Positions 1 to 64,000 of a stretch of DNA of 64,000 nt are shown here, one piece after another. The stretch is from positions 96,001-160,000 of IMG/VR virus record IMGVR_UViG_3300031088_000737; one strand, given 5' to 3'. The DNA comes from a virus. The translations under genes and the position numbers were made by a program. Positions within the stretch are counted from its first letter, which is position 1; the number at the start of each line of letters is the position of its first letter. The notes beneath the pieces are model-generated. The model saw nothing but the letters and a program-made list of their open reading frames with translations, was not told the DNA's origin and did no database searches.

Positions 1-2259
1 GATGCTATTCGTCATATTTATGCAGGAGCTGCCACAGATATGGATGGTCGCCTTATATTATCTAACAATCGAGAGGATTTAGTTTTTGGTAAATTTATGG
101 AAGCCTTTGAACTGAGACTTCAAATGGGTGGTGTTCTCTTTATTGATAACCTTAATCAAGACCAAAAAGCAATTGACTCTTACATGGATCTTTTGAAAAA
201 ATTTGATTATGATTACCGTGTGGTTCAATTCCCATTGCAGCCTATTGAGTTTTATTATGCTCGTAACGATCAACGTGAACCTTATAAAAGATTGCCAAAA
301 GATGCGATTGATAGAAATTATGTGTTATTTCAGAATGCGTCATTTGATGATATGACAAAAATTATTACACCTGATGATGCGATTAAATTTGTTAAAGCTT
401 CACCAGAAGACTTAATGATTGATTTAAGTGGATATAATAAGATTCATTACATTGGTGATCTTCAAGGTTCCTTTTATCCATTAAAAAAGTATTTTGAACA
501 AGAAGGTGGTTTCAAAAAGAATGAATTCTATATCTTTGTAGGTGATTATATTGATCGTGGAATTGAAAATGATAAGTGTCTACACTTTTTAAGAAAGTAT
601 ATGGGTTATGATAACATTGTATTTCTTATGGGTAACCATGAGAAGCATTTGTATAACTACAGTAATGATATCTATACACCACCTGATGAATTCATGAAGA
701 AGACCTTGCCACAGCTTGAAAAAGCAGGTTTTACAAAAGAAGACATGAAAGAATTGTATCGTAAAATGCAATTGTTTAGCTTTATTCAATACAATGGACA
801 AAAAATCATGACCACACATGCTGGTTTGACGGCTATCCCTGAGTTTCCACGTCTCTTGTCTGATGATGAATACATGCGTGGTTATGGTCCATACAGCTAT
901 GATGTTGATGGTAAGTTTAATGAACAAAACAAAGACAATGAATGGTATCAAGTTCATGGTCATAGAAACCAACATAAACTAGATTTCAACAGTTATCCTA
1001 AAAGTTTTGCATTAGAAGCTGATGTTGAATATGGTGGTAGTTTGCCTGTATTGAGAGTCAGCCGTGAAGGTTTCAATGGTGTCTACATTACCAATAAAGT
1101 GTTTAATAAAGAAGAAGTCCTTAAAATGGAAAAAGCATCTGGCATGTTTGGTGTTGGTGAACCAGAAGGTGCTCTTGCTCATTTCTTAAACCGTAAAGTA
1201 GATGGTCACAAAAGTGGTGTTGAATTACTTCAAGAGTTGAGAAACAATAAGTTGTTGGTAGAAACTGTTTCTATTTCAAAGCCACATTTATCTACATTTA
1301 ATTTTAGCCATGATGTTGCTGACGCTAATATCCAAAAATCATCTGTTAAAATTCGTGGGCTTGTAGTGAATAACAAGACAGGTGATATCGTCACTCGTGG
1401 GTTTGATAAGTTTTATGCATTGAATGAAAAAGATGTTGCTGCTAATACATTAGAAGCTATTAAGGCAAAAGAAACGGGGGCTTTAAATGTATTTGAACAG
1501 GAAGATGGTCGTTTAGCCATGATTGGATATGACGTTGAAAATACTTCATTAGTGTTTACATCTAAACACGGAATTGATACTGCAGAAGCGGAGTCCTTTA
1601 AACAATTGATTTTGAGTAATCTTAAATCAAGTGAGCTTGAATTTATGAAAGTGTTTGCAAACAAACACAATGTTAACTATATTTTTGAAGTCATTGATCC
1701 AAAGAATGATTCAAACATCATTAAACCAGAGAATAGTTCTATTGTATTATTAGCAGTCGTAAAACGTGATGTTGTGCTATCACAATTAACATACGAAAAC
1801 TTAGAAGCCTTTGCTGGTCATTTTGAATCGCTTGAAGCTAAGAAAAAATTTGTAAGCTTTAACAACTTTGAAGGTTTTGAAAAATTCTGTAATGCCCTCA
1901 GTAATGAATCAGCATTCAAAACAAAAAGGCAAATGGAAGGATTTGTAGTAGAAGGAGCTGGTATGTTTATGGTTAAATTGCCTTACTATCAATTCTGGAA
2001 GTCAATGAGTGATTGCGTAAACCAAATCAATGTGGATGCTGTTAAAGGTGTTAAAACTGATCTCCCTGCTTTAGTAGAAGCATTAAATATCAAGTCAGAT
2101 GACAAGCCTAATGCGATTGAATTTTTGGAAAGTGTTAGAAGAATGTCGAAAGAAGAACGTGAATTAGATCTTGTGTCATTGAGAGAAAAGTTTTTGAGTT
2201 CAAGACCTGATCTTTCAGTTGTAGTAAAACCAAGAAAAAATAGGAACTCACCAAGTTAA
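1..2259 (+). CDS. Pnkp-like RNA end-healing/sealing protein (kinase remnant + metallophosphoesterase + RNA-ligase-like domain), 5'-truncated by the window
   Basis: The frame is open from base 1 (DAIRHIYAGAATD-MDG...). Phosphoesterase motifs GDLQG, GDYIDRG, GNHE, THAG and HGH are present. The C-terminal ligase-like motifs are RGFDKFY, EQEDG, SKHG and EGFVV. Confidence 0.75.
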   Translation, partial: DAIRHIYAGAATDMDGRLILSNNREDLVFGKFMEAFELRLQMGGVLFIDNLNQDQKAIDSYMDLLKKFDYDYRVVQFPLQPIEFYYARNDQREPYKRLPKDAIDRNYVLFQNASFDDMTKIITPDDAIKFVKASPEDLMIDLSGYNKIHYIGDLQGSFYPLKKYFEQEGGFKKNEFYIFVGDYIDRGIENDKCLHFLRKYMGYDNIVFLMGNHEKHLYNYSNDIYTPPDEFMKKTLPQLEKAGFTKEDMKELYRKMQLFSFIQYNGQKIMTTHAGLTAIPEFPRLLSDDEYMRGYGPYSYDVDGKFNEQNKDNEWYQVHGHRNQHKLDFNSYPKSFALEADVEYGGSLPVLRVSREGFNGVYITNKVFNKEEVLKMEKASGMFGVGEPEGALAHFLNRKVDGHKSGVELLQELRNNKLLVETVSISKPHLSTFNFSHDVADANIQKSSVKIRGLVVNNKTGDIVTRGFDKFYALNEKDVAANTLEAIKAKETGALNVFEQEDGRLAMIGYDVENTSLVFTSKHGIDTAEAESFKQLILSNLKSSELEFMKVFANKHNVNYIFEVIDPKNDSNIIKPENSSIVLLAVVKRDVVLSQLTYENLEAFAGHFESLEAKKKFVSFNNFEGFEKFCNALSNESAFKTKRQMEGFVVEGAGMFMVKLPYYQFWKSMSDCVNQINVDAVKGVKTDLPALVEALNIKSDDKPNAIEFLESVRRMSKEERELDLVSLREKFLSSRPDLSVVVKPRKNRNSPS

Positions 2260-2275
2260 CTAAAATCTTGAAATG

Positions 2276-2304
2276 AAAATACTCCTACGGGGGTATTTTT
2301 TTTT
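2276..2304 (+). terminator. Intrinsic terminator
   Basis: AAAATACTCC-TACG-GGGGTATTTT stem with a UNCG loop, followed by a T-run just after the stop codon. Confidence 0.85.
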
Positions 2305-2308
2305 GGAC

Positions 2309-2392
2309 AAAAAAAAGCTCATAAGTCGGATTGGGGGATAACTTATGAGCCAGTACAGTGGGTATATAACATTATTATTATTATTTGGGGGA
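2309..2392 (-). ncRNA. Candidate small RNA of about 84 nt
   Basis: Lies between a consensus promoter (2398-2426, minus) and a 10-bp hairpin plus T8 (2309-2350, minus). No start codon with an SD follows the predicted transcription start. Confidence 0.55.
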
Positions 2393-2397
2393 CGCTC

Positions 2398-2426
2398 ATT
2401 ATAGCTAAACGATACACAAAGGTCAA
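2398..2426 (-). promoter_or_regulatory. Sigma70 promoter TTGACC-N17-TATAAT
   Basis: Read directly on the minus strand. Confidence 0.75.
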
Positions 2427-2558
2427 GCATATTTAAACATATTTTTTACTTAATTTTCTTGACCATATGGTCCAGTACTAGAAAACACCTCTGGAAGCCT
2501 CTGTTTATCTAAGGTTATGATTTTATATAGTTTTTTTTTAAAAAAGAGCCTTTAAAAA

Positions 2559-2587
2559 TTGACAAAATGATAATGTAAATATATAAT
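2559..2587 (+). promoter_or_regulatory. Sigma70 promoter TTGACA-N17-TATAAT
   Basis: Perfect consensus upstream of the SD AAGGAG and the ATG at 2617. Confidence 0.85.
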
Positions 2588-2616
2588 AACAAGTATTATT
2601 CATTAAGGAGATAAAA

Positions 2617-3189
2617 ATGAAACAAGAAGTTGCTATTTGCAATAGCGTAGTAGACTTGGATGGTGTTAAGCAGAAACTAGCTAAAACCATTGCAAGACTT
2701 ATTGCTCATAAGAAACTAAAACAAAGAGAAGTTGAACAGCTTTTAAACATTAAACAGCCGCGTGTCAGTGATTTAGTAAATGGTAAAGTTGAGAAGTTTT
2801 CAATAGATTCTTTGTTGGAGTATTTAAACAAAATCGGTTATGTAATTGAGGGTTACCCGGCTGATGATGTTAACTATATCAACACAATTAAAACACGTTT
2901 GGTGACATCCATTGGTGAAATTATTGTTGCTAATAAATTCAAACAACGTCAAGTTCAAGAAATTCTTGATATTAAACAACCACGAGTGAGTGACTTGGTT
3001 AATAAAAAGATTGATAAATTTTCAGTCGATTCATTGATTGAATATTTTACCAAGATTGGTTATGTTTTTGAAGTGAACGTCATGGATTCAAGTAAAACGC
3101 CAGTGTCTATTCAATTTAAGACAGTGTGTAAAGAAATTAAGAAACCAAGAATGCCTAAAAAGCTTATCAAAGAGCATAAGGTTGCTTAA
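2617..3189 (+). CDS. Tandem two-domain XRE-family HTH regulator (HigA2/HTH_37-like)
   Basis: Two near-identical repeats KQR(E/Q)V..LL.IKQPRVSDLVN.K..KFS.DSL.EY..KIGY. Confidence 0.8.
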   Translation: MKQEVAICNSVVDLDGVKQKLAKTIARLIAHKKLKQREVEQLLNIKQPRVSDLVNGKVEKFSIDSLLEYLNKIGYVIEGYPADDVNYINTIKTRLVTSIGEIIVANKFKQRQVQEILDIKQPRVSDLVNKKIDKFSVDSLIEYFTKIGYVFEVNVMDSSKTPVSIQFKTVCKEIKKPRMPKKLIKEHKVA

Positions 3190-3234
3190 TCGTAATTGAT
3201 AGATGTAGAAAAAGGTCACTTCGGTGACCTTTTC

Positions 3235-3522
3235 TTATTCTATATCTATCTGGTTTAATCGGGCTGTTGTCACTTTTGCTCCTAATGTAAAGATACCAAT
3301 ATAATTAAGTGCTGCTCCCAATAAGAATACTGAGTCTAAATGCTCTTTTAGAATAATAATACAAACACAAGCATTTAAAAAACTAAGCAACACAATGGCG
3401 GCCATTTCAATATCGTAGACAGAACTCGTTACTATCAAATACTTGTATCTAAAATATTTGTAACATACGACACCAAAGATAAATAATGAAATACTGATTA
3501 AACCTATATGTATGTCTATCAT
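3235..3522 (-). CDS. Small membrane protein (3 predicted TM segments)
   Basis: Hydrophobic stretches; SD GGAG before the ATG at 3522. Confidence 0.55.
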   Translation of the reverse strand: MIDIHIGLISISLFIFGVVCYKYFRYKYLIVTSSVYDIEMAAIVLLSFLNACVCIIILKEHLDSVFLLGAALNYIGIFTLGAKVTTARLNQIDIE

Positions 3523-3566
3523 GATAAGCTCCAAAAAAAGACAATACCGTAATATTGTCTTATGGT

Positions 3567-4211
3567 TTATTTACATTTTTCACAACCGCATTTTGATTCT
3601 CTGAGTTCTTTCCTTAAATCTTCTATTTCTTTGAGTAGGATATTATAAACATATTCACTTTCAACAGTAAGGCTGGGTGCATAATATCCATGTATTCTTT
3701 CTATTTCATAGGTGTCAGCCGCTAGTTTGATGACTTGCACTTTTGAACGGAGATCAGTTAACAATTCTAATCCATCTGTTAATCTGTAGTCGTTCACATA
3801 AAATACTCGTTTAATGCCACTTTGTATAATTCTTTTTGAACATTCTATACATGGAATATGCGTTACAAATAAAGAAGCGTTTTTAACACTCAGTGTGCTT
3901 TGTTCTGCTTTTGACATACAGTTAGCTTCACCATGTAATGTAATCGGGTTTGTTACATCTTGTCCCGGTAACTCACATATGTTATCAAAACCAGAAGGTG
4001 TTCCATTGTATCCCATTAACATTTCATTATTAGGCGTTACAATTAAAGCCCCAACTTTTAGTCGAGCACAATAAGATAAACGACTGGCTTGAAAAGCCAT
4101 CGCCATATAGGTTTGAATGAACTTCAAATCGTGATGCTTACCTAATTTTTCTATTTCTGTTTCTATTTCATTATTATCCAACAACTGGTTAAAATCGCCA
4201 TATCTTGACAT
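3567..4211 (-). CDS. dCMP deaminase
   Basis: KVGALIV, GYNGTPSG, HGEAN (HxE) and PCIEC (PCxxC) zinc-deaminase motifs. Confidence 0.9.
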   Translation of the reverse strand: MSRYGDFNQLLDNNEIETEIEKLGKHHDLKFIQTYMAMAFQASRLSYCARLKVGALIVTPNNEMLMGYNGTPSGFDNICELPGQDVTNPITLHGEANCMSKAEQSTLSVKNASLFVTHIPCIECSKRIIQSGIKRVFYVNDYRLTDGLELLTDLRSKVQVIKLAADTYEIERIHGYYAPSLTVESEYVYNILLKEIEDLRKELRESKCGCEKCK

Positions 4212-4362
4212 TAAAAAATCCTCTTTTTATAAACTTTACACACAAAAGAGTATCATTAATTATTGATAAATCAATGCTTGTCGTCTTTTTTTTAATAATC
4301 TTTTTTTTGACTTTTCGTTTTTTGATGTTAACTTATTTCCTATTATTCAAGAGGAAATATAA

Positions 4363-5109
4363 ATGAACAAACCGTATAAAAATATATCTGATACCAACAC
4401 TGCTTTTGGCAACCTATTTGGATCAAGCGTTACTGGGACTACTGTTACTAACTATGAAAAACTTTATAACCAAGCCAAGAACCTTTATGATGAACTTGAT
4501 GAATTACGTGATGATGGGTTCGCTCTTTTAATTAAAGATCCTACTGATAAAAAGGGGCGTAAAGAAGTGGTTGACGCTGTTGCTGATTTACTTGTATTCC
4601 TTTATGGTTTACCACACTTCTTAAACGTTCAGTATGTTGAAGCAGTAGCAAATCCACATATCGTAGAGTTTTTAGGTGAAATACCAACACCAGAATTGTA
4701 CACCACTGTCTATGATGATATTAAAAACCTCATTGACGCCGTTATTGAAAGTATTCAAGAGAAAGCAACAGCTTCAGAAATCATGGCTGAAATTGTTAGT
4801 TTAGATACTTATCTTATGTCATTGTCCGCTTTCTATAAAGTTGATGTACCTAAATTAGTTCAAAAAGTGACTGATAGTAACATGAGCAAATTGTGTTTGA
4901 ACGATGAGGATACTGCAGCAACATTGAAATACTATCGTGACAAAGGTGTTGATGTGTATTCAAAAGATTCTCCATTGATTCAATCTAATGGTAAACCATT
5001 CCAAGTTGTTTACTCATCATCGGAGCAAACAGTGGATGGTAAAGTATACAGAGCACACAAATTCTTGAAATGTGTTAACTGGTTTGAACCTGACCTCTCA
5101 GATATTTAA
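4363..5109 (+). CDS. MazG-like / PRA-PH-like NTP pyrophosphohydrolase
   Basis: ELDEL...DAVADLL acidic helices and a V..SNMSK motif typical of phage all-alpha NTP-PPases. Confidence 0.7.
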   Translation: MNKPYKNISDTNTAFGNLFGSSVTGTTVTNYEKLYNQAKNLYDELDELRDDGFALLIKDPTDKKGRKEVVDAVADLLVFLYGLPHFLNVQYVEAVANPHIVEFLGEIPTPELYTTVYDDIKNLIDAVIESIQEKATASEIMAEIVSLDTYLMSLSAFYKVDVPKLVQKVTDSNMSKLCLNDEDTAATLKYYRDKGVDVYSKDSPLIQSNGKPFQVVYSSSEQTVDGKVYRAHKFLKCVNWFEPDLSDI

Positions 5110-5259
5110 TCATAGAATGTTTCAATAAATAAAGACGATAATTATCGTCTTTTTTATTTCTTATTTTATTGTTTATTTAGTAAAAATAAATATTTGTTTG
5201 TATATTGTATTCTATTTTAAACGATCTAAAATATAGGTAAGGACTAAAAGAGAATTATT

Positions 5260-5595
5260 ATGTTTAATAAAGCGATTATATCACTCTCACTATTTATGTC
5301 ATCTTCATCTGTTATGGCCGCAGTAAGCACTGCAGTTAACAGAACAATCGAACAAGGTGACTACATCAACCCTGATGTGTTAAAAGCCACCCTCATCACA
5401 TCATTATTATTCTTATGCGTATTTGCGGCTCTTATTTTACTAGCAATGAAAAGTAAAACAGTCATGGCGGCTAATGTGTTTAGAGTTTCAGCTATCATTG
5501 TATTAGTTATTTTGCTTTCAATGAAGTATGCAACGAATTATCATAAGATGAATTATTACAGCCCAACACCTATAGTTCAAATGCCCAATAAATAA
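5260..5595 (+). CDS. Membrane protein with signal peptide
   Basis: N-terminal signal-like segment ending VMA, plus two hydrophobic helices. Confidence 0.6.
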   Translation: MFNKAIISLSLFMSSSSVMAAVSTAVNRTIEQGDYINPDVLKATLITSLLFLCVFAALILLAMKSKTVMAANVFRVSAIIVLVILLSMKYATNYHKMNYYSPTPIVQMPNK

Positions 5596-5643
5596 TGACA
5601 AATCATTAATCGTATGTTATAGTTATTTTATTTGGAGTTTTAC

Positions 5644-6456
5644 ATGTCTTTTTATAATATAGCTCTTTCACTTTGTATTGGTGATGTTGAATTAGTCAGC
5701 ATACCTAGTCAATATTTAGAACCAATCAATTTTCCACACTCTCTTGAAGATATTAAAAATGTTGTGATAAATTTTGGTGACTCCTATGTAAAATGTGATA
5801 TAAAAATTGAATTTTCTTTTTTTAGTAATAATTTAAAAACCATTACTATTAATGGTAATGACATTTGTTATAAACGTTTATTTGAATTTTTGGATGAAAC
5901 GAATCCAACAGAACAAATATCAGTAGCTGGATTCGAAAGATTTCAACTTTCATTTTCATTAATGGCACAAATTGGTGGCGGATTTACTCGACGTATTCCT
6001 AACAAACCTGTTGTCCAGTCATATAAAAATGGAATTCTTGATGTTTTAGAATTTATGATGATTGATTATCATTATAATGTTACTGATTACTCGCAATTTA
6101 AACAGTGGCAAAAACCAACAACTTTATATTTCAATGAAGATGGGACAATTAAAGGACAATATTCCTATATTCGTTTCGAGAATCAAAGACGTAACAAGAA
6201 AATGGAAAAGATTCAAATTGATGAGTACATAAAAACAATGAATGCATTGATAGGTCAAAATCTTAAATTAAATTATCAAACATATGAATTTGAATTTGAA
6301 AACTACACATTAAATTTAGTCGATGAATTAATTATTGATATGTATTTTTATTTTGATGATTATAAAATAAATAAAGAAATAACATTTAACAATAGAGATT
6401 ATTTATTTCATTTAACACCTGATGAACGAATAGTATTGCAGATGCAAGTAATTTAA
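5644..6456 (+). CDS. Hypothetical protein, paralog of 6508-7317, M-x-x-I tail
   Basis: Shares FP...EDI..VVI with the next gene; ends LTPDERIVLQMQVI. Confidence 0.7.
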   Translation: MSFYNIALSLCIGDVELVSIPSQYLEPINFPHSLEDIKNVVINFGDSYVKCDIKIEFSFFSNNLKTITINGNDICYKRLFEFLDETNPTEQISVAGFERFQLSFSLMAQIGGGFTRRIPNKPVVQSYKNGILDVLEFMMIDYHYNVTDYSQFKQWQKPTTLYFNEDGTIKGQYSYIRFENQRRNKKMEKIQIDEYIKTMNALIGQNLKLNYQTYEFEFENYTLNLVDELIIDMYFYFDDYKINKEITFNNRDYLFHLTPDERIVLQMQVI

Positions 6457-6507
6457 TGATTGACATTATAATAATATAAACCTAACATAATAATAGGAGG
6501 TTTTATC

Positions 6508-7317
6508 ATGTCAAAGCATGTCGATATGTCATTTACTGCAGCTAATAAGGAAATATTAAGTGTATCTGGGGTTACTTTTGATAACACTTCCTTCCCATTT
6601 GTCTACGAAGACATTGAAAAAGTTGTTATTTTAGTTGATGATGACTTTGAAGAAACAAAAGTAGTTGGATTAAATATTTACTTATTGGTTGATCATGAAA
6701 CCAAACTCTTTAGATTTAATATCTTCGATAGCGATTTAACAACACTCTTTAAAACGATTGATAGTTCAGTAAAACCTCTGGTGATTGGCTTTGACCCTTA
6801 TTTTCAATTAATGAGCGTTAAATTTATACCAAAAGGTATCTATGGCTTATACAAGGATAATGTTAACAAACCTGTTAGAACTGTTTATGATGAATTAGGC
6901 ATAGTAAAAAACTTAACCTATCTGGATGTTGATCCTAATCAGTCGGATTTGAATTATTACAATGCATCTTGTCATACAACCCCTAAGTTTATTGCCTACA
7001 ATGAATTTGGTGAATTGGATGAAGACAATTCGTATTTCTCAATACATAGAAAGAACACCACTTTCATTGTGGCCACTTATAAAGACCACTTAGCTTTAAT
7101 AGAAAATATCACTAAGAAAAAGGCTTTTTTTAATTTGGAAGAACACAAAGTGATGATTGAAAATGAATTGCTTTCTGTTAATGACCTCATCTTATTAAGG
7201 CTCTATTATTCCTTTAATTATTACAAACTTAAATTTAATCTCGAATATCAATCGAAAGAAGATATTTTTAATTTTTCCGATAACGATAAAGCCTTAATTT
7301 CTATGTTATTGTTCTAA
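6508..7317 (+). CDS. Hypothetical protein, paralog of 5644-6456, M-x-x-F tail
   Basis: Own TTGACA promoter and AGGAGG SD; ends FSDNDKALISMLLF. Confidence 0.7.
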   Translation: MSKHVDMSFTAANKEILSVSGVTFDNTSFPFVYEDIEKVVILVDDDFEETKVVGLNIYLLVDHETKLFRFNIFDSDLTTLFKTIDSSVKPLVIGFDPYFQLMSVKFIPKGIYGLYKDNVNKPVRTVYDELGIVKNLTYLDVDPNQSDLNYYNASCHTTPKFIAYNEFGELDEDNSYFSIHRKNTTFIVATYKDHLALIENITKKKAFFNLEEHKVMIENELLSVNDLILLRLYYSFNYYKLKFNLEYQSKEDIFNFSDNDKALISMLLF

Positions 7318-7380
7318 CATATAGATTGACATTTAAATTAAATAAGATACTATTTATACACCAATTTAGGAGTATATATT

Positions 7381-7569
7381 ATGGCAATATCAGCAAGTTT
7401 AAAAGAAGCAATATTAGCAATACCAGATGATGGTTTTTGGAAATCAAGTGCAGAAGACAGTTTTCTTGATGCGGGTGCATTGTTGGCTGAAAAAGGTTTA
7501 GCCGAAGATGAAATTGTTGATTTGTTGAATGATTTGTATTATGCAGCAGCATCTTGCTATGGTGGTTAA
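7381..7569 (+). CDS. Small acidic hypothetical protein
   Basis: TTGACA promoter, SD AGGAG, followed by a bidirectional terminator. Confidence 0.7.
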   Translation: MAISASLKEAILAIPDDGFWKSSAEDSFLDAGALLAEKGLAEDEIVDLLNDLYYAAASCYGG

Positions 7570-7612
7570 CACTAACTAAATTGAATACTAAAAAACCGCT
7601 TTCTAGCGGTTT

Positions 7613-8407
7613 TTAAATAGTTCCCATTTCAATAATTTTCATGTAATCTATTTTTTCTTCAGTTGTTAGTTGTTTTAAATCAGCCATTGTCATTTTAAAA
7701 TTATTTTTTAGTAAGACATCCATATGTTCTTTTACTTTTGATTCATAATCATTTTTAAAGCCTAACAATTCTACTTCCTGATTACATTTGTTATCTTCAT
7801 GAATGTTTAAATATAGGTAATACCGTTTTTTAGCAGATACAGGGTAGGAAACTGTCAAAACAGGCTGTAGTTTGTTATTCTTAACTATGAATCTTAGTTC
7901 TATATTAATTGTACAAGCATAAACCATTTTTTTGTAATCTGGATCAAATTCAACTAAGGCATTTGAAAGCGTTACGACACCAGCCGTTTTGAATGAGCTG
8001 TTTTTTTCAATCAATTTACTTTTAAATTGTCCTTCTATCGAGCAGTCTTTTATTTCAATTTTTTTCACGAATCCATATCGTTCACCAATGATATTGAAAT
8101 CATTAAACATATTATTTAGATAAGTGTAGTCATAGTTTTTATTTCCAAATAACTGATCAATAGTTTCGTTTTCTACATATCTAAATTTCATCGAACAGTG
8201 ATAGTCATACGACATATTGGGAATCAATCGTTGAGGTTTAGCAAACACACAGGCTACGGTACTGGTATTGTATTTAACTGTTTCATCAATGCCTACAACT
8301 TCATAAATGGAATACTTGTCTTTTGGACACAAATACTTTTCAAAGGATGTATTATCAAACATCTCATGATAGGCTGCTAATACTACCTCTGCATTGATCA
8401 TAGACAC
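7613..8407 (-). CDS. Tandem paralog family A, member 6
   Basis: NYDY motif and QPVLTVSYP..HED motif; ends LTTEEKIDYMKIIEMGTI. Confidence 0.75.
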   Translation of the reverse strand: MSMINAEVVLAAYHEMFDNTSFEKYLCPKDKYSIYEVVGIDETVKYNTSTVACVFAKPQRLIPNMSYDYHCSMKFRYVENETIDQLFGNKNYDYTYLNNMFNDFNIIGERYGFVKKIEIKDCSIEGQFKSKLIEKNSSFKTAGVVTLSNALVEFDPDYKKMVYACTINIELRFIVKNNKLQPVLTVSYPVSAKKRYYLYLNIHEDNKCNQEVELLGFKNDYESKVKEHMDVLLKNNFKMTMADLKQLTTEEKIDYMKIIEMGTI

Positions 8408-8412
8408 TCCGA

Positions 8413-9258
8413 TTAAATCATGGACATTTCAGCAACTTTCAAATAATTCAATTTATCTTCAAAGGTTAATGTTGCTAAATATTTATTTTTTAGTTTTAAT
8501 TCTTTTCTTAAAATCATATCCACTCTTTCTTTTAATACGATATCTAACTTAGACATCGCTTTTTCGAGTTGTCGTTCATTAAACGCTTGTCCATCTGGAT
8601 GAATATCAACAGTAATGAACATTTTGTCACTGATAGAAATGGGGAATGTAATCTCTGCTAATGGATGAATAACACCGTTAGTGACAGCAAACTTATAGAC
8701 TATTGTAATTCTTCGGCTTCTTAATTTACCATTTCTGGTGTTGTTTTTAGTTTTGAAGAAGTCTGCAAAATTAACTTCTGATATCTTAGTCTCAGTGGGA
8801 ATAAGTTTTGTAGAAATTCCTTTAAATTGATAAGCTTTTTTAAAGTAATGATGAAGAGCGGGATCTTTAATGGTTTCCAATGATTCAAATAAAGCATGTT
8901 GTTGCCCCATTGCAAAGCAATCATTGATAACTTTATTGACAATTTCATAATTATAGTTCACTTGACTAAATAGAGAACTTACAAATTTTTTGTTGAGATT
9001 AGAAAACTGTAAATAAGTATAAAACTGATAATCTTCTTTTTCTTGTGGATACCCAGTGTTATAACTAAAAGCCATATATATTTCTTCATTTTCTTCATCA
9101 ATTTCTTTTTGCTTAACAGCTTTATTTCTTGATTTAATAACCCCAACGACACCCGTACTTGTACTAGAGTTTGCGTCGTAAAACGAAGGCTTATCAAAAG
9201 CGGTTCCCTCAAAAAGTTTTAAATAGGCGTCTAAGCAGGTTATTTGACTTTCATTCAT
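8413..9258 (-). CDS. Tandem paralog family A, member 5
   Basis: NYNYE and HPL..ITFP..HPD motifs; ends LTFEDKLNYLKVAEMSMI. Confidence 0.75.
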   Translation of the reverse strand: MNESQITCLDAYLKLFEGTAFDKPSFYDANSSTSTGVVGVIKSRNKAVKQKEIDEENEEIYMAFSYNTGYPQEKEDYQFYTYLQFSNLNKKFVSSLFSQVNYNYEIVNKVINDCFAMGQQHALFESLETIKDPALHHYFKKAYQFKGISTKLIPTETKISEVNFADFFKTKNNTRNGKLRSRRITIVYKFAVTNGVIHPLAEITFPISISDKMFITVDIHPDGQAFNERQLEKAMSKLDIVLKERVDMILRKELKLKNKYLATLTFEDKLNYLKVAEMSMI

Positions 9259-9288
9259 GTAAGGCTCCATAATTTAACAGTAACGGTA

Positions 9289-10107
9289 TCATATTTCCGA
9301 CATTTCTGCAATCGTTAAATAGTTGATTTTATCTTCTGTTGTTAACGTTGCTAATGTTTTATTAGTAAATTGTAATTCTTTTTTTAACACCTGATTGACT
9401 CTTTTAATCAATCTTTCTTCTAGTTCAGATGAGTATTTGATCAATCGTTCTTCAGCTTCTTGTTTCTGATCCGGGTGGATATCAAATGCGAGTTCTATAC
9501 TGGCATTGGGTGCTACAGGGTAATCAATCATTGCTATTGGATGAATTTCATTGTTTCTTAAAACAAAATGATAACATAAGGTCATATTTTTACCTTTTAA
9601 TTTTTTTGCACCTCTTTCTAGTTTATGCAGTTCAGTCTTATAGAAATTTGAAAACTGTATATTTGAAATATTTTTTGTGCTGGCAAATTGTGTGTTTTCG
9701 TAATGCGTCCACAAATATCTTGAAACTAACGTTTCTTCAATTTTAATATATTTAACTGGCTTTAAAGTTTTAAACAACTTATAGGTTTCACCTAGTGTGT
9801 ATAAATGTTTTATTGCTTTTTCAATGAATGCATAATTATATTGATGTGGCTTTAACAGTTCCCTCACTGTTTTTATGTTTATATTTTCGAAGCCAATGAC
9901 ACATTCTTTTTCATAATCCACACATTTATTTGGAAATCCAACCTTATCCTTAAATCTAAATATTACCTTAGATGAAGATTCTTTCATATCTACGATGAAT
10001 GCATGGTTGAAATAATGATTACTTTCACCTGTATTGATTTGATCGATGTCTTGATCTTTAAAAAAGTCTTTACAGACTTGAATAAGATTGTTTTGTTCTT
10101 CGCTCAT
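9289..10107 (-). CDS. Tandem paralog family A, member 4
   Basis: QYNYA and HPI..IDYP..HPD motifs; ends LTTEDKINYLTIAEMSEI. Confidence 0.75.
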   Translation of the reverse strand: MSEEQNNLIQVCKDFFKDQDIDQINTGESNHYFNHAFIVDMKESSSKVIFRFKDKVGFPNKCVDYEKECVIGFENINIKTVRELLKPHQYNYAFIEKAIKHLYTLGETYKLFKTLKPVKYIKIEETLVSRYLWTHYENTQFASTKNISNIQFSNFYKTELHKLERGAKKLKGKNMTLCYHFVLRNNEIHPIAMIDYPVAPNASIELAFDIHPDQKQEAEERLIKYSSELEERLIKRVNQVLKKELQFTNKTLATLTTEDKINYLTIAEMSEI

Positions 10108-10143
10108 TAATATCTCCAGTGGTATTTTATTCTTTGATTACAT

Positions 10144-10947
10144 TCAAATCGTGTTCATGTCTATGACAATGAGGTAATTTAATTTTTCTTCTAACGTCAT
10201 GGCCGCAATCTCTTCTTTTTTCATTTTAAGTTTTCTTTTCAAAACACTTTCAAAATGTTCTTCTAAGATCTTTGCAAAACGAATCTTTTCTTTTTCCAAA
10301 TGTTCTTTTTGAGCCACTTCTTGTGATGGGTGTAAATTTAGTTTTACCAAAAAATCATAAGATGAACTATAAGGCAACGATATACTGACAATCGGTTGAA
10401 TATCAAGACTCTCAGAAAGATAAAAGTTGTTATGAATTTTTGCCACTTTCTTTTTCAAGTTATCAGCAGACGATCTTTTGTCCGTCATCATGGGAGAAAA
10501 CGATATTTTTGTTAAATGTTTTTGTTCACTCTTGGCAACTTTTCTTACGGTTGTGTATAATTCTTCAAGTTTTGTGTGCTTTAATTCGGTAATTTCTTTG
10601 TAGAAACCAAACTTGTGACCAATTTTATAAAGAGATTGAACGGTATCATGAATAGCTTGATAATTATAGTTTTGGGCATTAAAAAAGTCTGTTAATATGT
10701 CTTCTTTTATGTCATTACCAATTATTTCACACATATATGGATATGATTGTCCATAAAACTTGGCTCTATTTGAACGGTAAAAGTTAAATTGTAAGCTAGT
10801 GCTGGTAGGTTCTCCTTTGCGTTTGTAGATACTTTTAATATTTGTCATTATAAAATCACCTTCTGTTTGAACAATTTCATTTTCAGAAGGCAATAAATTT
10901 TGGGTCATTTTATTAAAAGCATTTAAGTAAATTGTTAATTCATTCAT
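10144..10947 (-). CDS. Tandem paralog family A, member 3
   Basis: AQNYNYQ and QPIVSISLPY..HPS motifs; ends MTLEEKLNYLIVIDMNTI. Start chosen by the SD GAGG. Confidence 0.75.
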   Translation of the reverse strand: MNELTIYLNAFNKMTQNLLPSENEIVQTEGDFIMTNIKSIYKRKGEPTSTSLQFNFYRSNRAKFYGQSYPYMCEIIGNDIKEDILTDFFNAQNYNYQAIHDTVQSLYKIGHKFGFYKEITELKHTKLEELYTTVRKVAKSEQKHLTKISFSPMMTDKRSSADNLKKKVAKIHNNFYLSESLDIQPIVSISLPYSSSYDFLVKLNLHPSQEVAQKEHLEKEKIRFAKILEEHFESVLKRKLKMKKEEIAAMTLEEKLNYLIVIDMNTI

Positions 10948-11001
10948 TTTACAAACCTCTTTCGTGAGGTCTATTATATCAAAAAAAAGAACTTTAATCA
11001 A

Positions 11002-11790
11002 CTAAATTGAATTCATTTCAAGTATCGGAATGTAATTTAATTTTTCTTCTAATGTTAATCGAAAAATTTCATCTCTGGTTAACTTCATTCGTTTGTTTAA
11101 TAAGAAATCTAAATGATCTTCTAACAATTTTTTAAAATCATTAATTTGCAATTCTAAATTTTCTAATTGACTTTCTTTTTGAGATGGATGTAAATAAATT
11201 TTCACCATGAAACTAGATGATGAGCAATAAGGAATTGTTAAATAAAGAATAGGATGTATCTCGTTATCATCACTTACAAAAAATTCAACACGATGACTGG
11301 CAACCTTATTGAGTGGTTTGCCATCATTTCTAGGCTTTAAAAAACTAGCTAAATTTAATTTGCTTACATTTTTTACAGTAATTCGTGGTTCATCAAAGCC
11401 ATAGTCAAAGCTATCATGTAGTTTAATATTTTTTATTTCTTGCATATTGTTAAAGAAACTAAATGATTGACCTACTTTAAAGCAATCGACCATTGCTTTT
11501 TCAACTAATTCGTAATTGTAGTTTTGAGCTTCAAAAATGTCTTTTAATAGTTCATAAGGCACATCTCTTGTTCGTATCTGACAATGAGTGTCGTAACTTT
11601 CTTGACTAGTCTTCTTGTCAGGATAAAAGCTAACATTTATATAGTAGTTAAATTTTGATTTGTCTTCTGGTTCATTGACACTGACAAATTCATGTTGAAC
11701 CCCATGTTGTCGATAAATGACACGATTTTCTGGTGTTTGTTTGACTATTAATTTATTAAAAGCTTCTTTGTACCTATCTTCTTTGTTCAT
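11002..11790 (-). CDS. Tandem paralog family A, member 2
   Basis: AQNYNYE and HPILYLTIPY..HPS motifs; ends LTLEEKLNYIPILEMNSI. Confidence 0.75.
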   Translation of the reverse strand: MNKEDRYKEAFNKLIVKQTPENRVIYRQHGVQHEFVSVNEPEDKSKFNYYINVSFYPDKKTSQESYDTHCQIRTRDVPYELLKDIFEAQNYNYELVEKAMVDCFKVGQSFSFFNNMQEIKNIKLHDSFDYGFDEPRITVKNVSKLNLASFLKPRNDGKPLNKVASHRVEFFVSDDNEIHPILYLTIPYCSSSSFMVKIYLHPSQKESQLENLELQINDFKKLLEDHLDFLLNKRMKLTRDEIFRLTLEEKLNYIPILEMNSI

Positions 11791-11813
11791 TTTGACTCCA
11801 TATTCTCATTTAT

Positions 11814-12623
11814 TTAAAATTTTACCATTTCTACTAACGGTAGATAACTCATTTTTTCTTCTAAGGTTAATTTCAGTATATCTGCTTTTTTGAGTTTGAG
11901 CGATTTATTTAAAAGGATGTCGATATGTTCAGTGAGTAATACTTTGAAATCATTTAGTATTGAAGGTATCGTATTAATCATTTCTTCTTTTTTTGATGGA
12001 TGTAAATTGATTGAAACCATCATATATTTGTTCATTGTATAAGGTATAGATAAACTCAATACCGGGTGAAGTCTATTATCTTCTGACAATTTAAATTCAA
12101 GACGATAAACAAGTGTTTTTTTCTTTTCATTACCATTGGGTGTTTTTGTAGCAATAACAGTTGAAAGCGATATCTTTGTTGCCGTTTTTATTGATTCTGA
12201 TATGTAATAGAACCCGTGGCTATAACTGTCACTTATTTTAAAATCATGAACAGGTGTGAATGTCGTAAAAAATTTAAATTCTTGGCCTATTTTTATCAAG
12301 TTCATTAACACTTGTTGAACTAATTCATAATTGTAAGTATTGTTACTGAATATTTTAGTTATGTCCTCACTTGGCATATTTTGAAGCTGAAATTTACAAG
12401 AAGTATCATAATACGTTTCACCGACTTTCTCTAATTTAGCATGCTGAGTAAATACGCATGAAATCGCTTTACGATCAGGTAAGTTGTCATTTTTGACAAG
12501 ATGTATCAAACTATCAGAGTTATCCATAGAATTCTCAATCCTTGTATAAACAGGATTTATCATTTTTCCTAAGAAATGATGAAAAGCTTTTTTGTATCTT
12601 TTTTCTTTATCAAAATGTATCAT
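11814..12623 (-). CDS. Tandem paralog family A, member 1
   Basis: TYNYE and HPVLSLSIPY..HPS motifs; ends LTLEEKMSYLPLVEMVKF. Confidence 0.75.
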   Translation of the reverse strand: MIHFDKEKRYKKAFHHFLGKMINPVYTRIENSMDNSDSLIHLVKNDNLPDRKAISCVFTQHAKLEKVGETYYDTSCKFQLQNMPSEDITKIFSNNTYNYELVQQVLMNLIKIGQEFKFFTTFTPVHDFKISDSYSHGFYYISESIKTATKISLSTVIATKTPNGNEKKKTLVYRLEFKLSEDNRLHPVLSLSIPYTMNKYMMVSINLHPSKKEEMINTIPSILNDFKVLLTEHIDILLNKSLKLKKADILKLTLEEKMSYLPLVEMVKF

Positions 12624-12634
12624 TTAATAGTACC

Positions 12635-13198
12635 TTAAATTTTAACCATGTGAAAAAGTGCTAATTCTTCTTTTGTATATTTATTCAGTGGTTTTTCCAA
12701 AAAACCTTGCAACCTTTGAGAATAAAACTGTTCATGTACGGCATCTATTGTTTTATCTATTTTAGAAAGCATGCTGGGAGCAAACTGAAATTGAAAGGAT
12801 GCAGCAACTGTAGACACTTTTATTGTTGGGATAGCATATAATTTTTTAGAACGTTTATTGTAATAGAAATAAGTTTCCTTCAAATAAAAAACAACTTTTC
12901 TTTTATTTTCTATAATATTTTCATATTTGTCGATAAGATCTCTATTTTCATCGTAAGCTGCTAAAATAGCATCGTAAATCGATTTGTCAGCCGCTTCAAA
13001 AATCTTACGGTATTCATCACTCTCATGATCTCGACTAACGTACATGGTATTTCCATCATTAACCTTGGCAAAAAGTTTATGAGTACCAATATCAGTAGAT
13101 GGAAGACTTATTTCAAAATCTGTTTTGTTATTATAACTCACTTTTATTTTCGATTCATCTAACTCTAAAATATCAGTAATTTTTTCTACCAACGTCAT
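12635..13198 (-). CDS. Hypothetical protein with M-x-x-I tail
   Basis: SD AGGAG before the ATG at 13198; ends YTKEELALFHMVKI. Confidence 0.7.
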   Translation of the reverse strand: MTLVEKITDILELDESKIKVSYNNKTDFEISLPSTDIGTHKLFAKVNDGNTMYVSRDHESDEYRKIFEAADKSIYDAILAAYDENRDLIDKYENIIENKRKVVFYLKETYFYYNKRSKKLYAIPTIKVSTVAASFQFQFAPSMLSKIDKTIDAVHEQFYSQRLQGFLEKPLNKYTKEELALFHMVKI

Positions 13199-13451
13199 AA
13201 TTTTTCTCCTACATAATTTCAGGATTATACATGAACATAACATTTTTTGCAATGTTTTATTGACTTCACCGTGTTTTTTGCTTATAATTGAGATGTGCTT
13301 TATTGAGAGCGTGCTAAATAGGCGAGATGGCGAAACCGAACTGGTATCAATGATTATGTTTTCATTAATCAAACAACCCAACTTAATTGATCCTTAAAAT
13401 AAGTTGATTCCTATTTGTCGAATTATAACACTATTTTAATGGAGAATAATT

Positions 13452-14300
13452 ATGTCAAACATCAGTATCAATTCGAAAAATTTTAATCGCTATACCAAAA
13501 GACTTCAAAAAAATGCAGAAAAATATGGTCTAAAAATTACACTATCACAGGCTCAGGAATTGTTTTCTGAAACATTGGGAGCTGCTAACTATTTTGAAAT
13601 GCAAGCCATCCTTGAAAAAGAGTCGATTTCCAGAGAAGCTGAGTTTATTCAAAAATACAAAGAAATTATCAATAACGAAACAGCCATTGCAAAGTCTCGT
13701 ATCTATGTAGACTTTGGGAATATGATTATTGATATTGTCGGCTGGAATGAAGAGGAAGTTTATTCCATTTATTTTGGTAGCGAACGTATTGATAAATTAG
13801 ATGACTTTAAGCAAATAGGAATCCCGCTTGAAACATCAGAAAAATTAGTAAAATTATTCAATGAATATAATCCAGTAGGAAAATATGAAGGATTGTTGTT
13901 TGGTTCAAATGTTAGAAAAATTATGCAAGATGAAACAGGCAGTAATGACACGGTTTATTTTAAAAACAAGTTATTCGCTTATGAAAAAATGATTGATGGA
14001 TCTGTTTATTCAAAACGCTATATGGTTGTTACAGATCAGGGATTTAAGTCGATTGTAAAGAAACTCCATCCTTCAGGTGATTATTGCATCATGAAAAGTG
14101 ATAGATATCCGGGGTTTTCTGATGGTGATAAAGAGATTGCCTTACATCAGATAAAGAAAAATGATTCTATTGCTATTGAGTATTACCATGAGGTTGGTCA
14201 GGAGTATCCAAAGTGTTTACTTACACGTTTTTGGACATCTATTGATGGTGTAACACAAGAATATCAACCGGCTGATTATAAGCTTAATTTGCAGAGTTAA
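13452..14300 (+). CDS. Hypothetical protein with N-terminal helical (Glyoxalase_8-like) domain
   Basis: KRL......G.KITLSQAQEL....LG..NY pattern; strong SD GGAG. Confidence 0.5.
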   Translation: MSNISINSKNFNRYTKRLQKNAEKYGLKITLSQAQELFSETLGAANYFEMQAILEKESISREAEFIQKYKEIINNETAIAKSRIYVDFGNMIIDIVGWNEEEVYSIYFGSERIDKLDDFKQIGIPLETSEKLVKLFNEYNPVGKYEGLLFGSNVRKIMQDETGSNDTVYFKNKLFAYEKMIDGSVYSKRYMVVTDQGFKSIVKKLHPSGDYCIMKSDRYPGFSDGDKEIALHQIKKNDSIAIEYYHEVGQEYPKCLLTRFWTSIDGVTQEYQPADYKLNLQS

Positions 14301-14416
14301 TATCATAATTGTATAGTTATTGTTAGAAGATGACCACAAATCAACATAGAACAACCTTCGGGTTGTTTTTTTTTCGATTGGTGTTATTATGTCATCAGCC
14401 AACTATCGAGAAAATT

Positions 14417-14923
14417 ATGAAAACACTCACTTATTTTTTGGAAGACAGTTTAAACTTAGATAATATATTGATAGCCATCAACTCAGCTAATCAAGTGGTA
14501 TTTGTCAGTCTTGATAATACAAAAGAAGATAACATCTATAATTTGAAAAAAGAGTATCCTAATTTCAAAATAGAAGAAGGTATTCTTAATGATAATATGA
14601 GAGAAATATTTAACCACGTCAAAAACCCAGTTAGACCCCATTCAGTAGAAATACATATGGATGGTTCAGACTTTCAGATGGCTGTATGGAATGCGATTAT
14701 GAAAATACCCACTGGTAAAACTGCTAGTTATACTGAAATAGCTGAATCATTAGGTAAACCACAATCTGTTCGTGCTGTAGCAACTGCTTGTAGTAAAAAT
14801 AAGATAGCCGTATTAGTGCCTTGTCATAGAGTGGTCAGTAAGAGTGATAAGAATACAGGATATAGATGGGATGTGTTTAGAAAGAAAAGATTGTTGGATA
14901 TTGAAAAGGAAAAACAATTCTGA
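14417..14923 (+). CDS. ogt: Methylated-DNA--protein-cysteine methyltransferase (Ogt/AdaB-like)
   Basis: GSDFQ.AVW..I..IP.G.T.SY..IA, RAVATAC..N and the PCHRVV active site. Confidence 0.92.
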   Translation: MKTLTYFLEDSLNLDNILIAINSANQVVFVSLDNTKEDNIYNLKKEYPNFKIEEGILNDNMREIFNHVKNPVRPHSVEIHMDGSDFQMAVWNAIMKIPTGKTASYTEIAESLGKPQSVRAVATACSKNKIAVLVPCHRVVSKSDKNTGYRWDVFRKKRLLDIEKEKQF

Positions 14924-14931
14924 GGTGGGAT

Positions 14932-15132
14932 TTATACAAGTGATGAGCGTGCTGAGGCTTCCGATGAGTCTTTTCTCAAAGAAGCCTTATTAAAGGAGTT
15001 TTTACCTTCTCCACGTTTGGATTTAGCTTTTTTATCTTCTACAATACGAAGACCACAGTTACCCATTTCATGCATATATTTAGCAACGAAATTTCTTGAC
15101 TCTTGTGGCTGTTGATTCTTTTTCATTTTCAT
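14932..15132 (-). CDS. Small basic protein (RNFVAK motif; weak ArfA resemblance)
   Basis: SD AGGAG; K/R-rich segment RIVEDKKAKSKRGEGKNSF. Confidence 0.55.
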   Translation of the reverse strand: MKMKKNQQPQESRNFVAKYMHEMGNCGLRIVEDKKAKSKRGEGKNSFNKASLRKDSSEASARSSLV

Positions 15133-15270
15133 TTCACTACTCTCCTAGTTATTTCCCTATAATATCATAGTATTTAAAGAAAATAAAGCCTTTTAAGATC
15201 AAAATTATAAAAAAATAAGTTGCCTAAATTTTGTTCATGATTTATACTTCAGTTGATATGATTGGAGAGT

Positions 15271-16008
15271 ATGAAAAAAATGAATGTTAAATCATTAGTG
15301 CCTGCTTTTTACTTTAAGAATTACCATTCTTTTGTATTGCTCAATTCTATTATTTTTTTAATTTTATCAATTCCTTTCCCAACAGTTGATGATTGGTCAT
15401 TAAATGGAATGAGATATCTTTTAGACTATCCTATCATGTTCTTTCTAACACTGTTGGTTGTATCAAATATTGCACTGTATTCTAAAAGTTTTATATCTAA
15501 ATCTTATCCATCCATACAAGACAGCATGTCCGATTTTTTTAATGTTTATTGTGTCTATGTTGCCATTATTTTAAAAGTTATGTTTCAACTTGGATGTATT
15601 TCTTATTACCTTTATGAAAAAAACATGACAACATTTCCATCAGCAAAATGGATGTTGGGAACGATGGCTTTATTTTATTTCTTATCACTCCTGAGTATTG
15701 GGCATTTTGTCTTTCATTCAGTTAAAGGCACTTATAAAAGGTACAAAACACCAGCCCACAAGAACCACTGGATTATGGAATATCTCAATCCTAAGCAACT
15801 TCGAAAATTAAAAAACATTTCTAGCAATGGAAAAATCGTTTCTATTTATTTTAATGGATTTCTTCTAAATGAAGCTGATAACAGTGTTGTGATTAGACAA
15901 TATAAGCTCAAACTGAATGCATTTCGAGACTATATTACACTTAACAATTTAAAATTAGATGATTTGAATGATGACGAACTTAAAGTCATTGAAATGCTAG
16001 GTATATAA
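15271..16008 (+). CDS. Four-TM membrane protein, family B, EMLGI tail
   Basis: Hydrophobic helices followed by a soluble domain; ends LNDDELKVIEMLGI. Confidence 0.75.
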   Translation: MKKMNVKSLVPAFYFKNYHSFVLLNSIIFLILSIPFPTVDDWSLNGMRYLLDYPIMFFLTLLVVSNIALYSKSFISKSYPSIQDSMSDFFNVYCVYVAIILKVMFQLGCISYYLYEKNMTTFPSAKWMLGTMALFYFLSLLSIGHFVFHSVKGTYKRYKTPAHKNHWIMEYLNPKQLRKLKNISSNGKIVSIYFNGFLLNEADNSVVIRQYKLKLNAFRDYITLNNLKLDDLNDDELKVIEMLGI

Positions 16009-16024
16009 TTATGGAGTTTAAGTC

Positions 16025-16735
16025 ATGAGAGTTCAACTGGTTTTACCCACTATTTATATTTACAATTATCATGCTCTCAATATTGTAGCCTGTCTTTTGT
16101 TTCTTGGTCTGCAAGCGATTGTTGGCGATGATTATTTTGAAACGGTTTCATTTATTCAGCCGATTATTAAATATTCTCTAGTATTGTTACTGATTTTAAA
16201 CATTGTATTATTGATCAAGTCAATCCTTGTTAAAACGTATACCAGCCTTAATGAAAGTCAAAAGGATATCTATCAAATCATGAGTTTCATCATCATGATT
16301 TCATTTAAAGTGTGTATTATGGTATTAGTATTCTTTATGTGGCTTGGTGTCTTTGAAAAAGATTACATGAATATCACTGTTCATATTATTATAGGGTGTT
16401 TCTTTTTTATTTATTGTCTTTCATTTTTACTATTTTTATATTTTAGTATGATAGGTATTAAAAATAGAATAAATCATGTTAAAGTAAAAAATCATTGGAC
16501 TTTTGAGTTCATGAGTGAAAAACAAATAAGAAACGTTAAAACCTATCAAGAAGAAGGTAAGGTTATAGGTATTTATTTTAAAGGATTTCTGGTTAATGAA
16601 AAAGATAATGAGCTGACGCTCAATGGTAAGCCGCTTAATCTCAACTCATTCAAATTTTACATGAACAATAAAAAGTGCAAAATTGACGATTTAACCGATG
16701 AAGATATAGCCATTATCGAGATGTTAGGAATCTAA
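16025..16735 (+). CDS. Four-TM membrane protein, family B, EMLGI tail
   Basis: Paralog of the previous gene (NHW..E.....Q.R, IYF.GFL.NE.DN); ends LTDEDIAIIEMLGI. Confidence 0.75.
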   Translation: MRVQLVLPTIYIYNYHALNIVACLLFLGLQAIVGDDYFETVSFIQPIIKYSLVLLLILNIVLLIKSILVKTYTSLNESQKDIYQIMSFIIMISFKVCIMVLVFFMWLGVFEKDYMNITVHIIIGCFFFIYCLSFLLFLYFSMIGIKNRINHVKVKNHWTFEFMSEKQIRNVKTYQEEGKVIGIYFKGFLVNEKDNELTLNGKPLNLNSFKFYMNNKKCKIDDLTDEDIAIIEMLGI

Positions 16736-16747
16736 TGTAAGACTATC

Positions 16748-17659
16748 TTATTTTGGCTTTATATGTTTTTTTGGTAGAAAATGATCAATAGGATTTCCAT
16801 ACCCCATATGCTCTAATATATCAGGACATAAAAATGGAATGACTAAACCATCTACACTATTGGCAAGAGCTGTTCTTATAACTTTAAAATCCTTTCTCAA
16901 TCGTTCACTGGCTAAATGGAAATATTGTCCATCTTTTTGCAATATGGATAAAATGATTTGTTTATTATCTCTTGCTTCATCAGCTATGTAATAAACTGCT
17001 GATATATTATTGTTTATAGCTGCCTTAACTATTTTTTTATCGCTTCGTAATCGTGATGAAGCAAATTCTAATGCTTTTCCATGATTTTTGACTGCAGTTA
17101 AAACTACTTCATAGTCATCTTGCATTTCTTTACTAGCATATTGAAGATTTAATCCATTTGCTTTGACCGTCATCAACACAACATCTTTATCATTCTTTAA
17201 CTGATCAGAATAACCTTCTAATTGCCACACTTTTAATTTCAATAATAATTCTTTGTTGTTTGAATACTTTTCAGTCAAATGCACTAAGCATTCTGGTGAG
17301 TGTTTTAATGTCATGTGAACAATTTCATCATCATTTTTTAAGATGGTTGATAATTTTTCAAAAATATTATTGCTTAAATATCCTGTCTTTTTCATCGCTG
17401 CAAGCACAATATCTCTGTCAGCTAGAAACTTTTTGTTTGCAAATAAAAGATTGTCTCCATTTTGTGAAATAGCTTTCAATACTACATCTCTGTCAGCTTT
17501 CAATCGTTCGCTTACATCATTCAAGGATATATAGTTTTTATCAATAAGTTTTAAAACATCATCTTTAATGTCTAAATGCAATGCTATTTTTTTTCTGAAA
17601 AGATTGAAATCAATGGATTTATCTTTCCATTCTCTTATCACAATTTCGACACTATCCAT
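16748..17659 (-). CDS. DUF4116-type repeat protein
   Basis: Repeated D..(V/I)V..A(V/I)...G..L.(Y/F)AS..L..D units of about 25 aa. Confidence 0.8.
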   Translation of the reverse strand: MDSVEIVIREWKDKSIDFNLFRKKIALHLDIKDDVLKLIDKNYISLNDVSERLKADRDVVLKAISQNGDNLLFANKKFLADRDIVLAAMKKTGYLSNNIFEKLSTILKNDDEIVHMTLKHSPECLVHLTEKYSNNKELLLKLKVWQLEGYSDQLKNDKDVVLMTVKANGLNLQYASKEMQDDYEVVLTAVKNHGKALEFASSRLRSDKKIVKAAINNNISAVYYIADEARDNKQIILSILQKDGQYFHLASERLRKDFKVIRTALANSVDGLVIPFLCPDILEHMGYGNPIDHFLPKKHIKPK

Positions 17660-17757
17660 TTCACAACACCTTTATAATTTTTTCCAGTATATCAATTGTG
17701 TAATATTTAATCAATATTCAAGGTTGAAAAAAAGCCACTTTATAGTGGCTGTTCGTC

Positions 17758-20283
17758 TTATTGTTTCTCTACATCATTACAGCTTTTACATAACTCATTG
17801 TCGCATAGATGTTCAAAGTAATTCCAACAACGATCACATTTCTTAAAATCATGCTTGAATAACTCAGTTTTATGATATTTAACAACATTCACATTCCCCA
17901 GTAATACAGACAAGACGGTTTGTTGTTCCTTGTTCAAATCCTTGTCTAAGTAAAGTACCGTCTCATTGTTTTTAGACATTACTTTATTGGTTCTACCTTC
18001 TTCAAACAATTTATTCGCTACATCTCTTAGTTCTAAGACTTGATTAAAGCTGTTTTGATCAAAATCAACTACAACGTCATCCAATAACTCTTCCATAAAT
18101 ACACTTAACCCAGAGTAGCTGTTGAGACTTCTGTAGTATTCTTCTGTTGAATAAGGAAGGTAAGTAGACAATAAGACCATTAAATTATGTTGAACATAGT
18201 TTAAAACAGATTGCGTTAATCTTCTTCTTGGTGCGTCAGGAGCTAGACAATATAATCTGTCTTTGTTCGCTTCAAAGTAAAGCACGCTCAATCTATCACA
18301 AAAAGCATACAGAACGCTTAATGCTTCATTAAACTTGTATTCATCACCTAGTTTTAAAACGGTCTTTTTAAGCTCGTTTGTTTCATTGAGCACGTATTTA
18401 TCCAACAAGTCCATGTCTTGTGTGTTTAATACACTTTCGGGTGTGTAATCATATAAGTTTTGCAACATGAACCTGTAAGTGTTTCTAAACTTCTTATACA
18501 TTTCAGTTGCTGCTTGTAATGTGCTTTCTGAATAGGTCAATTCTTTATGATAGTCTTGGTTAAGACACCATAATCTTAATACATCAGGACTATGCTGTTT
18601 CAATAAGTCTTTCAAAGCGACATAATTACCTAATGACTTAGAAAACTTCATACCTTTCGCATCCACTACAAAGCCATGTGTGAATACTTGTTTGTAAGGT
18701 GCTTTATTATTTAAAGCAGTTGATGTCAACAAGGATGATTGAAACCATCCACGGTGTTGGTCAGAACCTTCCAAGTATAAATCAGATTGTGTGGTACCGT
18801 AGTTTCTTTTCATCACAGTCGTATGTGTCATTCCACTGTCAAACCAGACATCAAGTGTTTGAGCAGAGAAGTCATCAGTATAAAGTGATGATAATCCGTT
18901 ATGTTTAACAAAGGTGACCCACGTTCTATATTCAGCAAGAGCTTCTGGGGTTTTATCTTTGGGTAATGGCACGCCCCAAAGTCTGTTCCGTGAAACACAC
19001 CAACTGTTACGAGTAGACAACATGGATGACAATCTATTTTTACCATTGCTCGGGAAGAAAGTTACATGTTCTACTTCATCAAGAGCTTTTTCTTTCACAT
19101 TAGAAAGATCCATGAACCATTCTTTTGAAGCTTTAGAGAACAATGGAGACTTATGACGCCAGCAGTGTGGGTATTCATGTTCTAATTTGGTTAAATTGAA
19201 AACCAGTTGATCGCCTTGTAATTTCTGTAATACGAATGCGGCTGAATCTTTCAAATTCATACCTTGTAGCTCTGGAAAATCAACTGAATCATATTTACCA
19301 TAGTTATCCACATAACTATTAACGTCAAGATGATGAGTTTCGCCCAAATAAAAGTCATCTAGCCCAAAGGACGGAGCCACATGAACAAAACCAGTACCTG
19401 AGTTTTCAACAAAATCTGCTTGAAGTAAAGGTACCATTTTTTTACTGTATGGACTTTGAACATCGAGATTGTCTAATTCAACATCTGTAACGTATTCCAT
19501 TTCTGAACCAAGATCGTCATTTTTCAATCTGACATAATACTTATTATGGGCTTTATTGTAATACTTTGCATAAGTAAAACGTTTATTATACGCAACAGCT
19601 TGGTTGGCTGGTAAGGTATAAGGCGTTGTTGTCCATACAAGTAGATAAGTGTTATCATCCAGTTTGAATTCAACCGTTACGCTGTCGGATGTTTTGACTT
19701 TGTATTCGACCTCAGCTTCCGCTAAGGAAGACTGACAATCTTTACACCAATGAACAGGTCTAAATTTTTGATAGAGATATTCTTTTTCTAACAAACTAAG
19801 AACAGCTTCCATTTCCTCAGCTTCACGGAAGAATTCATTTGTTTTGTAAGACTTATCAAAATCAGCTAACATACCAAACTCTTTTAACTGGGATAATTGA
19901 TTAGCGACTTGTTCATTAGAATACTGGTAACACTGATTGAGGAATTCTTGTTTGTTAGTTTTACCACTATGCAATTTTTCAACGGCTAATTCAACAGGCA
20001 ATCCATGACAGTCAAATCCATTGTTAAAAGGAGCGTAGTAGCCATTGAGGCGTTTAAATTTTAAGACAGTATCTTTCAATACCTTGTTGGTAAAATGACC
20101 CAAATGCAGGTCACCGTTCGCATAGGGAGGCCCATCATGAAGCAAGAATAAAGGCTTATGACGTTGACTTTCTAAAAAGTCTTTCATTTCTTGGCTATTC
20201 CAGCAATCCATATAGCTGGATTTATCCAAAAACTTTTCGTTAAGGTTGAAACTGACTTTTTGCATGTTGAGTGTATATTTCAT
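17758..20283 (-). CDS. ileS: Isoleucyl-tRNA synthetase (bacterial IleRS1-type)
   Basis: DGPPYANGDLHLGH (HIGH) and KFSKSLGN (KMSKS). Editing-domain motifs WTTTPYTL and GTGFVHVAP, plus EGSDQHRGWF and a C-terminal CxxC...CxxC zinc finger. Confidence 0.96.
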   Translation of the reverse strand: MKYTLNMQKVSFNLNEKFLDKSSYMDCWNSQEMKDFLESQRHKPLFLLHDGPPYANGDLHLGHFTNKVLKDTVLKFKRLNGYYAPFNNGFDCHGLPVELAVEKLHSGKTNKQEFLNQCYQYSNEQVANQLSQLKEFGMLADFDKSYKTNEFFREAEEMEAVLSLLEKEYLYQKFRPVHWCKDCQSSLAEAEVEYKVKTSDSVTVEFKLDDNTYLLVWTTTPYTLPANQAVAYNKRFTYAKYYNKAHNKYYVRLKNDDLGSEMEYVTDVELDNLDVQSPYSKKMVPLLQADFVENSGTGFVHVAPSFGLDDFYLGETHHLDVNSYVDNYGKYDSVDFPELQGMNLKDSAAFVLQKLQGDQLVFNLTKLEHEYPHCWRHKSPLFSKASKEWFMDLSNVKEKALDEVEHVTFFPSNGKNRLSSMLSTRNSWCVSRNRLWGVPLPKDKTPEALAEYRTWVTFVKHNGLSSLYTDDFSAQTLDVWFDSGMTHTTVMKRNYGTTQSDLYLEGSDQHRGWFQSSLLTSTALNNKAPYKQVFTHGFVVDAKGMKFSKSLGNYVALKDLLKQHSPDVLRLWCLNQDYHKELTYSESTLQAATEMYKKFRNTYRFMLQNLYDYTPESVLNTQDMDLLDKYVLNETNELKKTVLKLGDEYKFNEALSVLYAFCDRLSVLYFEANKDRLYCLAPDAPRRRLTQSVLNYVQHNLMVLLSTYLPYSTEEYYRSLNSYSGLSVFMEELLDDVVVDFDQNSFNQVLELRDVANKLFEEGRTNKVMSKNNETVLYLDKDLNKEQQTVLSVLLGNVNVVKYHKTELFKHDFKKCDRCWNYFEHLCDNELCKSCNDVEKQ

Positions 20284-20326
20284 TTTGAATCTCCTAGATT
20301 GAGTAATTTAATTTATTTTCGGCAAT

Positions 20327-20360
20327 AAAAAAAGGCACTTGGTTTTGACCGAGTGCCTTT
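20327..20360 (-). terminator. Attenuator terminator upstream of ileS
   Basis: Minus strand AAAGGCACT-CGGTCAAAACCA-AGTGCCTTT followed by a T-run, about 45 nt before the ileS start. Confidence 0.85.
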
Positions 20361-20382
20361 GAATTAACAACAACTTATCCTG

Positions 20383-20445
20383 TTAGCTCATTGGCAACTT
20401 AGGGATAATAATAATGCTGTTTACGAATGTGTTTAAGGTTTTCAT
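20383..20445 (-). CDS. ileS leader peptide MKTLNTFVNSIIIIPKLPMS
   Basis: ATG at 20445 with an upstream GAGA; four consecutive Ile codons ATT ATT ATT ATC; stop codon immediately before the hairpin region. Confidence 0.8.
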   Translation of the reverse strand: MKTLNTFVNSIIIIPKLPMS

Positions 20446-20512
20446 GTTTTATTTAATCTCTTTTAATTAATTTCAATCATATAACAATTGACCGATTAAG
20501 TCAATCTCTATT

Positions 20513-21478
20513 TTAAATAGCTTTAAACAAATCAAGGTTATTTTTCAAATCGACCCTGAATTGATCTTTAACAATGTTGAACAATTGACGAATCCTTTCT
20601 TTGGAAAGACCACACATACCTGCAATGGCTGTTTGATTTTTTGAATCCAAAATATGAATCATCATGTGGTAATGCTCATTGTTTGTTTTATCAAAAAGTG
20701 TATTCAATGAGGTTTGGAAAACTTTTCTTACCACTTGTTCTACATCTTTCATGATAAAGTTTTGTTGCAGTTCATCTTTTACAATTTCTTTAATGATCTT
20801 TTGAGAAGCTGTCATCTTTAAATCAAATTTATCGAAAAGTGCCAACACTTCAACTTTCTTGCTGCTCAATTCGTTGTTATCGCGTTTAATCAGCTCTCTT
20901 TTCAAGAATGAGAGGATATCAAACGTATCTTCTGCGAGTTCTGTTTCATTTTCATCTTGTTCTTTATTGAATTTATACAACTCAATGTCATCACATGTTT
21001 GAACAAATTCTTTTAACAGTTCGTAGGTCAACATGTCTTCGACAATCAAATATTCATAATTAGCCGCAACTAACAATTCACGTCTATTTTTTTCAATGTT
21101 ATCATCGTGCCAACGTCTTTTGAGATCCCTTGACCATTCTTGAAATTTTTTGTCAGTGGCATAACGCAATGGAATACGACTCAAAAAATGTTCTTGCAAC
21201 ATAGGAAAGTAAGCATTCCAATGATCTTTGGTCGAAAGAATACCAGCATTTTCCACAAACGTTTTAATTCTATTTCGCTTAGCTTCATTTTTCTGGTTGG
21301 TTGATGAGTGTGAACGAATCCAGTTCAACAAGGTAACACCGTAGATAAGGTAGTCTTTGGAAGGTAGTTTTCCTTCCTTGGTGATGAAATCGACAGCCGC
21401 ATCATACATTTTCTCCCAACGTTGATCGGGACTTAATGTATTATACTGTTCAGTGCTGAAGGTGGGGTTTAAGTCCAT
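20513..21478 (-). CDS. Helicase-associated (HA)-like repeats plus C-terminal sigma70 region-4-like HTH
   Basis: W..MY....DF..KEGKLP...L.NWI and W..YF..L..H motifs; C-terminal QTAIAGMCGLSKERIRQL. Confidence 0.5.
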   Translation of the reverse strand: MDLNPTFSTEQYNTLSPDQRWEKMYDAAVDFITKEGKLPSKDYLIYGVTLLNWIRSHSSTNQKNEAKRNRIKTFVENAGILSTKDHWNAYFPMLQEHFLSRIPLRYATDKKFQEWSRDLKRRWHDDNIEKNRRELLVAANYEYLIVEDMLTYELLKEFVQTCDDIELYKFNKEQDENETELAEDTFDILSFLKRELIKRDNNELSSKKVEVLALFDKFDLKMTASQKIIKEIVKDELQQNFIMKDVEQVVRKVFQTSLNTLFDKTNNEHYHMMIHILDSKNQTAIAGMCGLSKERIRQLFNIVKDQFRVDLKNNLDLFKAI

Positions 21479-21678
21479 TCAATTATCCTCTATGGTGTAC
21501 AAGTCAGTCCGATTATACCACAAAGTTGAATAAATGGCAATCTATTATTTAATTACTATAATATTTATTCAAGACTTATCACCTTTTTGTAAATACAAAT
21601 GTTATTATATTTCAAAATGTTTGAAAGAGCGTTAAAGCAATGGTAAATTGTAGAGATAAGACAATAGGAGATTGTTGA

Positions 21679-23547
21679 ATGGAAGGTCATACCGCGTCAC
21701 TTTTAAAAAATAAGAAATTTTTACCCTTATTTTTAACTCAATTTTTTGGGGCTTTTAATGATAACGTTTTTAAAAATGCGTTAATCATGATGATAGTATT
21801 CAAATTGGCAACAGATACCAATTTATACGTTAACTTAGCTGCAGCTTTATTTATTTTACCCTTTTTCTTGTTTTCAGCGGTGGCAGGTCAAATTGCTGAT
21901 AAGTATGAAAAGTCTTTTGTGATTAAAGTTAACAAATTTATAGAAATTCTTATTATGTTGATGGCAACCATGTTCTTTTACATGAATAGTATCAATGGAT
22001 TGATAGCTGTTTTATTCTTGATGGGAACACAATCAGCATTTTTTGGGCCTTTGAAATACAGTATTTTACCACAACACTTACATGAAAAAGAAATCATGGC
22101 AGCCAATGGATTTATTGAAATGGGTACATTCTTGGCTATCTTGCTGGGTACCATGTTAGGCGTTGGTTTAATTGCTCAACAAAATGGTGAAGGCTTGGTG
22201 TCAGTTGTTATTTTAGCGATTTCTGTTATAGGCTTTGTAACGAGCTTGTTTATTCCAAAAGCTCAATCATTAAATACAGCCACTAAAATCAATTACAATA
22301 TATTTACAGCAACTTCTGGTGTATTTAAAATTATGAAACAACAACAGAAATCAGTAGTGATGTCTATTTTTGCTGTTTCATGGTTTTGGTTCTTGGGAGC
22401 TGTTTATCTGACACAATTACCACAGTTTGTAAAAAGTGAACTTGGGTATTCTGAGTCTGTTGTCACCTTGTTTCTTGTGGTGTTCTCTGTTGGTATAGGT
22501 TTAGGCTCCATGTTGTGTGAACGTATCTCAAAAGATTACATTGAAGTCGGTTTAGTAGCTTTTGGTTCATTTGGTATTACTTTGTTTGGTATCCTAATGT
22601 TTTTTGAAGTTCAAAGCTTTGATTCATTATCGTTGGTGGTCAACAATACATTATTAACATTAGAACAATTTAAGCAAGACCCAAGAAGTGTTTATCTTTG
22701 CACTTATCTATTCTGTATTGGATTATTTGGGGGGTTCTATACAGTTCCTTTGTATGCAATGATTCAAACCAGAACCATTAAAGAACATATGTCACGTATT
22801 ATTGCTGCCAACAACATCTTGAACTCAATCTTTATGGTAGCATCTGCAATTGTGGCTATCATCTTATTAAAGTTCTTAAAGATTAGTCAGTTGTTTTTAG
22901 CCCTATCGTTGTTTAACTGGGTAGTTGCTTATTACATTTATAAGAAGATACCAGAATTCTATCTACGTTTTATGACATGGTTTGTGTTAACGTTCATGTA
23001 TAGAATAAAAACACACAATCTTTCTCATGTGCCAAGTGAAGGAGCGGCAGTAATTGCAGTGAACCATGTAAGTTTTGTAGACGCTTTAATTATCACCAGT
23101 GAAATTAAAAGACCAATGAGATTTATCATGTATTACAAAATATTTAACATTCCAGTGTTGAATTGGTTGTTTAGACAAATGGGTGGTATCCCTATTGCGG
23201 GTATTAAAGAAGATCCTAAGATTTTGGAAGAATGTTATGTAAAGATAAAAGAAGCCTTGGAAAACGGTGAATTAGTATGCATATTTCCAGAAGGAGCCAT
23301 TACTTATGATGGTGAACTCAAAATTTTTAAGAGTGGTATTGAGAAGATTATCGAAGCAACGCCAGTTCCAGTTATTCCAGTCGCTATCAAAGGGGTATAT
23401 GGTAGCATGTTTAGCAGAAAACATAAAGTGAGATTGCCTCGTAAATTCTTTAGACGAATTACAATTGAAATAGGTAAACCGATACCAGCAGCAGATGCGA
23501 AAAAGCAAGTATTGTATGAAAAAGTTAAAGAGTTGATTGAAAAGTAA
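21679..23547 (+). CDS. MFS transporter fused to PlsC-type acyltransferase (LplT/Aas-like)
   Basis: About 12 TM segments with FLTQFFGAFNDNVFK and GQIADKYEK; acyltransferase motifs NHVSFVD (HxxxxD) and FPEG. Confidence 0.9.
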   Translation: MEGHTASLLKNKKFLPLFLTQFFGAFNDNVFKNALIMMIVFKLATDTNLYVNLAAALFILPFFLFSAVAGQIADKYEKSFVIKVNKFIEILIMLMATMFFYMNSINGLIAVLFLMGTQSAFFGPLKYSILPQHLHEKEIMAANGFIEMGTFLAILLGTMLGVGLIAQQNGEGLVSVVILAISVIGFVTSLFIPKAQSLNTATKINYNIFTATSGVFKIMKQQQKSVVMSIFAVSWFWFLGAVYLTQLPQFVKSELGYSESVVTLFLVVFSVGIGLGSMLCERISKDYIEVGLVAFGSFGITLFGILMFFEVQSFDSLSLVVNNTLLTLEQFKQDPRSVYLCTYLFCIGLFGGFYTVPLYAMIQTRTIKEHMSRIIAANNILNSIFMVASAIVAIILLKFLKISQLFLALSLFNWVVAYYIYKKIPEFYLRFMTWFVLTFMYRIKTHNLSHVPSEGAAVIAVNHVSFVDALIITSEIKRPMRFIMYYKIFNIPVLNWLFRQMGGIPIAGIKEDPKILEECYVKIKEALENGELVCIFPEGAITYDGELKIFKSGIEKIIEATPVPVIPVAIKGVYGSMFSRKHKVRLPRKFFRRITIEIGKPIPAADAKKQVLYEKVKELIEK

Positions 23548-23592
23548 GATAAAAAAAAGAACCTTCGGGTTCTTTTTTTGTTGACTTAATTC

Positions 23593-24027
23593 TTAATAAT
23601 AGACACCATTAAAACCTAAGACGCATTTTACTGCGGGATTTTTATCAAGATAGTTCTGATTGTGTTCTTCGGCTGGATGAAATCTTTCCATTCTTAGAAT
23701 CTTTGTTTTCGATTCACCAACACGCCCAGCGAGTTTTATCTTTTGGTTAAATCTATTCAATGCCATCACCATACTGGATTGATGATCAATGTTGGTGTAG
23801 AAAATATAACTTTGATATTTTTCAGGAATTTCTTTTAAGATGAATGAGTGATTTTCAAAAAATGTTCCCAAGTAATGATCGAGATCTTTTAATGATGAGT
23901 AAGTAATTTCAAGTAGTTCTATTCCATCTGGATTGTAACCAACTCGTGTCTCTAATGTGGGATAATTGTTTTTAAATATGTATTGCGAACTCCAAAAGCA
24001 TCCCATTCCTAAATATAATTTATCCAT
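23593..24027 (-). CDS. msrA: Minimal peptide-methionine sulfoxide reductase A-like protein
   Basis: GMGCFWS, TRVGY and FHPAEEHNQNYLDKNP..C motifs; shortened relative to cellular MsrA. Confidence 0.75.
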   Translation of the reverse strand: MDKLYLGMGCFWSSQYIFKNNYPTLETRVGYNPDGIELLEITYSSLKDLDHYLGTFFENHSFILKEIPEKYQSYIFYTNIDHQSSMVMALNRFNQKIKLAGRVGESKTKILRMERFHPAEEHNQNYLDKNPAVKCVLGFNGVYY

Positions 24028-24131
24028 TGTGAGCCTCCTTATGGTTTTAATACTATTATACTCGATATAAAAACCTTTACAAACAAACGCATATAGTGTA
24101 TTGTAAGCAATTAATACAAAAGGAGGATATC

Positions 24132-24572
24132 ATGTCATTAAAAGATGAAATAACACAAGCACGAGTTAAAGCGTTGAGAGAAAAAGACAACCTCACAAAA
24201 ACAGCGGTTGGCTATATCCTTGCAGCGATTAAACAAAAAGAAGTAGACACTAAGAAAGAAGTCACTGATGCTGATGTCATTAGTATTTTGAAAACACTCA
24301 TACGTCAACGTAAAGACGCTATTGAAGAATACAAAGACATTAAGGAATTGGTTGAAAAAGACTCAGCAGAAATTGAACTGTTGTCTAAATACATGCCAAC
24401 ACAATTAAGTGATGAAGATGTATTAGCTATCATTCGGGCTGGTATTGTACAAGCTAAATCTGAAAATCCTGTTATTGCTTTTGGTGATGTAATGAAATTA
24501 ATCAAAAGTCAATTGAATGGTAAAACAGACATGAGTAAAGTTAAAGGGATGGTTGAAAAAGAACTTGGTTAA
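24132..24572 (+). CDS. yqeY: GatB/YqeY-domain protein
   Basis: IKQKEVD...QRKDAIEEY...EIELLSKYMPTQLSDEDV...FGDVMK..K..L.GK.DM. Confidence 0.9.
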   Translation: MSLKDEITQARVKALREKDNLTKTAVGYILAAIKQKEVDTKKEVTDADVISILKTLIRQRKDAIEEYKDIKELVEKDSAEIELLSKYMPTQLSDEDVLAIIRAGIVQAKSENPVIAFGDVMKLIKSQLNGKTDMSKVKGMVEKELG

Positions 24573-24594
24573 CAAGTTCTTTTTTTTTACTAGA

Positions 24595-25437
24595 TTATTT
24601 TTTAAATGTTATATCCACAAAGTCATCCGATTTGCAGGCTTTTGCTAGGTCTATGTTTTTAATTTCTTTGTAGTTGTTTAATGTCTTGTCTCCTACAGTC
24701 ACAGAACTCCATCCAACATTTTTTTCTTTTTTAATAAAATCAATACAATTAAAATCAGCTTCAACGTGTGTGTATTTAACTTCAAATGCATTACTGGATG
24801 TTCCTGATATTAACACTTCTCCGTCCCAATTGTTCATTATCGTTTTATCAGCTATCGTCATTGTGTTTGGAATTAGTCCTTCTTTAATGGCCGTGGCATT
24901 GTCTAATTTAAAGTTTCCTTTTTGTTTATAGATGTCATTTATATTTTTGTATAAAGCTGAGACATGTTCAGATTCGTGTTGGACATTGAGTTTATCTTTA
25001 ACAGTTCCATATACTGTTATGGTTATTGCAATCAATCCAACAATTAAAAAAATCAACATCATCATCGGCACCATACTAGCTTGTGGGCTAACGAGATATT
25101 TACCAGCTTCTTCTGGTGTGTCACACCATTTAATTTGTTCAATGGCGGCTTGATTAGGAGTTAATCCTTTAACAAAGGCTTCCTCTAGCGTATTAATATC
25201 TTCTGGTGATAAGTCAGGTGAAATTGTTTTGTTTGATGACATGTCTTGGTATGTTTCAAGAACCTTAGCTAACATTTCAGAGTCTTCTTTATACATCATC
25301 TTTAATATTAAGGTAGGTTTTAATAAGAATGCATTCAATGTTTTAGCATCAGGAATCAAAAGATGTTCTTCAAATTCTATTAACAATGTTAATTTGTGTT
25401 TGGCGTCGTTTAGCCAGATATCTTTTTCAGTGGTCAT
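24595..25437 (-). CDS. Single-pass membrane protein with C-terminal type IVb pilin (PilS-like) domain
   Basis: TM helix followed by AI..GLIP..M, NNWDGEV.I, F.V.Y..V...C, W..V.VG and A.AC motifs. Confidence 0.55.
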   Translation of the reverse strand: MTTEKDIWLNDAKHKLTLLIEFEEHLLIPDAKTLNAFLLKPTLILKMMYKEDSEMLAKVLETYQDMSSNKTISPDLSPEDINTLEEAFVKGLTPNQAAIEQIKWCDTPEEAGKYLVSPQASMVPMMMLIFLIVGLIAITITVYGTVKDKLNVQHESEHVSALYKNINDIYKQKGNFKLDNATAIKEGLIPNTMTIADKTIMNNWDGEVLISGTSSNAFEVKYTHVEADFNCIDFIKKEKNVGWSSVTVGDKTLNNYKEIKNIDLAKACKSDDFVDITFKK

Positions 25438-25544
25438 AGATTAGTTACCTTTTTTTAGTATTTAATCATTCGCCAAAAAACTGTCAACTTTATTAAAAAA
25501 AAAGAGCCATCGCTGGCTCTCTTTTATGTTACTTGACTACCTGA

Positions 25545-27821
25545 TTACTCAGTTGTTGCTGCTTTGGTTCTTGAACGGCGTGTGGTGGTTTTCTTAGCCA
25601 CTTCACAGCCGATGACAAATTCAACTTTGCCATCTTTCATCACTGCTTGAATAACTGAATTTTCAGGCAATTGAGTGAATGTTACAAGCTTGGCAAGTGG
25701 CAGAGCAATAAGCTCTTTCACAATACGAGCCACTGGACGGGCACCCATTGCTGGTTCATAACCCTTCACTGACAATTCATCCAATACTGCAGTTTCAATT
25801 TCAAGTGTAAAGCCTTTCTTTGCCGCTTCCGCATAGATTGGAGCAAGGTTTTTGTTAACGATGTTCAAGATCATGTCTTTATCAATCGCTTTAAACTCGA
25901 CCATACCATCAAGACGGTTACGGAACTCAGGAGCAAAGATTTTATTCACTTGTTCCCAGTTTACCAAGCTGCTAACCGCTTCTTTGTTTTGTACAAAACC
26001 GATACCGTTTTTCTCTTGTGAAGACAACTTGATACCTGCGTTTGAAGTCATGATAATCAGCGTATTACGGAAGTCAATCTTACGACCTTCTGAGTCCGTC
26101 ATGAAGCCATAATCAAGCACTTGCAAGAAAGCGTTGAACACATCAGGGTTAGCCTTTTCAAATTCATCCAAAAGGATAACAGAGTAAGGGTTTTTGTTAA
26201 CTTGCTCAGTAAGCAAACCACCTTTACCATGACCGATATAACCAGCCGGGGCACCAATCAACTTAGAAACAGTGTGAGCTTCCATGTATTCTGACATGTC
26301 AAAACGTAGCAAGCTCATGTTCATTTCTTTCGCCAGTTGTTTAGCCAACTCAGTTTTACCAACACCAGTAGGGCCGATGAACAAGTAAGAACCGATAGGT
26401 TTATCAACAGAGCCAAAACCACTTTTGTTCAATACGATAGCATCAACAATCTTTTCAACAGCACCATCTTGACCGAAAATTTGTTTCTTAATGTTGGTAT
26501 CAAGATTTTTCAATTGTTCGCTCAATACACCTTCAACTTCTTTCACCGGCTGTTTAGCCATTTTAGAGATAACTTCTTCTACAAGAGCAACAGTTACCAC
26601 TTTTTCAGTCATACGAAGTTTTGCATATGCACCTGTTTCATCAAGCACGTCAATCGCTTTGTCAGGGAATTTCTTGTTGTGCAAGAAACGAGCTGATAGG
26701 TTCACAATACTCGCAATGGCTGCATCATCATACGTCACACCATGACCTTTTTCGTATTGACCTTTAACTTGCTTCAACACATGCAAGGTAGCTTCTGGTG
26801 AAAGTTCATCCAAATCAACCTTGTTGAAACGGCGAGAAAGAGCTGAGTTTTTCTCAAAAACCTGACGATATTCCTCAGTGGTTGTAGCACCGATGCAGCG
26901 AATTTTACCAGAAGACAAGTAAGGCTTCAATGTGTTACCAATGTCCATACCACCTTCTGACTTACCAGAGCTGATAATGCTATGGATTTCGTCAATGAAA
27001 AGAATAGTGTTGTTGTTAGAAACAGCATCAATAATCTTTTTAACACGATCTTCCAAATCACCACGGAATTTTGTACCCGCAACCATACCGTTCACATCAA
27101 GAGAAAGCACTTTAAAACCTTTCAACGAGTCGTGAATGTTACCAGCCGCAATTTTTTGAGCCAAACCTTCAACCACAGCAGTTTTACCAACACCTGCATC
27201 ACCAACGATGATTGGGTTGTTTTTCTTACGGCGTGAAAGAATTTCTTCAATACGATCAACTTCTTCGACACGACCGATCATTGGTTCAAGTTTACCTTGT
27301 GCCGCTTGTTCAGTAAGGTCAGTCACAAAAGAACGAATCAATTGACTAACGTTGGTGTTGGTACCATGACGATCTTCTTCCATAACCGCTTTGCTACGTT
27401 GGTTATCGTATTCTACCAGTTGTTCAATGTTAACGTTGCTCTTAGTCAAAGCTTCTTGGGCTGGCAAGTGTGATGTTTCAAGAATAGTAATCAACAAGTC
27501 GATTTCATCAAGTTCATTACGACCACTACTCAAAATTTTCATAATGGTACGTTGCATTGCTTTTTCCATTGTCGCAGAATGCTTAAGTTCTTTACTTAGT
27601 GTGCGAGGTTTGTTAGTATCAACAGTTGCCTTCAAGTTGCTTTTGAGTTCATGTACGTTGATTTTGTTGTTATTAAGGATATTTCGGAATTCTGTACTTA
27701 AGTCAACCATTTTAAGTATGAGATATTCAGGAGACAGGAGGCCGTTATTCTCTTCGAATACTTGACCACGGATTGCTTCAAAAATTTTAATTAGGCTTTC
27801 GGACATATTAGCATTGCTCAT
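25545..27821 (-). CDS. clpA: ClpA-type AAA+ unfoldase
   Basis: Clp-N domain, two Walker A motifs ([16 protein letters not shown]), RFDMSEYME, an IGF ClpP-docking loop and MGARP. There is no ClpB middle coiled coil. Confidence 0.93.
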
Positions 27822-28069
27822 AGAATCTCCTTTTGTTTTCAATTCTTTCCGCTATTATATGATAGAAAAATCACATATGTCAATCTTTTTTTTCAATTCA
27901 TTTTATATCATTCCATGCTATATATAGAAGAAGAAAAATATGAACTAGACAGATCCTCTTCTTTTTCCCTTTTATAAAATATTTTTAAAAATTAAGTATT
28001 AAAGTATTGTCTTAGTTTAACTGTTGTGTTAGAATAGCCTCACTAAATTAGAAATCAGGAGTAATTAGT

Positions 28070-28456
28070 ATGAACACAGAAAATAACAACATCGACATCG
28101 AAGAACTTGAAGACACCATTGCTGAATTTGAAGCTGGCATTAAAGATGAACGTGGTCCAACCCGTAGACAACTGGCTAAAATTGAATCTGATTACTCAGA
28201 TGTGTTAAAAGGTGATGTTGATAACATTGATGATGAAAGTGAAATGAGTGCAGAAGATAAAGCTCTCATGAAACGAATTTCAAAATACATTGAAAACGTA
28301 AGACTGGGTAATCGTATCACATCATCTGAATACGTGCATGTTCGTAAATCACGCGAGGATGATGAAGACGATGGTGAAGTAAAAGAGCTTGACTGCAACT
28401 TTGATCGTAATGCAGGTCGCCATTTGTCAAGAATGGATCGTATGTTCGATGAGTAA
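28070..28456 (+). CDS. Acidic hypothetical protein
   Basis: SD AGGAG; terminator follows. Confidence 0.7.
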   Translation: MNTENNNIDIEELEDTIAEFEAGIKDERGPTRRQLAKIESDYSDVLKGDVDNIDDESEMSAEDKALMKRISKYIENVRLGNRITSSEYVHVRKSREDDEDDGEVKELDCNFDRNAGRHLSRMDRMFDE

Positions 28457-28495
28457 ATATTCCTGAAATTTTAAAGAGGCTTCGGCCTCTTTTTT

Positions 28496-29233
28496 TTATC
28501 TTTCAATTTTGTAAACGTCAAGTTCAGCATTTGTTAACGTTTCAAATTTTTTGTTATGCTTGTCAATGTAATCCGTTAAACCTTTGATATCATACAAATG
28601 ATTATTATAGTTGAGCACATCCATCTGTATTGGTGTTTTATGATATCCTAAATTGATTTGATTGGGTTTATTTATTTTGAAAATTTCTACCAAATTATCA
28701 ATGATTTTTTGAGGATCTTCAATCGAATCTGATATTCTTTTTGTAATCACTCTGTTAGTGGTTATATAATGTTTGTATTCTTCTGGTATGGTTAATGGCT
28801 TGTTGTGGTAGTGCCATTCTTGACAAATTTCGTCAACAGTAAAAAATACAGTGAGTATGATTCTAGCAATAGCAAACATTAATATAGCAAAATTGAGAAC
28901 AAACATTATTCCAGTTACATGATACATAGAGAAAGCCACTGTAAAATATACACCAAATTCAACAACCTTTAAAATGTTAAATCCTAAAATTTCAGTCATC
29001 GCTGCTTTTAATTTTTCAGGATAAACTGAAATCACTCGGTGTCTTAATGAAATATGAAGATCATGCAGTCTAAATAAGACATCAATTCCGTAAAAACCAC
29101 ACAAAACCCATACAAATAAATTAATCTTTTCTCCATCTATACAAGAAATTGCAGCCAAAAATAAAGCTCCACTGATGATGGTATTGTATATATATTTGTT
29201 GTTAAAGTATAACATGCTTGTTTCTTTCGTCAT
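28496..29233 (-). CDS. Four-TM membrane protein, family B-like
   Basis: Same layout as 15271/16025; ends FETLTNAELDVYKIER and so lacks the M-x-x-I end. Confidence 0.65.
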   Translation of the reverse strand: MTKETSMLYFNNKYIYNTIISGALFLAAISCIDGEKINLFVWVLCGFYGIDVLFRLHDLHISLRHRVISVYPEKLKAAMTEILGFNILKVVEFGVYFTVAFSMYHVTGIMFVLNFAILMFAIARIILTVFFTVDEICQEWHYHNKPLTIPEEYKHYITTNRVITKRISDSIEDPQKIIDNLVEIFKINKPNQINLGYHKTPIQMDVLNYNNHLYDIKGLTDYIDKHNKKFETLTNAELDVYKIER

Positions 29234-29327
29234 TAGGAAGACTCCTTTAATAATCATTTATTGTAGCCTTCCTAATTTAAAAGTCAAAAAAAGCCTACGA
29301 ATAGGCTTTTGTTTTATTTTACATGTA

Positions 29328-29621
29328 TTAATCAACTTCTTTTTTGATAACTTCACCTGTTGCAGCGTTGATTTTAACATTGAAGTCTGCTTTGTTAGCG
29401 TCTACTAAATCGACATCATAAACATAAATACCGTTATCAAGATCGAGTTCAGTTGATTCTACAGTTGTACCGGGATATTGTTTGATGGCAATATCATTGA
29501 GTTCTTTAACATCTTTGATGGTTCCACTTTCTCGTAGTTTTATCGCTTCTGAATCGCTGACATCTGCAAATGCTACACCTGAAACCATGATTGCTGCTAA
29601 CGCTAGTATGATCTTTTTCAT
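29328..29621 (-). CDS. Secreted PepSY-domain protein
   Basis: Signal peptide ending AFA; TELDLDNGIYVYDVDL....F.VKINAATGEVIK. Confidence 0.85.
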   Translation of the reverse strand: MKKIILALAAIMVSGVAFADVSDSEAIKLRESGTIKDVKELNDIAIKQYPGTTVESTELDLDNGIYVYDVDLVDANKADFNVKINAATGEVIKKEVD

Positions 29622-29823
29622 AGGATATCCTCCGGTTAATTGTTATATATCATACATGAAAAAACACAAAAATCAAGTTTTTGGATGGAATTTAACAATA
29701 TGGTTAAGGTTTGATATTATGTTTTTAGATAGTTTACAGGATAACATCATTAAAAAATAATTCGCTTTCTTTTTATCTTCTGTATGCTATGATGAAAATA
29801 AAGTCAACTATATTTTAAAACTC

Positions 29824-30033
29824 ATGCATACGATACATATAGAAAAAAGTTTACAGCAGCAACACATTTGCGAAAAATTCCTCAATTCGGTTAGCCACAA
29901 TCATCCAGAACTTCAACTTGCTTACTCTTATGAACAATCCACAGACCTTTCAGTGGTCTTTGAAATCAACTTCTCTTTGGAACATCCAGCTTTGGCAGAA
30001 GAGTTAGTTAAAAAACTATACGGCATAAATTGA
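29824..30033 (+). CDS. Small hypothetical protein
   Basis: ORF filling the gap; weak SD. Confidence 0.45.
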   Translation: MHTIHIEKSLQQQHICEKFLNSVSHNHPELQLAYSYEQSTDLSVVFEINFSLEHPALAEELVKKLYGIN

Positions 30034-30083
30034 CTTTTATTCTTTATAAATTAAACTAATAAAATATATTTCAGGAGAATTTT

Positions 30084-31151
30084 ATGAGAAAAACAATTTT
30101 GGCACTCGCTATATTGAGTGGCATCTCTTTACAAGCGAATGCTCAATTGTCTGGTGATGATTTAATGGATATTACAGATATTCTTAATGATACACCTACC
30201 GCAACTGCAAAAACACCAGAAAAAACAAAACCTGTTGAACAGAAAAAAGCGGAGCCTGTCAAAGCAGAAAAGAAAACCACTACACCTGTAGTCGAAACAA
30301 AAACTTCAAAACCAGAAACAACTGCAGTGACAGATAAAGATGTAAAACCTGCTGATGTCCCTGTTGTTGAAAAGTCCAAAACTAAACCAACACTTGTCGT
30401 TCCTGTTTCTGCTACTAATTTTGTCTTGAATGTTAAACGATTAAACAAAAGTATCATCACTAAAACATTGAGTAAAGATGAAATTGGATTAGGTTTAATG
30501 ACTGATGTCGCTAATGACCATAAAACAGATAAAGAGGTTGTCGAGTTTATTGATGAAGCAAACAAAAATAAACTGGTTAGTTTTTCAAACTTTGTTGAAG
30601 AACCTAGTGTTTATGTAGGTAGTAAGACGACTGTTGATAAAGAAACAGGAAAAGCAACAGTTAAAGAAGAATTGGGTACGTTAGTCTATGGTTATGGATA
30701 TATTGTTCAAATCAAAGAATATGATAAGAAAAATAATAGAGTTTCTATTCGTTTAGATTACACTAACAAAGCAATTTCTTCTTATGAAGAACATGAGGTT
30801 GTTACTACCGAAGGTGTTTTAACTAAAGTGAAGATCCCTGTTATAAAAACATCTGTTACATCTAACGTATTCTGGATTAAACTCGAAACAGATTCCAAAC
30901 AATCTATAAAAGTAGATGACAAACATTATTTAGATATTACAATGGGTCGTGTGTTACCTTATGTTAAACCTGTTATTGCTGTTGACTTCAAAAAGATGGC
31001 GGCAGATGAAAAAGCAGCTAAGGAAGCAGAAATTAAAGCAAAACAAGATAAGATAAAAGCGGATGCGGCTGCAAAAGAAGCTGCAAAGTTAGAAGCCATT
31101 AAAGCAGAAAACAGTTTATATGATGATTTAGAAAAAGATTTGAAAAAATAA
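30084..31151 (+). CDS. Secreted protein with low-complexity linker and beta-rich core
   Basis: Signal peptide ending ANA; K/T/P/E-rich linker and an A/K-rich tail. Confidence 0.65.
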   Translation: MRKTILALAILSGISLQANAQLSGDDLMDITDILNDTPTATAKTPEKTKPVEQKKAEPVKAEKKTTTPVVETKTSKPETTAVTDKDVKPADVPVVEKSKTKPTLVVPVSATNFVLNVKRLNKSIITKTLSKDEIGLGLMTDVANDHKTDKEVVEFIDEANKNKLVSFSNFVEEPSVYVGSKTTVDKETGKATVKEELGTLVYGYGYIVQIKEYDKKNNRVSIRLDYTNKAISSYEEHEVVTTEGVLTKVKIPVIKTSVTSNVFWIKLETDSKQSIKVDDKHYLDITMGRVLPYVKPVIAVDFKKMAADEKAAKEAEIKAKQDKIKADAAAKEAAKLEAIKAENSLYDDLEKDLKK

Positions 31152-31220
31152 AATAATCGATAATAGAAAAATAAGCCTGATGGCTTATTTTTTTTGTCTT
31201 AAAATTAATATTTTCTATTT

Positions 31221-31931
31221 TTAGTAAGTGAATTTTAGTTGAAAATTAAGGCCACTGGTTTTCAATCCAGCATCTTTATTAGCTGAGTAATCATCAGCAA
31301 AAGATAAGTTTGATAATGCATAAGTAGCAATAAAACTTAAGTTATCAACCTTTGTAATATTGTTTTTATAATAAAGTCCCGACTCTTGTATTTTCTCAGT
31401 TGCCAATTGTGACTCTTTGGTATACAAACCAACATATTCATTTTTATCCAAGCTATAAAACATATCTAAATAGGTTAATGGGATAGTAGAATTAAGTGAT
31501 TCAGATCCTAATTGAGCTGTTTCAATTTCTCCAACATACTGTCTAAGACCACCACCTAAATTGACACCAAAATTGTAATTATCTGCAAATAAAGTGTAAT
31601 AACTGACTGCATCACCATATTGAAGGTTAACATCAACAAAGTTAGCTTGGTTATTGATGTAGTTTGCGTTAACTTCACCGTAATTAGTTGAATAGGCATT
31701 ACTGGTGTATTCTAATTTCAAATTAGGCATACCAACTTTTGTTTTGAGATCAAGGTAGAATGATTGAGCAATGGTGTTGTAACTTAATTTTGAATTACTG
31801 GTACCTTGTGCAGTGACATTACTTAAATTGGTTGCAGCCCCACCTTCCACTTGAATGGAATCATCAGCCATTGCGACCGTTGACAATAATCCAGCTATCG
31901 CTGCTGGTAATATTAATTTTAGGCTAAACAT
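31221..31931 (-). CDS. Outer-membrane beta-barrel protein (TIGR04219-like)
   Basis: Signal peptide, PNLKLEYT and alternating beta strands; ends FQLKFTY with a C-terminal aromatic (BAM-type signal). Confidence 0.65.
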   Translation of the reverse strand: MFSLKLILPAAIAGLLSTVAMADDSIQVEGGAATNLSNVTAQGTSNSKLSYNTIAQSFYLDLKTKVGMPNLKLEYTSNAYSTNYGEVNANYINNQANFVDVNLQYGDAVSYYTLFADNYNFGVNLGGGLRQYVGEIETAQLGSESLNSTIPLTYLDMFYSLDKNEYVGLYTKESQLATEKIQESGLYYKNNITKVDNLSFIATYALSNLSFADDYSANKDAGLKTSGLNFQLKFTY

Positions 31932-32006
31932 GGTTTACTCTTTTTATTTGTTTTTACATAGTAGACCAAAAAAAGTTATAAATCAACGTTATATGTCGTT
32001 TTTTTA

Positions 32007-32669
32007 TTAAATTTTTAATCTAGATGTTCTTTTCGTTGGAGTGTCAGAACTAATATCTGTAATTATTTTATGATCTTTTTTTAAATCCTTTTCCTTCATT
32101 TCTTCAATCCAGTTCAAAATTCTTAATTTATGTTCTGGACGTTTAAGGTTGAAGATTGGCACTTGAAAATGACAGGCTAATCGCATAGCCGTTCGAGTTC
32201 CACCTGTCCCTCTTGTCATCTCAGATAAATCGATGGCTCCATCATTGGTATAGCAAACTAAAAATTTAGAAGGATTTCTTAAGTTATCACCTAAAACTTG
32301 AAAAACATTTCTGGTGTGTAGCTTGACGGTCATTAACCCACCATCGCCACGACTGTTTAATAAATTATCCCAATCCTCATGTAAATCAAATTTTGAAACA
32401 ATATACATCGCTTCTCTGACTAATTCAGTGTCATCAATGAAGCGACCTACAATACCATCTTCTTTTCGCCAGTTTAAGCGAGGTAAAAAGATATTTGAAT
32501 AGTTAGACACACCTTTTTGAAAAGCTTCGTCAGCTCCCCATGATCCACCACTTCGTAATGTCCAGCCAGTTTTGTTGAGATAGGTGGCTAGTTCAGTCAT
32601 GATAGCTAAGTATTCAGCAGGTGTTTCTCGTGAACCTACCCCTGTATAAAATTTCTCTGGACTTGTCAT
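32007..32669 (-). CDS. SLOG/DprA-like nucleotide-binding protein
   Basis: YTGVGSRETP, LRSGG..GADEAF and GGTRTA..LA....VPIFNL. Confidence 0.75.
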   Translation of the reverse strand: MTSPEKFYTGVGSRETPAEYLAIMTELATYLNKTGWTLRSGGSWGADEAFQKGVSNYSNIFLPRLNWRKEDGIVGRFIDDTELVREAMYIVSKFDLHEDWDNLLNSRGDGGLMTVKLHTRNVFQVLGDNLRNPSKFLVCYTNDGAIDLSEMTRGTGGTRTAMRLACHFQVPIFNLKRPEHKLRILNWIEEMKEKDLKKDHKIITDISSDTPTKRTSRLKI

Positions 32670-32795
32670 AGTTTCTCAATTTGTCTATTATTACATTATA
32701 CCACAATAAAGCATGATGACCAAAATAATAAAGAGATTAAAAAGAAAAATGGCCTACTGTTTAAAGTAAGCCATTGTTTTTATTTTAAAAGCAAT

Positions 32796-33308
32796 TTAAA
32801 CGTAAGCTGCTTTTTCTTTGATGTAGTAGTCTTTAACCAACACGTACAAATTTTTACCATTTGTTTCAAGTGTTGTATCCACTTTATCTTTGTTGCTATT
32901 GATGATAACCACTGCACTGTCTTTCATAACATTAATGGTTCTGCCTAATCTTAGTTCTTGACCATCAGTAAATAAGACTTTATCACCATCAAGAACACCT
33001 TCACCATAAATAGACTTAGCTACAGACAATTGACGAAAAAAATCACGTTCAGTTGGTTTCTTTTCTCTTTTTTCAAATTTCATGTCAAAGACTTCTTCCA
33101 AATCAATTGGGTCTGGTATGACATAAATACTTTTGGATGGTGTTTTCACTACACTTAACTTTGTAGTGAGTGAATCTTCGACTTGTACATGGCCTATTTT
33201 ATTGAAGGCTTTAATAACACCTTTGTAAACAACACCATTTTCGCTTACAAAGACAGCTTCTTTTTCTTTTTCAATAACTTTACCAACAATATCGACTATT
33301 TCGTTCAT
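32796..33308 (-). CDS. Hypothetical protein, SH3/KOW-like modules
   Basis: The C-terminal half resembles the neighbouring 33414-33650 gene (D..L......L..GR....). Start chosen by the SD GGAG. Confidence 0.6.
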   Translation of the reverse strand: MNEIVDIVGKVIEKEKEAVFVSENGVVYKGVIKAFNKIGHVQVEDSLTTKLSVVKTPSKSIYVIPDPIDLEEVFDMKFEKREKKPTERDFFRQLSVAKSIYGEGVLDGDKVLFTDGQELRLGRTINVMKDSAVVIINSNKDKVDTTLETNGKNLYVLVKDYYIKEKAAYV

Positions 33309-33413
33309 AAATATCTCCATTTCATTTTGTAAAATTTTAACTTGACAAGCGGTAAATGTCAAATTATTAACACATAGCAAAAAACCCGCATCGGCGGGTC
33401 TTTGCATTAAACG

Positions 33414-33650
33414 TTAAGCAGCACGTTTTTTAACTCTGGCATAGTAGCCTTTCGAAACAAGATAAACCTGTTTATCTGACTCTTTGATGGTAAGTTCTCT
33501 TTTATTTCCCTTACCGATTACCTTCAATGATCCATCTTCTGTTATCTCCAACACTCGACCTATTTGTAAGGTTCCGTGAGTAGTAGCATACAAGATTTGA
33601 TCGTCTTTTAATAATTCCTTGCCTTTTATATCTTTAATTTCTGTATTCAT
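33414..33650 (-). CDS. Small SH3/KOW-like protein
   Basis: SD AGAGG; paralog of the C-terminal half of 32796-33308. Confidence 0.6.
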   Translation of the reverse strand: MNTEIKDIKGKELLKDDQILYATTHGTLQIGRVLEITEDGSLKVIGKGNKRELTIKESDKQVYLVSKGYYARVKKRAA

Positions 33651-33747
33651 AACATATACCTCTATCTGTTAATTGTCTAAATATTAGCATAGAATAATGA
33701 TATTGTCAAATTATGTACAATACCGTTCATCGTACAGTAATCTCGAT

Positions 33748-34629
33748 TTATTTATTTTTACCAACGAACATTCCGCAAGAAGCTTGTACATCAAAGCCTA
33801 CTTTGGGTACTACCCTATATTGAGCTGGTTTTAAAAGATCGACCAAGATAGATACGTTTCTATGTATAACAGACTCATCAGACTCTTTACCATACTTATC
33901 AGAATATGGATTGTATCTAACAATATTCAAGTTGACTTTAAGGTCAATTTTATTAATGGCTTCAGCCATATTGATCATGTCTTGTTCAGAATCATTTTCA
34001 CCTTCAATGAACGCAAAGTGTATTTTTGGCACCTTACCATTGTAATCTTGCCATTCTTTTAAAAGTTCTAAACTTCTTTCGTAAGGTAGTGCTCTAGCTA
34101 ACCATTTTTTTCTAAATTTTTCATCTGTACTGTAAAGAGAATAATAGATCTCTGGCAATGTATTTGGAAAGATATCAACTAAGGTACGATCACCCATACT
34201 TTCAGGCATGATAGTAGAAATAAGGTATTTTGCTTCCAATCCACGACTTTGAGCCATAGCCGCATAAGTCCCTAACAAACGTTCGTTATCATTAAGAACC
34301 ACTGGGTTGTTTAATGCTTCACCTCTTGCCATGAAGTTATAATGAACTAATTTTGCTTTGATTGGTTGAATATCATAATGTTCGTAAACAAGAGCAGCTT
34401 GTTTTACTAATTCTTCATAGGAAGCATTTTCAAGTTTGTTTTGACCAGTTGCGGTTAAGTGGCACATTCTACAAGCTTGATCACATCCTGATTGAGAAGA
34501 AACATAAATAATGAAATAATCATTTTCACGACGCACAAACCGAGCTTCGTATTGTCCGATTTGAGATGCGGGATAGATAATGTTTAATGATTGGTCAATT
34601 TGACTTTGTTTTTTAATAATATCGCTCAT
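33748..34629 (-). CDS. RlmN/Cfr-like radical SAM enzyme
   Basis: VSSQSGCDQACRMCH (CxxxCxxC), FMARGEA (MGMGEP-like) and a C-terminal ASCG catalytic Cys. The N-terminal RlmN domain is missing. Confidence 0.8.
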   Translation of the reverse strand: MSDIIKKQSQIDQSLNIIYPASQIGQYEARFVRRENDYFIIYVSSQSGCDQACRMCHLTATGQNKLENASYEELVKQAALVYEHYDIQPIKAKLVHYNFMARGEALNNPVVLNDNERLLGTYAAMAQSRGLEAKYLISTIMPESMGDRTLVDIFPNTLPEIYYSLYSTDEKFRKKWLARALPYERSLELLKEWQDYNGKVPKIHFAFIEGENDSEQDMINMAEAINKIDLKVNLNIVRYNPYSDKYGKESDESVIHRNVSILVDLLKPAQYRVVPKVGFDVQASCGMFVGKNK

Positions 34630-34706
34630 TCTAGAACTCCTAGTTATCTATAAATTATAACACTTTGTTTATATTTTATCAAACTAGTTTTTCAATAATT
34701 GATTGA

Positions 34707-35300
34707 TTATTTATTTTCTATTTTGTCATCAAAATAAGAGAATGGTAACAATCTAGCAATATTTTTAGCATCATCAATGCCACGGTGTTGAGTACCGATG
34801 AATTGTAATCCAGCTCGACCTAATGCACGACCTAGGCCGATTTCGCGTCCTATTTTTTGTTTTTTCGCAAACAAGTTTTTTAAATTGACACCAGAAGCAA
34901 AATGAAACCTTTGGTTATTTCGTTCACAAAACTTCTTCAATTCGTAAAAATCGTATCGGCCCCATGAACAGAATTCAGGATTAGGATATTGTATAAACCA
35001 ATCTTCGAAAGACTGATAGGCTTCTTTGTATAAGGGAGCATTATCGACATCTGATTGCTTTATTTTGGTCAACTGTTTACAAAACGCAGTCAGTTCTGAT
35101 TGGTAGTTGAGTGGTTTGATAAAAGTTTGGAATTCACCAACGATTTCAAATCGTTCGTTTACCGCAACCGCACCAATTTCAATAGGTTCTGAAAATTCAC
35201 GGTTAAAGGTTGATTGAGTGTTGGCTTGGTCATCACAAGTGGCTTCGATGTCAGTAATGATGAATGTTTTTTGAGGTGTTTCTATTATAGTATTTTTCAT
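34707..35300 (-). CDS. DEDDh 3'-5' exonuclease (ERI1/KapD-like)
   Basis: DIEATC, IEIGAV, SWGRYD and HRGIDDAKNIA motifs. Confidence 0.9.
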   Translation of the reverse strand: MKNTIIETPQKTFIITDIEATCDDQANTQSTFNREFSEPIEIGAVAVNERFEIVGEFQTFIKPLNYQSELTAFCKQLTKIKQSDVDNAPLYKEAYQSFEDWFIQYPNPEFCSWGRYDFYELKKFCERNNQRFHFASGVNLKNLFAKKQKIGREIGLGRALGRAGLQFIGTQHRGIDDAKNIARLLPFSYFDDKIENK

Positions 35301-35307
35301 GGCGATG

Positions 35308-35336
35308 ATTATAACATTGTTTGTTTAAAAAAGCAA
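35308..35336 (-). promoter_or_regulatory. Promoter TTGCTT-N17-TATAAT (extended -10), 7 nt before the ATG
   Basis: Read directly; no SD lies between the promoter and the ATG at 35300. Confidence 0.6.
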
Positions 35337-35430
35337 CATTTTAAATTCATTTTTTTTTAACATTTTTTTTGACAAATTATGAATTTCGATTATCATATAA
35401 AGGATTTTTATTGACATTAAGGAGATTAAT

Positions 35431-36177
35431 ATGAATACAACAACTATACAAGAAAAACCTAATTTAATGGCTTGGTTTTTTACTTTATTTCTCAGTCTTT
35501 CAGGAACGTTAGGAATTATTTACGCTCTATCTATGTTCCTTGATGGAATTAATACCTACAGACTTAAAAGCGAAGGTTTTGATTTGACAATAAGTTTAAT
35601 CAAAGCAGATCCTATGTATTTCTTTTCGCTCGGCTTTCTTGTTCTAGCTTTAGTAATTACGTTTATTTTCTTTGCTCTTGCTATTTTTAAAGAAAATATT
35701 AAATCATATTCTAATAAATTTTTAATATCTATTTCAATAGTAATGGCAATCTTTGCTGTTTTTGTAGTTAAATTTGAAACTAAAAATGAATTGTTGGTTA
35801 ATTTTAGTGAAGAAGTTTATAATAATATTGCAAAACAATATGAAGATCCAGCTATATTTACTAATTCGACCCCTGCAAAAGAATTCAAGTTAGCTTTAGA
35901 TAATAACAATTTTGAAGCACTTAAACCTTATATCAACAATCCAAAAAACATTAGAGGTCTAAGCGAAGCTGACATGTTTAATAAGCTGTTAACGGTTCAA
36001 AACATCTCTAACCAATCAGTAAGAAATGAATTTGATTCTATCTATGCTGATCGTTATATCACCATTGAAGAATATAACAAATTTAAAAATAATGCAACTA
36101 ACAGTATTCTGCATTCATTAACAGCCGAGATTAAATCAAACACTGATAATGATAAAATTTTGGCAGCCAATCTTTAA
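35431..36177 (+). CDS. Membrane protein (3 TM segments plus soluble domain)
   Basis: SD AAGGAG; hydrophobic N-terminal half. Confidence 0.7.
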   Translation: MNTTTIQEKPNLMAWFFTLFLSLSGTLGIIYALSMFLDGINTYRLKSEGFDLTISLIKADPMYFFSLGFLVLALVITFIFFALAIFKENIKSYSNKFLISISIVMAIFAVFVVKFETKNELLVNFSEEVYNNIAKQYEDPAIFTNSTPAKEFKLALDNNNFEALKPYINNPKNIRGLSEADMFNKLLTVQNISNQSVRNEFDSIYADRYITIEEYNKFKNNATNSILHSLTAEIKSNTDNDKILAANL

Positions 36178-36238
36178 TTATAAATAAGCAGACAATAAAA
36201 AACCACTTTCCAGTGGTTTTTTTACTTTCGTAGATTAC

Positions 36239-37369
36239 TTATTTTTCATTGTATTCAGCTTTCAGTTGTTCATACAATTTTTCAATATCAGACAATTCAC
36301 TGGCAGTGTTGTTAAATTTGACAATTTTACCAAAGTGTACACTGGCAATGGCTGACTTGATTTGTGCTTTTTTAGCTCCATTACTTTTCATGTGTTTGAT
36401 ACGGTTCTCAGCGACAACTGGATCGATGTTTCTGAATTCGACCAAACGAGCATGGCGAACAGACTCTTCTGCATCAACCAGAATGACATGGTTATTGCAA
36501 AGGTTTAGCATATCACTTTCCACCAGCAACGCAGAGTTAATCAGTACAATACCTTTTTTACCACGAAGTTCTTTACGAAGTAGAACCATTACAGGTTCTT
36601 TGAAGATTTCATTCAAGAAGTCAACGTGTTCTTTACTGTCTTCTGTACCAAAAGCAATTTGACCAATTTTAGCACGGTCAAGTGTGCCGAAACGTTTACG
36701 AATGCGTTCACGAATTTCTTTGTAACGTGGTTTATCTGAACTGTATACTTGATGTGCAAGCTTATCTAGCTCGATGTTAAATACCAGTGGATTATCTTCG
36801 GATTCGGCATGTTGTTTTTCAGAGAACAATGCGAGTTGGTCAGCCACATACGACTTACCAGAACCCATTACACCCGTAATACCATAGACCAGTTGACTTG
36901 AAATTTTACGTTCAAGCAGTTTTTTAACTGGGAGTGGAACATACTCATGAATCAGACCATTCTCAGCTTGAATTGCTTTGACATTGCTAGAACTCACATG
37001 AGCGAGTTTAGAGCGTGAAAACATAAAGAAAGTATCAATATCCATTTGAGAACCGTTGATCTGATCAAGGGCTTGTTCATCCACAGCATCAGAAGCATTT
37101 CGAATGCCACGAACAATAATGCTTGCACCTTGTTCAAAAGCAAAGTCAACCAACAGACCTTCAAAGAACATAACGGTGACGTTATCCAGATGGGACAGCG
37201 ATTGCTTGGCAACGGTCAAACGCTCATCAGGGGTTAGCATATACTTTTTGTTAGGGTTTACACCTAGACCCACAATAAGCTTGTCAAAGCCTGCCGCAGC
37301 ACGGTTAATGATGTCAATATGACCGAAGGTGATAGGGTCGCCAGATAGTGCGTAAACAGCAGTAGTCAT
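36239..37369 (-). CDS. coaD-coaE: Phosphopantetheine adenylyltransferase (CoaD) fused to dephospho-CoA kinase (CoaE)
   Basis: N-terminal half has SGDPITFGHIDII, IVRGIR and VSSSNVK. C-terminal half has GITGVMGSGKS (P-loop), LDRAKIGQIAF and LLVES..L.LC..VILVDA. Confidence 0.88.
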   Translation of the reverse strand: MTTAVYALSGDPITFGHIDIINRAAAGFDKLIVGLGVNPNKKYMLTPDERLTVAKQSLSHLDNVTVMFFEGLLVDFAFEQGASIIVRGIRNASDAVDEQALDQINGSQMDIDTFFMFSRSKLAHVSSSNVKAIQAENGLIHEYVPLPVKKLLERKISSQLVYGITGVMGSGKSYVADQLALFSEKQHAESEDNPLVFNIELDKLAHQVYSSDKPRYKEIRERIRKRFGTLDRAKIGQIAFGTEDSKEHVDFLNEIFKEPVMVLLRKELRGKKGIVLINSALLVESDMLNLCNNHVILVDAEESVRHARLVEFRNIDPVVAENRIKHMKSNGAKKAQIKSAIASVHFGKIVKFNNTASELSDIEKLYEQLKAEYNEK

Positions 37370-37441
37370 GATATGTCTCTCCAATTTGTTTATTAAAAAA
37401 TGCTCTCTTTCGAGTGCATTGTTTTTTCTGTTAAATCGTGG

Positions 37442-37612
37442 TTATTGAGTTTTAATTTTTCTTTGACTTTGTTTTTTGTGTTTTCCATTGTCTTTTAACT
37501 CTTCAATTGCTCTTTGACTTTTCACAACTCTTTCTTTGGAGTGGAAGTAATCATCAGCAGCAAGTTCATCAAGTCTGTCAAGGTCAATGTCCTTCACATC
37601 AATTTTACTCAT
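37442..37612 (-). CDS. 56-aa charged protein (not in the ORF track)
   Basis: SD GAGGA; MSKIDVKDIDLDRLDELAADDYFHSKERVV..., followed by a terminator. Confidence 0.6.
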   Translation of the reverse strand: MSKIDVKDIDLDRLDELAADDYFHSKERVVKSQRAIEELKDNGKHKKQSQRKIKTQ

Positions 37613-37708
37613 AGATTTTCCTCATTTATAGCCTTTTAAAAGGCTTCGAAATGATTCGCTTCCTTTTATATTATATTACACTACTTAGATATTTAATTCA
37701 ATACCTTT

Positions 37709-38086
37709 CTAATGGAATATCTTACTAATAATGCTTGAAAAACCTAATCTTCTATTTTGACTCAACGCTAATTTAATCTCACTCAAAATATCTTCATATT
37801 CTTTATATTTTGGCTCTTTATCTGTCTTTATTATAGCACACATTATACCTAGAATGCCACTAATAATTTCAGAATCTGAAAAACCTTGTAATAAAGTACC
37901 TTCGTCAGTCTTGGTGACGGTGATGTGAACAATGCTCATACAACCAGATATCTTGTTGTTGTGGGTTCGCTCAGCTTCTGGTAAGATATTGAGATCTCTT
38001 TTTCTGGATAATATGTAGTCATACAACAATTCGTCATCATTGCTGTAGGTTTGCAGTTCGCTTAATATTTTCTCTTTTGGTGTCAT
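37709..38086 (-). CDS. sufE: SufE/CsdE-like sulfur-acceptor protein
   Basis: NKISGCMS.V.I (acceptor Cys), GFSDSEIISGILGI and LSQNRRLGF. Confidence 0.8.
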   Translation of the reverse strand: MTPKEKILSELQTYSNDDELLYDYILSRKRDLNILPEAERTHNNKISGCMSIVHITVTKTDEGTLLQGFSDSEIISGILGIMCAIIKTDKEPKYKEYEDILSEIKLALSQNRRLGFSSIISKIFH

Positions 38087-38169
38087 TAATGAGTTCCTTA
38101 TAGAATGCTATAAGTTTACCGCTTTAAAAAAATTAATCAATTGTAAAAAAAATAAAGCACCTGAGTGCT

Positions 38170-38319
38170 TTATCTTTGTTCCATCTTATAATAACTTTCT
38201 TTTTTACGTTTGTTCTCTATTGATTCCATCTTATTGTACGGTGTAGCTGGAAAGAAAGATTCAAAAATTTTACTTATAAAGTCACAAACATAGTTTGTTT
38301 CTTTTTCTTGGCGTTTCAT
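38170..38319 (-). CDS. Small hypothetical protein
   Basis: SD AGGAG before MKRQ. Confidence 0.5.
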   Translation of the reverse strand: MKRQEKETNYVCDFISKIFESFFPATPYNKMESIENKRKKESYYKMEQR

Positions 38320-38487
38320 TTTAAAGCTCCTAATTGTATATCTATTTATCAACGATATTACCATTTAGGCAAAAAACTGTCAAGTATATTGCACATATAT
38401 ATTTAATTGAACGATACTGTCTTGTCTAGTTTTTTGTTTTTGCCCATGTTAAACTCCTGTAAAATAAGAATATTACTATTTATATCT

Positions 38488-39117
38488 TTAATTCAGCTTT
38501 AAATTGTTGTTGGTATTTTCAATAATGTACCGTTTGTATTCTTCATCAATTAATGCCTCTATTTTACTGTCTTCATAAGTGATTGTTACTCTCTCATTTG
38601 AATCAGAGAAATTAGTTCCGCAGTTAATGTAGACTGTACGATTTTCTTTAATTATTTTTTTGATATGAAAAGCAGCGTCGAAAAAGTTATATTGACCTAA
38701 ACCATATTTATGTCTTAATGAATCCATTGTAATGTCTGCTACATCACAAGCATCTGTAACATAATTTTTATACACTATTTTGTAAATAGTTCCACTTTCT
38801 TTTGTTGCGTAAACAGTTATTTTATTAGTTTTCAATATATTACTATCAGCGTTATCACTGGCAACGCTTGCAGTGAGAAGGTTATATTTAATATCTCTAA
38901 AATTGTAAGTGTCAAGTCCTTTCAATTCTGTATTTTTTGATAATGTATCAATATTATCACCTAGATTAACACCATATATACCACCGATAGGTTCATTTTT
39001 TGTGACTTCTGATTGGAGTCTATTAAGTCGATTGATACCATATCCTATTGTGATGATAGCTAAAAATACTACAAACAAACTCATCCCAGTGATAATAACT
39101 TTTTCTCTTGATATCAT
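38488..39117 (-). CDS. Membrane-anchored hypothetical protein
   Basis: TTGACA-N17-TATTAT promoter, SD CAGGAG and an N-terminal TM helix. Confidence 0.7.
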   Translation of the reverse strand: MISREKVIITGMSLFVVFLAIITIGYGINRLNRLQSEVTKNEPIGGIYGVNLGDNIDTLSKNTELKGLDTYNFRDIKYNLLTASVASDNADSNILKTNKITVYATKESGTIYKIVYKNYVTDACDVADITMDSLRHKYGLGQYNFFDAAFHIKKIIKENRTVYINCGTNFSDSNERVTITYEDSKIEALIDEEYKRYIIENTNNNLKLN

Positions 39118-39196
39118 GTTAAACTCCTGTAAAAAAGTCAATAATACTACTTATATAATTTTTTGTCAATGAAACAAAAAAAGAACCATCAGGTTC

Positions 39197-39799
39197 TTAT
39201 TGTATTTGGTAGGATGTATAGAAACTGCTGTAAGTGTCAAGGGCTTTAACATCACATGGACTGATATAGATTTCTTTATCAACTTTAATGGGTGTAGCAA
39301 TTTCATACACTAAGTATCCATTATTAATATTGAAGACTTGTTCATATTCGTAACCTTCTCTATGCGTGATATTGAATACATAATCAGCGTTGCTGTCTTT
39401 AATAGAATCTCGATGTATCCATTTATCTACATAGTTAGTATTTTTATCGTTTGTTTTTTTACCTGTCATGCTGAAAATTCGGTTTTCAGCTTCATTGTAA
39501 TATTTAATTTCTGTAAACTGAGGGTCTTTACACATGAATAGCTTACAAGTCGTACATGGATAAGTTTTACATTCTTCTACACCATCAATTTTACCTGTTA
39601 ACAGAACAGATTTATTTTTTTGGCTTTTAAATTTTAAGATTTCTACTTCATCATATTTGAAATGTTTAACAAAACCAACACCGCAAGATAACTTTGTAAA
39701 GTCAAATGATGTTGTTTTACTTGGGGTGGAACACCCTGTTACTGTTAAAAATGCAAAAGTGATTAGCAAGGGATTTAAAAATCCTTTAACTATTTTCAT
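39197..39799 (-). CDS. Putative lipoprotein
   Basis: Lipobox LTVTG-C; Cys-rich mature part. Confidence 0.65.
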   Translation of the reverse strand: MKIVKGFLNPLLITFAFLTVTGCSTPSKTTSFDFTKLSCGVGFVKHFKYDEVEILKFKSQKNKSVLLTGKIDGVEECKTYPCTTCKLFMCKDPQFTEIKYYNEAENRIFSMTGKKTNDKNTNYVDKWIHRDSIKDSNADYVFNITHREGYEYEQVFNINNGYLVYEIATPIKVDKEIYISPCDVKALDTYSSFYTSYQIQ

Positions 39800-39883
39800 T
39801 TTGATACTCGTTTATTGTTTTGAGTTATTATACAACAAACTGAAATTATATCAATTAGACTTGCCTATTATTTTAAAAATATT

Positions 39884-40174
39884 TTAAGAGAAATTAAAAT
39901 AGTCATCATACCTTATCCAGACGACTCCTTTTTTATAAATTTTATTTTGAATGACTGTATGCATTCTGGGTACGTTCGCTAAGATAAATTTCAAATCATT
40001 TTCAGTCAGGTCATCGACATGAATAAATTCAGCACACTGCATAAAGTAGCTATCAATTCCATCTTCTATACATTTATCATAGAGATCTTCTTTGCTACTG
40101 GCATTCGCTAATACATAATAGTTTCTGGCCCCTTCCCCTGTTGCTGCATATTGTATTTTCATAAAGTAAGTCAT
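39884..40174 (-). CDS. Hypothetical protein
   Basis: SD GAGGT; intact ORF. Confidence 0.65.
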   Translation of the reverse strand: MTYFMKIQYAATGEGARNYYVLANASSKEDLYDKCIEDGIDSYFMQCAEFIHVDDLTENDLKFILANVPRMHTVIQNKIYKKGVVWIRYDDYFNFS

Positions 40175-40237
40175 ATGATTACCTCAAATAGTTAAAGAAG
40201 TATACAACGATTTATATGTAGTGTCAATTTAGAGTAA

Positions 40238-40266
40238 TTGACTTAATTGACGTAAAGCGATATAAT
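40238..40266 (+). promoter_or_regulatory. Sigma70 promoter TTGACT-N17-TATAAT
   Basis: Read directly upstream of the Sir2 gene. Confidence 0.75.
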
Positions 40267-40289
40267 ACAAAAATATAAAAAAAGGGCAC

Positions 40290-41102
40290 ATGATGATCAC
40301 AAAAATATTAAGTATCAAGAAAAAATATGAGAAACATTTAGCCGAAAATGCAAGCATTGCAGACTATAAACCAAAAATCACCATCTTTACAGGTGCTGGT
40401 ATTTCTCGTGACAGTGGACTTGAAACATTCAGGGACAGTGATGGTTTGTGGAATAATCATTCTATTGAAGAAATTGCTACTGCGAGTGCTATTCGAAAAG
40501 ATTTTCCAAAAGTTAACAATTTCTATAACATGAGAAGACGTGAAGTGCTGGCGGCTGAACCTAATCAAGCTCATCTTATTCTAAAACAACTGGAAGAACA
40601 TTTTGAAGTTGTTATTGTTACTCAAAATGTAGACAACTTGCATGAGAAAGCAGGCAGTTCAAAGGTTTTGCACCTTCATGGTGAAATTATGAAATCTCGC
40701 CCTGTTGCTAATACTAAGATATTTTATGAGCAGACTGATGATATCAATGTAGGTGATAGATGTCCAGCCACCAATTCACAATTAAGACCTCATGTTGTTT
40801 TGTTTAATGAAAAATTAGATGAAGACATCTTTTATGAAGCAAGAAGACACATACGAGAATCTGATTTGTTTATTGTTGTAGGTAGTAGTTTGCAAGTCAA
40901 TCCAGCGGCTTCTTTGGTTGCTGAAGGCAATGGCATGAGAGAGTTCTATTTGGTTGACCCGAGTGATGTAGAAACTATGTATCGCCATAAATTTAAGCAT
41001 GTCAAAGACACTGCAGTTAATGGATTGGCTGAATTGTTACCTACGTTAATTGAACAAGCCAATGAACTGGTTAATAAATTTAGAGACAAAAAAGGAGCTT
41101 GA
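40290..41102 (+). CDS. cobB: Sir2/CobB-family NAD-dependent deacylase
   Basis: TGAGISRDSGLETFR, TQNVDNLHEKAG, HLHGE, RPHVVLFNE and VGSSLQV.PAA. Confidence 0.93.
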   Translation: MMITKILSIKKKYEKHLAENASIADYKPKITIFTGAGISRDSGLETFRDSDGLWNNHSIEEIATASAIRKDFPKVNNFYNMRRREVLAAEPNQAHLILKQLEEHFEVVIVTQNVDNLHEKAGSSKVLHLHGEIMKSRPVANTKIFYEQTDDINVGDRCPATNSQLRPHVVLFNEKLDEDIFYEARRHIRESDLFIVVGSSLQVNPAASLVAEGNGMREFYLVDPSDVETMYRHKFKHVKDTAVNGLAELLPTLIEQANELVNKFRDKKGA

Positions 41103-41109
41103 TAGCTCC

Positions 41110-41979
41110 TTATAGTTTTATTCCGCTGTCTTTTAATTTCTTCTTAGCCAATAGTTCTATATCCATTGCGTAGTTGCTTAACTCAGCTTCTTTTTCTTTA
41201 TACCGTTTGGTATGTTTATCATTTAAGTTTTTAACCAGCTTATAACTGCCGTGAATAACTGATAGTGTATTATTGATTGTAGGTATATTTTTGTTAGATG
41301 CCGTCATGTTATCTTGGAGCACAATTTCTTCTGATTTATCATCGCTAATAATATTCATTAGAGGTTCGTAATAAGCAACATCGGCTGTTGAATCATAGGT
41401 TAAAATTTGTTCTTTACTATACTTAATTGACTTTTTAAACCTTGAAACCGCCGCAATGGCTTCACCAAAATTCTTGTTGATGTCAACCATCAATATTTGA
41501 TAGTTTTGTTCATTAATACCATTATGGTATCTAATATTTAACTCATTGAGTAATTTAACACCGTGTTCAAGTGCATTGATAGAAATTATACAAATATCTT
41601 CAATTTCTTTGGTGACACGATTGATTTCAAAATACATTTCTTTTTCAGATAGTAATCGTTTATTTTTCAATGAGCTTTCATCACTTCCAGAAATAATGCT
41701 ATTTTTAGCATATTCGATAATATGAGTTTTGCGTTCTTCTATTTCTTTTTTAATTTCATTTATGGTATGAGTCGATAATTGGATAGACTCAACAATCTCA
41801 TTGACACTAGAATGCTCATTTTTATCAAAAAATTTTTTCATGAAAGATCGCTTAACGTGTTCAGACTTTTTTACTAATAATAATTGTTCGTATTCGACTA
41901 TTTTGTATTGTTCATTACTAATGATTTCCTGTTTTTGTTCCAGAAATTCTTTGTAATTTTCTATATGCAGTTCTAACAT
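41110..41979 (-). CDS. Coiled-coil hypothetical protein
   Basis: Long helical E/K-rich ORF. Confidence 0.65.
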   Translation of the reverse strand: MLELHIENYKEFLEQKQEIISNEQYKIVEYEQLLLVKKSEHVKRSFMKKFFDKNEHSSVNEIVESIQLSTHTINEIKKEIEERKTHIIEYAKNSIISGSDESSLKNKRLLSEKEMYFEINRVTKEIEDICIISINALEHGVKLLNELNIRYHNGINEQNYQILMVDINKNFGEAIAAVSRFKKSIKYSKEQILTYDSTADVAYYEPLMNIISDDKSEEIVLQDNMTASNKNIPTINNTLSVIHGSYKLVKNLNDKHTKRYKEKEAELSNYAMDIELLAKKKLKDSGIKL

Positions 41980-42090
41980 TCTTATAGCCCCTAAAAAAGT
42001 CTCTTTAGTTTAACACAAGGCAAAAAATAATTCAATAAAAAAGGTGATGTCTTTTTTATTTTTCTGTAATACTTGAACTACACTTTAAAA

Positions 42091-42600
42091 TCATTCTTCG
42101 TTAAAGTACTCTTCCATGATATACCAAAGGTAATCACGAGCACTATTTAACACGTTATGGTAGATATCTTTCTGGACTTCTTTTCGGACGTGCTCATCTT
42201 TTGACTTCTCGTATATTTTAGCGAGGGCTAAATGACAAGTGTATTCTTGAATTTTTACAAAGTTCTCTTTTGGATGTAAAGAATGTTTACCATCTGGTAC
42301 CGATGAATGTTCTGATTGTTCTTGATAAACTGCGATGTTTCTATATACTGGCAGGATATCACTCTCATGATACCCATAAATTTCAGAGTTCAGTTCTTTA
42401 AATTTATCTCTCACTCCCACTACAAAAAAGACATTTCTTACTTTAACCAAAAGCTCTACATCAATAGGTTCTTCTGAATGTGTATAAGCAACAGTCTCCA
42501 TTCTTTTTATTTCTTCGGTAATATTATCATAGACTGATAACACCAATAATTTAACTTCGAGGTTTGCATTGATAGTGAAGACACCATTATTGTTTATCAT
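42091..42600 (-). CDS. Hypothetical protein
   Basis: SD GGAG; intact ORF. Confidence 0.65.
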   Translation of the reverse strand: MINNNGVFTINANLEVKLLVLSVYDNITEEIKRMETVAYTHSEEPIDVELLVKVRNVFFVVGVRDKFKELNSEIYGYHESDILPVYRNIAVYQEQSEHSSVPDGKHSLHPKENFVKIQEYTCHLALAKIYEKSKDEHVRKEVQKDIYHNVLNSARDYLWYIMEEYFNEE

Positions 42601-42694
42601 TTTAGAACTCCAAGTTTATTACTATTATACTAGAAGATTTACAAAAAATGTCAATTTTACACTATTTAAGCACACATCAAATCATTAAATTATA

Positions 42695-43354
42695 TTATAT
42701 ATTGATCATTTCTATAAGTTTATTATAGCTTTTTATATTTCTTACAAATGATTCATTAGTTTCATTTTTTAAATCAATTGATAATAAATCAGATACAAGT
42801 ATCTTGAGTGAGTTTATATTTTCCTGCGATAATTGTGCTTTGGATCTATCAAGGTGGTCTAATATAATATGTGTAATGAGATGCCATTCAGTGGTCTTAG
42901 TGTATCGGTTGAAGCGTAGTTCGATATCACCACCATGTGGTTCAGCCCTACAAGCATAAGATTTGTATTCTAATTCACCAAAATAAGGAATGGTTAATTT
43001 TTTGTTGTTATTGTAATTGTTGTAGGTTTCAAATCCATTTTGAGTGAGCAGTATATCACTAATGGTTTTAATTTCTCCCGGTTCAAAAAGGAGTTCATCT
43101 GCTATGATGACTGATTGACCATTAGCCATGTATTCAAGTAAGGCGACTTCGTTCAGTTTTCCATTAATACGAGTTCGTATAGGAATTGTCTTCTTATTTC
43201 TAAATTCGAGCGTTAAATTAAATGGATAATATTTTGAAAACATGTAAAATAAAAACTTTTCTGGAAATTTGTTTGATGGATTCATTGTCATGTTTTGAGC
43301 AATGTCTAACAGGTTTGAATGTTCTTCACACTCAGCTAAGGTTTTAAAAATCAT
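42695..43354 (-). CDS. Hypothetical protein with M-x-x-I tail
   Basis: SD AAGGTGG; ends SYNKLIEMINI. Confidence 0.7.
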   Translation of the reverse strand: MIFKTLAECEEHSNLLDIAQNMTMNPSNKFPEKFLFYMFSKYYPFNLTLEFRNKKTIPIRTRINGKLNEVALLEYMANGQSVIIADELLFEPGEIKTISDILLTQNGFETYNNYNNNKKLTIPYFGELEYKSYACRAEPHGGDIELRFNRYTKTTEWHLITHIILDHLDRSKAQLSQENINSLKILVSDLLSIDLKNETNESFVRNIKSYNKLIEMINI

Positions 43355-43505
43355 AAATTACCACCTTTTATCAATGTCATCATTTGGCGATCCTTCTGTT
43401 TACAATTTCATAATATCATAAAAAAATAATAATCAAATAGTTGTTTACTTTTTGACTTTTAAGTATTTTAGTATACAATTTTATATAAACTCATATAGAA
43501 AAATA

Positions 43506-44237
43506 ATGTTAAAACGCATATTAATTACAAGTTTATTTTTACTTTCAACCACTTCATTTGCTCAAGACAATAGACATCAAAGAATTACATCTCAGGAAGA
43601 ATTAGATCGAGAGATAGTGTATTTAATGAAAAAATTTGACTATGAAAAGCCTGATACTTTAATTCGATTAGTTGATTATGTTAACCGCAACTCAGAGGTG
43701 AGAGGTTATGTGATCAATAAATTTTCAATGAGTGCTACTAAAAATGATAAGAAAGGTAAAAACATTAAGTTTATTGTTGATTATATCAGTCAAAATATTG
43801 TTGAATTAGACACCTCTAATATCCCTAAAAATGGTGAATGGCAAGGACAATCAGGACACTCGCTGTTCTTTATTAATGGGAATACCCATTCTTATTCCAC
43901 AGAAGAGATGAGACAAGCAGCTCCCTATGGTATTCCATTTGAATATGGATATCCTAACTTTACCAGTTTTAGAGTGGGAGACTTAATTCCAATTCAAAAT
44001 CCAACCGCCTCCTATCCACATGATTATGAGAAAGTTGTCAATCAAATCATTATGGAAAAGAAACCTATCAATGGCATTGTTTTCAATAATGCTGCTGAGT
44101 TTAAAGAATATCTGCAAACGAACCTTATTAACTTGCATTATGCTCATGATGAAAATGCGTTTGAATTTTTACCCAATACTGTTGTGTCAGTCATCAACTA
44201 TGAATTACCACACATATCAAAAAGAAAGCCTCATTAA
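43506..44237 (+). CDS. Secreted hypothetical protein
   Basis: Signal peptide MLKRIL...SFA. Confidence 0.65.
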   Translation: MLKRILITSLFLLSTTSFAQDNRHQRITSQEELDREIVYLMKKFDYEKPDTLIRLVDYVNRNSEVRGYVINKFSMSATKNDKKGKNIKFIVDYISQNIVELDTSNIPKNGEWQGQSGHSLFFINGNTHSYSTEEMRQAAPYGIPFEYGYPNFTSFRVGDLIPIQNPTASYPHDYEKVVNQIIMEKKPINGIVFNNAAEFKEYLQTNLINLHYAHDENAFEFLPNTVVSVINYELPHISKRKPH

Positions 44238-44668
44238 GAGGCTTTTCTTTCATCTACATACTGGTTAAGCAAGAACTCAAATTCGGCTGGTGATAAGCCA
44301 AAGAAGTATTTTACTTTTTCATTGACCGAATTTACTACATAATTACTCTTTGAGATGATTCTTACAGCCCCTTGACCATATTCAATTAAAATACCTGCAT
44401 TGATATTAGCAACCTTTTCAATGTTGTATTTAAATACTGGATGGTAATCAAAAGGATTAACCCCATCTTTGTAGCGGTTATCTCTAATGGTGACATCGAC
44501 ATGTTTACCTTTAATAATCGCATAGAACATAAAGATTTCTAAACTGCAGTTGTGTTTGTTTTCTTGGTACCCTTCTCGAAAGGTGACCACTGCTTTTTTT
44601 ATTAAATCTCTTTTATTCATTTCAGTTTCAGTGACTTCGTTAGTTTTGTTTTGTTCAATAGCGTTCAT
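44234..44668 (-). CDS. Hypothetical protein, last gene of the PTH2/HD operon
   Basis: SD AGGAG, tightly coupled to the HD gene. Confidence 0.7.
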   Translation of the reverse strand: MNAIEQNKTNEVTETEMNKRDLIKKAVVTFREGYQENKHNCSLEIFMFYAIIKGKHVDVTIRDNRYKDGVNPFDYHPVFKYNIEKVANINAGILIEYGQGAVRIISKSNYVVNSVNEKVKYFFGLSPAEFEFLLNQYVDERKAS

Positions 44669-44670
44669 GA

Positions 44671-45270
44671 TTATTCTCCTAATAGTTTATCATTAAATTT
44701 TTTGCCGATTTTGTTAATTTTTTTCCATTTGATTTTAAAGCTCGTTGATTCAATACCGCCAAACATGGAAGCATTACTATGAATCTCACAGAAGCCAGTA
44801 ATCAAAAGGGTTGCAGCGAATGGTAGTGCATAGAACTTTTCAAAATCATCCATTTTAAGCAAATGAATGTCCATATCATGCTCCATCAATTGAGCTTGAA
44901 GTTCAGTGCCACCGATTTTACGCCAGATTAGACCAGATGCTTGTGCATGGTCAGGGAAGTGACGGTTACCATTTTCATCAATAGTCAAACAGAAGGGTTT
45001 ACCACAGTCGTGATAAATCTGATAAGTGTTGATGTCTTTTTCGTCTACTAAGTTATTCCAAATAGATTTGTTATAAATCCAATCAGGAAGTCTCCATTCG
45101 AGTGTTAATGGTTTTCCATCAATAATGTGATCTTTCAAATCTTGAAAGTATTTATTGACTGATAATCCATGTTGAAGAACATTCATGCCTTGTGTTTGTT
45201 CACAGGCTTTCATCTCTTTAACAAGATCTTTGAAGCTAAGGTTTTTAATGTTATCAATCTACATAGTCAT
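44671..45270 (-). CDS. HD-domain phosphohydrolase-like protein with in-frame TAG at codon 4
   Basis: QHG, YHDCGKP, DHA and HDMDIH motifs. SD AGGAGA sits 6 nt before the ATG at 45270; the gene then reads ATG ACT ATG TAG ATT GAT AAC and is open into the annotated ATG at 45213. Confidence 0.75.
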
Positions 45271-45298
45271 GGTCGTTCTCCTAATAAGTAATGTTGTG

Positions 45299-45661
45299 TT
45301 ATTTTGAAGCTTTAAATGTTTCTATTTGGTTCTTTATTGCGTGCTCTAATTGTACCAAATCATCTACTGTAAAGTCAACACCTATTTTATATTTTAATGC
45401 TTTTAAATCCCAAGATTCTAAGTTATTAAGTTCTAGTTGTTTTCTGGATTTTTCAACAGCACTTAACCAGTCGAGAGCAATAGAAACAGCTTCCGATTTA
45501 TCTGTTGCACATTTAGTAAAGTCTTTTGTTTCTCTTAATAAGGCATATAATACATAATCCTTCAAGAATAATACTTTGACTTTGTGTCCATTATCATCAC
45601 GATAAGGGCGTTCTGTTTTTAAAAAAGTTTTCATGGTGTTTATCATTGCTAATCTACTCAT
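45299..45661 (-). CDS. Hypothetical protein in the PTH2/HD operon
   Basis: ATGA overlap with the upstream gene. Confidence 0.7.
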   Translation of the reverse strand: MSRLAMINTMKTFLKTERPYRDDNGHKVKVLFLKDYVLYALLRETKDFTKCATDKSEAVSIALDWLSAVEKSRKQLELNNLESWDLKALKYKIGVDFTVDDLVQLEHAIKNQIETFKASK

Positions 45662-46425
45662 TTTATTTCTCCTTTGAAAAAATGATTTATATCTTTATAT
45701 TGGTTAAAGTTCTCTTTACTGACTTCTGTTATGTCATATTCAGGGGCTAAAAAAAACATTAATCCTTCTGGTGTAAATTCAATTTCGTGATGTGGTTGAT
45801 GATCCATTAAAATAACCTCCAAAAAACCTTCATGTGTTAAAAATACGAGAATTCTTTCTGGCAGCACATCCAATGTGTCTATAAAATGAACAAAGGAATG
45901 TAAAGCTTCTGTATTCATCTCTAATTCATCGTTATGTTCTCCCCAACCGTAATCATAGGCAATCAATTCAACTAAATTTTTAGCAGTATCCTGTTCTAAT
46001 TTATACAATAATCCAGAAACCATCTCTAATTTTGTTTTGTAGTTAGCAAAACAGTTTTCTGGATCGGTATATTTAAAATGTTTAAACACTGATCGAGGGA
46101 GTGCAATACCATCGTCATAACCTGTCATGTAGAGATAAGTTGCTTCTGGTTCAAAACAAACGTCTACTAACTGATTGTTTAATATCCAGTTGATACTCAT
46201 CATCCCTTCATGGTTGAAGAAGAACCCGATATCATTGGGGATATTGTCATTGATCTTATTAAGAAAATACAACATCTCTCTGCATGATGCTTCATTCATA
46301 GGTTCAGCATCACGACCATCCCAGTTGGCTTTAACTTCAGCCAACTCGATTAATCGTTGAATAGATGAATCACTTAGTTTGATTGTGTGTTCATTGATTA
46401 GGGTTAATATTAATTCTTTATCCAT
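45658..46425 (-). CDS. Hypothetical protein with two internally repeated domains
   Basis: L.EL....(AN/YG)W(D/G)......M repeated twice; SD AAGGGGG. Confidence 0.7.
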   Translation of the reverse strand: MDKELILTLINEHTIKLSDSSIQRLIELAEVKANWDGRDAEPMNEASCREMLYFLNKINDNIPNDIGFFFNHEGMMSINWILNNQLVDVCFEPEATYLYMTGYDDGIALPRSVFKHFKYTDPENCFANYKTKLEMVSGLLYKLEQDTAKNLVELIAYDYGWGEHNDELEMNTEALHSFVHFIDTLDVLPERILVFLTHEGFLEVILMDHQPHHEIEFTPEGLMFFLAPEYDITEVSKENFNQYKDINHFFKGEIK

Positions 46426-46434
46426 AAGTCCCCC

Positions 46435-46896
46435 TTATACACACTGAAATTTCTTGGTGATTTGTTTCACTTCTTCTTTGGTGCAAGGCCCAATACCGAG
46501 AGCGGTAATGATAGGAGAACCATCAAAGTGTGGTGGCAAAATATGACCTTGATCGACAATAATTGAACATGGCAATCCCGCAGCAATAGCTTGGTTGTAT
46601 GCTTTAATTAAGTGATCTTCATTTTTGGCTTTTAACGTAACCTTAGATCCGCCTGATTGACGATTTCTATAGAGCTTAACGTTTTCTGGGTGCGATTCTT
46701 GTGCGTTTGTTAATGCATCCGTATAAGCGTGACCAGCTTGAGCTGCAAGCTTACCCGTTGGCATGTTTAAATCGCCGCGAATAATTGAATAGATGTAGTA
46801 ATGTGAGTCTTTGTCCGAAGGAACAAATTGAGTGTATTGGCTAAGAATAGCCTCTTTGGTGATGAAGTCGAATTCGTTATTATCAATCTACAACAT
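46435..46896 (-). CDS. pth2: Peptidyl-tRNA hydrolase PTH2-type with in-frame TAG at codon 3
   Basis: IYSIIRGDLNMPTGKLAAQAGHA, KVTLKA, IVDQGH and TALGIGP motifs. SD AAGGAGA sits 7 nt before the ATG at 46896; the gene then reads ATG TTG TAG ATT GAT AAT and is open to the end. Confidence 0.85.
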
Positions 46897-47120
46897 GATG
46901 TAATCTCCTTTGTTTGATTTACAGTTATAATTCTACGCTCTATTTTTTTAGAAGTCAACATTTTTTTTTAACATTACTAAAATACTTTAAAATATTATCT
47001 GTTAAAAAATCTATAACATTTTAAAAATAATAGATAAAAGCATTGAAAAGAAAGTTTCAATCTGCTATCATTTCACTCATCTGTTTTTGGTTAAACAGAC
47101 ATTGATAGGGAGTTTGTTTA

Positions 47121-47699
47121 ATGTTGCAAATAATTATAGCAATTTTGATCACAACAATTGTATCGATTGCTGGTTTTGGTCAGATAGAGAGATTAGCACG
47201 AGAGAATGCTGCAAAAGCGAGACATTGTGAGAATGTATCTTGTGTTGATGATAAATCAAAGACTATTGATCCTAAAATACTTGCAGTAAAACCTATCGAT
47301 TTTGTTAAAACTGCACCTGTTACAAATGTAGTTGTTGAAAATCATTATGATTTGAAGGAGTTAAACGATGGCTTGATGGCATTGTCTGGTTTGGGTGGTT
47401 TTGCTTTATTTGTTTTTATTATTTATAAATGTTTTGGTGTGGGACGTAGAACTTTAATGCTGTCAATCGCTAGAAAAAGAAGTCTTATGCTTATCAAAGC
47501 GTTTGATTCGATTGTTGATGATGTGAAACATTGTCTTGAACACAATAACAAAATTACAGAGCAAATAGACTTTAACAATTTACTTATTCAGGTTAACAAA
47601 GAAAACCCTTCTATGAATTCTTTGATTTTAAGCAATCGAATCATGAAGGATCAATATAATTTTATTGAAAGGAAAATTTTAAATGATTTCAAAAAATAA
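47121..47699 (+). CDS. Tandem membrane family C, member 1
   Basis: Two TM segments; ENHY....LN.GL..L.G motif. Confidence 0.7.
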   Translation: MLQIIIAILITTIVSIAGFGQIERLARENAAKARHCENVSCVDDKSKTIDPKILAVKPIDFVKTAPVTNVVVENHYDLKELNDGLMALSGLGGFALFVFIIYKCFGVGRRTLMLSIARKRSLMLIKAFDSIVDDVKHCLEHNNKITEQIDFNNLLIQVNKENPSMNSLILSNRIMKDQYNFIERKILNDFKK

Positions 47700-48408
47700 A
47701 CAAAGAGGCAGCTCGTTATTCGAAATAATGATAATATTTGTTTTATTCTTCATTGTAACGTTTACTGTTGCAAGTTTTATTGGTAATGATAAAACAACGA
47801 CTACTCCTAGCCAGTCACAAGCTATTGCGATTAAACCAGAAGTGAAAAAAGACGTTAAATATGAGCGTATACAGCCCATAGTGACTGAGATCATTGATTA
47901 TAGAAGACAGCCTAAGCAAAATAAAGATTTCAAGTTAATGCCAGTTGTCAATCCTGAAATGAGAACAGAGCCTATTCAGCCTGTTGCTCCTGAGCCTGTT
48001 GTGGTCACACCACCACCAGCACCTATTATTGAGCAGACTGAAAATCATTATCATTTTGAAGATTTGAATACAGGTCTTATGTATTTGGGAAGTATTGTTC
48101 TTACAATGTTTAGTCTGTTTTATGCATTTAAAGGTGCTGGTAAATTGATGGTGACGCTTACCATCAAGAAAGCTATAAAAAATAGTAAATTCATTCAAGA
48201 AGCATTCTCTAACGATGTAAATGATCATACAACTTATCTTGATTATAGTAGAAAGTATAATGACCAGTTAAGCTTAAATAGACTCATTATAGATCGATAT
48301 AATGATAACTATTATGCTGGCGAGCTGAAAATTCATACTGAGCATTTGGCAAGCAGTCTTAGTTTTATTGAACGTATGTTTGTCGCTGATATGAATAACC
48401 CATCATGA
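47683..48408 (+). CDS. Tandem membrane family C, member 2 (prepilin-like N-terminus)
   Basis: KQRG-SSLFEIMII; Pro-rich linker; ENHYHFEDLNTGL. Confidence 0.7.
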   Translation: MISKNKQRGSSLFEIMIIFVLFFIVTFTVASFIGNDKTTTTPSQSQAIAIKPEVKKDVKYERIQPIVTEIIDYRRQPKQNKDFKLMPVVNPEMRTEPIQPVAPEPVVVTPPPAPIIEQTENHYHFEDLNTGLMYLGSIVLTMFSLFYAFKGAGKLMVTLTIKKAIKNSKFIQEAFSNDVNDHTTYLDYSRKYNDQLSLNRLIIDRYNDNYYAGELKIHTEHLASSLSFIERMFVADMNNPS

Positions 48409-48431
48409 TGAGTAATGAACAAGGGCAGATT

Positions 48432-49472
48432 ATGAAAAAATACACTAAATACCACTATGCAAAAAAAGACTTTCATTCAAAGAAATCTTTTTATGAGAAT
48501 AGATGCGATATCGGCCATAAAGGTGTCATAGGTGAAAAAGTGAACTTAGATGTTAATAATTACGATTATGATTTTGGTGATGATACAGGTTATAATGACT
48601 ACAAAGTATCTGATGATAGTATGATGGAAATTGATACTGATATGGATGATCTTGTAGATGATTATTCTTATAATGAACATTACGAAAATTTATTTGACAC
48701 TTATCCTAAAAAGAAAAAATCAAATAAAGATTCTAAAAAATCAAAGTCGTTAATGCTTGATGAAGAAGCTGGTTTTGATCGTGTTAAACGCTATTATGTT
48801 GCTAACATGGAGGCTAATCAAAAGAAAAAAGAAAAAATGATTGGCCTTGCTATTACGACTGGATTACTAATGGTGGGTATTGCTGTTGTCAGCATTTATG
48901 CCACGTTTTTCAACATGTCTGAAAAATCAACTGTTTATATTGCTCATGAAACTGGTAAGTTTATTACTAGCGATTTAAGTGTTAGTGAAATTCATAATTT
49001 AAGACAGCAAATAAGTAAAGATACAGCACTTATTGTCAATAAACCTTTGTTAGAATCTAATAAGGCTGCAGCAAAAGAAGAACCAAAAGTTGTGGCTCCA
49101 TCCATTGTTAATAATTACAATTTTGAACAATTGAATACAGGATTGACAACATTAGGCTATTCATTACTGGGTTGTTTGTCGGCTTTTGTGTCGTTTAAAG
49201 GACTTTCACTTTGGGGGCGTTCACGTAGACTAAAAAAAGAAATCAAAAAGAGCAATGCATTGCTGACTCAATTTAAATCATTAATTAATACTAACAACAA
49301 CCAGTTGGAAACCAGTCAATTTATATCGGAACAAATTATATTGAACAATATTTTTATTGAACGTTTGTCAAGCAATAATAATGTAGTAGAATTAATAGCG
49401 GTTAATGAGAAATTAAAAGACACCAACAGTTTTATTAATGATCATTTAATCAAAAATTTAAAAGGTGAATAA
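48432..49472 (+). CDS. Tandem membrane family C, member 3 (acidic D/Y-rich N-terminal region)
   Basis: NNYNFEQLNTGL motif; two TM segments. Confidence 0.7.
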   Translation: MKKYTKYHYAKKDFHSKKSFYENRCDIGHKGVIGEKVNLDVNNYDYDFGDDTGYNDYKVSDDSMMEIDTDMDDLVDDYSYNEHYENLFDTYPKKKKSNKDSKKSKSLMLDEEAGFDRVKRYYVANMEANQKKKEKMIGLAITTGLLMVGIAVVSIYATFFNMSEKSTVYIAHETGKFITSDLSVSEIHNLRQQISKDTALIVNKPLLESNKAAAKEEPKVVAPSIVNNYNFEQLNTGLTTLGYSLLGCLSAFVSFKGLSLWGRSRRLKKEIKKSNALLTQFKSLINTNNNQLETSQFISEQIILNNIFIERLSSNNNVVELIAVNEKLKDTNSFINDHLIKNLKGE

Positions 49473-49474
49473 AT

Positions 49475-50065
49475 ATGCTTGGTATAGTTGTCGCAATAAC
49501 ATTAGTGGCGTTGATTGCTTTACTCAGTATGTCTGCTGTATATAATGCACCATTACATCAAGATCAAAAAGAAATTGAATCTAATCGTATTAGTTCACAA
49601 TCAGTGTCAAAACAAGCTGACATGAAAGAACTGAATGTTCAAAAACAGGAAGTTTTTCAACAACAACAACCGATTCCAGAACCTGCTGAAGCTGTTGCAC
49701 CTCAAATTAACAATTATGATTTTGATAAATTAAGTAAAGCTTTGATCTTTATTGTAGGTGGTGTGTTTTCAATTATTTCGTTAAAGCTTTTGATTAGATT
49801 TTTTAACTATTACAAAACGACTCGTAAGTTTAAGAAAAATACTAAAAAGACACAACTGCTGGTTGAGCAATTAAAGACTGTTTTTGATAATGAAAAAGAT
49901 TTTCTGTTAATCACTGATTCCATAGAATATCAACTTAAAATTAATGATTTGCTATTAAATTTAGACGAATCAAAACACTATGGTTTAGAACTGGAAGTGG
50001 CTGATGATTACCTGTATGCATCTTATAAATTCATTAACGAAAAATTGATTGGCAATTTAAAATAA
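49475..50065 (+). CDS. Tandem membrane family C, member 4
   Basis: NNYDFDKLSKAL motif; two TM segments. Confidence 0.7.
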   Translation: MLGIVVAITLVALIALLSMSAVYNAPLHQDQKEIESNRISSQSVSKQADMKELNVQKQEVFQQQQPIPEPAEAVAPQINNYDFDKLSKALIFIVGGVFSIISLKLLIRFFNYYKTTRKFKKNTKKTQLLVEQLKTVFDNEKDFLLITDSIEYQLKINDLLLNLDESKHYGLELEVADDYLYASYKFINEKLIGNLK

Positions 50066-50082
50066 AACAAGCCCAGTTGGGC

Positions 50083-50700
50083 TTATTTTTTTCCTTTTGC
50101 GACATAGATGTATTTACATAAGTTTGGTCTATCTGTACAAAACTCTAAAGATCTTAATTTACCTTTTCTATCAATTAAATTCCATTTATACTTGAGTAAT
50201 GAAGGTTCACCATCACGAAAATCAATAAAAAATCTGTATTCTGATATTGGCGTTGGTTCACTTGAATATTGATCATTATTGTTTTTTTGTGGTATGAATA
50301 TAGTGACATGTTTCCCTAGTGGATCTTCACTGATTCTTTTTATTTCATTACATTCTATAAAATTTATTTTCTTGTCTTCTGGTTTTAAAGTTAACTGACT
50401 TTTTTGATTGCAAAATTGACTATCATGTACTAGATAATTCCATGCGTATTCTGTTAACGCAATATCAACTTTTTGTTCTGGATGGTTATAGCCATAGGCT
50501 GTTTTCAATTCTAATGATTGTAAATAGCTTTTCAATATTGTTTGGTTAATACTTTGCTTGTAATTAATAACGTCTCTTGTAATTAATATAGATGCTAAAA
50601 TGACTAATAATAAAACTAACACAGACACTTTTATCATTGTTGCTTTTGTCATATCTTCATAAAAGCGTTTCTTTCTTACCTTGTAATGCTCGTAAATCAT
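50083..50700 (-). CDS. Membrane-anchored hypothetical protein
   Basis: Single N-terminal TM helix. Confidence 0.6.
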   Translation of the reverse strand: MIYEHYKVRKKRFYEDMTKATMIKVSVLVLLLVILASILITRDVINYKQSINQTILKSYLQSLELKTAYGYNHPEQKVDIALTEYAWNYLVHDSQFCNQKSQLTLKPEDKKINFIECNEIKRISEDPLGKHVTIFIPQKNNNDQYSSEPTPISEYRFFIDFRDGEPSLLKYKWNLIDRKGKLRSLEFCTDRPNLCKYIYVAKGKK

Positions 50701-50886
50701 ACTAACTATTTTTTTATTGTTTTATAGTATTATTATACTACAAAAAAACTAAAACAAAATATTAAAATACTATTTAAATAATGATATTTATTAATTTACG
50801 TTGCACTTCTACTAAAAATAAATATAAGTATTTATTTAAAAAACAAAAGGCTAATAAAGAAATAATCCCTCTATTGAGGGATTATA

Positions 50887-51639
50887 TTAAACCATATACA
50901 TTTTTAATACATTAAATACACTTAGATCTTTTATAACTTCTTTTATATCAAAAATTTCTTTTAATTTTTTATATTTCGGATCATCCAAATACATATACAT
51001 GATGGTATCTTCCATTGTCTCACACCATTCAGGAATTTCTCGCCTTTGCATATTTCTATAAAAGAATGAAATAGTAGAGAACATAATGTTTGTATGTTTT
51101 TCATAATAAACATTAAAATTATACATCGAATTACGACCCATACCCCCTAAATCATGACCATCTACATCTGTAAATGGATTCATCACAGATATATTTACAC
51201 TGCTTATTTTCGTTAAATCAAAATCTTTATAACTTATTGTTGCATATAATTCAAGATTATATTTATTCCCTTCATCAAAAAATTGTGCAAAGAACTCTGA
51301 ATTATACCCATCTATTAAGTCTTTTTCTTTAATTTTAACATACACACACAATGCATCCACTTCTGCAGATTGATCTCTTTTAACACCATCCAAGAACTCT
51401 CTGGTGAAGATGGTTTTCAAATTATAAATATTTTCATAAAACAGATGACTTCTTTTTTCCATATACTCATATTGCCATTCGTACTGGTCATCATTGTAAT
51501 CATCGTCGTCATCATAACAACAACAACAAGGATAACAATCCATATCGTCATACCAGATTTCGTGTGCTATATTATTGGTGAATTTTTTATTGAACTCTTT
51601 GAATTTAGAGTTGCCGAGGTGTCTTACTGCATTATACAT
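50887..51639 (-). CDS. Hypothetical protein with CCC/acidic patch and M-x-x-V tail
   Basis: SD AGGAG before MYNAVRH; DCYPCCCCYDDDDD; ends NVLKMYMV. Confidence 0.65.
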   Translation of the reverse strand: MYNAVRHLGNSKFKEFNKKFTNNIAHEIWYDDMDCYPCCCCYDDDDDYNDDQYEWQYEYMEKRSHLFYENIYNLKTIFTREFLDGVKRDQSAEVDALCVYVKIKEKDLIDGYNSEFFAQFFDEGNKYNLELYATISYKDFDLTKISSVNISVMNPFTDVDGHDLGGMGRNSMYNFNVYYEKHTNIMFSTISFFYRNMQRREIPEWCETMEDTIMYMYLDDPKYKKLKEIFDIKEVIKDLSVFNVLKMYMV

Positions 51640-51845
51640 GTGAAATCTCCTAATTATTAAGCAATAAATGGCGTTTATGTGTAATAGATAATCTTCCAAA
51701 TAATGGATGTAAAGTGATTACTATTGTAGTTATGCTTTCGTCATTTATTAGCGTGATATAATTAGTTACATGAGATTTCTCCATTAAATTTGTGAATATT
51801 CTACTATCTTAAAGCATTTTTTAATAAATATCAAGTTAAATTTTA

Positions 51846-52874
51846 CTAAAAATTCAACATAGCTACCAAATCAAAAAACGCTTGTGGGTTATCTTCTAAT
51901 TCATCCAGTTCCATTTCTATTTCATATTTTTCAAAATACTTTTTAAACTGATAATGGAAAATAATTTTTTTGAAGAATTCTTTTGAGTAAGTTTTCTTTA
52001 AACGAAGATAGCCATGTGGTGTCATTGAAATTGCATAATAAGCCGGATTGTTTAAAAAATCAAACTTACGAATCTCAACGGTAAAGTGTTTATAGCCACT
52101 GGATGTAATGTAACGTTGATTAAATCGTTTTGACGTAATATTACCCGCCTTATCCTTAACGTCTTTGTCATAGGATTCGGATTGTTGTAACCTTACTTCA
52201 AGTTTTAAATTAGGTATAAGTTCGCCATTTTTTCCTATTTTAAACTCTTCTTTTTGAGAAATTTCTAAAATAAAGTTGATCGAGTTCTTAATAAAGTAAT
52301 TAAGCACTTTACTATTTTTGCGTGGTGGTGACAACTCGACTTCACCGTATTGAGCAAAAACTTCCAAGATTTCTTTAATACAATGCTCAGCAATAGGTTT
52401 AATTTGTTCAGCAAATATTTTTCTATGCTCTTCCGTCTTATTGTGTTTATATTTGGTCATGTAATCCAATGTGATATTGTAATTATATTCTGGTATTAAG
52501 TCCGATTTATAGGTAGTCTTGAAGACATCTTTGGCTAATAGAATATTAGGACTTGATTCTAATTGTTCTCTAAACCCATAAATTTTAGAAGTCGGAAACT
52601 TACTATGATTTTTGTTGATAGCAAATGTATAGCTCATGTATTCTATTTTACTTTCGGCTGGCGTCGGATTGAATGTCAACGCATTTTTATTTGCTGATGT
52701 GATATACACCATGTTTTCCAAAATTTGAATGGAGGCTTTGGGAATAAGAAAGTCACGGTTCTTATCATTCTCATAAAGACTTTGGAAGATGTTTTGAACA
52801 TTTACACCTACAGATGAATTCTTCCAGTCCATTGGCATTTGTTTACTTAATTTTTCAAATTCAATAAAATACAT
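51846..52874 (-). CDS. Hypothetical protein with M-x-x-F tail
   Basis: Ends AFFDLVAMLNF. Confidence 0.7.
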   Translation of the reverse strand: MYFIEFEKLSKQMPMDWKNSSVGVNVQNIFQSLYENDKNRDFLIPKASIQILENMVYITSANKNALTFNPTPAESKIEYMSYTFAINKNHSKFPTSKIYGFREQLESSPNILLAKDVFKTTYKSDLIPEYNYNITLDYMTKYKHNKTEEHRKIFAEQIKPIAEHCIKEILEVFAQYGEVELSPPRKNSKVLNYFIKNSINFILEISQKEEFKIGKNGELIPNLKLEVRLQQSESYDKDVKDKAGNITSKRFNQRYITSSGYKHFTVEIRKFDFLNNPAYYAISMTPHGYLRLKKTYSKEFFKKIIFHYQFKKYFEKYEIEMELDELEDNPQAFFDLVAMLNF

Positions 52875-52876
52875 AA

Positions 52877-53599
52877 TTAAAATCTCCACATATCATATAT
52901 CGTTTTGTAACTGTCGAAGTTAGTTTCAAAATCTTTAAAACTTACGGTGTTTCCAATGTTTTTTGTCATTCTTTTATGCAATCTTTGTAGTATACATTTT
53001 GTCAATAGGTCATCTTGTTGCCTTGGACTTTCAATAAACTTTAAATCAGTCAAGAACTGAGCAAATTCTAGTCCTTTCACATCACTCAAAATAAAAGTCA
53101 TTTTGGCATTGTAGACAAAAAGTTCAACCCACAAAAACTCAATCACCACATCCAGTTTTACATGATAAAACATTTGAGAACGAGTAAAATTTTTATACAT
53201 TTTTGTTTTACCATCAAAATCAAAAGGCATATGCATCACACTGACCGTAAAACAACTGTTCTCGGATAAACCCCTTCGTTTAAATTCTCGTTCAAATTTT
53301 TCTGGTTGAATACAACCGAATTCTACCAGTTTATTGAAATACGTTGTTCGAATAGCTCTATTCATTTCAGTTTTATCTTTCAATCTGATGAAGTGTTTAT
53401 TGTCGAGCTTTTTCAAGGCTACCATTTGAGCAGGAGTGATTTCTAATCGAATCAAGTCATTTTCATTAGGCAGTTTACCATTAAACGAAGGAGTTGCTAT
53501 TTTGATTCCGTTAGTTTGATCATTATTGTTGTTCACATATAATCCACCTTCACTTCTACGGAAGGGAAATTGTTCAGACAACAAAATAAATCTTTTCAC
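52877..53599 (-). CDS. Hypothetical protein with M-x-x-F tail
   Basis: GTG start with SD AGGAG; ends SYKTIYDMWRF. Confidence 0.7.
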   Translation of the reverse strand: MKRFILLSEQFPFRRSEGGLYVNNNNDQTNGIKIATPSFNGKLPNENDLIRLEITPAQMVALKKLDNKHFIRLKDKTEMNRAIRTTYFNKLVEFGCIQPEKFEREFKRRGLSENSCFTVSVMHMPFDFDGKTKMYKNFTRSQMFYHVKLDVVIEFLWVELFVYNAKMTFILSDVKGLEFAQFLTDLKFIESPRQQDDLLTKCILQRLHKRMTKNIGNTVSFKDFETNFDSYKTIYDMWRF

Positions 53600-53726
53600 T
53601 CAGCAAACTCCTTAAATGTCCATTATTATACATTAATGTAGAAGGTAAGTCAAACTAATAGGTTTTCTTATTTGACTTTTTTTATATTCGTAGTAAATTA
53701 TTTTCATCAATAATGGTATATATTAC

Positions 53727-54320
53727 ATGAAAAAAATACAAGACTATTTGAAACAATCCTATGAGAACTCAGTGAATAAAGGTTGGTATGAAAGACCGAC
53801 AACTTCTATTGAACGATTTGCTCTCATGTTGTCGGAAATATCCGAAGCCACCGAAGAAGTTCGATCATCAAAAGAAGACTTCTACCTCGTGGAAGGAAAA
53901 CCAGAAGGTCAGTCTGTTGAATTAGTCGATGTCTTAATTCGTATATTTGATTATTCAGGTTATGGCAATGTCAACTTTTCTAAGTTTTTGGAAACTCAAT
54001 TTTTTGTATCCTTTAATCCGATTGTTACGATTGATGATTTAATGAATGAAGTATCACAATTAAACAATATTCGTTGCTATGAAGAGTTACAAAATTTGAA
54101 AAGTGATATAGAGTTCCACATATCGGTGGCAATCTCTATTTGTGATGCGGCTAAATCACACATGAAAAAAACTGAGAAAGAGTTCTTGTTTTTAGCTGAA
54201 ACGGTGGTTAAAATAGCATACTTCTTCCGTAAGAAAGGTTGGGATATGACAAAGGTTCTTGATATTAAACATGAATACAATGTGAACCGCCCACATAAAC
54301 ATGGTGGAAAAGTCTGTTAG
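53727..54320 (+). CDS. MazG-like nucleotide pyrophosphohydrolase
   Basis: ALMLSEISEATEEVR...ELVDVLIRIFD and K..YN..RP.KHGGK. Confidence 0.75.
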   Translation: MKKIQDYLKQSYENSVNKGWYERPTTSIERFALMLSEISEATEEVRSSKEDFYLVEGKPEGQSVELVDVLIRIFDYSGYGNVNFSKFLETQFFVSFNPIVTIDDLMNEVSQLNNIRCYEELQNLKSDIEFHISVAISICDAAKSHMKKTEKEFLFLAETVVKIAYFFRKKGWDMTKVLDIKHEYNVNRPHKHGGKVC

Positions 54321-54331
54321 GAGTATAAACA

Positions 54332-54871
54332 ATGAATAAAATGATAATGGGTGCAGTATTGTGTGGTTCTCTATTAATGACAGCATGTGCTAGTCATACA
54401 TCAACAATACCCCCAGCTTTTTTACTTGAAGACAATGTGACAATGAGCGTTGTCACCGACTATCAAGAAAAAATGCTAACAAAACAATTAAGTAGTAAAT
54501 TCGATATTTCTAAAAATGCAACAAGTTTGGTATTAACCGTCAGTGATTTTGATGTATTTGAAAATGACAATGAAACCATTAAGTCATCCATTAAGAAAGA
54601 CTTGGATGTGATTGCAAACATGGTAGTCATTTCACCACACAGCCAGTTAAAAATTGTATCCCACACTGACAATGAACTAGAATATTACTCAGGATTAGTG
54701 ATTACAACACGTAAAGCATTAGAGTTAAAAGAATATATGCAAGCGAAAGATATTAGAGAAAAAAGAATTAGTTTTTACGGCGTAGGTAATGAATTCCCAA
54801 TCATTAAAAACCCTACGAGTGAAGAAAAGATTAAAAATAGACGAATTGAAATACAAATTAACAACATATAA
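54332..54871 (+). CDS. OmpA-C-terminal-domain lipoprotein (divergent)
   Basis: Lipobox LMTA-C; SHTDN, G.G.EFPI and KNRRIEI. Confidence 0.75.
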   Translation: MNKMIMGAVLCGSLLMTACASHTSTIPPAFLLEDNVTMSVVTDYQEKMLTKQLSSKFDISKNATSLVLTVSDFDVFENDNETIKSSIKKDLDVIANMVVISPHSQLKIVSHTDNELEYYSGLVITTRKALELKEYMQAKDIREKRISFYGVGNEFPIIKNPTSEEKIKNRRIEIQINNI

Positions 54872-54897
54872 CCAACAAAATAATTAGGAGAATCAAT

Positions 54898-55551
54898 ATG
54901 CGTAAAATTACAATATCAGTATTAACAGCAGCCATTTTAATGGGTGGTTTGGCTGGATGTACAAACAATCCTTACACGGGTGAAAGTCAGGCAGCAAAAA
55001 GTGCTAAATATGGTGGTTTCGGTGCTCTCGGTGGTGCGGCAGTTGGTGCTTTGGTTGGTGGTAAAAAAGGTGCATTGATCGGAGCCGCTGTAGGTGGTGC
55101 TGGTGGTGCTGGTTATGGTTACTACACTGATGTTCAAGAAAAGAAATTAGCTGACCAACTTAGAGGTACTGGTGTTCAAGTTCAACGTGAAGGCGACAAT
55201 CTTAGTTTGATTATGCCGGGAAATATTACATTTAAAACAGCACAATCAGATATTTCAGCATCATTCTATCCAGTATTAAATTCTATTGCTACTACATTGA
55301 AAGAATATAATACCAGTAACATTGTGGTGATTGGTCACACTGATAACACTGGATCTTTTGAAAAGAACCAAGTATTGTCTGAACAACGTGCCTATTCAGT
55401 GGCTAACTACTTTGTAGCACAAGGTGTTGCACAAGACCGCGTTCAAGCTTTTGGTTATGGCCCACGTCAACCCATTGCTGATAACAACACAGAAGCTGGT
55501 AAACAAACGAATCGTCGTGTTGAGATTCAAATCATCAACAAACAGCAGTAA
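54898..55551 (+). CDS. yiaD: YiaD-like OmpA-family lipoprotein
   Basis: Lipobox LAG-C, NPYTGE and a glycine zipper; GHTDNTGS..N..LSE.RA and NRRVEI. Confidence 0.88.
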   Translation: MRKITISVLTAAILMGGLAGCTNNPYTGESQAAKSAKYGGFGALGGAAVGALVGGKKGALIGAAVGGAGGAGYGYYTDVQEKKLADQLRGTGVQVQREGDNLSLIMPGNITFKTAQSDISASFYPVLNSIATTLKEYNTSNIVVIGHTDNTGSFEKNQVLSEQRAYSVANYFVAQGVAQDRVQAFGYGPRQPIADNNTEAGKQTNRRVEIQIINKQQ

Positions 55552-55557
55552 TTTAGC

Positions 55558-56163
55558 ATGAATAAGTTGACCTTATTTATCTGTTCATCACTGGCACTTG
55601 CTGTCAGTGGATGTTCAGTGACGACCAGCTATTATACAGAACAAAGTGGTTACTCTGAAATTATCAGTAATGAGCAAGTGGTTACACCACCCGTAGTAGC
55701 ACCTGCACCTATTCCAGAAGAAATGAGCATTGAGAAAAGAGCTTATCTTGAAACTCAACAAGCTGAATTCACAAAAGATTTGGATAAAACTGGGGTTATC
55801 ATTAATAAACAGGGCAATGACTTATTGCTATACATTCCTGTTGCAGAAGCTTACAGTTACAATGGTTTTCAATTAACAAGTTATGGTTATACTGTATTAA
55901 ATAAAATTGCTATCAATTTGTTAGATCAAGAATTTAGTGAATTTACACTAGGCGTTTATGATGGTTTAAGTACTTATCATAATCCTAATTTTAATATCAT
56001 TGAAGCAAGAGCACGTATTGCGACTGACTATTTACTATCAAGACGAGTTAATCCTGATAAGATAGTGTATAAACAAGAATCTATCCCAGTTCCACAATTG
56101 ATTGATCCTACAATAAGCTACATTGAAATACGGATTAAAAACGATGTAAATAATTATAAATAA
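55558..56163 (+). CDS. Degenerate OmpA-like lipoprotein
   Basis: Lipobox VSG-C; GV.I.KQGN.L.L..P and IIEARA..ATDYL...V.PD.I. The peptidoglycan-binding GHTD/NRR residues are lost. Confidence 0.6.
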   Translation: MNKLTLFICSSLALAVSGCSVTTSYYTEQSGYSEIISNEQVVTPPVVAPAPIPEEMSIEKRAYLETQQAEFTKDLDKTGVIINKQGNDLLLYIPVAEAYSYNGFQLTSYGYTVLNKIAINLLDQEFSEFTLGVYDGLSTYHNPNFNIIEARARIATDYLLSRRVNPDKIVYKQESIPVPQLIDPTISYIEIRIKNDVNNYK

Positions 56164-56298
56164 AAACTAAGACCACACTCAGTGGTCTTTTTTATTGATT
56201 GCAGTAAAATAATATCATTTAAAATCTATATCAAAACAGCCATAAGACTTGACTTTAAATCGTTAACAGTTAATATTTTATTATTATTGGAGATAAAA

Positions 56299-56832
56299 AT
56301 GAAACAAACCATAAAAATTTTTTCAGCACTTGCTATTGCACTATTAGGAGCAGGTTGTTCAAGCATTGATAATCACTTAGCTCAACACGTTGAGAAGGAA
56401 CCTACCTTGGGTAGTTTGAAATGGTCAACGAATGATTACAAAATTTATTTAAGAACTATGTATGTTCAAGCCGACTTTAATGAAAATGGCGACAAACGCC
56501 TATTCGCAGACTATGATTACACAATGGAATCCTCTCCATGTACTACAATCAGTAAATACAGCCCAAGAACAAACATCTACTCATTCCAAAATAAAGGAGA
56601 GACATTGACATTTGAATGTAGACCTTATTTTAATTATGATCAACCTGACGCCAGAAGACTTTATTTGTTGGGATCTCAAAAAGATTGCGAAGATAGACAA
56701 TTTGATTATAAGATAGCCGTTGTTGACAGTGGACAAGACAACTTAGCAGTCTGCGATAAACTACACCCAGAAGCATCTGAGAAAGTACAACAGCGTTATA
56801 AAGATTGGTTAAAAGCAGGTGTCTTTAAGTAA
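56299..56832 (+). CDS. Putative lipoprotein
   Basis: SD GGAG; lipobox LGAG-C; several Cys residues. Confidence 0.65.
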   Translation: MKQTIKIFSALAIALLGAGCSSIDNHLAQHVEKEPTLGSLKWSTNDYKIYLRTMYVQADFNENGDKRLFADYDYTMESSPCTTISKYSPRTNIYSFQNKGETLTFECRPYFNYDQPDARRLYLLGSQKDCEDRQFDYKIAVVDSGQDNLAVCDKLHPEASEKVQQRYKDWLKAGVFK

Positions 56833-56878
56833 TAAAGAGTGTTAATTTAGACAATAAAAAACCGCTTAGGCGGTTTTA

Positions 56879-57667
56879 TTATTTTAAGATATTATTAAGA
56901 ATTTTGTATCTTTCATCCAAATCTTTTATAGACTCTTTCTTATCAACTACGGTGACAGGTTTAGGTTCCGTAATTTTACTGTAATTCTCTTCAATATCTT
57001 TTGTAGTTACTTTAAGGATTATCGTAGCAATCACATTGGTCGCGTTAATGTTTTGTTCTATGAGAACATATTTTCGGCTATCAAGATTAACATATCCTTT
57101 ATTAAAAAATTCTTTATTGTAATGTTTATCACCTAAAAAATTATTATATCGTGATTCCAAATAATCCAGTTCTTGTTTGACTTGACCATACGTGTCATCA
57201 AATTTGTATTGACTGAGTATTAGTCGGCTGCTTAGCACATAACCATCTATCAAATCATATTCCGTGATGAATTTATTATCAGTCATATCTTCGGCAATTC
57301 TTAACGTTTGATGTTCAAGTCCTTTTAAATTAATGGTTACTAATTTGCCGTTATCCATCTCCACCACTTTATTTATATGATCTTTTAAATCGTAGTTAGC
57401 TCTGGATGAACCCACTCTCTTTGTATTGATAGGAGGAAAATTTTCTTTACCTGCTGTTGTAGGAACGGTATCAAATAAGGTTAAGTTTAAGTAGGATGTT
57501 TTTGGGATAAAAACATCAACACTGTCTTTGGCACCAACAGCCTTTTCCATCTCGCTAAATATGGTTGGGAAACTTTCTATTGTTTTTTTTGTTTCTGTCT
57601 TAGTGTCATCGGCATAAGCCGTTAATGAACACACAGCAAACAACGTTAATAATGTAGTTTTTAACAT
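56879..57667 (-). CDS. Secreted protein, paralog of 57678-58343
   Basis: Signal peptide ending AYA; VTINL....QTL.I motif; ends YKILNNILK. Confidence 0.65.
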   Translation of the reverse strand: MLKTTLLTLFAVCSLTAYADDTKTETKKTIESFPTIFSEMEKAVGAKDSVDVFIPKTSYLNLTLFDTVPTTAGKENFPPINTKRVGSSRANYDLKDHINKVVEMDNGKLVTINLKGLEHQTLRIAEDMTDNKFITEYDLIDGYVLSSRLILSQYKFDDTYGQVKQELDYLESRYNNFLGDKHYNKEFFNKGYVNLDSRKYVLIEQNINATNVIATIILKVTTKDIEENYSKITEPKPVTVVDKKESIKDLDERYKILNNILK

Positions 57668-57677
57668 GGTCTTTCTC

Positions 57678-58343
57678 CTATTTTAAAATGGTATCGAGTA
57701 TTTTGTATTGTTTATCAATGTTTTTTTCTTTCATGCTATTTATTATCTTGTCATAGTTTTTATATGTATCTTTTTCAAGTATTGATAAATTTAAAAAGCA
57801 ACATTTACCTTTAAGTATAACCGATATCTGTGCAATGTTTTTATCATTTTTGCATTTAGTCGAATAGAAATGATATTTATAGCCAAGATCAATTAAAGCA
57901 TTTTTACATTTCTTAGCTATATGTTTATTTTCTTCATATAACTCCATAATGCTTTTTTCGTTTTTATAGCTAAGTGTTAACATTTGTATATTGATTACAT
58001 AACCATAGCCAACCGTGTATTCAAATACAAATGGATTCTTTGGATTATAGTCGTCACCGACTTGGATTGTTTGATATTTTATGTTTTCAAGATTAATTGT
58101 TACTGTAATAGATGTTTCATTTTTACTTATGTTTACAATATGTTCCTTAACATTTTTATAATCTATTGATGAGCCAAGATTGTTTACAAACTGATTCTCA
58201 GTAATTCGGTAAAGATCGCCCTCTTCTTTTTGGAAAATATAATAGAGTTTACTTGTTTGGGGAATTACTATTGTTAGTTCCTTTTGCTTACCAACTTGCG
58301 TTCCTAATTGACTTAGAATTGGTGGAAAATCGTTGACTGACAT
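57678..58343 (-). CDS. Paralog of 56879-57667 without a signal peptide
   Basis: VTINL....QTI.V motif; ends YKILDTILK. Confidence 0.65.
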   Translation of the reverse strand: MSVNDFPPILSQLGTQVGKQKELTIVIPQTSKLYYIFQKEEGDLYRITENQFVNNLGSSIDYKNVKEHIVNISKNETSITVTINLENIKYQTIQVGDDYNPKNPFVFEYTVGYGYVINIQMLTLSYKNEKSIMELYEENKHIAKKCKNALIDLGYKYHFYSTKCKNDKNIAQISVILKGKCCFLNLSILEKDTYKNYDKIINSMKEKNIDKQYKILDTILK

Positions 58344-58457
58344 GTTATATCTCCTGAATTCCTGTAATAGTAACATTAAATAAATAATAATCAAACAAAA
58401 AATATAGATAATCTAATAGCATTATGATATAATAAGTCAAATTTAAGGACTTGTATT

Positions 58458-59723
58458 ATGATTAGAAATACTGAATTGTCGCCCAATAAAAGCAAATCGT
58501 TGAAAACGAAAGCGGATCATTATCTTGAGATCGTTGCTATTGCCACAGAGAATGGTGGTGAATGTTTGGATAATGAGTATGTGGCAAGCAATATTAAGAT
58601 GAATTTTAGATGTGTTGATAGTCATGAATGGTCAGCACGACCTAACGATATTAAACGTGGCACATGGTGTCCATCGTGTCGATCTAACAAAACAGAAAAC
58701 CTTGTTCGACAATTCTTTGAAACAGTTTTTAACCAGCCATTTAAAGTTTCTAGCCCAGAATGGCTTCAAATTGAAGGCGAACGAAAATGTATTCTAGATG
58801 GTTTGAACACTGATTTGAAGATTGCCTTTGAGTATCATGGCGAACAACACTATCATTATATCCCGCATTTTCATGACCGGGCCAATAAATCATTTGAATA
58901 CCAGCAGGAACGCGATAAGAAAGTCAGATCGCTTTGTGAATCAAATGGCATCAAACTTATTGAGATTAAGTATTTGGAAGATGGTTACTCTCGTGAAACC
59001 TTTATTTCATACCTTACTGATATCTTTAAAGCCGAATTGGATATTACAGTCACTGCTCAACAAATAACTAAATTTAAAAAATTGCCATTTGCAAGTTCAA
59101 AAATTAATGAATTAAAAGAATTGGCTAAAAAAATGAAAGGTGAATGTCTATCTGTTAAATATTTAGGAACCCATTCAAAAGCTAAATGGAAGTGTGAAAA
59201 AGGACATGAATGGGAAGCGGTACCTAAATCTATCAAAAAAGGTCATTGGTGCCCTTATTGTAATGGACGACTAAGAGAAGGCAACACTTTAGAAGAAATT
59301 TCAGCGATTGCACGTTCAAAAGGTGGTCAATGTTTATCAATCAGTGTTCAAAATTTAAAAGAGAAACTGAGTTTTATCTGTTCAAATGGACATTCTTTCG
59401 AAACATCCAGTGATGGCATCCTTTATACCAATAAATGGTGTCCATACTGTGCCAAGAATAAATTGGTTGATCCTATGGCTGATATGCACGAGCATGCCAA
59501 GCTTAAAGGTGGTAAATTTCTTTCGACTGTTTATGTTAATTCAACAGCTCCTTTAATGTTTGAATGTGGTGATGGACATACATGGAATACAACTTATTCA
59601 TCCATTCGACACAGAAAGTCTTGGTGCCCTAAATGCCATAATAAGAAAAAAGGTCAAAACTTGGCTGGCTATCTCAACAAACCTAAGATTATTGAGACGA
59701 CTATCGAAATTCAAATAAAATGA
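58458..59723 (+). CDS. Zinc-ribbon repeat PD-(D/E)xK-like endonuclease (putative homing endonuclease)
   Basis: Four C..(G/S)H.(W/F)...WCP.C units and a nuclease core LDG...KIAFEYHGEQHY...D..(K/V)...C...GI.LIEI. Confidence 0.7.
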   Translation: MIRNTELSPNKSKSLKTKADHYLEIVAIATENGGECLDNEYVASNIKMNFRCVDSHEWSARPNDIKRGTWCPSCRSNKTENLVRQFFETVFNQPFKVSSPEWLQIEGERKCILDGLNTDLKIAFEYHGEQHYHYIPHFHDRANKSFEYQQERDKKVRSLCESNGIKLIEIKYLEDGYSRETFISYLTDIFKAELDITVTAQQITKFKKLPFASSKINELKELAKKMKGECLSVKYLGTHSKAKWKCEKGHEWEAVPKSIKKGHWCPYCNGRLREGNTLEEISAIARSKGGQCLSISVQNLKEKLSFICSNGHSFETSSDGILYTNKWCPYCAKNKLVDPMADMHEHAKLKGGKFLSTVYVNSTAPLMFECGDGHTWNTTYSSIRHRKSWCPKCHNKKKGQNLAGYLNKPKIIETTIEIQIK

Positions 59724-59733
59724 TCTTATTTCA

Positions 59734-59762
59734 TTGACTTTTTTTGAAAATAGGTTTATAAT
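59734..59762 (+). promoter_or_regulatory. Sigma70 promoter TTGACT-N17-TATAAT
   Basis: Read directly; drives the short leader ORF at 59791. Confidence 0.8.
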
Positions 59763-59790
59763 TGAAAAATATTAAATAGGAATTTATTTT

Positions 59791-59832
59791 ATGAACATTC
59801 AATTAACTATAAGAGCCAGAGCGATATCTTAG
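59791..59832 (+). CDS. Candidate leader peptide MNIQLTIRARAIS
   Basis: SD AGGA; codons ATA AGA GCC AGA GCG ATA; followed by overlapping hairpins and a terminator. Confidence 0.5.
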   Translation: MNIQLTIRARAIS

Positions 59833-59891
59833 TGAGCTAATCTCATTGAGAGGGGTTAGCACACGCTAAACCCTCTGGCAAACGAATGTGG

Positions 59892-59925
59892 AGCCTTTGA
59901 GGGTAATAACTCAAAGGCTTTTTTT
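59892..59925 (+). terminator. Intrinsic terminator after the leader
   Basis: AGCCTTTGAG-GGTAATAA-CTCAAAGGCT followed by a T-run. Confidence 0.85.
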
Positions 59926-60016
59926 ATGCCTGTTTGAGAAGGGTAGACTATTACCCTAATGAATGTATATCATTGATTTTAAAGGAAAAATATTTTAAAA
60001 TAAATTAAAATAGTTG

Positions 60017-60045
60017 TTGACAAAGGTGAAAAGAGTTGGTAAGAT
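60017..60045 (+). promoter_or_regulatory. tRNA-operon promoter TTGACA-N17-TAAGAT
   Basis: Located about 57 nt upstream of the first tRNA. Confidence 0.7.
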
Positions 60046-60101
60046 GTTAAACATGAAGAGTTGAGAAGCAAAAAGAAAAACGCTTCATAAAGAATAAATA
60101 T

Positions 60102-60179
60102 GGGGGCACATGTTCCAAGGGATGGCGAGTTTGCCTTGCACGCAGACTGCGAAGAGTTCGATTCTCTTTGTCTCCACCA
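60102..60179 (+). tRNA. tRNA-Ala(TGC)
   Basis: G3:U70, loop CT-TGC-AC, TTCGA T-loop and encoded CCA. Confidence 0.85.
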
Positions 60180-60220
60180 AATTTGTTGACTTGATGTGTT
60201 ATAGAACAAACTTAAAATAT

Positions 60221-60295
60221 GGGCTGTTAGTTTAACTGGGAAAATACCTGCCTTGCACGCAGATGTTCAGAGTTCGATTCTCTGACGGTCCACCA
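60221..60295 (+). tRNA. tRNA-Ala(TGC)
   Basis: GGGCTGT/ACGGTCC acceptor with G3:U70; CCA. Confidence 0.88.
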
Positions 60296-60319
60296 GATTA
60301 GTTGTAGAAAGAGAATTAT

Positions 60320-60396
60320 GTCTGCGTAGCTCAGTTGGATAGAGCATCCGCCTTCTAAGCGGATGGTCGTTGGTTCGAATCCAACCGTAGACACCA
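60320..60396 (+). tRNA. tRNA-Arg(TCT)
   Basis: TCCGC-CTTCTAA-GCGGA anticodon arm; CCA. Confidence 0.92.
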
Positions 60397-60416
60397 AATT
60401 AGATGTAACCAGATAT

Positions 60417-60491
60417 GGGCTGATAGTTTAACTGGGAAAACACTTGCCTTGCACGCAGGAGTTCAGAGTTCGATTCTCTGTCGGTCCACCA
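60417..60491 (+). tRNA. tRNA-Ala(TGC)
   Basis: Near copy of 60221-60295; G3:U70; CCA. Confidence 0.88.
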
Positions 60492-60508
60492 GATTTAAGT
60501 AATACAAT

Positions 60509-60583
60509 GGGGCTTTTAGTTTAACTGGCAAAACCTTGGGATTTCTCCTAAAGAATATGGTTCGAGTCCATATAGCTCCACCA
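60509..60583 (+). ncRNA. tRNA-Ala-like RNA with aberrant 6-nt anticodon loop
   Basis: GGGGCT/AGCTCC-ACCA acceptor (G3:U70), normal D and T arms; the arm reads TTGGG-ATTTCT-CCTAA. Confidence 0.7.
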
Positions 60584-60598
60584 GTTTATAAGTTTCAT

Positions 60599-60675
60599 GG
60601 GCCATTAGTTCAGTTGGTAGAACGCCTGCTTTGCACGCAGGATGTCATGAGTTCAAATCTCATATGTGTCCACCA
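60599..60675 (+). tRNA. tRNA-Ala(TGC) with one bulged base in the acceptor stem
   Basis: CCTGC-TTTGCAC-GCAGG; the 3' acceptor strand ATGTGTCC is 8 nt long. Confidence 0.8.
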
Positions 60676-60692
60676 GTTTTAAAATTTTATAC

Positions 60693-60766
60693 GGGGTTTT
60701 AGTTTAACTATCGAAAAACAACAAGGAAACTTGTAAATGAAAGGTCGAAACTTTCAGACTCCACCA
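60693..60766 (+). ncRNA. tRNA-Ala-like RNA with GAAA tetraloop in place of the anticodon loop
   Basis: GGGGTTT/AGACTCC-ACCA (G3:U70) and ACAAG-GAAA-CTTGT. The D-loop lacks GG and the T-loop is GTCGAAA. Confidence 0.72.
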
Positions 60767-60781
60767 AATAATGTTTTTTAT

Positions 60782-60857
60782 ATTCTCATAGCTCAACTGG
60801 AAGAGCAATGACCTTCTAAGTCATCGGTTGTAGGTTCGAGTCCTACTGGGAATGCCA
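60782..60857 (+). tRNA. tRNA-Arg(TCT)
   Basis: ATGAC-CTTCTAA-GTCAT; ends GCCA. Confidence 0.9.
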
Positions 60858-60863
60858 AATTAG

Positions 60864-61040
60864 TTAGTTGATGTTTCAACTGATTTAAACGCTACATGTT
60901 GCCTGATTAGCAACTAGTATACTGGTCAAGTATGATTGAAGCAGCTTAATCACTGCAGTCTGACCTCTGATAAGTATATCCGGTAGGTATTTACCGTCAC
61001 TTCGAAGCGTGGAGATATTTATTATCGTTGAAGCGTTAGC
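60864..61040 (+). ncRNA. Unassigned multi-stem structured RNA candidate within the tRNA operon
   Basis: Several nested inverted repeats, closed by AACGCT/AGCGTT; no credible ORF. Confidence 0.45.
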
Positions 61041-61054
61041 GGAAATACTATTAT

Positions 61055-61129
61055 GGGCTGTTAGTTTAGCTGGGAAAATACCTGCCTTGCACGCAGGAGT
61101 GCTGGGTTCGAGTCCCTGACGGTCCACCA
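61055..61129 (+). tRNA. tRNA-Ala(TGC)
   Basis: G3:U70; CCTGC-CTTGCAC-GCAGG; one T-stem mismatch; CCA. Confidence 0.85.
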
Positions 61130-61141
61130 GTTTTGTTGTTT

Positions 61142-61218
61142 GTCCGTGTAGCTCAGTTGGATAGAGCGTCTGCCTCCTAAGCGGAAGGTCGTAGGTTCAA
61201 ATCCTATCACGGACGCCA
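61142..61218 (+). tRNA. tRNA-Arg(CCT)
   Basis: TCTGC-CTCCTAA-GCGGA; ends GCCA. Confidence 0.9.
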
Positions 61219-61248
61219 GTTTTGATATTTTATTTAGAGGATTAATCA

Positions 61249-61782
61249 ATGGTAATTGCTTATGTGGCACCTTTGTTAAAAGATGATTATATTAACGCAA
61301 CCGCTGATAATAAAACTATTAAAGAAAGTCATGATATTCGTGAAAAAATTGTAGCTCGCTCTCTTTATGTATTTGATAAAATTGCTGAGTTGTTGAATTT
61401 AAAATATAATTGGGTTGCTTTTGATACTATTGATTTAGAAAAATATCAAGGTGCCGATAACGGAGAATATGATTATCAGCGTTATTTTGAAACGTTTAAA
61501 TTTTATAGTGATATTGACGAATTAGAATATAAAAATAAAATTATTGATGTTTATTGTAATCAATTTCCATCAAGTTTTATTTATGAAGAATTTGAAGATG
61601 AAGTTCTTGGAACGGCTGAATCAATTAAGCTAGGTATTGATTTAAAAAAAGAAAGAGCAGATAGAAAACGAAAACATGATAAGGATAAAGAAAAAGAACG
61701 CAATAAGATTAGACCAGAAGTAATAGCTTCTATTAAATCTAAATTGAGTGAATTAGAATTATCTTTTGTTGATTTTAAATGA
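61249..61782 (+). CDS. Hypothetical protein embedded in the tRNA cluster
   Basis: SD GAGG; acidic body with a basic coiled tail. Confidence 0.7.
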   Translation: MVIAYVAPLLKDDYINATADNKTIKESHDIREKIVARSLYVFDKIAELLNLKYNWVAFDTIDLEKYQGADNGEYDYQRYFETFKFYSDIDELEYKNKIIDVYCNQFPSSFIYEEFEDEVLGTAESIKLGIDLKKERADRKRKHDKDKEKERNKIRPEVIASIKSKLSELELSFVDFK

Positions 61783-61863
61783 TTTAACAAAGAATAAGGG
61801 AGTTTTACTGTAAAGGTGAAACTGGATTGGAGCCGTGGTTTCCGGGGGGCATTCATTCACTAT

Positions 61864-61940
61864 GGGATTTTAGCTCAGTTGGTTAGAGCATCCGACTCAT
61901 AATCGGCAGGTCGTAAGTTCAAGTCTTACAAGTCCCACCA
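61864..61940 (+). tRNA. tRNA with CAT anticodon, probably Ile2 (lysidine)
   Basis: CCGA-CTCATAA-TCGG arm with C29:G41, resembling ileX-type tRNAs. Met is not excluded. Confidence 0.8.
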
Positions 61941-61956
61941 AATTAGATGTGTATAT

Positions 61957-62031
61957 GGTTCTGTAGCATAACGGTAAATGCACCCCGCTCATAACGGGAT
62001 GATTAAGGTTCGATTCCTTGCAGAACCACCA
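61957..62031 (+). tRNA. tRNA with CAT anticodon (elongator Met or Ile2)
   Basis: CCCG-CTCATAA-CGGG; G1:C72 is paired, so it is not initiator-like; CCA. Confidence 0.8.
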
Positions 62032-62034
62032 GAT

Positions 62035-62163
62035 AGTAGAAAGGTAGCTTAACGGGAGAGCAGCCGGGATGACCCGGTAACTTTAAATCTCATGTCAGAT
62101 AAATTCTCGTAATTTATAGGCCATGTGGATAGTGGTAATGGTTCGAATCCATTGCTTTCTACT
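62035..62163 (+). ncRNA. tRNA-like RNA with no anticodon loop and a 58-nt variable arm
   Basis: AGTAGAAAG/CTTTCTACT closing stem, D arm GCTT..GAGC, GCCGGG-ATGA-CCCGGT and T arm AATGG-TTCGAAT-CCATT. No encoded CCA. Confidence 0.62.
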
Positions 62164-62171
62164 TGCATTTT

Positions 62172-62247
62172 GGGGTTGTAGTTCAGTTGGTAGAACGCTT
62201 GTATGGCATACAAGAGGTCGTGGGTTCGAATCCCATCTTCTCCACCA
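62172..62247 (+). tRNA. tRNA-Ala(GGC) with two acceptor-stem mismatches
   Basis: CTTGT-ATGGCAT-ACAAG; G3:U70; U5/U68 and U6/U67 are unpaired; CCA. Confidence 0.78.
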
Positions 62248-62252
62248 AATAT

Positions 62253-62280
62253 AAAGAGAACTTTCGAGTTCTCTTTTTTA
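62253..62280 (+). terminator. Terminator ending the tRNA operon
   Basis: AAGAGAAC-TTTCGA-GTTCTCTT followed by a T-run. Confidence 0.8.
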
Positions 62281-62338
62281 TTGCTTGATTTTTGAATTTA
62301 TGTTATAATCAATCATTATTTTATTATGAGGAATTATT

Positions 62339-63169
62339 GTGATTAAAAGTTCATTAAAAGATATCAATAAATCATTAAAAACACATTACAAAAGCCCTTT
62401 TAAAGTATCTAATTATAAAGAAGAACTTGAAGGAGAAATAGTCGATTTTGTTGTTATTGAAGATATTAATAAGCGAACACTCGCTCGCTTTCAATACCTA
62501 AAAGAAGATGGTGCTATTATCTCTGGTTACAATGACTCTCCATTATATAAATCAGAACGCGAACAATATTTTCCAGCATATTATGATCAACAACACTTGG
62601 ATATCTATCAAAAAGTATTCGATTTGTTTTATGATAATCCTATTGTAAAAGAATATGTTCAAAAATATTCGCTTGGCACCGTTAATAAAAATATGTTTGA
62701 TATTAGCGATGATCATAGACGTGGCGTCTCATTAATCAAATGTTTCTATTTTTTAGGCAACAGCAGTCGTTCTGATAGTTCTATTGGGCTTCAATATTAT
62801 ATCAATGAACATGGTAAAATCACACCACGAATGAAAATTAAGTTTTCATTCATGACCTGTGGCAGTCTTACTATCTATTATGATTACTCATCTAATAGCT
62901 TTCATTTTGGCAAAGCCAGTTTTAATGAATCCAATAAACTTGTTAAACTTGATGATGAAAAGACGACTGAATTATTTAATATTAAGTCTGGTGAGGTATT
63001 CATTGATGATGAGCATTTAAATCTAATCTTCACTCGTTGGATGTTGGAAATGGGATATCGGTTAAACAAACAAGCTTTTGTCGCTTACAAGATGGATGAA
63101 TTCATTGAACTTGCTGACACAGCAAAAGTGATTGAACATCTAAGTTTGATAAAAATGGCACTTATTTAA
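62339..63169 (+). CDS. Hypothetical protein, family D, M-x-x-I tail
   Basis: GTG start with SD GAGGA; ends EHLSLIKMALI. Confidence 0.7.
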   Translation: MIKSSLKDINKSLKTHYKSPFKVSNYKEELEGEIVDFVVIEDINKRTLARFQYLKEDGAIISGYNDSPLYKSEREQYFPAYYDQQHLDIYQKVFDLFYDNPIVKEYVQKYSLGTVNKNMFDISDDHRRGVSLIKCFYFLGNSSRSDSSIGLQYYINEHGKITPRMKIKFSFMTCGSLTIYYDYSSNSFHFGKASFNESNKLVKLDDEKTTELFNIKSGEVFIDDEHLNLIFTRWMLEMGYRLNKQAFVAYKMDEFIELADTAKVIEHLSLIKMALI

Positions 63170-63195
63170 GATTATTACAATATAAGGATAACAAC

Positions 63196-64000
63196 ATGAT
63201 TCGCAATTCATTAAAAACTATTAAGAAAACAATTAGAAAAAAATATCCAAAACCTTTTGATGTATCAACGTTCATAAAAACTAAACCAGAAGTCGCTGGC
63301 ACCTATATTGTTATTAAAGATTTCAATAAAGAAGCTATTGCGGAGTTTAAATATAATCAAGAAGATGGTGCTATTCTGATAGGTTATGACAATTCTCCTA
63401 AATATCGAGAGTATTATGAAAAGAATTTTCCAGAATTACATATCAAAGAACACCTTAATTACTATCAGGAAGTGTTTGATAAACTTCATGAGAACTCCAT
63501 TTTTAAAGAACTTTTTGAAGTTGATTTGGAGCCTCTAAAAGTAACTGAAGATATGTTTTCACTCAATAAAGAATGCATTAAACGTTTGCATGTTAACAAA
63601 ACATTTAAAAACCTAGTACCGGCTGGACTACATATTTCTATTTGCTTTCAATATTACGTTAATGATAACTTTATGTTAAAACCTCGAATGAAATTTAATT
63701 TTGAGTTTGATGATTTTGGGAGCTTGATTCTTTATTATGACTATGATACGAAATGTCTTCATTTCGGTGAAATTCAATTTGTAGACAGTGAAACATTTAA
63801 AGATTTGAATACTAATAATGTTACTTTTATCAATAACTTACCTTTTTACATCACTAAAAGACACTTACAGATGTTAGGCTTAGATACAAAAAAAACAGAT
63901 ATTGAATTTTATGCTTTGAATAATGATGAAAGTTATTCTTTAATGAGTATTAACCAACAAGATCCAATTAAGACTTTTTCGAAGTTGAAAAGCATCTTTG
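63196..64000 (+). CDS. Family D paralog, 3'-truncated by the window (not in the ORF track)
   Basis: SD AAGGA; open to the window end. Shares EDGAI..GY..SP.Y and QYY.N......PRMK..F.F...GSL..YYDY with 62339-63169. Confidence 0.75.
   Translation, partial: MIRNSLKTIKKTIRKKYPKPFDVSTFIKTKPEVAGTYIVIKDFNKEAIAEFKYNQEDGAILIGYDNSPKYREYYEKNFPELHIKEHLNYYQEVFDKLHENSIFKELFEVDLEPLKVTEDMFSLNKECIKRLHVNKTFKNLVPAGLHISICFQYYVNDNFMLKPRMKFNFEFDDFGSLILYYDYDTKCLHFGEIQFVDSETFKDLNTNNVTFINNLPFYITKRHLQMLGLDTKKTDIEFYALNNDESYSLMSINQQDPIKTFSKLKSIF

Follow-up and report, generated by a model that had tools for sequence, protein, structure and literature searches.

Why should a large set of otherwise dissimilar proteins end in the same few residues? 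The question arises in a 64,000-nucleotide stretch (the window) covering positions 96,001 to 160,000 of the 181,270-bp IMG/VR record IMGVR_UViG_3300031088_000737, for which an original prediction listed 16 proteins with a Met-x-x-hydrophobic C-terminus. We verified all 16 termini at the level of the ORFs and found the count to be understated, as a 17th carrier of the tail begins at position 63196. The carrier genes in the window, with the families (F1 to F5) to which we assigned them, are given here.

5632–6456, plus strand: F2 carrier ending QMQVI; paralog of the gene at 6508, with the tail kept in its L002 and L004 orthologs
6508–7317, plus strand: F2 carrier ending SMLLF; the L002 ortholog ends SMLLFQ, one residue longer
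7613–8407, minus strand: F1 carrier ending EMGTI
8413–9270, minus strand: F1 carrier ending EMSMI; modelled with an alpha/beta body and a tail helix at residues 270–284
9289–10107, minus strand: F1 carrier ending EMSEI
10144–11001, minus strand: F1 carrier ending DMNTI
11002–11790, minus strand: F1 carrier ending EMNSI
11814–12623, minus strand: F1 carrier ending EMVKF
12635–13381, minus strand: F3 carrier ending HMVKI; its orthologs are 191–198 aa, so the true start probably lies downstream of 13381
15262–16008, plus strand: F4 carrier, a four-TM membrane protein ending EMLGI; C-terminal domain and tail predicted to be cytoplasmic
16025–16735, plus strand: F4 carrier, a four-TM membrane protein ending EMLGI
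42695–43354, minus strand: F5 carrier ending EMINI; modelled with a three-helix bundle at the C-terminus, the tail being its third helix
50887–51699, minus strand: singleton carrier ending KMYMV; tail kept in the ortholog on a 1.92-Mb contig
51846–52889, minus strand: singleton carrier ending AMLNF
52877–53599, minus strand: singleton carrier ending DMWRF
62339–63169, plus strand: carrier ending KMALI; paralog of the gene at 63196
63196–64000, plus strand: 17th carrier; runs past the window to a genomic end equivalent to window position 64137, where it terminates in KMTLI

The F1 family consists of six tandem paralogs, and the F5 body profile joins the gene at 42695–43354 to a further carrier at genome positions 64363–65361. 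Most carriers are 200–290 aa in length.

Across the whole record, M-x-x-[IFVL]-COOH is the ending of 39 of the 225 non-overlapping ORFs, against 1.76 expected from composition (binomial P = 1.4e-39). Moved 1–11 residues inward, the same M-x-x-[IFVL] pattern occurs 0–4 times, and among shadow ORFs it forms the end of 3 of 223. With one representative taken per family (n = 29), only positions −15 to −1 rise above the small-sample baseline in information content; there the pattern reads [ED]-x-[TFIY]-[DKQE]-[DSE]-[YH]-[LF]-x-[LVI]-[LIA]-[EKDN]-M-h-x-[IFVY]-COOH (h, hydrophobic residue). The conserved unit is an acidic-hydrophobic helix comprising the final 15 residues, with Met four from the end. 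Glu or Asp is found in 52% of tails at −15, 34% at −12, and 48% at −11; the last 20 residues carry a net charge of −1.7, compared with +0.8 in other proteins, and the tip is hydrophobic. Conservation lies at the level of protein rather than of a DNA repeat: codons vary at the hydrophobic positions, and nothing is conserved past the stop. The tail is end-anchored and kept by selection at the protein level, and it is present on approximately one-fifth of the element's proteins (about 20% of genes).

The bodies bearing this tail are a different matter. No homology between the bodies of carrier families was detected by BLASTP, by phmmer with tails removed, or by HHalign of five family profiles, in which body-versus-body comparisons without tails gave probabilities below 1%. 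Carriers are not enriched among weak profile matches (14 of 75 versus 43 of 183), although one family profile did unite two BLAST singletons, and upstream of −16 there is almost no cross-family signal (leave-one-out AUC 0.63). The original prediction had described the bodies as having no visible similarity to one another, which these searches bear out; it had also named full-length homology of all 16 proteins as the result that would undo its reading, and the same searches were negative for it. Carriers are orphans as well. None of 43 has a Pfam family, versus roughly 49 of 140 other ORFs of at least 100 aa, a figure estimated from family tallies (Fisher P = 2e-7), and no NCBIfam or PADLOC family was found among them; the earlier remark that no recognisable enzyme has the tail thus holds for all 43. 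Relative to L002 orthologs, median body identity is 42% for carriers and 84% for neighbouring non-carriers (P = 4e-4), the carrier bodies evolving at about twice the rate of adjoining genes. The tail, meanwhile, is kept in 11 of 11 L002 orthologs and in 4 of 4 on the 1.92-Mb contig, and, among 36 cluster representatives drawn from 1.84 billion proteins, every F1 relative that reaches the C-terminus is tailed. Because the bodies are unrelated, the conservation is at the protein level, and the tail is kept while the bodies diverge, we regard it as a shared modular tag rather than the descent of one family. This part of the original reading is supported; its capsid or phage-scaffold and ClpA interpretations, taken up below, are not.

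Where the tail resides, and in what form, was addressed by topology and structure prediction. No signal peptide was found among the carriers, and 39 of 43 lack an N-terminal hydrophobic segment; four carriers are four-TM proteins, in which the positive-inside rule places the tail in the cytoplasm. The AlphaFold model of an F1 carrier contains helices at residues 228–256, 262–267, and 270–284 with pLDDT of 86–93, and in that of the F5 carrier the tail is predicted to be the third helix of a three-helix bundle (residues 152–219). The tail helix is packed against the helices before it in the two models (pLDDT 86 and about 70), and the secondary-structure elements come in similar order, which hints at a shared architecture. 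According to these two models, the tail would close a helical unit at the C-terminus as its final helix and not be a floppy peptide, and the term tag may therefore overstate its freedom.

Predicted packing of this kind would be expected of a structural cap no less than of a docking element. As an intramolecular cap, the tail would have no common partner; it would be the last helix of a C-terminal unit that stabilises many bodies, having spread through repeated 3′ exon-like recombination or by descent from a single family so old that it can no longer be recognised. The position of the tail helix inside a helical unit in the F1 and F5 models, their similar element order, the profile joining two BLAST singletons, and the mostly 200–290-aa lengths of the carriers are consistent with such a cap. 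Packing in cis, however, leaves unexplained why the chain ends exactly three residues past Met and why the same tail is found on four-TM proteins, and both the near-absence of cross-family signal upstream of −16 and the body profile-profile probabilities below 1% speak against it too. We consider the cap improbable.

A second alternative turns on the nature of the element. The record is filed as a provirus in IMG/VR, and one carrier has a central domain common to Xanthomonas, Stenotrophomonas, and Pseudomonas jumbo phages. These observations would suit a jumbo-phage peptide for capsid packaging or compartment loading, or a cargo signal for an encapsulin or microcompartment; short helices at the C-terminus serve as encapsulin cargo signals and as some of the encapsulation peptides of microcompartments. 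Among ORFs of at least 100 aa over the full 181 kb, however, terminase, capsid, portal, tail, encapsulin, and microcompartment shell families are all absent. Moreover, relatives of the element are found on contigs of 450 kb, 1.84 Mb, and 1.92 Mb, the larger two being, to our knowledge, beyond the size of any known phage; the tail also occurs on membrane proteins; and five complete huge phages contain no such tails. Given the lack of phage structural genes in 181 kb and the megabase, plasmid-like character of the element, capsid packaging or a phage scaffold, formerly the lead idea, finds no support, and we hold packaging and compartment-loading readings as a group to be very improbable.

In its other properties, the record resembles part of a plasmid-like bacterial element of megabase scale. 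It uses bacterial promoters and ribosome-binding sites, its GC content is 29–36% in 4-kb windows, 12 tRNA genes lie in the window, and about 73% of ORFs of at least 100 aa lack a Pfam family. Going by their description, the element resembles the pMEGA megaplasmids, a recent finding from Enterobacteriaceae such as E. coli and Salmonella, which have 25.7–29.6% GC and a maximum size of 1.58 Mb (Guitor et al., bioRxiv 10.1101/2025.09.30.679422). Shared traits are AT richness, megabase size, a preponderance of hypothetical genes (about 80% in pMEGA), large tRNA arrays, tandem paralog arrays, a shufflon-type pilin, a ClpA-like protein, a nucleoside deoxyribosyltransferase, and an origin in plant (phyllosphere), gut, and isolate samples, whereas the relatives of the present record, at 1.84 and 1.92 Mb, are larger. 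The element had no match among complete E. coli genomes or in PLSDB, sets from which closely related records may have been left out. The words "C-terminal" and "C-terminus" do not appear in the pMEGA preprint, and the tail is not described there (bioRxiv 10.1101/2025.09.30.679422). Our tail profile matched 37 times in this 181 kb, and it found nothing in five complete huge phages of 385–524 kb, five bacterial genomes, or 401 genomes belonging to the family of an Erwinia genome; the profile is specific to the present lineage.

The tail has the look of a docking or address label not described before. We propose a modular recognition helix, some 15 residues long, that selection keeps at the exact C-terminus of a large, fast-evolving set of orphans and that a single shared partner would recognise in the carrier cell's cytoplasm. 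That a single reader exists seems to us probable, though by no means assured.

One candidate class of reader comprises AAA+ proteases. A tail acting as a tether could dock variable adaptors on a Clp or FtsH of the element or the host, each body delivering a different target in the manner of SspB with its ClpX-binding tail; as a degron, it would mark the carriers themselves for turnover. Nonpolar C-termini are classical determinants for ClpXP, ClpAP, FtsH, and Tsp, and the present motif is strictly C-terminal with a hydrophobic tip, cytoplasmic, and found also on membrane proteins, which FtsH can handle. A constant handle on variable, fast-evolving bodies likewise fits an adaptor family. The record encodes its own ClpA, and ClpP, ClpA- and ClpB-like proteins and three FtsH-like proteins are reported on pMEGA4 (bioRxiv 10.1101/2025.09.30.679422). 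The encoded ClpA, however, is canonical, with an ordinary N-domain and 40–43% identity to proteobacterial ClpA, and no feature links it to the tail, which leaves the earlier suggestion of ClpA as the reader unsupported. A conserved 15-residue amphipathic helix far exceeds the needs of known degrons, destroying one-fifth of the proteome would be costly, and an adaptor-like fold was not recognised. The ssrA tag and the SspB tail are similar in being short, hydrophobic, located at the extreme C-terminus, and read in the cytoplasm on soluble and membrane proteins, but both are shorter and not helical, and ssrA is added by tmRNA instead of being gene-encoded; we know of no determinant of this type common to one-fifth of a proteome. 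A protease tether or degron is, in our assessment, unlikely.

Our leading guess among several, though itself less probable than not, is a translocation signal for a type IVB (Dot/Icm-type) system. The partner would most likely be a DotL/DotM/IcmW-like coupling complex of a Dot/Icm-type, I-type conjugative secretion system, and the tail would mark an effector or establishment repertoire for export into recipient or target cells. As a similarly tentative extension, giant enterobacterial megaplasmids may label one-fifth of their proteins so that a Dot/Icm-like conjugation machine can inject hundreds of them into recipient bacteria or other cells, before or during a very long DNA transfer. Dot/Icm signals are C-terminal, with DotM binding Glu-rich E-block tails and IcmSW-LvgA reading helical motifs (PMC9302130), and the Legionella type IVB system is described as exporting membrane-inserted effectors too (PMC11602083). 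In Legionella and Coxiella, the signal lies within the last 20–35 residues and is read uncleaved in the cytoplasm; it is acidic, and hydrophobic residues are found close to its end. The present tail is similar in lying at −15 to −1, on the cytoplasmic side of proteins without a Sec signal, and in being acidic with a hydrophobic tip, and it would likewise be uncleaved. Both repertoires comprise hundreds of fast-evolving orphans, often in paralog arrays, account for a large share of the proteome, and include membrane-spanning members. Related I-type conjugation machinery is reported on similar pMEGA plasmids, pMEGA4 encoding DotM/IcmP-, IcmW-, DotB-, DotD-, and DotI-like proteins and a coupling protein (bioRxiv 10.1101/2025.09.30.679422). 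The 181-kb record contains no secretion-system genes, and the type IVB link therefore draws on that preprint, the elements being likened by description. Signals in Legionella are loose and largely unstructured, in contrast to the sharp helix, near-invariant Met at −4, and fixed chain end seen here; the tail profile had no match in a Legionella genome. Around −10 to −17, where a Glu-rich E-block would lie, the tail is acidic but shows no clear EExxE block. Proteins of this element with effector-like or eukaryote-like domains (protein kinase, NIF phosphatase, LepB_N, DUF4116, and Sir2) lack the tail, which counts against the type IVB reading. So do the packing of the tail helix in the two AlphaFold models and the hydrophobic C-terminus, a classical mark of AAA+ protease substrates.

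The modularity, selection, and fast body evolution that suit export would suit equally a tail that docks on some other hub, whether that hub is encoded by the element, as a conserved protein, or by the host, with the carriers as variable heads on a constant handle. That the free carboxylate always lies at the same distance suggests a pocket in which the chain end is recognised, and the motif is limited to the present lineage, but no candidate hub emerged, and among the Pfam families of the 181 kb there is neither a PDZ nor a TPR domain nor any other known to read chain ends; we find this possibility rather doubtful. Poxvirus ankyrin-PRANC/F-box proteins and Xanthomonas type IV effectors with an XVIPCD also combine a constant C-terminal element with variable, fast-evolving bodies serving one machine. 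Those elements, however, are folded domains of 40–120 residues with recognisable profiles, whereas only about 15 residues are conserved here.

Two further candidates found no support. For a PDZ-type C-terminal ligand with an element-encoded reader, the sole protease-like match in the 181-kb inventory is Trypsin_2, without a PDZ domain. Type I secretion depends on an ABC transporter with a membrane fusion protein and a TolC partner, and its substrates are soluble and often bear RTX repeats; no such transport families appear in the Pfam inventory of the 181 kb, the carriers have no Pfam repeats, and four of them are polytopic membrane proteins.

Short signals at the C-terminus are known to route unrelated proteins in large numbers to a single machine, yet most such signals are fuzzy and difficult to predict. 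The present tail is crisp, and all of its carriers can be listed from sequence alone. Should the tail prove to be an export signal, a complete effector repertoire would be readable with a 15-residue profile. Most genes of pMEGA-type elements lack a known function; the identity of the reader would give hundreds of orphans a common fate and show how such huge plasmids affect host or neighbouring cells, and the tail could serve as a portable 15-residue experimental tag. Near variants, ending in MCHT, MSKY, MYEY, or MLIE or, with one additional residue, in AEMYLIS, together with two paralogs in which Ile replaces Met at −4 (DILLI and DIVLF), bring the total to about 46 carriers in the 181-kb record.

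Listing and translating the window's ORFs showed all 16 C-termini of the original prediction to be exact. A 17th protein with the same tail (a C-terminal M-x-x-hydrophobic helix with Met at -4; proteins ending in it are referred to here as carriers) is encoded from 63196, extends past the window end, and terminates in KMTLI in the genome. The window represents bases 96001-160000 of one 181,270-bp record, and across this whole record an M-x-x-[IFVL]-COOH terminus occurs in 39 of 225 non-overlapping ORFs, against 1.76 expected from amino-acid composition (binomial P = 1.4e-39). Moving the pattern 1 to 11 residues inward yields 0 to 4 occurrences, and only 3/223 shadow ORFs possess it. With a profile built from the last 35 residues, all carriers score at the exact C-terminus, and there is no other convincing match among the record's ORFs. 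The tail profile has 37 matches within the 181-kb record and none in five complete huge phages (385-524 kb). Neither did it match in five bacterial genomes, one of them a Legionella, or in 401 genomes from the family to which an Erwinia genome belongs. We found no description of the tail in the literature.

Near variants bring the total to approximately 46 carriers; besides the termini MCHT, MSKY, MYEY, and MLIE, they comprise one protein with an additional residue (AEMYLIS) and two paralogs that look tail-less but have Ile in place of Met (termini DILLI and DIVLF). Ile is also found at -4 in two orthologs of the family of the carrier at 42695-43354 (F5); Met at this position is therefore strongly preferred, not absolute. 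Two carriers bear a one-residue extension after the tail, AEMYLIS at genome positions 163920-164711 (-) and SMLLFQ at 11935-12762 (-) of L002, which is part of a 1.84-Mb metagenome contig and syntenic with the window. Such extensions offer a natural test of the importance of the free carboxylate position.

Among 29 sequences, one representative per family, information content exceeds the small-sample baseline at -15 to -1 only, with acidic residues at -15, -12/-11, and -5 and aromatic or hydrophobic residues at -13, -10/-9, -7, -6, -3, and -1. A longer conserved C-terminal domain was rejected, the cross-family signal at -45 to -16 being almost nil (leave-one-out AUC 0.63). Codons at the hydrophobic positions of the tail are diverse, both synonymously and non-synonymously, all three kinds of stop codon follow it, and conservation does not continue past the stop. 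The target of selection is therefore the peptide itself rather than a repeat, terminator, or recombination site, and the free codon variation together with the lack of conservation past the stop rules out a DNA repeat or mobile 3' cassette.

The carriers could alternatively owe their shared end to simple descent within one family, an explanation that our comparisons do not support. By BLASTP, the carriers fall into about ten small families, with 17 left as singletons, and phmmer on bodies from which the last 22 residues had been cut gives 8 small families plus 24 singletons. In HHalign comparisons among five family profiles, built with orthologs of two other lineages, probabilities were below 1% when tails were trimmed, and alignments were confined to the tails when these were kept. 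Weak matches of body profiles are not enriched for carriers (14/75, vs 43/183 in the proteome), although one body profile did unite two BLAST singletons. Four carriers are membrane proteins with four transmembrane segments and the rest are soluble. The carriers are thus not all full-length homologs; the tail is therefore modular, and the shared tag originally envisaged is supported. The AlphaFold models of F5 and of F1, a family of six tandem paralogous carriers that includes 8413-9270, have a similar order of secondary structure (N-terminal helix, sheet, two helices, second sheet, C-terminal helices), which leaves room for a very deep common origin of some families.

The original observation that recognizable enzymes lack the tail extends to the whole record: 0/43 carriers match Pfam, NCBIfam, or PADLOC, and Pfam families are found in roughly 49 of 140 other ORFs of at least 100 residues, the 49 being estimated by tallying families (0/43 carriers vs 49/140, Fisher P = 2e-7). 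One carrier matches a PHROG. In this 492-residue protein, encoded at genome positions 165353-166831 (+) (L012 7353-8828), residues 105-256 match phrog_21276 and are 44-56% identical to hypothetical proteins of Stenotrophomonas, Xanthomonas, and Pseudomonas jumbo phages. The matching segment is a central domain that ends well short of the C-terminal region, and its similarity links the gene pool of the element to these phages.

Carrier bodies diverge rapidly. Between the window and L002, median identity is 42% for carrier bodies vs 84% for neighboring non-carrier genes (Mann-Whitney P = 4e-4), and within carriers, identity is 66% in the last 17 residues vs 49% in the bodies. The tail is kept in 11/11 L002 orthologs, one with a single extra Gln, and in 4/4 orthologous carriers of a 1.92-Mb JGI contig. 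Searched against 1.84 billion cluster representatives, the F1 profile found only 36 proteins, and the tail is present on every relative, down to E = 1e-3, that reaches its C-terminus; GTDB species genomes and IMG/VR contain no relative of F1. Low body identity combined with retention of the tail in orthologs and F1 relatives defines the carriers as a fast-diversifying set with a constant end. At 8413-9270 (-) and 12635-13381 (-), the longest ORF probably begins upstream of the true start: homologs of the former start at its residue 5, and the latter encodes 248 residues here vs 191-198 in orthologs.

In the models, the tail is a structured terminal helix whose E-M-x-x-I tip is the least certain part. 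F1 is predicted to be a two-part alpha/beta protein (pLDDT 80.8, pTM 0.81) with the tail as helix 270-284, where pLDDT is 86 through residue 280 and drops to 58 over the last five residues. Foldseek found no PDB match for this fold, VIA-align gave no convincing one (best Z 5.9), and the ESM Atlas held no usable match. In the weaker F5 model (pLDDT 72), the C-terminus folds into a three-helix bundle with the tail as its third helix; VIA-align returned generic three-helix-bundle matches only (Z 6-8). A helix placed in this manner might be an intramolecular cap that has no partner, which we regard as improbable. Constant spacing from the free carboxylate, protein-level selection, unrelated and fast-evolving bodies, and cytoplasmic location argue for one common partner, or reader, whose existence we consider somewhat probable. 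No carrier has a signal peptide, and the positive-inside rule predicts that the N-terminus and C-terminal domain of the four-transmembrane carriers are cytoplasmic; on these predictions, the reader must either reside in the cytoplasm or be a one-step export machine.

IMG/VR classes the record as a provirus fragment. Among its recognizable genes are three aminoacyl-tRNA synthetases, RtcB, an Rnl1-phosphoesterase fusion, PTH2, and a tRNA array; ClpA, GAPDH, and asparagine synthase; the repair enzymes UvdE, Fpg, and MGMT; OmpA-like proteins and a PilS-type pilin; and a protein kinase, NIF phosphatase, LepB_N domain, Sir2, and HipA_C. Individual features of the window are as follows.

40-2259 (+), metallophosphoesterase fused to a T4-type RNA ligase 1
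21679-23547 (+), MFS transporter fused to an acyltransferase (LplT-Aas-like)
25545-27842 (-), full-length ClpA, canonical throughout, N-domain included, with 40-43% identity to ClpA from many Proteobacteria
36239-37384 (-), cytidylyltransferase-like domain fused to dephospho-CoA kinase
60104-62247, array of 12 tRNA genes (ARAGORN)

The array anticodons are Ala-UGC (five), Arg-UCU (two), Arg-CCU, Met-CAU (two), and Ala-GGC, with one tRNA-like gene (60509-60583) to which ARAGORN assigns a two-base anticodon. Shine-Dalgarno motifs are most frequent at -8 to -14, and genes are preceded by TTGACT/TATAAT boxes, indicating bacterial expression; these signals rule out a eukaryotic giant virus, a candidate prompted by the aminoacyl-tRNA synthetases, PTH2, UvdE, Fpg, and DUF4116. 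Near-consensus TTGACA/TATAAT boxes also lie right behind carrier stop codons (6457-6507, 7318-7360, and many others), suggesting an individual strong sigma-70 promoter for most array genes.

ORFs of at least 100 residues in the 181-kb record yielded no terminase, capsid, portal, or tail family, and relatives are located on contigs measuring 450 kb, 1.84 Mb, and 1.92 Mb, the two larger being ENA ERZ27281805 contig k141_522346 and JGI 3300034157 Ga0370506_000001, respectively. The missing structural families, the bacterial expression signals, and these large related contigs argue against phage identity. Phage or compartment loading, among the roles first suggested for the tail, is accordingly a very remote prospect. 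No ClpA relative exceeds 46% identity in the public collections searched, IMG/VR has no relatives of the RNA ligase, and no match was found among the available records of complete E. coli genomes and PLSDB plasmids. The element's DNA occurs in phyllosphere, soil, wastewater, surface, and food-production metagenomes, and in small sequencing runs bearing organism names.

The published description of pMEGA, megaplasmids of Enterobacteriaceae, fits the element well. These plasmids are circular, measure 1.3-1.58 Mb at 25.7-29.6% GC, have ~80% hypothetical genes, up to 208 arrayed tRNAs, tandem paralog arrays, shufflon-like pilins, ClpP, and ClpA-like proteins, and were detected in cassava phyllosphere samples; 438 subfamilies are listed as conserved (bioRxiv 10.1101/2025.09.30.679422). 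The element is probably akin to pMEGA, the likeness being one of description. The words 'C-terminal' and 'C-terminus' are absent from the preprint (bioRxiv 10.1101/2025.09.30.679422). It also reports a Dot/Icm-type secretion system consisting of DotM/IcmP-, IcmW-, DotB-, DotD-, and DotI-like proteins and a coupling protein (bioRxiv 10.1101/2025.09.30.679422).

Our leading, if tentative, candidate for the reader is the coupling complex of such a Dot/Icm-type conjugation system. In its favor, Dot/Icm signals are C-terminal and acidic, with Glu-rich tails bound by DotM (PMC9302130); membrane effectors are handled by a Dot/Icm-type system (PMC11602083); effectors form large sets of fast-evolving orphans; and the look-alike plasmids are reported to carry the machine. 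Against it, the 181-kb record contains no secretion-machine gene, proteins with effector-like domains here lack the tail, and Legionella signals are much less sharp and less helical than this motif. The tail might instead dock on another hub, which is possible but doubtful, or act as a tether or degron for AAA+ proteases, as first suggested with the ClpA encoded here in mind, which we hold to be unlikely.

Other C-terminal patterns occur nearby. Four tandem paralogs at window positions 47121-50065 (+) lack the Met tail and share a pattern of their own, F-I-[EN]-x-x-[LIF]-[IV]-x-[ND]-[LFM]-[KN] followed by zero to three residues, which is present again in orthologs on the 1.92-Mb contig. Two tandem paralogs at 56879-58394 (-), ending in YKILNNILK and YKILDTILK, display another family-specific C-terminal helix.

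What the first reader, a model, noticed from the sequence alone, without database searches (positions are those of the whole stretch)
20327..20445. Isoleucine leader-peptide attenuator controlling a phage-borne ileS
Seen in sequence: a 20-aa leader MKTLNTFVNS-IIII-PKLPMS (ATT ATT ATT ATC) followed by alternative pairings. A protector pairs ATCCCTAAGTTG with CTAACAGGAT. A putative antiterminator pairs AAGTTGCC (20393-20400) with GGCACT in the 5' arm of the terminator. The terminator with its T-run lies about 45 nt before ileS. Established: this is the architecture of ribosome-mediated attenuators (thr, ilv, pheST). Inference: the element expresses its own IleRS only when Ile-tRNA charging fails, for example under host IleRS inhibition, mupirocin-type antibiotics or tRNA-targeting toxins. 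An intact amino-acid attenuator on a viral aminoacyl-tRNA synthetase is unusual.
Basis: partly seen in the sequence, partly recalled or inferred. Interest (0 to 1): 0.82.

Follow-up and report, generated by a model that had tools for sequence, protein, structure and literature searches.

The report
Isoleucine-sensing leader switch before ileS
A tiny test gene with four isoleucine codons, wired to a switchable transcription stop, sits in front of an extra isoleucyl-tRNA synthetase gene; other synthetase genes on this giant element and on a 508-kb phage have the same design with their own amino acids, so they are probably switched on only when charged tRNA of that kind runs short.

Summary
A sigma70-like promoter is followed by a 20-codon leader ORF (MKTLNTFVNS-IIII-PKLPMS), a strong hairpin with U7, then the SD and ATG of an 841-aa IleRS 43 nt later.

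A single copy could be chance in 31% GC DNA. Conservation settles it. Every relative of this short IleRS that I fetched (93% to 43% identity, GC 25-66%, different neighbours) keeps a short ORF with an Ile run (IVII in Achromobacter). Each also keeps a strand that pairs with the terminator's 5' arm, and the terminator itself.

A second group of ileS genes, on terminase-bearing huge phages, has the same architecture with a different terminator sequence. None of 30 Bacteroidota chromosomal ileS genes has it.

The control is cognate. In this 181-kb record all three aaRS genes found carry such leaders (IIII-IleRS, DNNDN-AspRS(ND)-like, PLPL-ProRS-like). In a 508-kb phage five do (IIII, LLLL, VVVV, HFHFHF, DD).

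Best reading: a classical ribosome-mediated attenuator specific for Ile-tRNA charging.

Not supported: that this record is a phage (no terminase; related contigs reach 1.9 Mb), and that the enzyme is mupirocin-resistant (it is IleRS1-like).

An earlier first-stage reader of this scan noted the same stretch. An earlier follow-up reported a Leu leader before a tRNA array in this genome.

The parts
20476..20504 (-). Sigma70-type promoter TTGACT-17-TATGAT for the leader-ileS transcript. The -35 hexamer lies in a palindrome, TTGAC-n7-GTCAA.
   Evidence: 10 of 12 matches. Every relative has its own TTGACx-17/18-TAxxxT directly upstream of its leader (sequences).
20383..20445 (-). Leader ORF of 20 codons plus UAA: MKTLNTFVNS-IIII-PKLPMS. 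A weak SD-like AAGAGA lies at 20462..20457.
   Evidence: Relatives have clearer SDs (GGAG 8-11 nt before the ATG in L088, L090, L091).
20404..20415 (-). Control codons: four consecutive Ile codons (ATT ATT ATT ATC). They also form the 5' arm of hairpin P1.
   Evidence: A run of 3 to 5 Ile is conserved in the 20 leaders extracted, except Achromobacter, which has IVII. Codon choice varies (ATT, ATA, ATC).
20382..20402 (-). Antiterminator 5' strand (CUAAGUUGCC..UGAGCUAAC). It starts just after the last Ile codon and includes the leader stop codon.
   Evidence: duplex with 20368..20349, -13.7 kcal/mol, 16 pairs, p = 0.012 against shuffles; 78% of cells paired in 8 relatives against 23-45% when slid. 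One pair runs through A-U, G-U and G-C.
20366..20380 (-). 3' arm of P1 (GGAUAAGUUGUUGUU), which pairs with the Ile codons. P1 acts as an anti-antiterminator: it encloses the antiterminator strand and crosses the antiterminator helix.
   Evidence: MFE. Weak in the window (p about 0.11). Significant (p 0.05 or less) in 11 of 21 leaders, including all 8 of the huge-phage class.
20327..20360 (-). Intrinsic terminator: 9+3 bp stem with one mismatch, CAAA loop, U7. Its 5' arm (20360..20348) is shared with the antiterminator.
   Evidence: -15.7 kcal/mol. The AAAGGCA core is conserved in all proteobacterial-type relatives.
17758..20283 (-). ileS: short IleRS of 841 aa with HLGH, KFSKS, an editing-domain WTTTPYTLP motif and a C-terminal CxxC..CxxC. 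SD AGGAG at 20295..20291.
   Evidence: (TIGR00392 643.8 bits, cut-off 621.4).

Best explanation
This is a ribosome-mediated (leader-peptide) transcription attenuator specific for isoleucine. It sets how much of an accessory IleRS gene is transcribed.

Transcription starts at the promoter at 20504..20476, and a ribosome begins translating the 20-codon leader. Three outcomes follow.

1. Charged tRNA-Ile is plentiful. The ribosome runs to the UAA, which lies inside the antiterminator strand, and masks that strand. The hairpin with U7 forms and RNA polymerase stops 43 nt before ileS.

2. No ribosome is present, or it has left. Hairpin P1 forms between the Ile codons and the segment just after the stop codon. 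P1 locks the antiterminator strand away, so termination again follows.

3. Charged tRNA-Ile is scarce. The ribosome stalls on the four Ile codons, which blocks P1 and leaves the downstream strand free. That strand pairs with the 5' arm of the terminator as the arm is made. The terminator cannot form and ileS is transcribed.

What is shown: the anatomy, its conservation, the co-variation of the antiterminator strand with the terminator between the two leader classes, and the cognate match of leader codons to the enzyme in eight aaRS genes of two elements.

What is inferred: the stalling, the read-through and the physiological trigger.
For: Anatomy.

Conservation of the Ile run, antiterminator strand and terminator:
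- At 93, 87, 67, 66, 63, 62, 60, 58, 53, 47, 48 and 43% IleRS identity, the loci are L086, L085, L088, L090, L091, L092, L251, L093, L173, L174, L248 and L250.
- The N-terminal part of the peptide diverges freely.
- The upstream neighbours differ and are often on the opposite strand. The hairpin is therefore not the terminator of an upstream gene.
- In Achromobacter, 6 of the 7 species genomes that carry the gene keep the leader (the seventh was mis-anchored by my script and not read).

Second class: a group on huge-phage contigs has the same layout with a CCAAGG terminator. Terminase lies nearby in G002 and G004.

Negative control: 0 of 30 Bacteroidota chromosomal ileS genes have a compact Ile leader.

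Antiterminator pairing:
- The duplex beats shuffles at p 0.05 or less in 19 of 21 leaders.
- In a swap test, strands pair with terminators of their own class at about -10 to -14 kcal/mol and with the other class mostly at -3 to -7.

Masked-ribosome folding:
- Free RNA gives the terminator in 20 of 21 leaders.
- A ribosome at the stop codon gives the terminator in 21 of 21.
- With a stall on the first Ile codons, before the 3' arm exists, an antiterminator of 11-18 pairs forms (14 in the window). In the window its energy is -15.5 against -16.0 kcal/mol for the terminator.

Cognate specificity:
- An unbiased scan of the 181-kb record picks 5 genes, 3 of which are the only 3 aaRS genes found. These are IIII-IleRS, DNNDN-AspRS(ND)-like and PLPL-ProRS-like (hypergeometric p = 1.3e-5).
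- The same scan of a 508-kb phage picks 10 genes, 5 of them aaRS-like with matching leaders: IIII, LLLL, VVVV, HFHFHF, DD.
- A further IVVV leader precedes a ValRS-like gene in G306.
Against: - No expression or read-through data exist; everything is comparative and thermodynamic.
- In the window itself P1 is weak (p about 0.11) and its register shifts between relatives.
- Compensatory changes within the window's clade are few and do not exceed the shuffle controls.
- At equilibrium, with the whole RNA present, the terminator still wins even under a stall mask. The switch must therefore be kinetic, as in trp.
- A ribosome stalled on the last Ile codon would cover part of the antiterminator strand (E_AT falls to -9.6). 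Only stalls on the first Ile codons would work well.
- The leader's SD in the window is weak, with 11-nt spacing.
- The host, and hence whether transcription and translation are coupled in it, is unknown.
Confidence: 0.85

Rival explanations
1. Chance. An AT-rich spacer happens to contain a short ORF with ATT repeats, and the hairpin is an ordinary terminator or insulator with no sensing role.
For: In 31% GC DNA such ORFs do arise. Another IIII mini-ORF plus hairpin lies at window 2343..2399. The fold z-score is only -2.7.
Against: The in-frame Ile run, the pairing strand and the terminator persist down to 43% protein identity, in 56% and 66% GC genomes and with different neighbours. Cognate leaders occur on the other aaRS genes (p = 1.3e-5). 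The control of 30 chromosomal ileS genes is empty.
Confidence: 0.02
2. The conserved RNA (GUUGCC..GCURACRGG plus hairpin) is sensed directly by a factor, for example IleRS itself as in thrS-type autoregulation, an uncharged tRNA as in a T-box, or a small molecule. On this reading the ORF is incidental.
For: ileS is T-box controlled in Firmicutes and Actinobacteria (PMC1262725). The motif after the Ile run is well conserved within the clade.
Against: No Rfam family reaches its threshold, and no T-box, riboswitch or amino-acid leader family appears among the eight weak matches listed up to E = 10. The conserved motif is accounted for by pairing with the terminator arm and changes with it between classes. 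A factor-binding RNA does not explain why the only invariant coding feature is a run of the cognate amino acid in frame, for six different amino acids.
Confidence: 0.05
3. Nascent-peptide or drug-dependent arrest. The IIII-P/H/Y peptide stalls the ribosome in response to an antibiotic or metabolite, as in erm or tna leaders, rather than in response to tRNA-Ile charging.
For: The residues after the run are semi-conserved within clades (YMLP, HRLNPW). Resistant aaRS copies are often inducible.
Against: Between clades only the Ile run is conserved. Leaders for other aaRS genes replace the run with their own amino acid, which fits codon sensing and not a specific arrest peptide. The enzyme is type-1-like with no resistance signature found.
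Confidence: 0.05

Closest known systems
pheM-pheST attenuator of Escherichia coli (Phe-rich leader peptide before phenylalanyl-tRNA synthetase). From my own knowledge; pheST is also named as the proteobacterial example in PMC1262725.
   Same: A leader-peptide transcription attenuator placed before an aminoacyl-tRNA synthetase gene. It has a run of cognate codons, an intrinsic terminator and a competing antiterminator.
   Different: The amino acid and enzyme differ (Ile and IleRS), and there is no sequence similarity. Here the gene is an accessory, short IleRS on a giant element, on phages, or as a rare second copy in Achromobacter. The leader stop codon lies inside the antiterminator strand. 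The first hairpin excludes the antiterminator by topology (its loop holds the strand) rather than by sharing a strand with it.
Classical amino-acid operon attenuators (trpL, hisL, leuL, ilvL/ivbL, thrL)
   Same: The same three-state logic: a stall at cognate codons favours the antiterminator, while no stall or no translation favours the terminator. The ilv leaders also use Ile codons.
   Different: Those control biosynthetic operons in chromosomes. None of the Rfam leader families matches here. This one controls tRNA charging capacity, not amino-acid synthesis.
T-box riboswitches of ileS (Firmicutes; translational T-boxes in Actinobacteria, PMC1262725)
   Same: The same regulated gene and the same physiological signal (low charged tRNA-Ile). 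The output is also terminator against antiterminator.
   Different: A T-box binds uncharged tRNA directly and needs no translation. Here there is no T-box fold or sequence, and a translated Ile-run ORF takes its place.
Predicted leader peptides before trpS and leuS in Streptomyces (PMC1262725)
   Same: Computationally predicted cognate leader attenuators on aaRS genes.
   Different: They concern other enzymes, in high-GC chromosomes, as single cases. Here there is a whole set (Ile, Asp/Asn, Pro; Leu, Val, His) on mobile giant elements.

Membership tests
Ribosome-mediated (leader-peptide) transcription attenuators | A short translatable ORF with its own start and ribosome-binding site, directly downstream of a promoter and upstream of the regulated gene | tested here: met
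   Promoter; ORF. The SD is weak in the window and clear in relatives.
Ribosome-mediated (leader-peptide) transcription attenuators | Tandem codons for the amino acid that matches the regulated gene, conserved across relatives | tested here: met
   A run of 3-5 Ile codons in the 20 extracted ileS leaders, except Achromobacter, which has IVII. Other aaRS genes carry their own cognate codons.
Ribosome-mediated (leader-peptide) transcription attenuators | An intrinsic terminator between leader and gene, with no promoter after it | tested here: met
   Hairpin of -15.7 kcal/mol plus U7. No promoter-like site in the 43 nt before ileS.
Ribosome-mediated (leader-peptide) transcription attenuators | An alternative antiterminator helix that uses the terminator's 5' arm and is supported by co-variation | tested here: met
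   19 of 21 at p 0.05 or less; own class against the other class; 78% paired against 23-45% slid. Compensatory changes within the clade are few.
Ribosome-mediated (leader-peptide) transcription attenuators | Geometry such that a stalled ribosome frees the antiterminator and a ribosome at the stop codon blocks it | tested here: met
   The core of the antiterminator strand (UGCC, UCCUUGG) starts 6-11 nt after the Ile run where the duplex is compact. In six leaders of the window's clade, the window included, weak pairs extend it up to the run itself. In the window's clade the stop codon lies inside or next to the strand. A stall on the last Ile codon is borderline.
Ribosome-mediated (leader-peptide) transcription attenuators | Read-through rises when the cognate charged tRNA is limiting and depends on leader translation | not testable with these tools
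   Needs reporter, in-vitro or Term-seq experiments.
T-box leader (Rfam RF00230) | Specifier loop, T-box sequence and stem I fold recognised by the covariance model | tested here: not met
   cmscan of 19800..21000 at E up to 10 gave no T-box or any amino-acid leader family.
Mupirocin-resistant IleRS (MupA / MupB / IleRS2) | Reaches the curated NCBIfam cut-off, or is closest to IleRS2 structures | tested here: not met
   MupA 278 and MupB 252 bits against cut-offs of 1900. The closest PDB entries are type-1 IleRS (487 and 448 bits) against IleRS2 (290 bits). Drug sensitivity itself was not tested.
Bacteriophage genome (for the window's record) | Terminase or other virion hallmark genes on the record | tested here: inconclusive
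   No Terminase_6N or 6C hit in the 181 kb. Cargo is phage-like: Pnkp/RNA ligase, ClpA-like, HNH. The record is a fragment, and syntenic contigs of relatives reach 1.9 Mb.

The most novel reading that the evidence does not exclude
Giant AT-rich elements and huge phages run a distributed 'charging-sensing' control. Each element-borne aminoacyl-tRNA synthetase gene has its own cognate leader-peptide attenuator. Cases seen here: Ile, Asp/Asn and Pro in this record; Ile, Leu, Val, His and Asp in a 508-kb phage. The element would then top up host translation only for the amino acid whose charged tRNA is running short during infection. This would explain how and when phage aaRS genes are used, which the huge-phage literature I could read leaves open (PMC7162821 has no mention of attenuators or leaders).
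Probability: 0.6. Interest if true: 0.8.

Novelty: new member of a known kind. Interest (0 to 1): 0.68.

Why it matters
Huge phages and related giant elements carry many aaRS and tRNA genes, but when and why they use them is unknown. A cognate attenuator on each gene gives a concrete, testable answer. The element reads the host's charged-tRNA status codon by codon and makes only the enzyme that is limiting.

It also adds the first leader-peptide attenuator family for ileS that I could find. ileS was known to be controlled by T-boxes.

The same leader-plus-gene module occurs as a rare second ileS in Achromobacter (7 of 62 species genomes). There it could act as a backup enzyme induced when the main IleRS fails.

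The compact, modular switch (about 120 nt) may also be useful as an amino-acid-specific sensor part.

Tried and rejected
- Metagenome scan with the IleRS alignment. The patterns were generic and returned only housekeeping IleRS at 31-35% identity.
- Pattern scan for the post-Ile motif, chosen without Ile codons. In viral contigs it gave one chance hit in GC-rich coding DNA. In genome contigs it gave 78 hits, all chance matches in unrelated, mostly GC-rich genomes. This leader type was not found in the GTDB species genomes with that exact pattern.
- First leader screen of the 181-kb record, requiring a run of one residue. It missed the DNNDN and PLPL leaders and produced many C-terminal tails of upstream genes. 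It was replaced by a scan that requires an antiterminator.
- An MMM mini-ORF at G000:7059..7106 turned out to be the end of a coding region, with no MetRS downstream.
- Relatives of the AspRS-like, ProRS-like and ValRS-like genes in viral contigs: none beyond self. Conservation of those three leaders could therefore not be tested.
- The 1.9-Mb and 450-kb contigs of relatives could not be searched for a second ileS or for ribosomal or virion genes, because they are not held.
- Reading P1 as one fixed set of homologous pairs was rejected. The register differs between members, so P1 was tested sequence by sequence.
- The idea that the hairpin terminates the upstream HA-domain gene was rejected, because of the promoter in between and the divergent neighbours in relatives.

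Full report
**1. What is there**

The feature is on the minus strand. Reading 5' to 3':
- A promoter-like TTGACT-17-TATGAT at 20504..20476.
- A weak SD-like AAGAGA.
- A 20-codon ORF at 20445..20383, MKTLNTFVNS-IIII-PKLPMS, with Ile codons ATT ATT ATT ATC at 20415..20404.
- A 9+3 bp hairpin of -15.7 kcal/mol followed by U7 (20360..20327).
- AGGAG at 20295..20291 and the ATG of an 841-aa ORF at 20283.

The ORF is an isoleucyl-tRNA synthetase. It scores 643.8 bits on TIGR00392 against a cut-off of 621.4. It has HLGH, KFSKS, the editing-domain WTTTPYTLP motif and a C-terminal CxxC..CxxC. It is about 80-100 residues shorter than usual.

No promoter-like site lies in the 43 nt between the U-run and ileS.

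**2. Is it more than chance?**

Not from one sequence. The record has 31% GC, ATT repeats are common, and another IIII mini-ORF followed by a hairpin exists at window 2343..2399. The leader fold has z = -2.7. The test therefore had to be comparative.

**3. Conservation**

A protein search found about 90 clusters of this short IleRS type. I fetched DNA for twelve of them. Every one has its own sigma70-like promoter, a short ORF with an Ile run, a strand complementary to the terminator's 5' arm, and a hairpin with a U-run, all upstream of ileS.
- The window's clade (93-58% identity) has ..S/N-IIII-Y/S/T/P...
- L173 (53%) has MTKST-IIIII-DY.
- L174 (47%) has five Ile.
- L248 (48%, GC 56%, on a 1.46-Mb contig) has TAT-III-TT.
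- Achromobacter marplatensis (43%, GC 66%) has S-IVII-R.

The N-terminal part of the peptide is not conserved. Ile codon choice varies (ATT, ATA, ATC).

The upstream neighbours differ and are often divergently transcribed. The hairpin is therefore not someone else's terminator.

Six of the 7 Achromobacter species genomes that carry the gene show the leader. In the seventh my script anchored on the wrong start, so it was not read.

**4. A second class on true phages**

Among 36 ileS loci on IMG/VR contigs, nine from low-GC contigs have M..N-IIII-H/R.. leaders with the same layout. They have Bacteroidota-type TAnnTTTG promoters and a different terminator sequence (CCAAGG). Two of these records carry a large terminase within about 15-20 kb of ileS: G002, 508 kb with CheckV completeness 97%, and G004.

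As a control, none of 30 Bacteroidota chromosomal ileS genes has a compact Ile leader.

**5. The switch**

*Antiterminator.* For 21 leaders I located the terminator and asked whether the 28 nt after the Ile run pair with the terminator's 5' arm better than shuffles do. They do in 19 of 21 at p 0.05 or less.
- In the window the duplex is 16 pairs in five short helices, at -13.7 kcal/mol, from 20402..20382 to 20368..20349.
- It also explains the conserved GAGCURAC motif, which pairs with GUYA just upstream of the terminator.
- One of these pairs runs through A-U, G-U and G-C among relatives.
- The leader's stop codon lies inside this strand.

*Swap test.* Antiterminator strands pair with terminators of their own class at about -10 to -14 kcal/mol and with the other class mostly at -3 to -7. 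Within the AAAGGCA class the terminators share a core, so the swap test does not discriminate there.

*Within-clade statistics.* The antiterminator is 78% paired against 23-45% for slid controls, but compensatory changes are few and do not exceed the shuffle controls.

*P1.* A first hairpin pairs the Ile codons with the segment that starts 1-7 nt after the stop codon in most leaders. In L174, L248 and L250 it lies inside the longer leader ORF, and in L173 it is not detectable. P1 encloses the antiterminator strand and is topologically exclusive with the antiterminator. It is significant (p 0.05 or less) in 11 of 21 leaders, including all eight of the phage class. It is weak in the window (p about 0.11), and its register shifts between members.

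*Masked-ribosome folding.*
- Free RNA gives the terminator in 20 of 21 leaders.
- A ribosome at the stop codon gives the terminator in 21 of 21.
- With a stall on the first Ile codons, before the 3' arm is made, an antiterminator of 11-18 pairs forms (14 in the window).
- In the window that state has -15.5 kcal/mol against -16.0 for the terminator.
- With the full RNA at equilibrium the terminator still wins, so the decision must be kinetic, as in trp.
- A stall on the last Ile codon would partly cover the strand.

**6. Cognate specificity**

This is the strongest argument for amino-acid sensing. I wrote a scan that asks only for the following, with no condition on the peptide: a short ATG ORF that is closed upstream, a strand pairing with a terminator arm, a hairpin with a T-run, and then an ORF of at least 150 aa.

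*In the 181-kb record* it picks five genes. Three of these are the only aaRS genes I found there:
- IleRS, with IIII.
- A non-discriminating-type AspRS (NF003483, 427 bits against a cut-off of 353), with ..A-DNNDN-F... Asp and Asn codons are exactly the two tRNAs such an enzyme charges.
- A short ProRS (TIGR00409, 338 bits against 306.7), with ..R-PLPL-M.. and a perfect 8-bp UUGGGCGU/ACGCCCAA antiterminator.

The hypergeometric p is 1.3e-5. The other two picks are weak, and one lies inside the ClpA-like ORF.

*In the 508-kb phage G002* the same scan picks ten genes, five of them aaRS-like with matching leaders:

| Leader | Gene |
|---|---|
| IIII | IleRS |
| LLLL | LeuRS-like |
| VVVV | ValRS-like |
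| T-HFHFHF-E | HisRS-like |
| ..A-DD-C.. | AspRS(ND)-like |

Another phage contig (G306) has N-IVVV-S before its ValRS-like gene. G003 has L-VVV-T, without a clear U-run.

I could not test conservation of the non-Ile leaders, because relatives could not be fetched.

**7. What the enzyme and the replicon are**

*Enzyme.* It is nearest to bacterial type-1 IleRS: 8c9e at 487 bits and S. aureus 1ffy at 448 bits, against 290 bits for IleRS2 entries. It is far below the MupA and MupB cut-offs. Nothing therefore points to mupirocin resistance.

In Achromobacter marplatensis the short IleRS sits beside a canonical ileS (a 970-aa frame, 861 bits), so it is an accessory copy. It is sporadic: 7 of 62 Achromobacter species genomes, and 1 of 201 sampled Burkholderiales, that one being the query genome itself.

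*Replicon.* The record is labelled a provirus by IMG/VR. It has no terminase hit. It carries phage-like cargo: a Pnkp/RNA-ligase fusion, a ClpA-like ATPase and an HNH nuclease. Contigs with the same gene order reach 450 kb and 1.9 Mb, larger than the 735-kb phage that PMC7162821 reports as the largest described. I could not search those contigs. 'Phage-borne' is therefore unproven for this record, though the design clearly exists on real huge phages.

**8. Comparison with what is known**

It works like a classical leader-peptide attenuator. The closest case is pheM-pheST of E. coli. Leaders before trpS and leuS have been predicted in Streptomyces, and ileS itself is known to be controlled by T-boxes (PMC1262725).

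No Rfam family reaches its threshold, and no T-box, riboswitch or amino-acid leader family is among the eight weak matches listed.

Full-text searches found no report of an Ile leader on ileS or of leader peptides on phage aaRS genes. The huge-phage paper that reports up to 15 aaRS per genome does not mention attenuators or leaders (PMC7162821). The library is incomplete, so novelty is 'not found', not 'proven absent'.

**9. Verdict**

It is a new member of a known kind of switch. The interest lies in the setting: a set of cognate attenuators on the translation genes of giant elements and huge phages.

An earlier first-stage reader of this scan noted the same stretch (e1-5772540). An earlier follow-up reported a Leu leader before a tRNA-Leu array in the same genome (e1-5772532). 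I did not re-test that, but it fits the picture.

Noticed in passing
G000:C1:5308-6746 (about 89 kb before the window start; outside the window): A non-discriminating-type AspRS (421 aa) is preceded by a promoter, an SD and the leader MTIRFIA-DNNDN-FAQLSVGLSVA. A strand GAGUGUC pairs with the terminator AAAGGCACUC-acga-GAGUGCC-U7. Asp and Asn codons match the enzyme's two tRNA substrates.
   Followed up: partly
G000:C1:62223-63526 (about 33 kb before the window start; outside the window): A short ProRS (376 aa, apparently without the insertion/editing domain) is preceded by the leader MKTNIALFKTIR-PLPL-MLGV. The leader's end, UUGGGCGU, is perfectly complementary to the terminator arm ACGCCCAA.
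   Followed up: partly
G002 (IMGVR_UViG_3300049793_000366, 508 kb): leaders at about 51619, 127981, 388117, 396545 and 415056: A terminase-bearing huge phage has cognate leaders before five aaRS-like genes: IIII-IleRS, LLLL-LeuRS-like, DD-AspRS(ND)-like, VVVV-ValRS-like and HFHFHF-HisRS-like.
   Followed up: partly
L252:996-2522, L288:14103-15365, L254:997-2364, L275:820-2163: The phage ValRS-like and LeuRS-like proteins are only 421-509 aa. They match the valS and leuS models in pieces that skip the CP1 editing domain, so they appear to be editing-domain-less class I synthetases. All score below the curated cut-offs.
   Followed up: no
window 20488-20504 (minus strand): The -35 hexamer of the leader promoter lies in a palindrome, TTGAC-ttaatcg-GTCAA. 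Its arms are kept and its centre varies in L085 and L086. It may be an operator for a second layer of control.
   Followed up: no
window 2343-2399 (minus strand): A second mini-ORF with IIII (MSVPQ-IIII-MLYTHCTGS) is followed by a -14.6 kcal/mol hairpin and T-run. No gene lies downstream on that strand. The hairpin is probably the terminator of the convergent Pnkp/RNA-ligase gene that ends at 2259. I take it as a chance look-alike.
   Followed up: partly
L250 and L259-L265 (Achromobacter genomes): The short IleRS with its IVII leader is a sporadic accessory copy beside a canonical ileS. In A. marplatensis it lies next to a gene with a VasX_N (type VI secretion toxin) domain.
   Followed up: partly
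Ile codons of the leaders (window 20404-20415; L088-L251, L173, L174, L184-L208): Most relatives keep at least one ATA codon in the run, read by the lysidine-modified minor tRNA-Ile. The window, L085 and L086 have ATT there instead. The ancestral design may sense both tRNA-Ile species.
   Followed up: no
contigs behind L085 (1,917,244 bp), L249 (1,463,929 bp) and L086 (450,007 bp): Relatives of this locus, with the same gene order (YqeY, MsrA, LplT-acyltransferase, HA-domain protein, ileS, DUF4116), sit on metagenome contigs far larger than the 735-kb phage that PMC7162821 reports as the largest described. The nature of the replicon is open.
   Followed up: partly

What the first reader, a model, noticed from the sequence alone, without database searches (positions are those of the whole stretch)
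44671..45282. HD-domain gene in the same operon carries the same amber gate and an identical 13-nt context
Seen in sequence: SD AGGAGA, a 6-nt spacer, then ATG(45270) ACT ATG TAG ATT GAT AAC ATT AAA..., in frame and open into the annotated ATG at 45213. That downstream ATG has no properly spaced SD. The 13-mer TGTAGATTGATAA (plus strand TTATCAATCTACA, at 45251-45263 and 46880-46892) is shared exactly with the PTH2 gate. Two independent nonsense mutations giving the same context in two genes of one operon is improbable. Inference: this is a programmed cis-element (read-through, TAG-AUU re-initiation, or a protein/sRNA site) co-regulating a tRNA/ribosome-rescue module of PTH2, two unknown proteins, the HD hydrolase and a third unknown protein. 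TAG is rare as a stop here (sufE at 37709 is the one protein-gene case I noted), so a suppressor would cost the phage little. I do not know of a description of this arrangement. It is the best candidate for a new system in the window.
Basis: partly seen in the sequence, partly recalled or inferred. Interest (0 to 1): 0.93.

Follow-up and report, generated by a model that had tools for sequence, protein, structure and literature searches.

The report
Stop-codon gates on two tRNA-repair genes
Two neighbouring genes for enzymes that clean the 3' ends of tRNAs each begin with a strong start signal followed almost at once by a UAG stop codon. This "gate" is conserved and changes in step in both genes across relatives, so the proteins are probably made only when a special stop-reading tRNA is present.

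Summary
On the minus strand, the PTH2 gene has SD-ATG-TTG-TAG (TAG at 46890-46888). The HD-fold gene has SD-ATG-ACT-ATG-TAG (TAG at 45261-45259). Each gate is in frame with its conserved ORF. They share an exact 13-mer that occurs nowhere else in the 181-kb record.

These are not nonsense mutations. The gates are kept in about ten diverged relatives, and the codons after the stop show third-position-biased change. The annotated ATGs would cut off conserved structure. The stop type co-varies between the two genes of each genome: TAG/TAG in eight, TAA/TAA in two separate lineages.

In more distant jumbo phages and megaplasmids the PTH2 gate sits beside a dedicated tRNA whose anticodon matches it:
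- CUA with UAG
- UCA with UGA (Atu_ph07)
- four-base pairs such as GCU+A37 with UAGC (pMPPla107)

Best reading: programmed read-through by an element-encoded suppressor tRNA that gates both enzymes.

Weak point: no CUA or UUA tRNA lies in the 181 kb held (about 58% complete) or within 8 kb in close relatives.

Re-initiation at AUU is rejected. I found no published description. This scan has met the tRNA-gated PTH2 module in many other genomes.

The parts
46930..46958 (-). Sigma-70-like promoter of the operon (TTGACT, 17 nt, TAGAAT)
   Evidence: Consensus scan, 10 of 12 matches. This is a consensus match only, not shown to be functional.
46905..46910 (-). Shine-Dalgarno AAGGAG of the PTH2 gate, 8 nt before the ATG
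   Evidence: Read directly from the sequence. The same SD-ATG spacing is kept in relatives.
46888..46896 (-). PTH2 gate: ATG TTG TAG (amber as codon 3)
   Evidence: Kept as ATG TTG/TTA TAG in L008-L015, L106-L109, L111 and L113, and as TAA in L110 and L114-117.
46438..46887 (-). PTH2 coding frame after the gate (150 codons). The annotated ATG at 46764 is residue 42.
   Evidence: Pfam PF01981 scores 87.9 bits and covers residues 32-148, profile positions 3-113 of 115. phrog_1866 matches from residue 27. Differences from relatives in the 41-codon extension are biased to the third codon position.
45658..46425 (-). Ungated gene of unknown function (255 aa)
   Evidence: ORF list. No Pfam, NCBIfam or PHROG hit. 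Present only in the window clade, between PTH2 and the HD gene.
45299..45661 (-). Ungated gene of unknown function (120 aa). It holds a second promoter-like site at 45378-45349.
45277..45282 (-). Shine-Dalgarno AGGAGA of the HD gate, 6 nt before the ATG
   Evidence: Read directly from the sequence.
45259..45270 (-). HD gate: ATG ACT ATG TAG (amber as codon 4)
   Evidence: The gate is kept in L009-L014, L106-L109, L111 and L113 as TAG, and in L110 and L114/116 as TAA. In every genome it has the same stop as that genome's PTH2 gate.
44674..45258 (-). HD-fold phosphohydrolase-like frame after the gate (195 codons). The annotated ATG at 45213 is residue 16.
   Evidence: AlphaFold2 mean pLDDT 96.4, with a helix at residues 9-18. 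phrog_14850 matches from residue 5. Invariant H30, H83-D84, H100, H104, D128 and H132. The best fold matches are class II tRNA nucleotidyltransferase chains 3wfo/3wfr, then HD proteins.
45251..45263 (-). Copy 1 of the shared 13-mer TGTAGATTGATAA (part of the gate cassette)
46880..46892 (-). Copy 2 of the shared 13-mer
44234..44668 (-). Ungated last gene of the operon (144 aa, unknown function)
44225..44245 (-). Intrinsic-terminator-like hairpin at the end of the operon
   Evidence: Terminator scan.

Best explanation
The two UAG codons are programmed read-through sites. Ribosomes start at the well-placed SD-ATG and translate 2 or 3 codons. They continue into the PTH2 or HD-fold frame only when a stop-reading (amber suppressor) tRNA carried by the same element decodes the UAG. 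Otherwise release factor 1 ends a 2-3-residue peptide. A single trans-acting tRNA would therefore set the output of both tRNA-3'-end-processing enzymes after transcription.

Shown:
- The gates are conserved and in frame.
- The frames behind them are coding.
- The two gates co-vary in stop type.
- In relatives the gate matches the anticodon of a dedicated tRNA.

Inferred:
- That this element has such a tRNA in its unsampled part.
- That the tRNA is charged.
- What the gating is for. I favour limiting or timing two enzymes that act on tRNA ends, perhaps with feedback through drop-off of the very short peptidyl-tRNA.
For: 1. Conservation. A 97%-identical contig has the same TAG, which its gene caller read as Gln only because it used code 15. 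L009-L015 and L106-L117 keep gates on both genes at 69-99% PTH2 identity.

2. The sequence behind each gate is coding.
- The Pfam PTH2 domain starts at residue 32 of the post-TAG frame, 10 residues before the annotated Met.
- Third-position-biased change: differences by codon position are 1/0/5, 13/3/18 and 10/7/16.
- The HD model has a confident helix at residues 9-18, and the PHROG match starts at residue 5.

3. Co-variation in cis. The stop type is the same in both genes of every genome: eight TAG/TAG and two TAA/TAA. The two TAA lineages fall in different clades (HD tree split 100/99). The ATG-to-+18 cassette is nearly identical within a genome but differs between genomes.

4. Co-variation with a tRNA in relatives.
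- tRNA(CUA) lies 70 nt to 3.4 kb from TAG-gated PTH2 in L016-L019, L022, L023, L025-L029, L126 and L169.
- Only 1 (L044) of the roughly 20 ungated PTH2 loci (L020-L021, L030-L049) has such a tRNA nearby.
- Sinorhizobium phage Phosso has a TAG gate and two tRNA(CUA). Agrobacterium phage Atu_ph07 has a TGA gate, a tRNA(UCA) and no CUA.
- A complete 335.5-kb genome has exactly one such TAG gate, on PTH2, and one tRNA(CUA) 416 nt upstream.

5. A bin with an in-frame gate, no adjacent tRNA and tRNA arrays like this record's carries two tRNA(CUA) in arrays on other contigs.

6. The base after every in-frame gate stop is A or G. From my own knowledge, this is the context Bossi described as favouring amber suppression.
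Against: - No tRNA with a CUA or UUA anticodon, and no anticodon-arm-like hairpin, exists in the 181 kb held.
- None lies within 8 kb of the operon in any close relative. The key trans factor is therefore unseen for this clade.
- The record is only about 58% complete, so this absence is not decisive.
- TAG ends 18 ordinary ORFs here. An efficient suppressor would extend those proteins.
- Nothing is experimental. It is unknown whether the tRNA is expressed or charged, which residue is inserted, or whether the proteins are made.
- The G006 bin may mix more than one element.
Confidence: 0.6

Rival explanations
1. Leaky termination without a dedicated tRNA. Near-cognate host tRNAs, or the element's own tRNA-Gln(UUG), read the early UAG at low frequency. 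The gate would then be a fixed attenuator, or a sensor of release-factor-1 activity, for two dose-sensitive enzymes.
For: No suppressor tRNA in the 181 kb or within 8 kb in close relatives. The record encodes a low-scoring tRNA-Gln(UUG) inside its Leu array. From my own knowledge, termination on very short nascent chains is inefficient.
Against: - The concerted TAG-to-TAA change in both genes, twice independently, points to a specific decoder. TAA is normally the tightest stop.
- The same gene family in relatives has a matching tRNA next door.
- A weak SD would achieve simple attenuation, yet the SDs here are strong.
Confidence: 0.17
2. A minigene or drop-off circuit. The 2-3-codon ORFs behave like lambda bar minigenes. 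The short peptidyl-tRNA falls off at the stop, and the amount of PTH2 made feeds back on this step. This could coexist with suppression.
For: The anatomy is that of a minigene: strong SD, 2-3 codons, then a stop. In relatives the mini-ORF is always 1-9 codons long. The first gated gene is itself a peptidyl-tRNA hydrolase.
Against: - Drop-off alone does not explain how the in-frame ORF is translated.
- It does not explain why the stop is always in frame with the ORF.
- It does not explain why the HD gene is gated too.
- It does not explain the match between gates and tRNA anticodons in relatives.
Confidence: 0.12
3. Termination followed by re-initiation at the AUU that follows UAG, or initiation at the annotated internal ATGs. 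The mini-ORF would then act only as a coupling device.
For: ATT follows TAG in both window gates. From my own knowledge, AUU is a rare natural start codon.
Against: - In relatives the codon after the stop is ACT, GTT, AAA, AAC, GTA, GAC, GAA or ATC.
- The stop is always in frame, which coupling would not require.
- Starting at 46764 removes 10 residues of the Pfam domain and 41 conserved codons.
- The ATG at 45213 has no spaced SD and removes half of a confident helix.
Confidence: 0.05
4. Two decaying genes: pseudogenes created by nonsense mutations.
For: Each gene carries a premature stop under the standard code.
Against: - The gate is kept at 69-99% identity in many independent assemblies, with intact ORFs downstream under coding constraint.
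- It is kept in cultured phages and megaplasmids.
- Two specified 13-nt sites would match by chance with probability about 1e-7 at this base composition (my calculation).
Confidence: 0.02

Closest known systems
Stop-codon recoding in phages that carry suppressor tRNAs (TAG or TGA read as sense; Borges et al., bioRxiv 10.1101/2021.08.26.457843)
   Same: An in-frame stop in the element's own genes is meant to be read by a tRNA the element supplies. A regulatory role for this was proposed there.
   Different: - Here the genome keeps the standard code: 95% ORF coverage, and TAG ends 18 ORFs.
- Only two genes are affected.
- The stop is always codon 3-4, right after the start.
- The targets are tRNA-end enzymes, not late or lysis genes.
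- That paper does not mention peptidyl-tRNA hydrolase.
prfB (release factor 2) autoregulatory recoding at an early in-frame UGA (own knowledge)
   Same: A translation-related gene carries an early in-frame stop that works as a gate.
   Different: prfB uses a +1 frameshift and its own product reads the stop. The window gates are in frame, and no action of PTH2 on its own gate has been shown. The four-base relatives (pMPPla107 and others) are closer in form.
Lambda bar minigenes and the pth(rap) phenotype (own knowledge)
   Same: A strong SD, a 2-3-codon ORF and a stop, with a functional link to peptidyl-tRNA hydrolase.
   Different: bar minigenes are free-standing and toxic when Pth is limiting. 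Here the mini-ORF is fused in frame to a conserved enzyme gene.
Orphan suppressor tRNAs of standard-code jumbo phages (XacN1, PMC5852040; Atu_ph07, PMC6102473; RsoM2USA, PMC8504454)
   Same: Jumbo phages with a standard code carry one or two CUA or UCA tRNAs.
   Different: The XacN1 authors looked only past annotated gene ends and found no target; the Atu_ph07 and RsoM2USA papers name none. In Atu_ph07 I find a TGA gate at codon 7 of its PTH2 that matches its UCA tRNA. XacN1's own PTH2 is of the ungated subfamily.
HD domain of class II tRNA nucleotidyltransferases (PDB 3wfo-3wfs; E. coli CCA enzyme phosphohydrolase activities, own knowledge)
   Same: This is the best fold match for the second gated protein (probability 1.0, TMq 0.58-0.61). 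The H...HD...H...D pattern is invariant.
   Different: The window protein is a stand-alone 195-aa protein with no polymerase head. It has no Pfam HD hit, the Foldseek E-value is only 2.5e-3, and its activity is untested.

Membership tests
Peptidyl-tRNA hydrolase 2 (Pfam PF01981) | Whole-protein score above the Pfam gathering cut-off, covering the full domain | tested here: met
   87.9 bits against a cut-off of 23. Profile positions 3-113 of 115 map to residues 32-148 of the post-TAG frame.
Peptidyl-tRNA hydrolase 2 (Pfam PF01981) | Equivalog of archaeal Pth2 (NCBIfam NF003314 / TIGR00283 cut-offs) | tested here: not met
   82 bits against a cut-off of 126, and 71.3 against 82. It is a diverged subfamily, so hydrolase activity on peptidyl-tRNA is inferred, not shown.
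HD-domain metal-dependent phosphohydrolases | Conserved H...HD...H...D metal-binding residues | tested here: met
   H30, H83-D84, H100, H104, D128 and H132 are invariant in 30 homologues.
HD-domain metal-dependent phosphohydrolases | Match to a curated HD profile (Pfam or NCBIfam) | tested here: not met
   No Pfam family at E <= 0.01 and no NCBIfam family at E <= 1.
HD-domain metal-dependent phosphohydrolases | HD fold | tested here: inconclusive
   The model has pLDDT 96.4. Foldseek top hits are 3wfo/3wfr (probability 1.0, TMq about 0.6, E 2.5e-3), followed by PhnZ, YfbR, PgpH and OxsA at E 0.05-1. The profile search of PDB sequences hits the same chains at E 0.012.
Alternatively coded (code 15-like) phages | Many genes interrupted by the reassigned stop, with low coding density under code 11 | tested here: not met
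   95% ORF coverage under code 11. Only two gated genes. No excess of internal TAGs.
Alternatively coded (code 15-like) phages | Element-encoded suppressor tRNA | tested here: not met
   None among 25-27 tRNA and tRNA-like genes in the 181 kb. The record is about 58% complete, so absence from the whole element is not shown.
tRNA-gated PTH2 module (seen in relatives here and elsewhere in this scan; no publication found) | SD-ATG, 1-9 codons, then a recoding site leading into the PTH2 frame | tested here: met
tRNA-gated PTH2 module (seen in relatives here and elsewhere in this scan; no publication found) | A dedicated tRNA with a matching anticodon encoded next to the gene | tested here: not met
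   None within 8 kb in the window or in its clade. Present in L016-L029, L126, L169, Phosso and G003.
tRNA-gated PTH2 module (seen in relatives here and elsewhere in this scan; no publication found) | The gate changes together with its decoder | tested here: inconclusive
   For this clade only the cis side can be seen: both genes switch TAG to TAA together, twice. Co-variation between tRNA and gate is shown only in other clades.
prfB-type autoregulatory recoding | The gene product itself decides the outcome at its own gate | not testable with these tools
   This would need a reporter assay with and without PTH2.

The most novel reading that the evidence does not exclude
The window shows one face of a natural, self-contained "orthogonal decoding lock". 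Giant plasmids and jumbo phages would make their tRNA-3'-end-processing pair (PTH2 plus an HD phosphohydrolase) only through a private tRNA that reads a private codon. Lock and key co-evolve freely through UAG, UAA, UGA and four-base codons. In this clade the key has moved away from the lock and serves two locks at once. If so, the orphan suppressor tRNAs of standard-code jumbo phages exist mainly to open this gate, and natural quadruplet decoding is widespread.
Probability: 0.45. Interest if true: 0.9.

Novelty: new variant of a known kind. Interest (0 to 1): 0.8.

Why it matters
- It gives orphan suppressor tRNAs of standard-code jumbo phages and megaplasmids a concrete, testable target. The XacN1 authors reported looking for one and not finding it; the Atu_ph07 and RsoM2USA papers name none.
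- It shows that gene callers systematically truncate or miss these PTH2 and HD genes. Examples are the 109-aa calls, the missing annotation on Vibrio megaplasmids, and the internal starts used in Phosso and pMPPla107.
- It points to a simple natural design in which one tRNA controls a small regulon after transcription. That is of interest for translational control, for conflicts over tRNAs between mobile elements and hosts, and for genetic-code engineering.
- The double gate, with concerted stop switching in two genes, is the clearest cis-side evidence I found for a shared trans decoder.

Tried and rejected
- Megablast of the operon against cultured phages: no match.
- Exact-peptide search of viral contigs with the single PTH2 protein: nothing. 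The alignment-based search did work.
- Cassette pattern ATGTTRTARATTGATAA in viral contigs: 97 hits, none followed by a long ORF, so all chance.
- Whole-record tRNA search of the large metagenome contigs that hold the closest relatives (L106-L113): records not held.
- Search of the 181 kb for a hidden amber or ochre tRNA. I used aragorn, Infernal RF00005, BLAST with the two CUA tRNAs from G006, and an anticodon-arm hairpin scan. All were negative.
  - The two extra Infernal hits are tRNA-like RNAs without a usable anticodon.
  - The two odd-loop tRNAs, with 8-nt and 6-nt loops, do not carry CUA.
- Antisense partner for the 13-mer elsewhere in the record: only chance-level 9-11-mers.
- Hopping or +1 frameshifting at the window gates: rejected, because the ORFs are in frame with the ATG and no landing codon fits.
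- Initiator-type amber tRNA: rejected. The CUA tRNAs of relatives lack the three G-C pairs in the anticodon stem, and the distance from SD to stop varies.
- tRNA-Arg(UCU)+A37 reading UAGA as four bases: this would leave the PTH2 frame, so it is rejected for this clade.
- Consensus fold of the conserved 3' element of the four-base relatives: only three invariant pairs recovered, and no Rfam family.
- I ran no complex prediction, because no binding claim is made.

Full report
1. THE OBSERVATION

- PTH2: AAGGAG, 8 nt, ATG(46896) TTG TAG(46890-46888) ATT..., open for 150 codons.
- HD-fold gene: AGGAGA, 6 nt, ATG(45270) ACT ATG TAG(45261-45259) ATT..., open for 195 codons.

The 13-mer TGTAGATTGATAA occurs exactly twice in the window, at the two gates, and the 14-mer search of the 181-kb record finds no other hit with 0-1 mismatch.

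The record (31% GC) uses the standard code. ORFs of at least 100 aa cover 95% of it, and their stops are 161 TAA, 35 TGA and 18 TAG. Among all long ORFs, only these two have a strong SD-ATG, a stop 2-3 codons later, and a first canonical start far downstream. There is no excess of internal TAGs.

A sigma-70-like promoter (46958-46930) and a terminator-like hairpin (44245-44225) bracket a five-gene unit: PTH2, two unknown genes, the HD gene, and one more unknown gene. Only the first and fourth genes are gated.

2. THE SEQUENCE BEHIND EACH GATE IS CODING

- The Pfam PTH2 domain covers residues 32-148 of the post-TAG frame (87.9 bits). The annotated Met is residue 42, so it would delete the first strand of the domain.
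- Against three relatives, differences in the 41-codon extension fall mainly on third codon positions.
- The HD-fold protein folds with mean pLDDT 96.4. A helix at residues 9-18 spans the annotated Met16.
- phrog_14850 aligns from residue 5.
- More distant homologues start 8-17 residues upstream of that Met.

3. THE GATES ARE CONSERVED AND EVOLVE TOGETHER

A 97%-identical contig was called as a 153-aa protein beginning MLQIDN. The Q is a TAG that the caller read under code 15.

Contigs L009-L015 keep ATG TTG TAG on PTH2 and ATG xxx ATG TAG on the HD gene, even where the codons after the stop differ (ACT GTT...).

The metagenome scan added L106-L117. In every genome that holds both genes, the two gates carry the same stop:
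- TAG/TAG in eight genomes.
- TAA/TAA in L110 and in L114-117.

The block from ATG to about +18 is nearly identical between the two genes of one genome but differs between genomes. The two TAA lineages lie in different clades of both protein trees (HD split 100/99). The switch therefore happened at least twice, each time in both genes. This is what a shared trans-acting decoder predicts. With ten genomes and no discordant case, chance concordance is about 1 in 45.

In more distant relatives (L016-L019) the HD gene follows PTH2 directly and has an ordinary ATG. The HD gate is therefore a derived copy of the PTH2 gate. It arose when two genes were inserted between them.

4. WHAT READS THE GATE IN RELATIVES

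Across 34 viral loci, PTH2 genes of this subfamily are preceded by SD-ATG, 1-8 codons and TAG, in frame. This holds down to about 40% identity and in GC-rich genomes. Early-stop starts of this form in those loci number 24 TAG against 7 others.

tRNA scans show a tRNA(CUA) 70 nt to 3.4 kb from the gated gene in L016-L019, L022, L023, L025-L029, L126 and L169. Only one (L044) of the roughly 20 ungated PTH2 loci (L020-L021, L030-L049) has one.

Cultured phages agree:
- Sinorhizobium phage Phosso has ATG AAG TAT TAG and two tRNA(CUA), one of them 4.6 kb upstream.
- Agrobacterium phage Atu_ph07 has ATG-5 codons-TGA, a tRNA(UCA) and no CUA.
- The Atu_ph07 and XacN1 papers report these suppressors; the XacN1 authors searched for a target and found none, and the Atu_ph07 paper names none.

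A complete 335.5-kb standard-code genome has exactly one TAG gate, on PTH2, and one tRNA(CUA) 416 nt upstream. After every in-frame gate stop, the next base is A or G.

5. A SECOND FORM OF THE GATE

In at least 35 loci, the mini-ORF ends at a stop but the PTH2 frame is +1. These loci include megaplasmids of cultured bacteria: pMPPla107, P. silesiensis pPL1, R. leguminosarum pRlX5, Vibrio, Bosea and Psychromonas.

A non-canonical type-I tRNA sits 25-270 nt upstream. Its anticodon pairs with the +1 codon, and its nucleotide 37 pairs with the first base of the 0-frame codon:
- GCU+A37 with UAGC, in about ten loci
- GUU+A37 with UAAC
- GUC+A37 with UGAC
- GGU+G37 with CACC
- AAU+G37 with CAUU
- CGC+U37A38 with UAGCG

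AUU+A37 with UAAC needs an inosine at position 34. L167 does not fit.

A conserved element, CTCTTGCGNACGG-N3-9-GACCGCA, follows the shift site, and then a variable hairpin. The GACCGCA is read in different frames in different loci, so the element is an RNA or DNA signal, not a peptide. It often occurs twice per locus, and the second copy sits in front of the HD gene. It is not in Rfam, and I could not define its fold.

6. THE GAP FOR THIS WINDOW

The 181 kb holds 25 tRNAs in two arrays (Leu plus Gln; Ala, Arg and Met) and two tRNA-like RNAs. None has a CUA or UUA anticodon. None lies within 8 kb of the operon in the close relatives.

CheckV puts the record at 58% complete.

A bin that holds an in-frame TAG gate with no adjacent tRNA, and that has the same kind of single-amino-acid tRNA arrays, carries two tRNA(CUA) inside arrays on other contigs. 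This makes a distant suppressor plausible here, but it does not prove one.

7. WHAT THE ENZYMES ARE

- Gene 1 is a diverged PTH2. It passes the Pfam cut-off but falls below the NCBIfam equivalog cut-offs.
- Gene 4 has the invariant H...HD...H...D pattern.
- Its best sequence-profile and fold matches are class II tRNA nucleotidyltransferase chains 3wfo-3wfs, followed by HD hydrolases.

From my own knowledge, the HD domain of the E. coli CCA enzyme removes 2',3'-cyclic and 3'-phosphates. The pair therefore plausibly strips acyl or peptidyl groups and phosphate groups from tRNA 3' ends. This is an inference.

8. VERDICT

The gates are programmed read-through sites. The most likely decoder is an element-encoded suppressor tRNA acting on both genes (0.6).

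Rivals:
- Leaky, tRNA-independent read-through (0.17).
- A minigene/drop-off feedback circuit, which may coexist with suppression (0.12).
- Re-initiation at AUU or at the internal ATGs (0.05).
- Pseudogenes (0.02).

I found no published description. This scan has reported tRNA-gated PTH2 modules in many other genomes, including a Pth2-plus-HD pair on a Pseudomonas megaplasmid. I saw those notes after my own analysis, and they agree with it.

New here:
- An in-frame double gate.
- Concerted switching of the stop in both genes.
- A decoder that is not next to the lock.

Noticed in passing
window 60104-62247 (and record 77614-79500, outside the window): Two dense tRNA arrays made of repeats for a few amino acids. 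The window array has five Ala(UGC), two Arg(UCU), Arg(CCU), two Met, Ala(GGC) and one odd-loop tRNA (60509-60583, see below). The second array, outside the window, has eleven Leu, one Gln(UUG) and one tRNA with an 8-nt anticodon loop (see below). Related contigs and the G006 bin carry the same kind of arrays, for example ten Glu and seven Asp.
   Followed up: partly
window 60509-60583; record 79232-79317: Two tRNAs with abnormal anticodon loops. One is Ala-like (G3:U70) with a 6-nt loop AUUUCU. The other is Leu-like with an 8-nt loop UUCGCUUA. Given the four-base decoding seen in relatives, they may decode non-triplet sites elsewhere in the element. I did not look for targets.
   Followed up: no
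window 62038-62161: A tRNA-like RNA (Infernal 31.9 bits) with normal acceptor, D and T arms. In place of an anticodon arm it has a 6-bp hairpin with a tetraloop and a roughly 55-nt insert. It sits after Met-Met in the array, which is the slot a tRNA(CUA) occupies in one G006 array. A second anticodon-less tRNA-like hit lies at record 78846-78915.
   Followed up: partly
whole record; L300-L307, L400-L403: The element may be a megaplasmid fragment rather than a phage or provirus. The nearest homologues in plasmid records of cultured bacteria all lie on non-mobilizable replicons of 0.7-1.3 Mb: pMPPla107, other Pseudomonas, Vibrio, Bosea, Variovorax and Rhizobium. A Sir2 gene lies downstream both in pMPPla107 and in the close relative L009. 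The closest metagenome contigs are 0.6 and 1.5 Mb long.
   Followed up: partly
L401 (pMPPla107 614613-625056), L402, L403, L400: In cultured megaplasmids the PTH2 gene is reached only by a +1 shift at UAGC after a 2-6-codon mini-ORF. In pMPPla107 and pPL1 a type-I tRNA(GCU) sits just upstream. RefSeq starts the gene at an internal codon, or, on the Vibrio plasmids, does not annotate it at all. pMPPla107 is a tractable system for testing this.
   Followed up: partly
L112-L181, L301, L307 (for example L123:7778-7846 and L123:9407-9475): A conserved element, CTCTTGCGNACGG-N3-9-GACCGCA plus a variable hairpin, lies directly after the shift site. It often occurs twice per locus, before PTH2 and before the HD gene. 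It is read in different frames in different loci, so it is not a peptide. It is not in Rfam.
   Followed up: partly
L400 (Vibrio parahaemolyticus megaplasmid), about 100-330 nt upstream of the PTH2 mini-ORF: Two tandem repeats ending in GAAGAGGGGTTCGACACCCCTGC..CACCA look like tRNA 3' halves, but aragorn does not call them as tRNAs.
   Followed up: no
G003 record position 145422 (L193): The complete 335.5-kb genome also carries a tRNA(UCA). I found no convincing TGA-gated target for it.
   Followed up: no
window 45349-45378 (minus strand): A second promoter-like site (TTGACT, 18 nt, TG-TACAAT) lies inside the 3' end of the 120-aa gene, just upstream of the HD gate. The HD gene may therefore also be transcribed on its own.
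   Followed up: no
window 46767-46961 (minus strand): The +1 frame across the PTH2 gate is also open for 64 codons, ending just before the ATG at 46764. Third-position statistics favour the 0 frame. I treated this as chance.
   Followed up: partly

Follow-up and report, generated by a model that had tools for sequence, protein, structure and literature searches.

Leader-peptide attenuators that respond to more than one amino acid are represented by ilvL of the ilvGMEDA operon (Ile/Leu/Val) and thrL (Thr/Ile), and trpL, hisL, leuL and pheL are further well-known leaders. The trpL leader has two Trp codons. In the pheST attenuator (pheM leader), phenylalanyl-tRNA synthetase is controlled by leader-peptide attenuation. 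T-box riboswitches bind uncharged tRNA directly via a specifier codon and the T-box motif, without translation. The genes for tRNAs themselves are usually thought to be under global growth-rate and stringent control.

Here, we have analyzed a short leader upstream of a tRNA gene array in a 64,000-nucleotide stretch of DNA (hereafter the window), which comprises bases 96001-160000 of IMGVR_UViG_3300031088_000737, a 181-kb record with 32% G+C. On the basis of current results, the leader is likely to be a ribosome-mediated (leader-peptide) transcription attenuator with the tRNA gene array as its output, and this output would probably be raised when the sensed tRNAs run short. The locus resembles the attenuators of enterobacterial amino-acid operons in having a promoter-proximal ORF with a ribosome-binding site, a run of codons for several amino acids, an intrinsic terminator, and also an antiterminator for which a dependence on ribosome position is here predicted; with two codons for each sensed tRNA, it is also comparable to trpL. 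It differs from them in several respects. The regulated genes would be tRNA genes rather than genes for biosynthetic enzymes, so that the loop closes on tRNA supply; the choice of codons discriminates isoacceptors (AGA or CGN, AUA or AUU/C); five alternative helices are present, with the stop codon lying within the first hairpin; and a second promoter is found between the terminator and the regulated genes. With pheM-pheST it shares leader-peptide attenuation aimed at a component of translation, whereas the target there is a synthetase protein and one amino acid is sensed, instead of a tRNA gene array being served. Like T-box riboswitches, it appears to use transcription attenuation to read the state of specific tRNAs, but it does so with a Shine-Dalgarno-led ORF containing several codons. 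No match to the T-box family (RF00230) or to the Rfam Leu, His, Thr, Trp and Phe leader families was detected in the region 58000-64000 at E <= 1. The literature searched, outside which much subscription literature lies, contains no report of tRNA genes controlled by leader-peptide attenuation, and specific feedback in which the rate of decoding their own codons controls tRNA genes of bacteria or phages is apparently undescribed there as well. The new feature, supported by the analysis below, would be an attenuator of the classical type that acts on tRNA genes and distinguishes isoacceptors.

The leader, its promoters and the tRNA array

The DNA elements of the locus are listed below in window coordinates.

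59734-59762, + strand: promoter P1, TTGACT-17-TATAAT, 11/12 consensus matches
59778-59781, + strand: Shine-Dalgarno AGGA, 9 nt 5' of the ATG, read from the sequence
59791-59832, + strand: leader ORF of 13 codons, MNIQLTIRARAIS followed by a stop codon
59809-59826, + strand: codon run ATA AGA GCC AGA GCG ATA
59890-59901 with 59910-59921, + strand: intrinsic terminator, 12 pairs, with a run of seven T at 59919-59925
59926-60016, + strand: spacer common to all nine array kinds, with an A/T-rich stretch before P2
59940-59945 and 59952-59957, + strand: inverted repeat in the spacer, AGGGTA and TACCCT
60017-60045, + strand: array promoter P2, TTGACA-17-TAAGAT, with TG extension
60104-62247, + strand: tRNA array with Ala(TGC) x5, Ala(GGC), Arg(TCT) x2, Arg(CCT) and CAT x2
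60509-60583 and 60693-60766: tRNA-like genes without a normal anticodon loop
61249-61782, + strand: 177-aa ORF inside the array
61864-61940: CAT tRNA with 83% identity to an E. coli gene that has a CAT anticodon and is annotated as tRNA-Ile in RefSeq
61957-62031: second CAT tRNA, Met or Ile2
62253-62276, + strand: terminator-like hairpin closing the array

The promoter, Shine-Dalgarno sequence, 13-amino acid ORF and order of codons in the run had been pointed out in the original prediction, and all of them could be located in the window. P1 was the top sigma-70-like site in the 5.5 kb scanned, and most of the related leaders described below are preceded by an equivalent promoter. A GGA, GAG or AGG motif was found upstream of all related leader ORFs. 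P1, the leader, the terminator, P2 and the array are contiguous and co-directional, with P2 placed between terminator and array. The gene upstream of the window leader codes for a 421-aa zinc-ribbon protein; it had only distant homologues, all of them at loci without tRNAs, and these were useless for analysis of synteny for that reason.

The codon content of the leader is unusual for this record. Ala, AGR and ATA codons together account for 7.9% of the 43,730 codons in its 131 long ORFs, and only a single run of at least six such codons, that of the leader, was observed in the six frames of the 181 kb. Within their amino acids these codons are also not the common ones: GCC and GCG, both of which occur in the leader, are the least used Ala codons of the record, and only one in four of its Ile codons is ATA. 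The readers of the run are present in the array, namely Ile2-like CAU, Arg UCU, Ala GGC and Ala UGC tRNAs, as had been predicted. Because of its similarity to the E. coli gene annotated as tRNA-Ile, the CAT tRNA at 61864-61940 is probably Ile2, reading AUA; therefore, the array should contain a reader for each of the six consecutive codons of the run. Divergence among the five tRNA-Ala(TGC) genes is strong (56-92% identity to each other), and CCA is encoded in all of them. The 177-aa ORF, which had neither a Pfam match nor a useful one in the Atlas, shows 54-76% identity to ORFs located within the same array in relatives.

The original prediction carried the caveat that the array has a promoter of its own. 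This is indeed the case: P2 lies ~90 nt 3' of the leader terminator, is strong and conserved at every array, and is identical in 30 of 32 bases to the P2 of a Leu array in the same record (see below). Conservation of the spacer was seen also in L012, L014 and L018-L041, and the arms of its inverted repeat co-vary in other arrays (AGGTC/GACCT, AGGTT/AACCT). This repeat could serve as a regulator site; alternatively, read-through transcripts may contain it as an RNA hairpin. At its start, the P2 transcript (ATGAAGAGT...) can pair with the stretch just 5' of the first tRNA (60053-60100), and a pairing at this place is retained at the Leu array, L012 and L014 despite their different sequences; it may form a 5' processing or stabilising hairpin.

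Related cassettes and codon-anticodon matching

A second cassette of the same design was identified in the record.

G000 contig C1 77614-79930 (L011 1115-3431), - strand: Leu cassette with promoter, Shine-Dalgarno, leader, hairpins, terminator and P2

Its leader, MFTTIRLSLLLLSSLLLSLG, uses all six Leu codons, and its array contains about twelve tRNA-Leu genes with five anticodons, a tRNA-Gln gene and an odd tRNA-like gene.

The first related Ala/Arg/CAT arrays were reached via homologues of the 177-aa ORF. Their leaders include MNIQSIIRARAIS (L014), MKDVKPFIIARARIS (L012) and MNTLNHNIIARARIS (another relative). In four related Ala/Arg/CAU arrays, the ATA/AGA/GCN run and a hairpin containing the stop codon have been kept, whereas the N-terminus of the peptide and the upstream gene differ. 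The upstream gene of L014 has a separate terminator 5' of P1, which indicates that the leader terminator is not part of the upstream gene. One of the related Ala/Arg arrays (L037; - strand, downstream of a match at 880-924) includes a tRNA with anticodon TTA, reported by ARAGORN as a stop-codon reader, and the leader of L037 ends in TAG.

A search for the P2 motif returned 25 loci, on contigs of up to 678 kb, and tRNA arrays were present at 21 of them. Four loci with the P2 pattern (L019, L020, L022 and L042) lacked an array or a cassette, being off-target or truncated, and were set aside. Nine kinds of array could be distinguished: Ser/Tyr, Ser/His, Gln/Pro/Trp, Ile/Asp/Val/Met, Gly/Cys, Asn/Thr/Met, Glu/Arg(ACG), Leu and Ala/Arg/CAT. 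Upstream sequence was sufficient at 19 loci of the P2 search (one of which has no downstream sequence) and at four other loci; in L027 the leader ORF is present and the locus ends upstream of it. Every locus with enough upstream sequence was found to have a Shine-Dalgarno-led short ORF with the matching residues enriched towards its C-terminus, as well as a T-run ~98 nt 5' of P2. Examples of such leaders are ..SYYYSYYSH, ..SSSSSSHSSH.. and ..REREER.., together with ..QQPQPQPQQWGWQP.., ..VVIVMDIMDIIDI.., ..GGCGCGCG.. and ..NTTNNTNNNT. Conservation upstream of tRNA clusters in relatives had been proposed as a check of the original prediction, and codon-matched leaders are present at all nine array kinds. 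Exact-pattern searches of viral or genome contigs gave no hit for hairpin 2, the P2 core or the motif of the stop-codon hairpin.

The match between leaders and arrays was then quantified using one representative per array kind, with the last 10 leader codons scored for whether they could be read by the anticodons of an array. The mean fraction of readable codons was 0.67 for a leader's own array and 0.08 for other arrays, and the true pairing of leaders and arrays was the single best of 362,880 permutations. This correspondence extends to the choice among synonymous codons. Arg is encoded by AGA before arrays with Arg(TCT) and by CGA or CGT before the Arg(ACG) array; similarly, Ile is encoded by ATA before the CAT-bearing Ala/Arg arrays and by ATT or ATC before arrays with Ile(GAT). 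Since the match is at the level of codons, it points to leaders that sense particular tRNAs rather than amino acids, as far as this can be read from codons and anticodons.

Mutually exclusive helices in the leader RNA

The leader RNA folds more stably than expected (z = -4.97 against shuffled sequences), and none of 200 shuffles was equally stable. Six segments of the window leader form five successive, mutually exclusive helices, namely HP1, HPx, HP2, the antiterminator and the terminator. The pairings considered here, in window coordinates, are as follows.

59815-59821 with 59873-59879, + strand: closing helix (anti-antiterminator), GCCAGAG with CUCUGGC, -13.8 kcal/mol
59795-59800 with 59884-59889, + strand: second closing helix
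59827-59836 with 59842-59851, + strand: HP1, containing the stop codon and the sense codon before it
59836-59844 with 59852-59860, + strand: HPx, exclusive with both HP1 and HP2
59849-59860 with 59865-59876, + strand: HP2, sequestering the antiterminator strand
59870-59879 with 59893-59904, + strand: antiterminator, ACCCUC-U-GGC with GCC-UUU-GAGGGU, covering 9/12 nt of the terminator 5' arm

In HP2, AGAGGGGUUAGC pairs with GCUAAACCCUCU (-16.9 kcal/mol), and the antiterminator pairing (ACCCUC..GGC with GCC..GAGGGU) amounts to -15.6 kcal/mol. Competing pairings of these segments, including the one that involves GCCAGAG, and a strong terminator had been proposed before, and the calculated energies as well as the 12-pair stem with its seven T agree with that proposal.

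The five mutually exclusive helices were conserved in all five Ala/Arg leaders examined (window, L012, L014, L021 and L037), only four of which are distinct, too few for covariation statistics. HP1 was present in each of the five, with an altered sequence in L037, and HPx ranged from -10.8 to -12.2 kcal/mol across the same set. In L012 and L021 the antiterminator has been retained despite changes on both strands (UCCCUAA..GCU with AGC..UUGGGGA). The closing helix is more variable: it reaches -13.8 kcal/mol in the window and L014 and only -4.9 to -7.5 kcal/mol in L012, L021 and L037.

We modeled the effect of ribosome position by masked folding, in which the transcript is cut just 5' of the terminator 3' arm and only the RNA downstream of the ribosome is allowed to fold. 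In the window leader, the predicted occupancy of the antiterminator was 0.02-0.05 with the ribosome absent or with codons 1-4 in the A site, 0.50-0.58 with codons 5-13 in the A site (the whole run included), and 0.13 with the ribosome at the stop codon. The profile of L014 had the same shape. In 150 dinucleotide shuffles of the spacer per leader, the observed contrast was never reached for the window and was reached once for L014, and about a dozen leaders of other array kinds showed the same drop near the stop codon. No simple switch could be derived in the original prediction; the chain of five helices provides a candidate that behaves like an attenuator in masked folding of the window and L014 leaders. 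For L012, L021 and L037 no switch was obtained, in that the equilibrium folding model predicted the antiterminator at every ribosome position. It should be noted that a ribosome paused at the first two codons of the run makes no physical contact with HP1, and the predicted effect of such a pause depends on the long-range closing helix, a strong pairing in the window and L014 only.

When the full terminator was included, equilibrium folding favored termination at all ribosome positions, and any switch must therefore be kinetic. Since attenuation is a kinetic process, such folding was rejected as a test. An earlier measure of occupancy was also replaced, because it was confounded by a small hairpin within the terminator arm.

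Proposed attenuation mechanism and alternative readings

From these elements we infer translation of the ORF, pausing on the run, read-through and a physiological benefit, which could be combined in the following way. P1 would give rise to a short transcript, whose 13-codon ORF is translated by a ribosome. If the tRNAs for AUA, AGA, GCC and GCG are plentiful, the ribosome would proceed to the stop codon and cover HP1 and the start of HPx; HP2 would then lock the antiterminator strand, the terminator would form, and an RNA of ~155 nt would end at ~59925. If no ribosome is loaded, HP1, HP2 and the closing helix between the run and 59873-59879 would all form, again resulting in termination. On the other hand, scarcity of the Ile2-like CAU, Arg UCU, Ala GGC or Ala UGC tRNA would cause the ribosome to pause on the run, with loss of both HP1 and the closing helix. 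HPx would replace HP2, and the freed segment 59870-59879 would pair with the 5' arm of the terminator, allowing the polymerase to pass P2 into the array. Such read-through would supplement basal transcription from P2 and, with P2 situated 3' of the terminator and 5' of the first tRNA, can only add to array output. An attenuator sensing a shortage of these tRNAs was the reading originally proposed, and it has gained support from the Leu leader, the four relatives, the codon match across nine array kinds and masked folding. Cleavage of tRNAs by toxins, which had been considered as a further trigger, is speculation.

Several other explanations have to be weighed against attenuation of the array. 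One of them, which we regard as unlikely, accepts that the leader senses decoding and supposes that its output is something other than extra transcription of the array, such as an sRNA, occlusion or modulation of P2 via the spacer, or some other target. A strong P2 at every array, a spacer that is conserved across array kinds and holds an inverted repeat, and a highly structured leader RNA would all be understandable if this were so. However, P1, the terminator, P2 and the array point in the same direction with nothing intervening, and read-through transcripts from P1 thus necessarily include the tRNAs. Furthermore, no trans target is known, and an antiterminator that overlaps a terminator is the design of attenuation in cis.

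It is even less probable that the leader is an independent small gene, coding for a 13-aa peptide or an sRNA, which adjoins the array by chance and whose terminator insulates it. The conservation of the codon run and not of the peptide N-terminus speaks against such a gene, and no function of a peptide or sRNA would predict that the leaders of nine array kinds follow the content of their arrays in composition, down to the level of codons; a standalone sRNA, allowed for in the original prediction, leaves the codon matching unexplained. This is despite the fact that the leader has both a promoter and a terminator, forming a complete transcription unit, and that the array has a promoter of its own. 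Contigs of relatives from RNA libraries (metatranscriptomes) span 59713-59955, which shows the presence of the region only and not transcription, transcript ends or levels. Two of these contigs, which cover the unit, stop 20-30 nt past the T-run and give weak support to an independent gene, and one bridges to 60068.

Finally, a chance ORF beside the ordinary terminator of the upstream gene is contradicted by the data. AT-rich DNA is indeed rich in short ORFs and the terminator lies 200 nt past the stop of that gene, but no other run of at least six such codons occurs in any of the six frames of the 181 kb, and this one is conserved despite differing upstream genes (that of L014 being separately terminated) and belongs to a leader-array pairing that ranked first in the permutation test (1/362,880).

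If attenuation of the arrays holds, it would be seen from these cassettes, about nine in number and with codon runs that can be exchanged, that classical attenuation is able to serve the supply of tRNAs and to discriminate isoacceptors. The family would provide natural, modular "tRNA sensors", and it would help explain the large, isotype-sorted tRNA arrays on huge mobile elements. In laboratory E. coli, the tRNAs for AGA and AUA are easily turned limiting or abundant.

A broader reading, which we offer tentatively and consider doubtful at present, is that each array is independently inducible and that its leader gauges pools of particular isoacceptors rather than of amino acids, codon by codon, together forming a homeostat of tRNA supply against loss of specific tRNAs. 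Such loss could be due to host anticodon nucleases or to phage-induced tRNA turnover. The leaders of a giant phage-like element would then act along with its enzymes for tRNA repair, its divergent tRNA copies and its tRNA-like genes. Two further genes of the window are relevant in this respect and also speak for the attenuator reading above.

40-2259: Rnl1-type RNA ligase fused to a calcineurin-like phosphoesterase
17758-20283: class I aminoacyl-tRNA synthetase

The presence of the RNA ligase-phosphoesterase and the synthetase suggests an element invested in the supply and repair of tRNAs. A ClpB-like ATPase is also encoded in the window. With regard to the nature of the element, the 181-kb record is classed as a provirus in IMG/VR. 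Family searches gave no match for capsid (PF05065) or terminase (PF03237) in the record, and no close relatives were found among phage GenBank records. A 1.86-Mb contig carries a protein identical to one product of the record, and relatives are located on contigs of 0.44-1.04 Mb. The stretch of the window is also contained in isolate-sized DNA runs from several studies. The tRNA repair and charging genes of the window stand near arrays.
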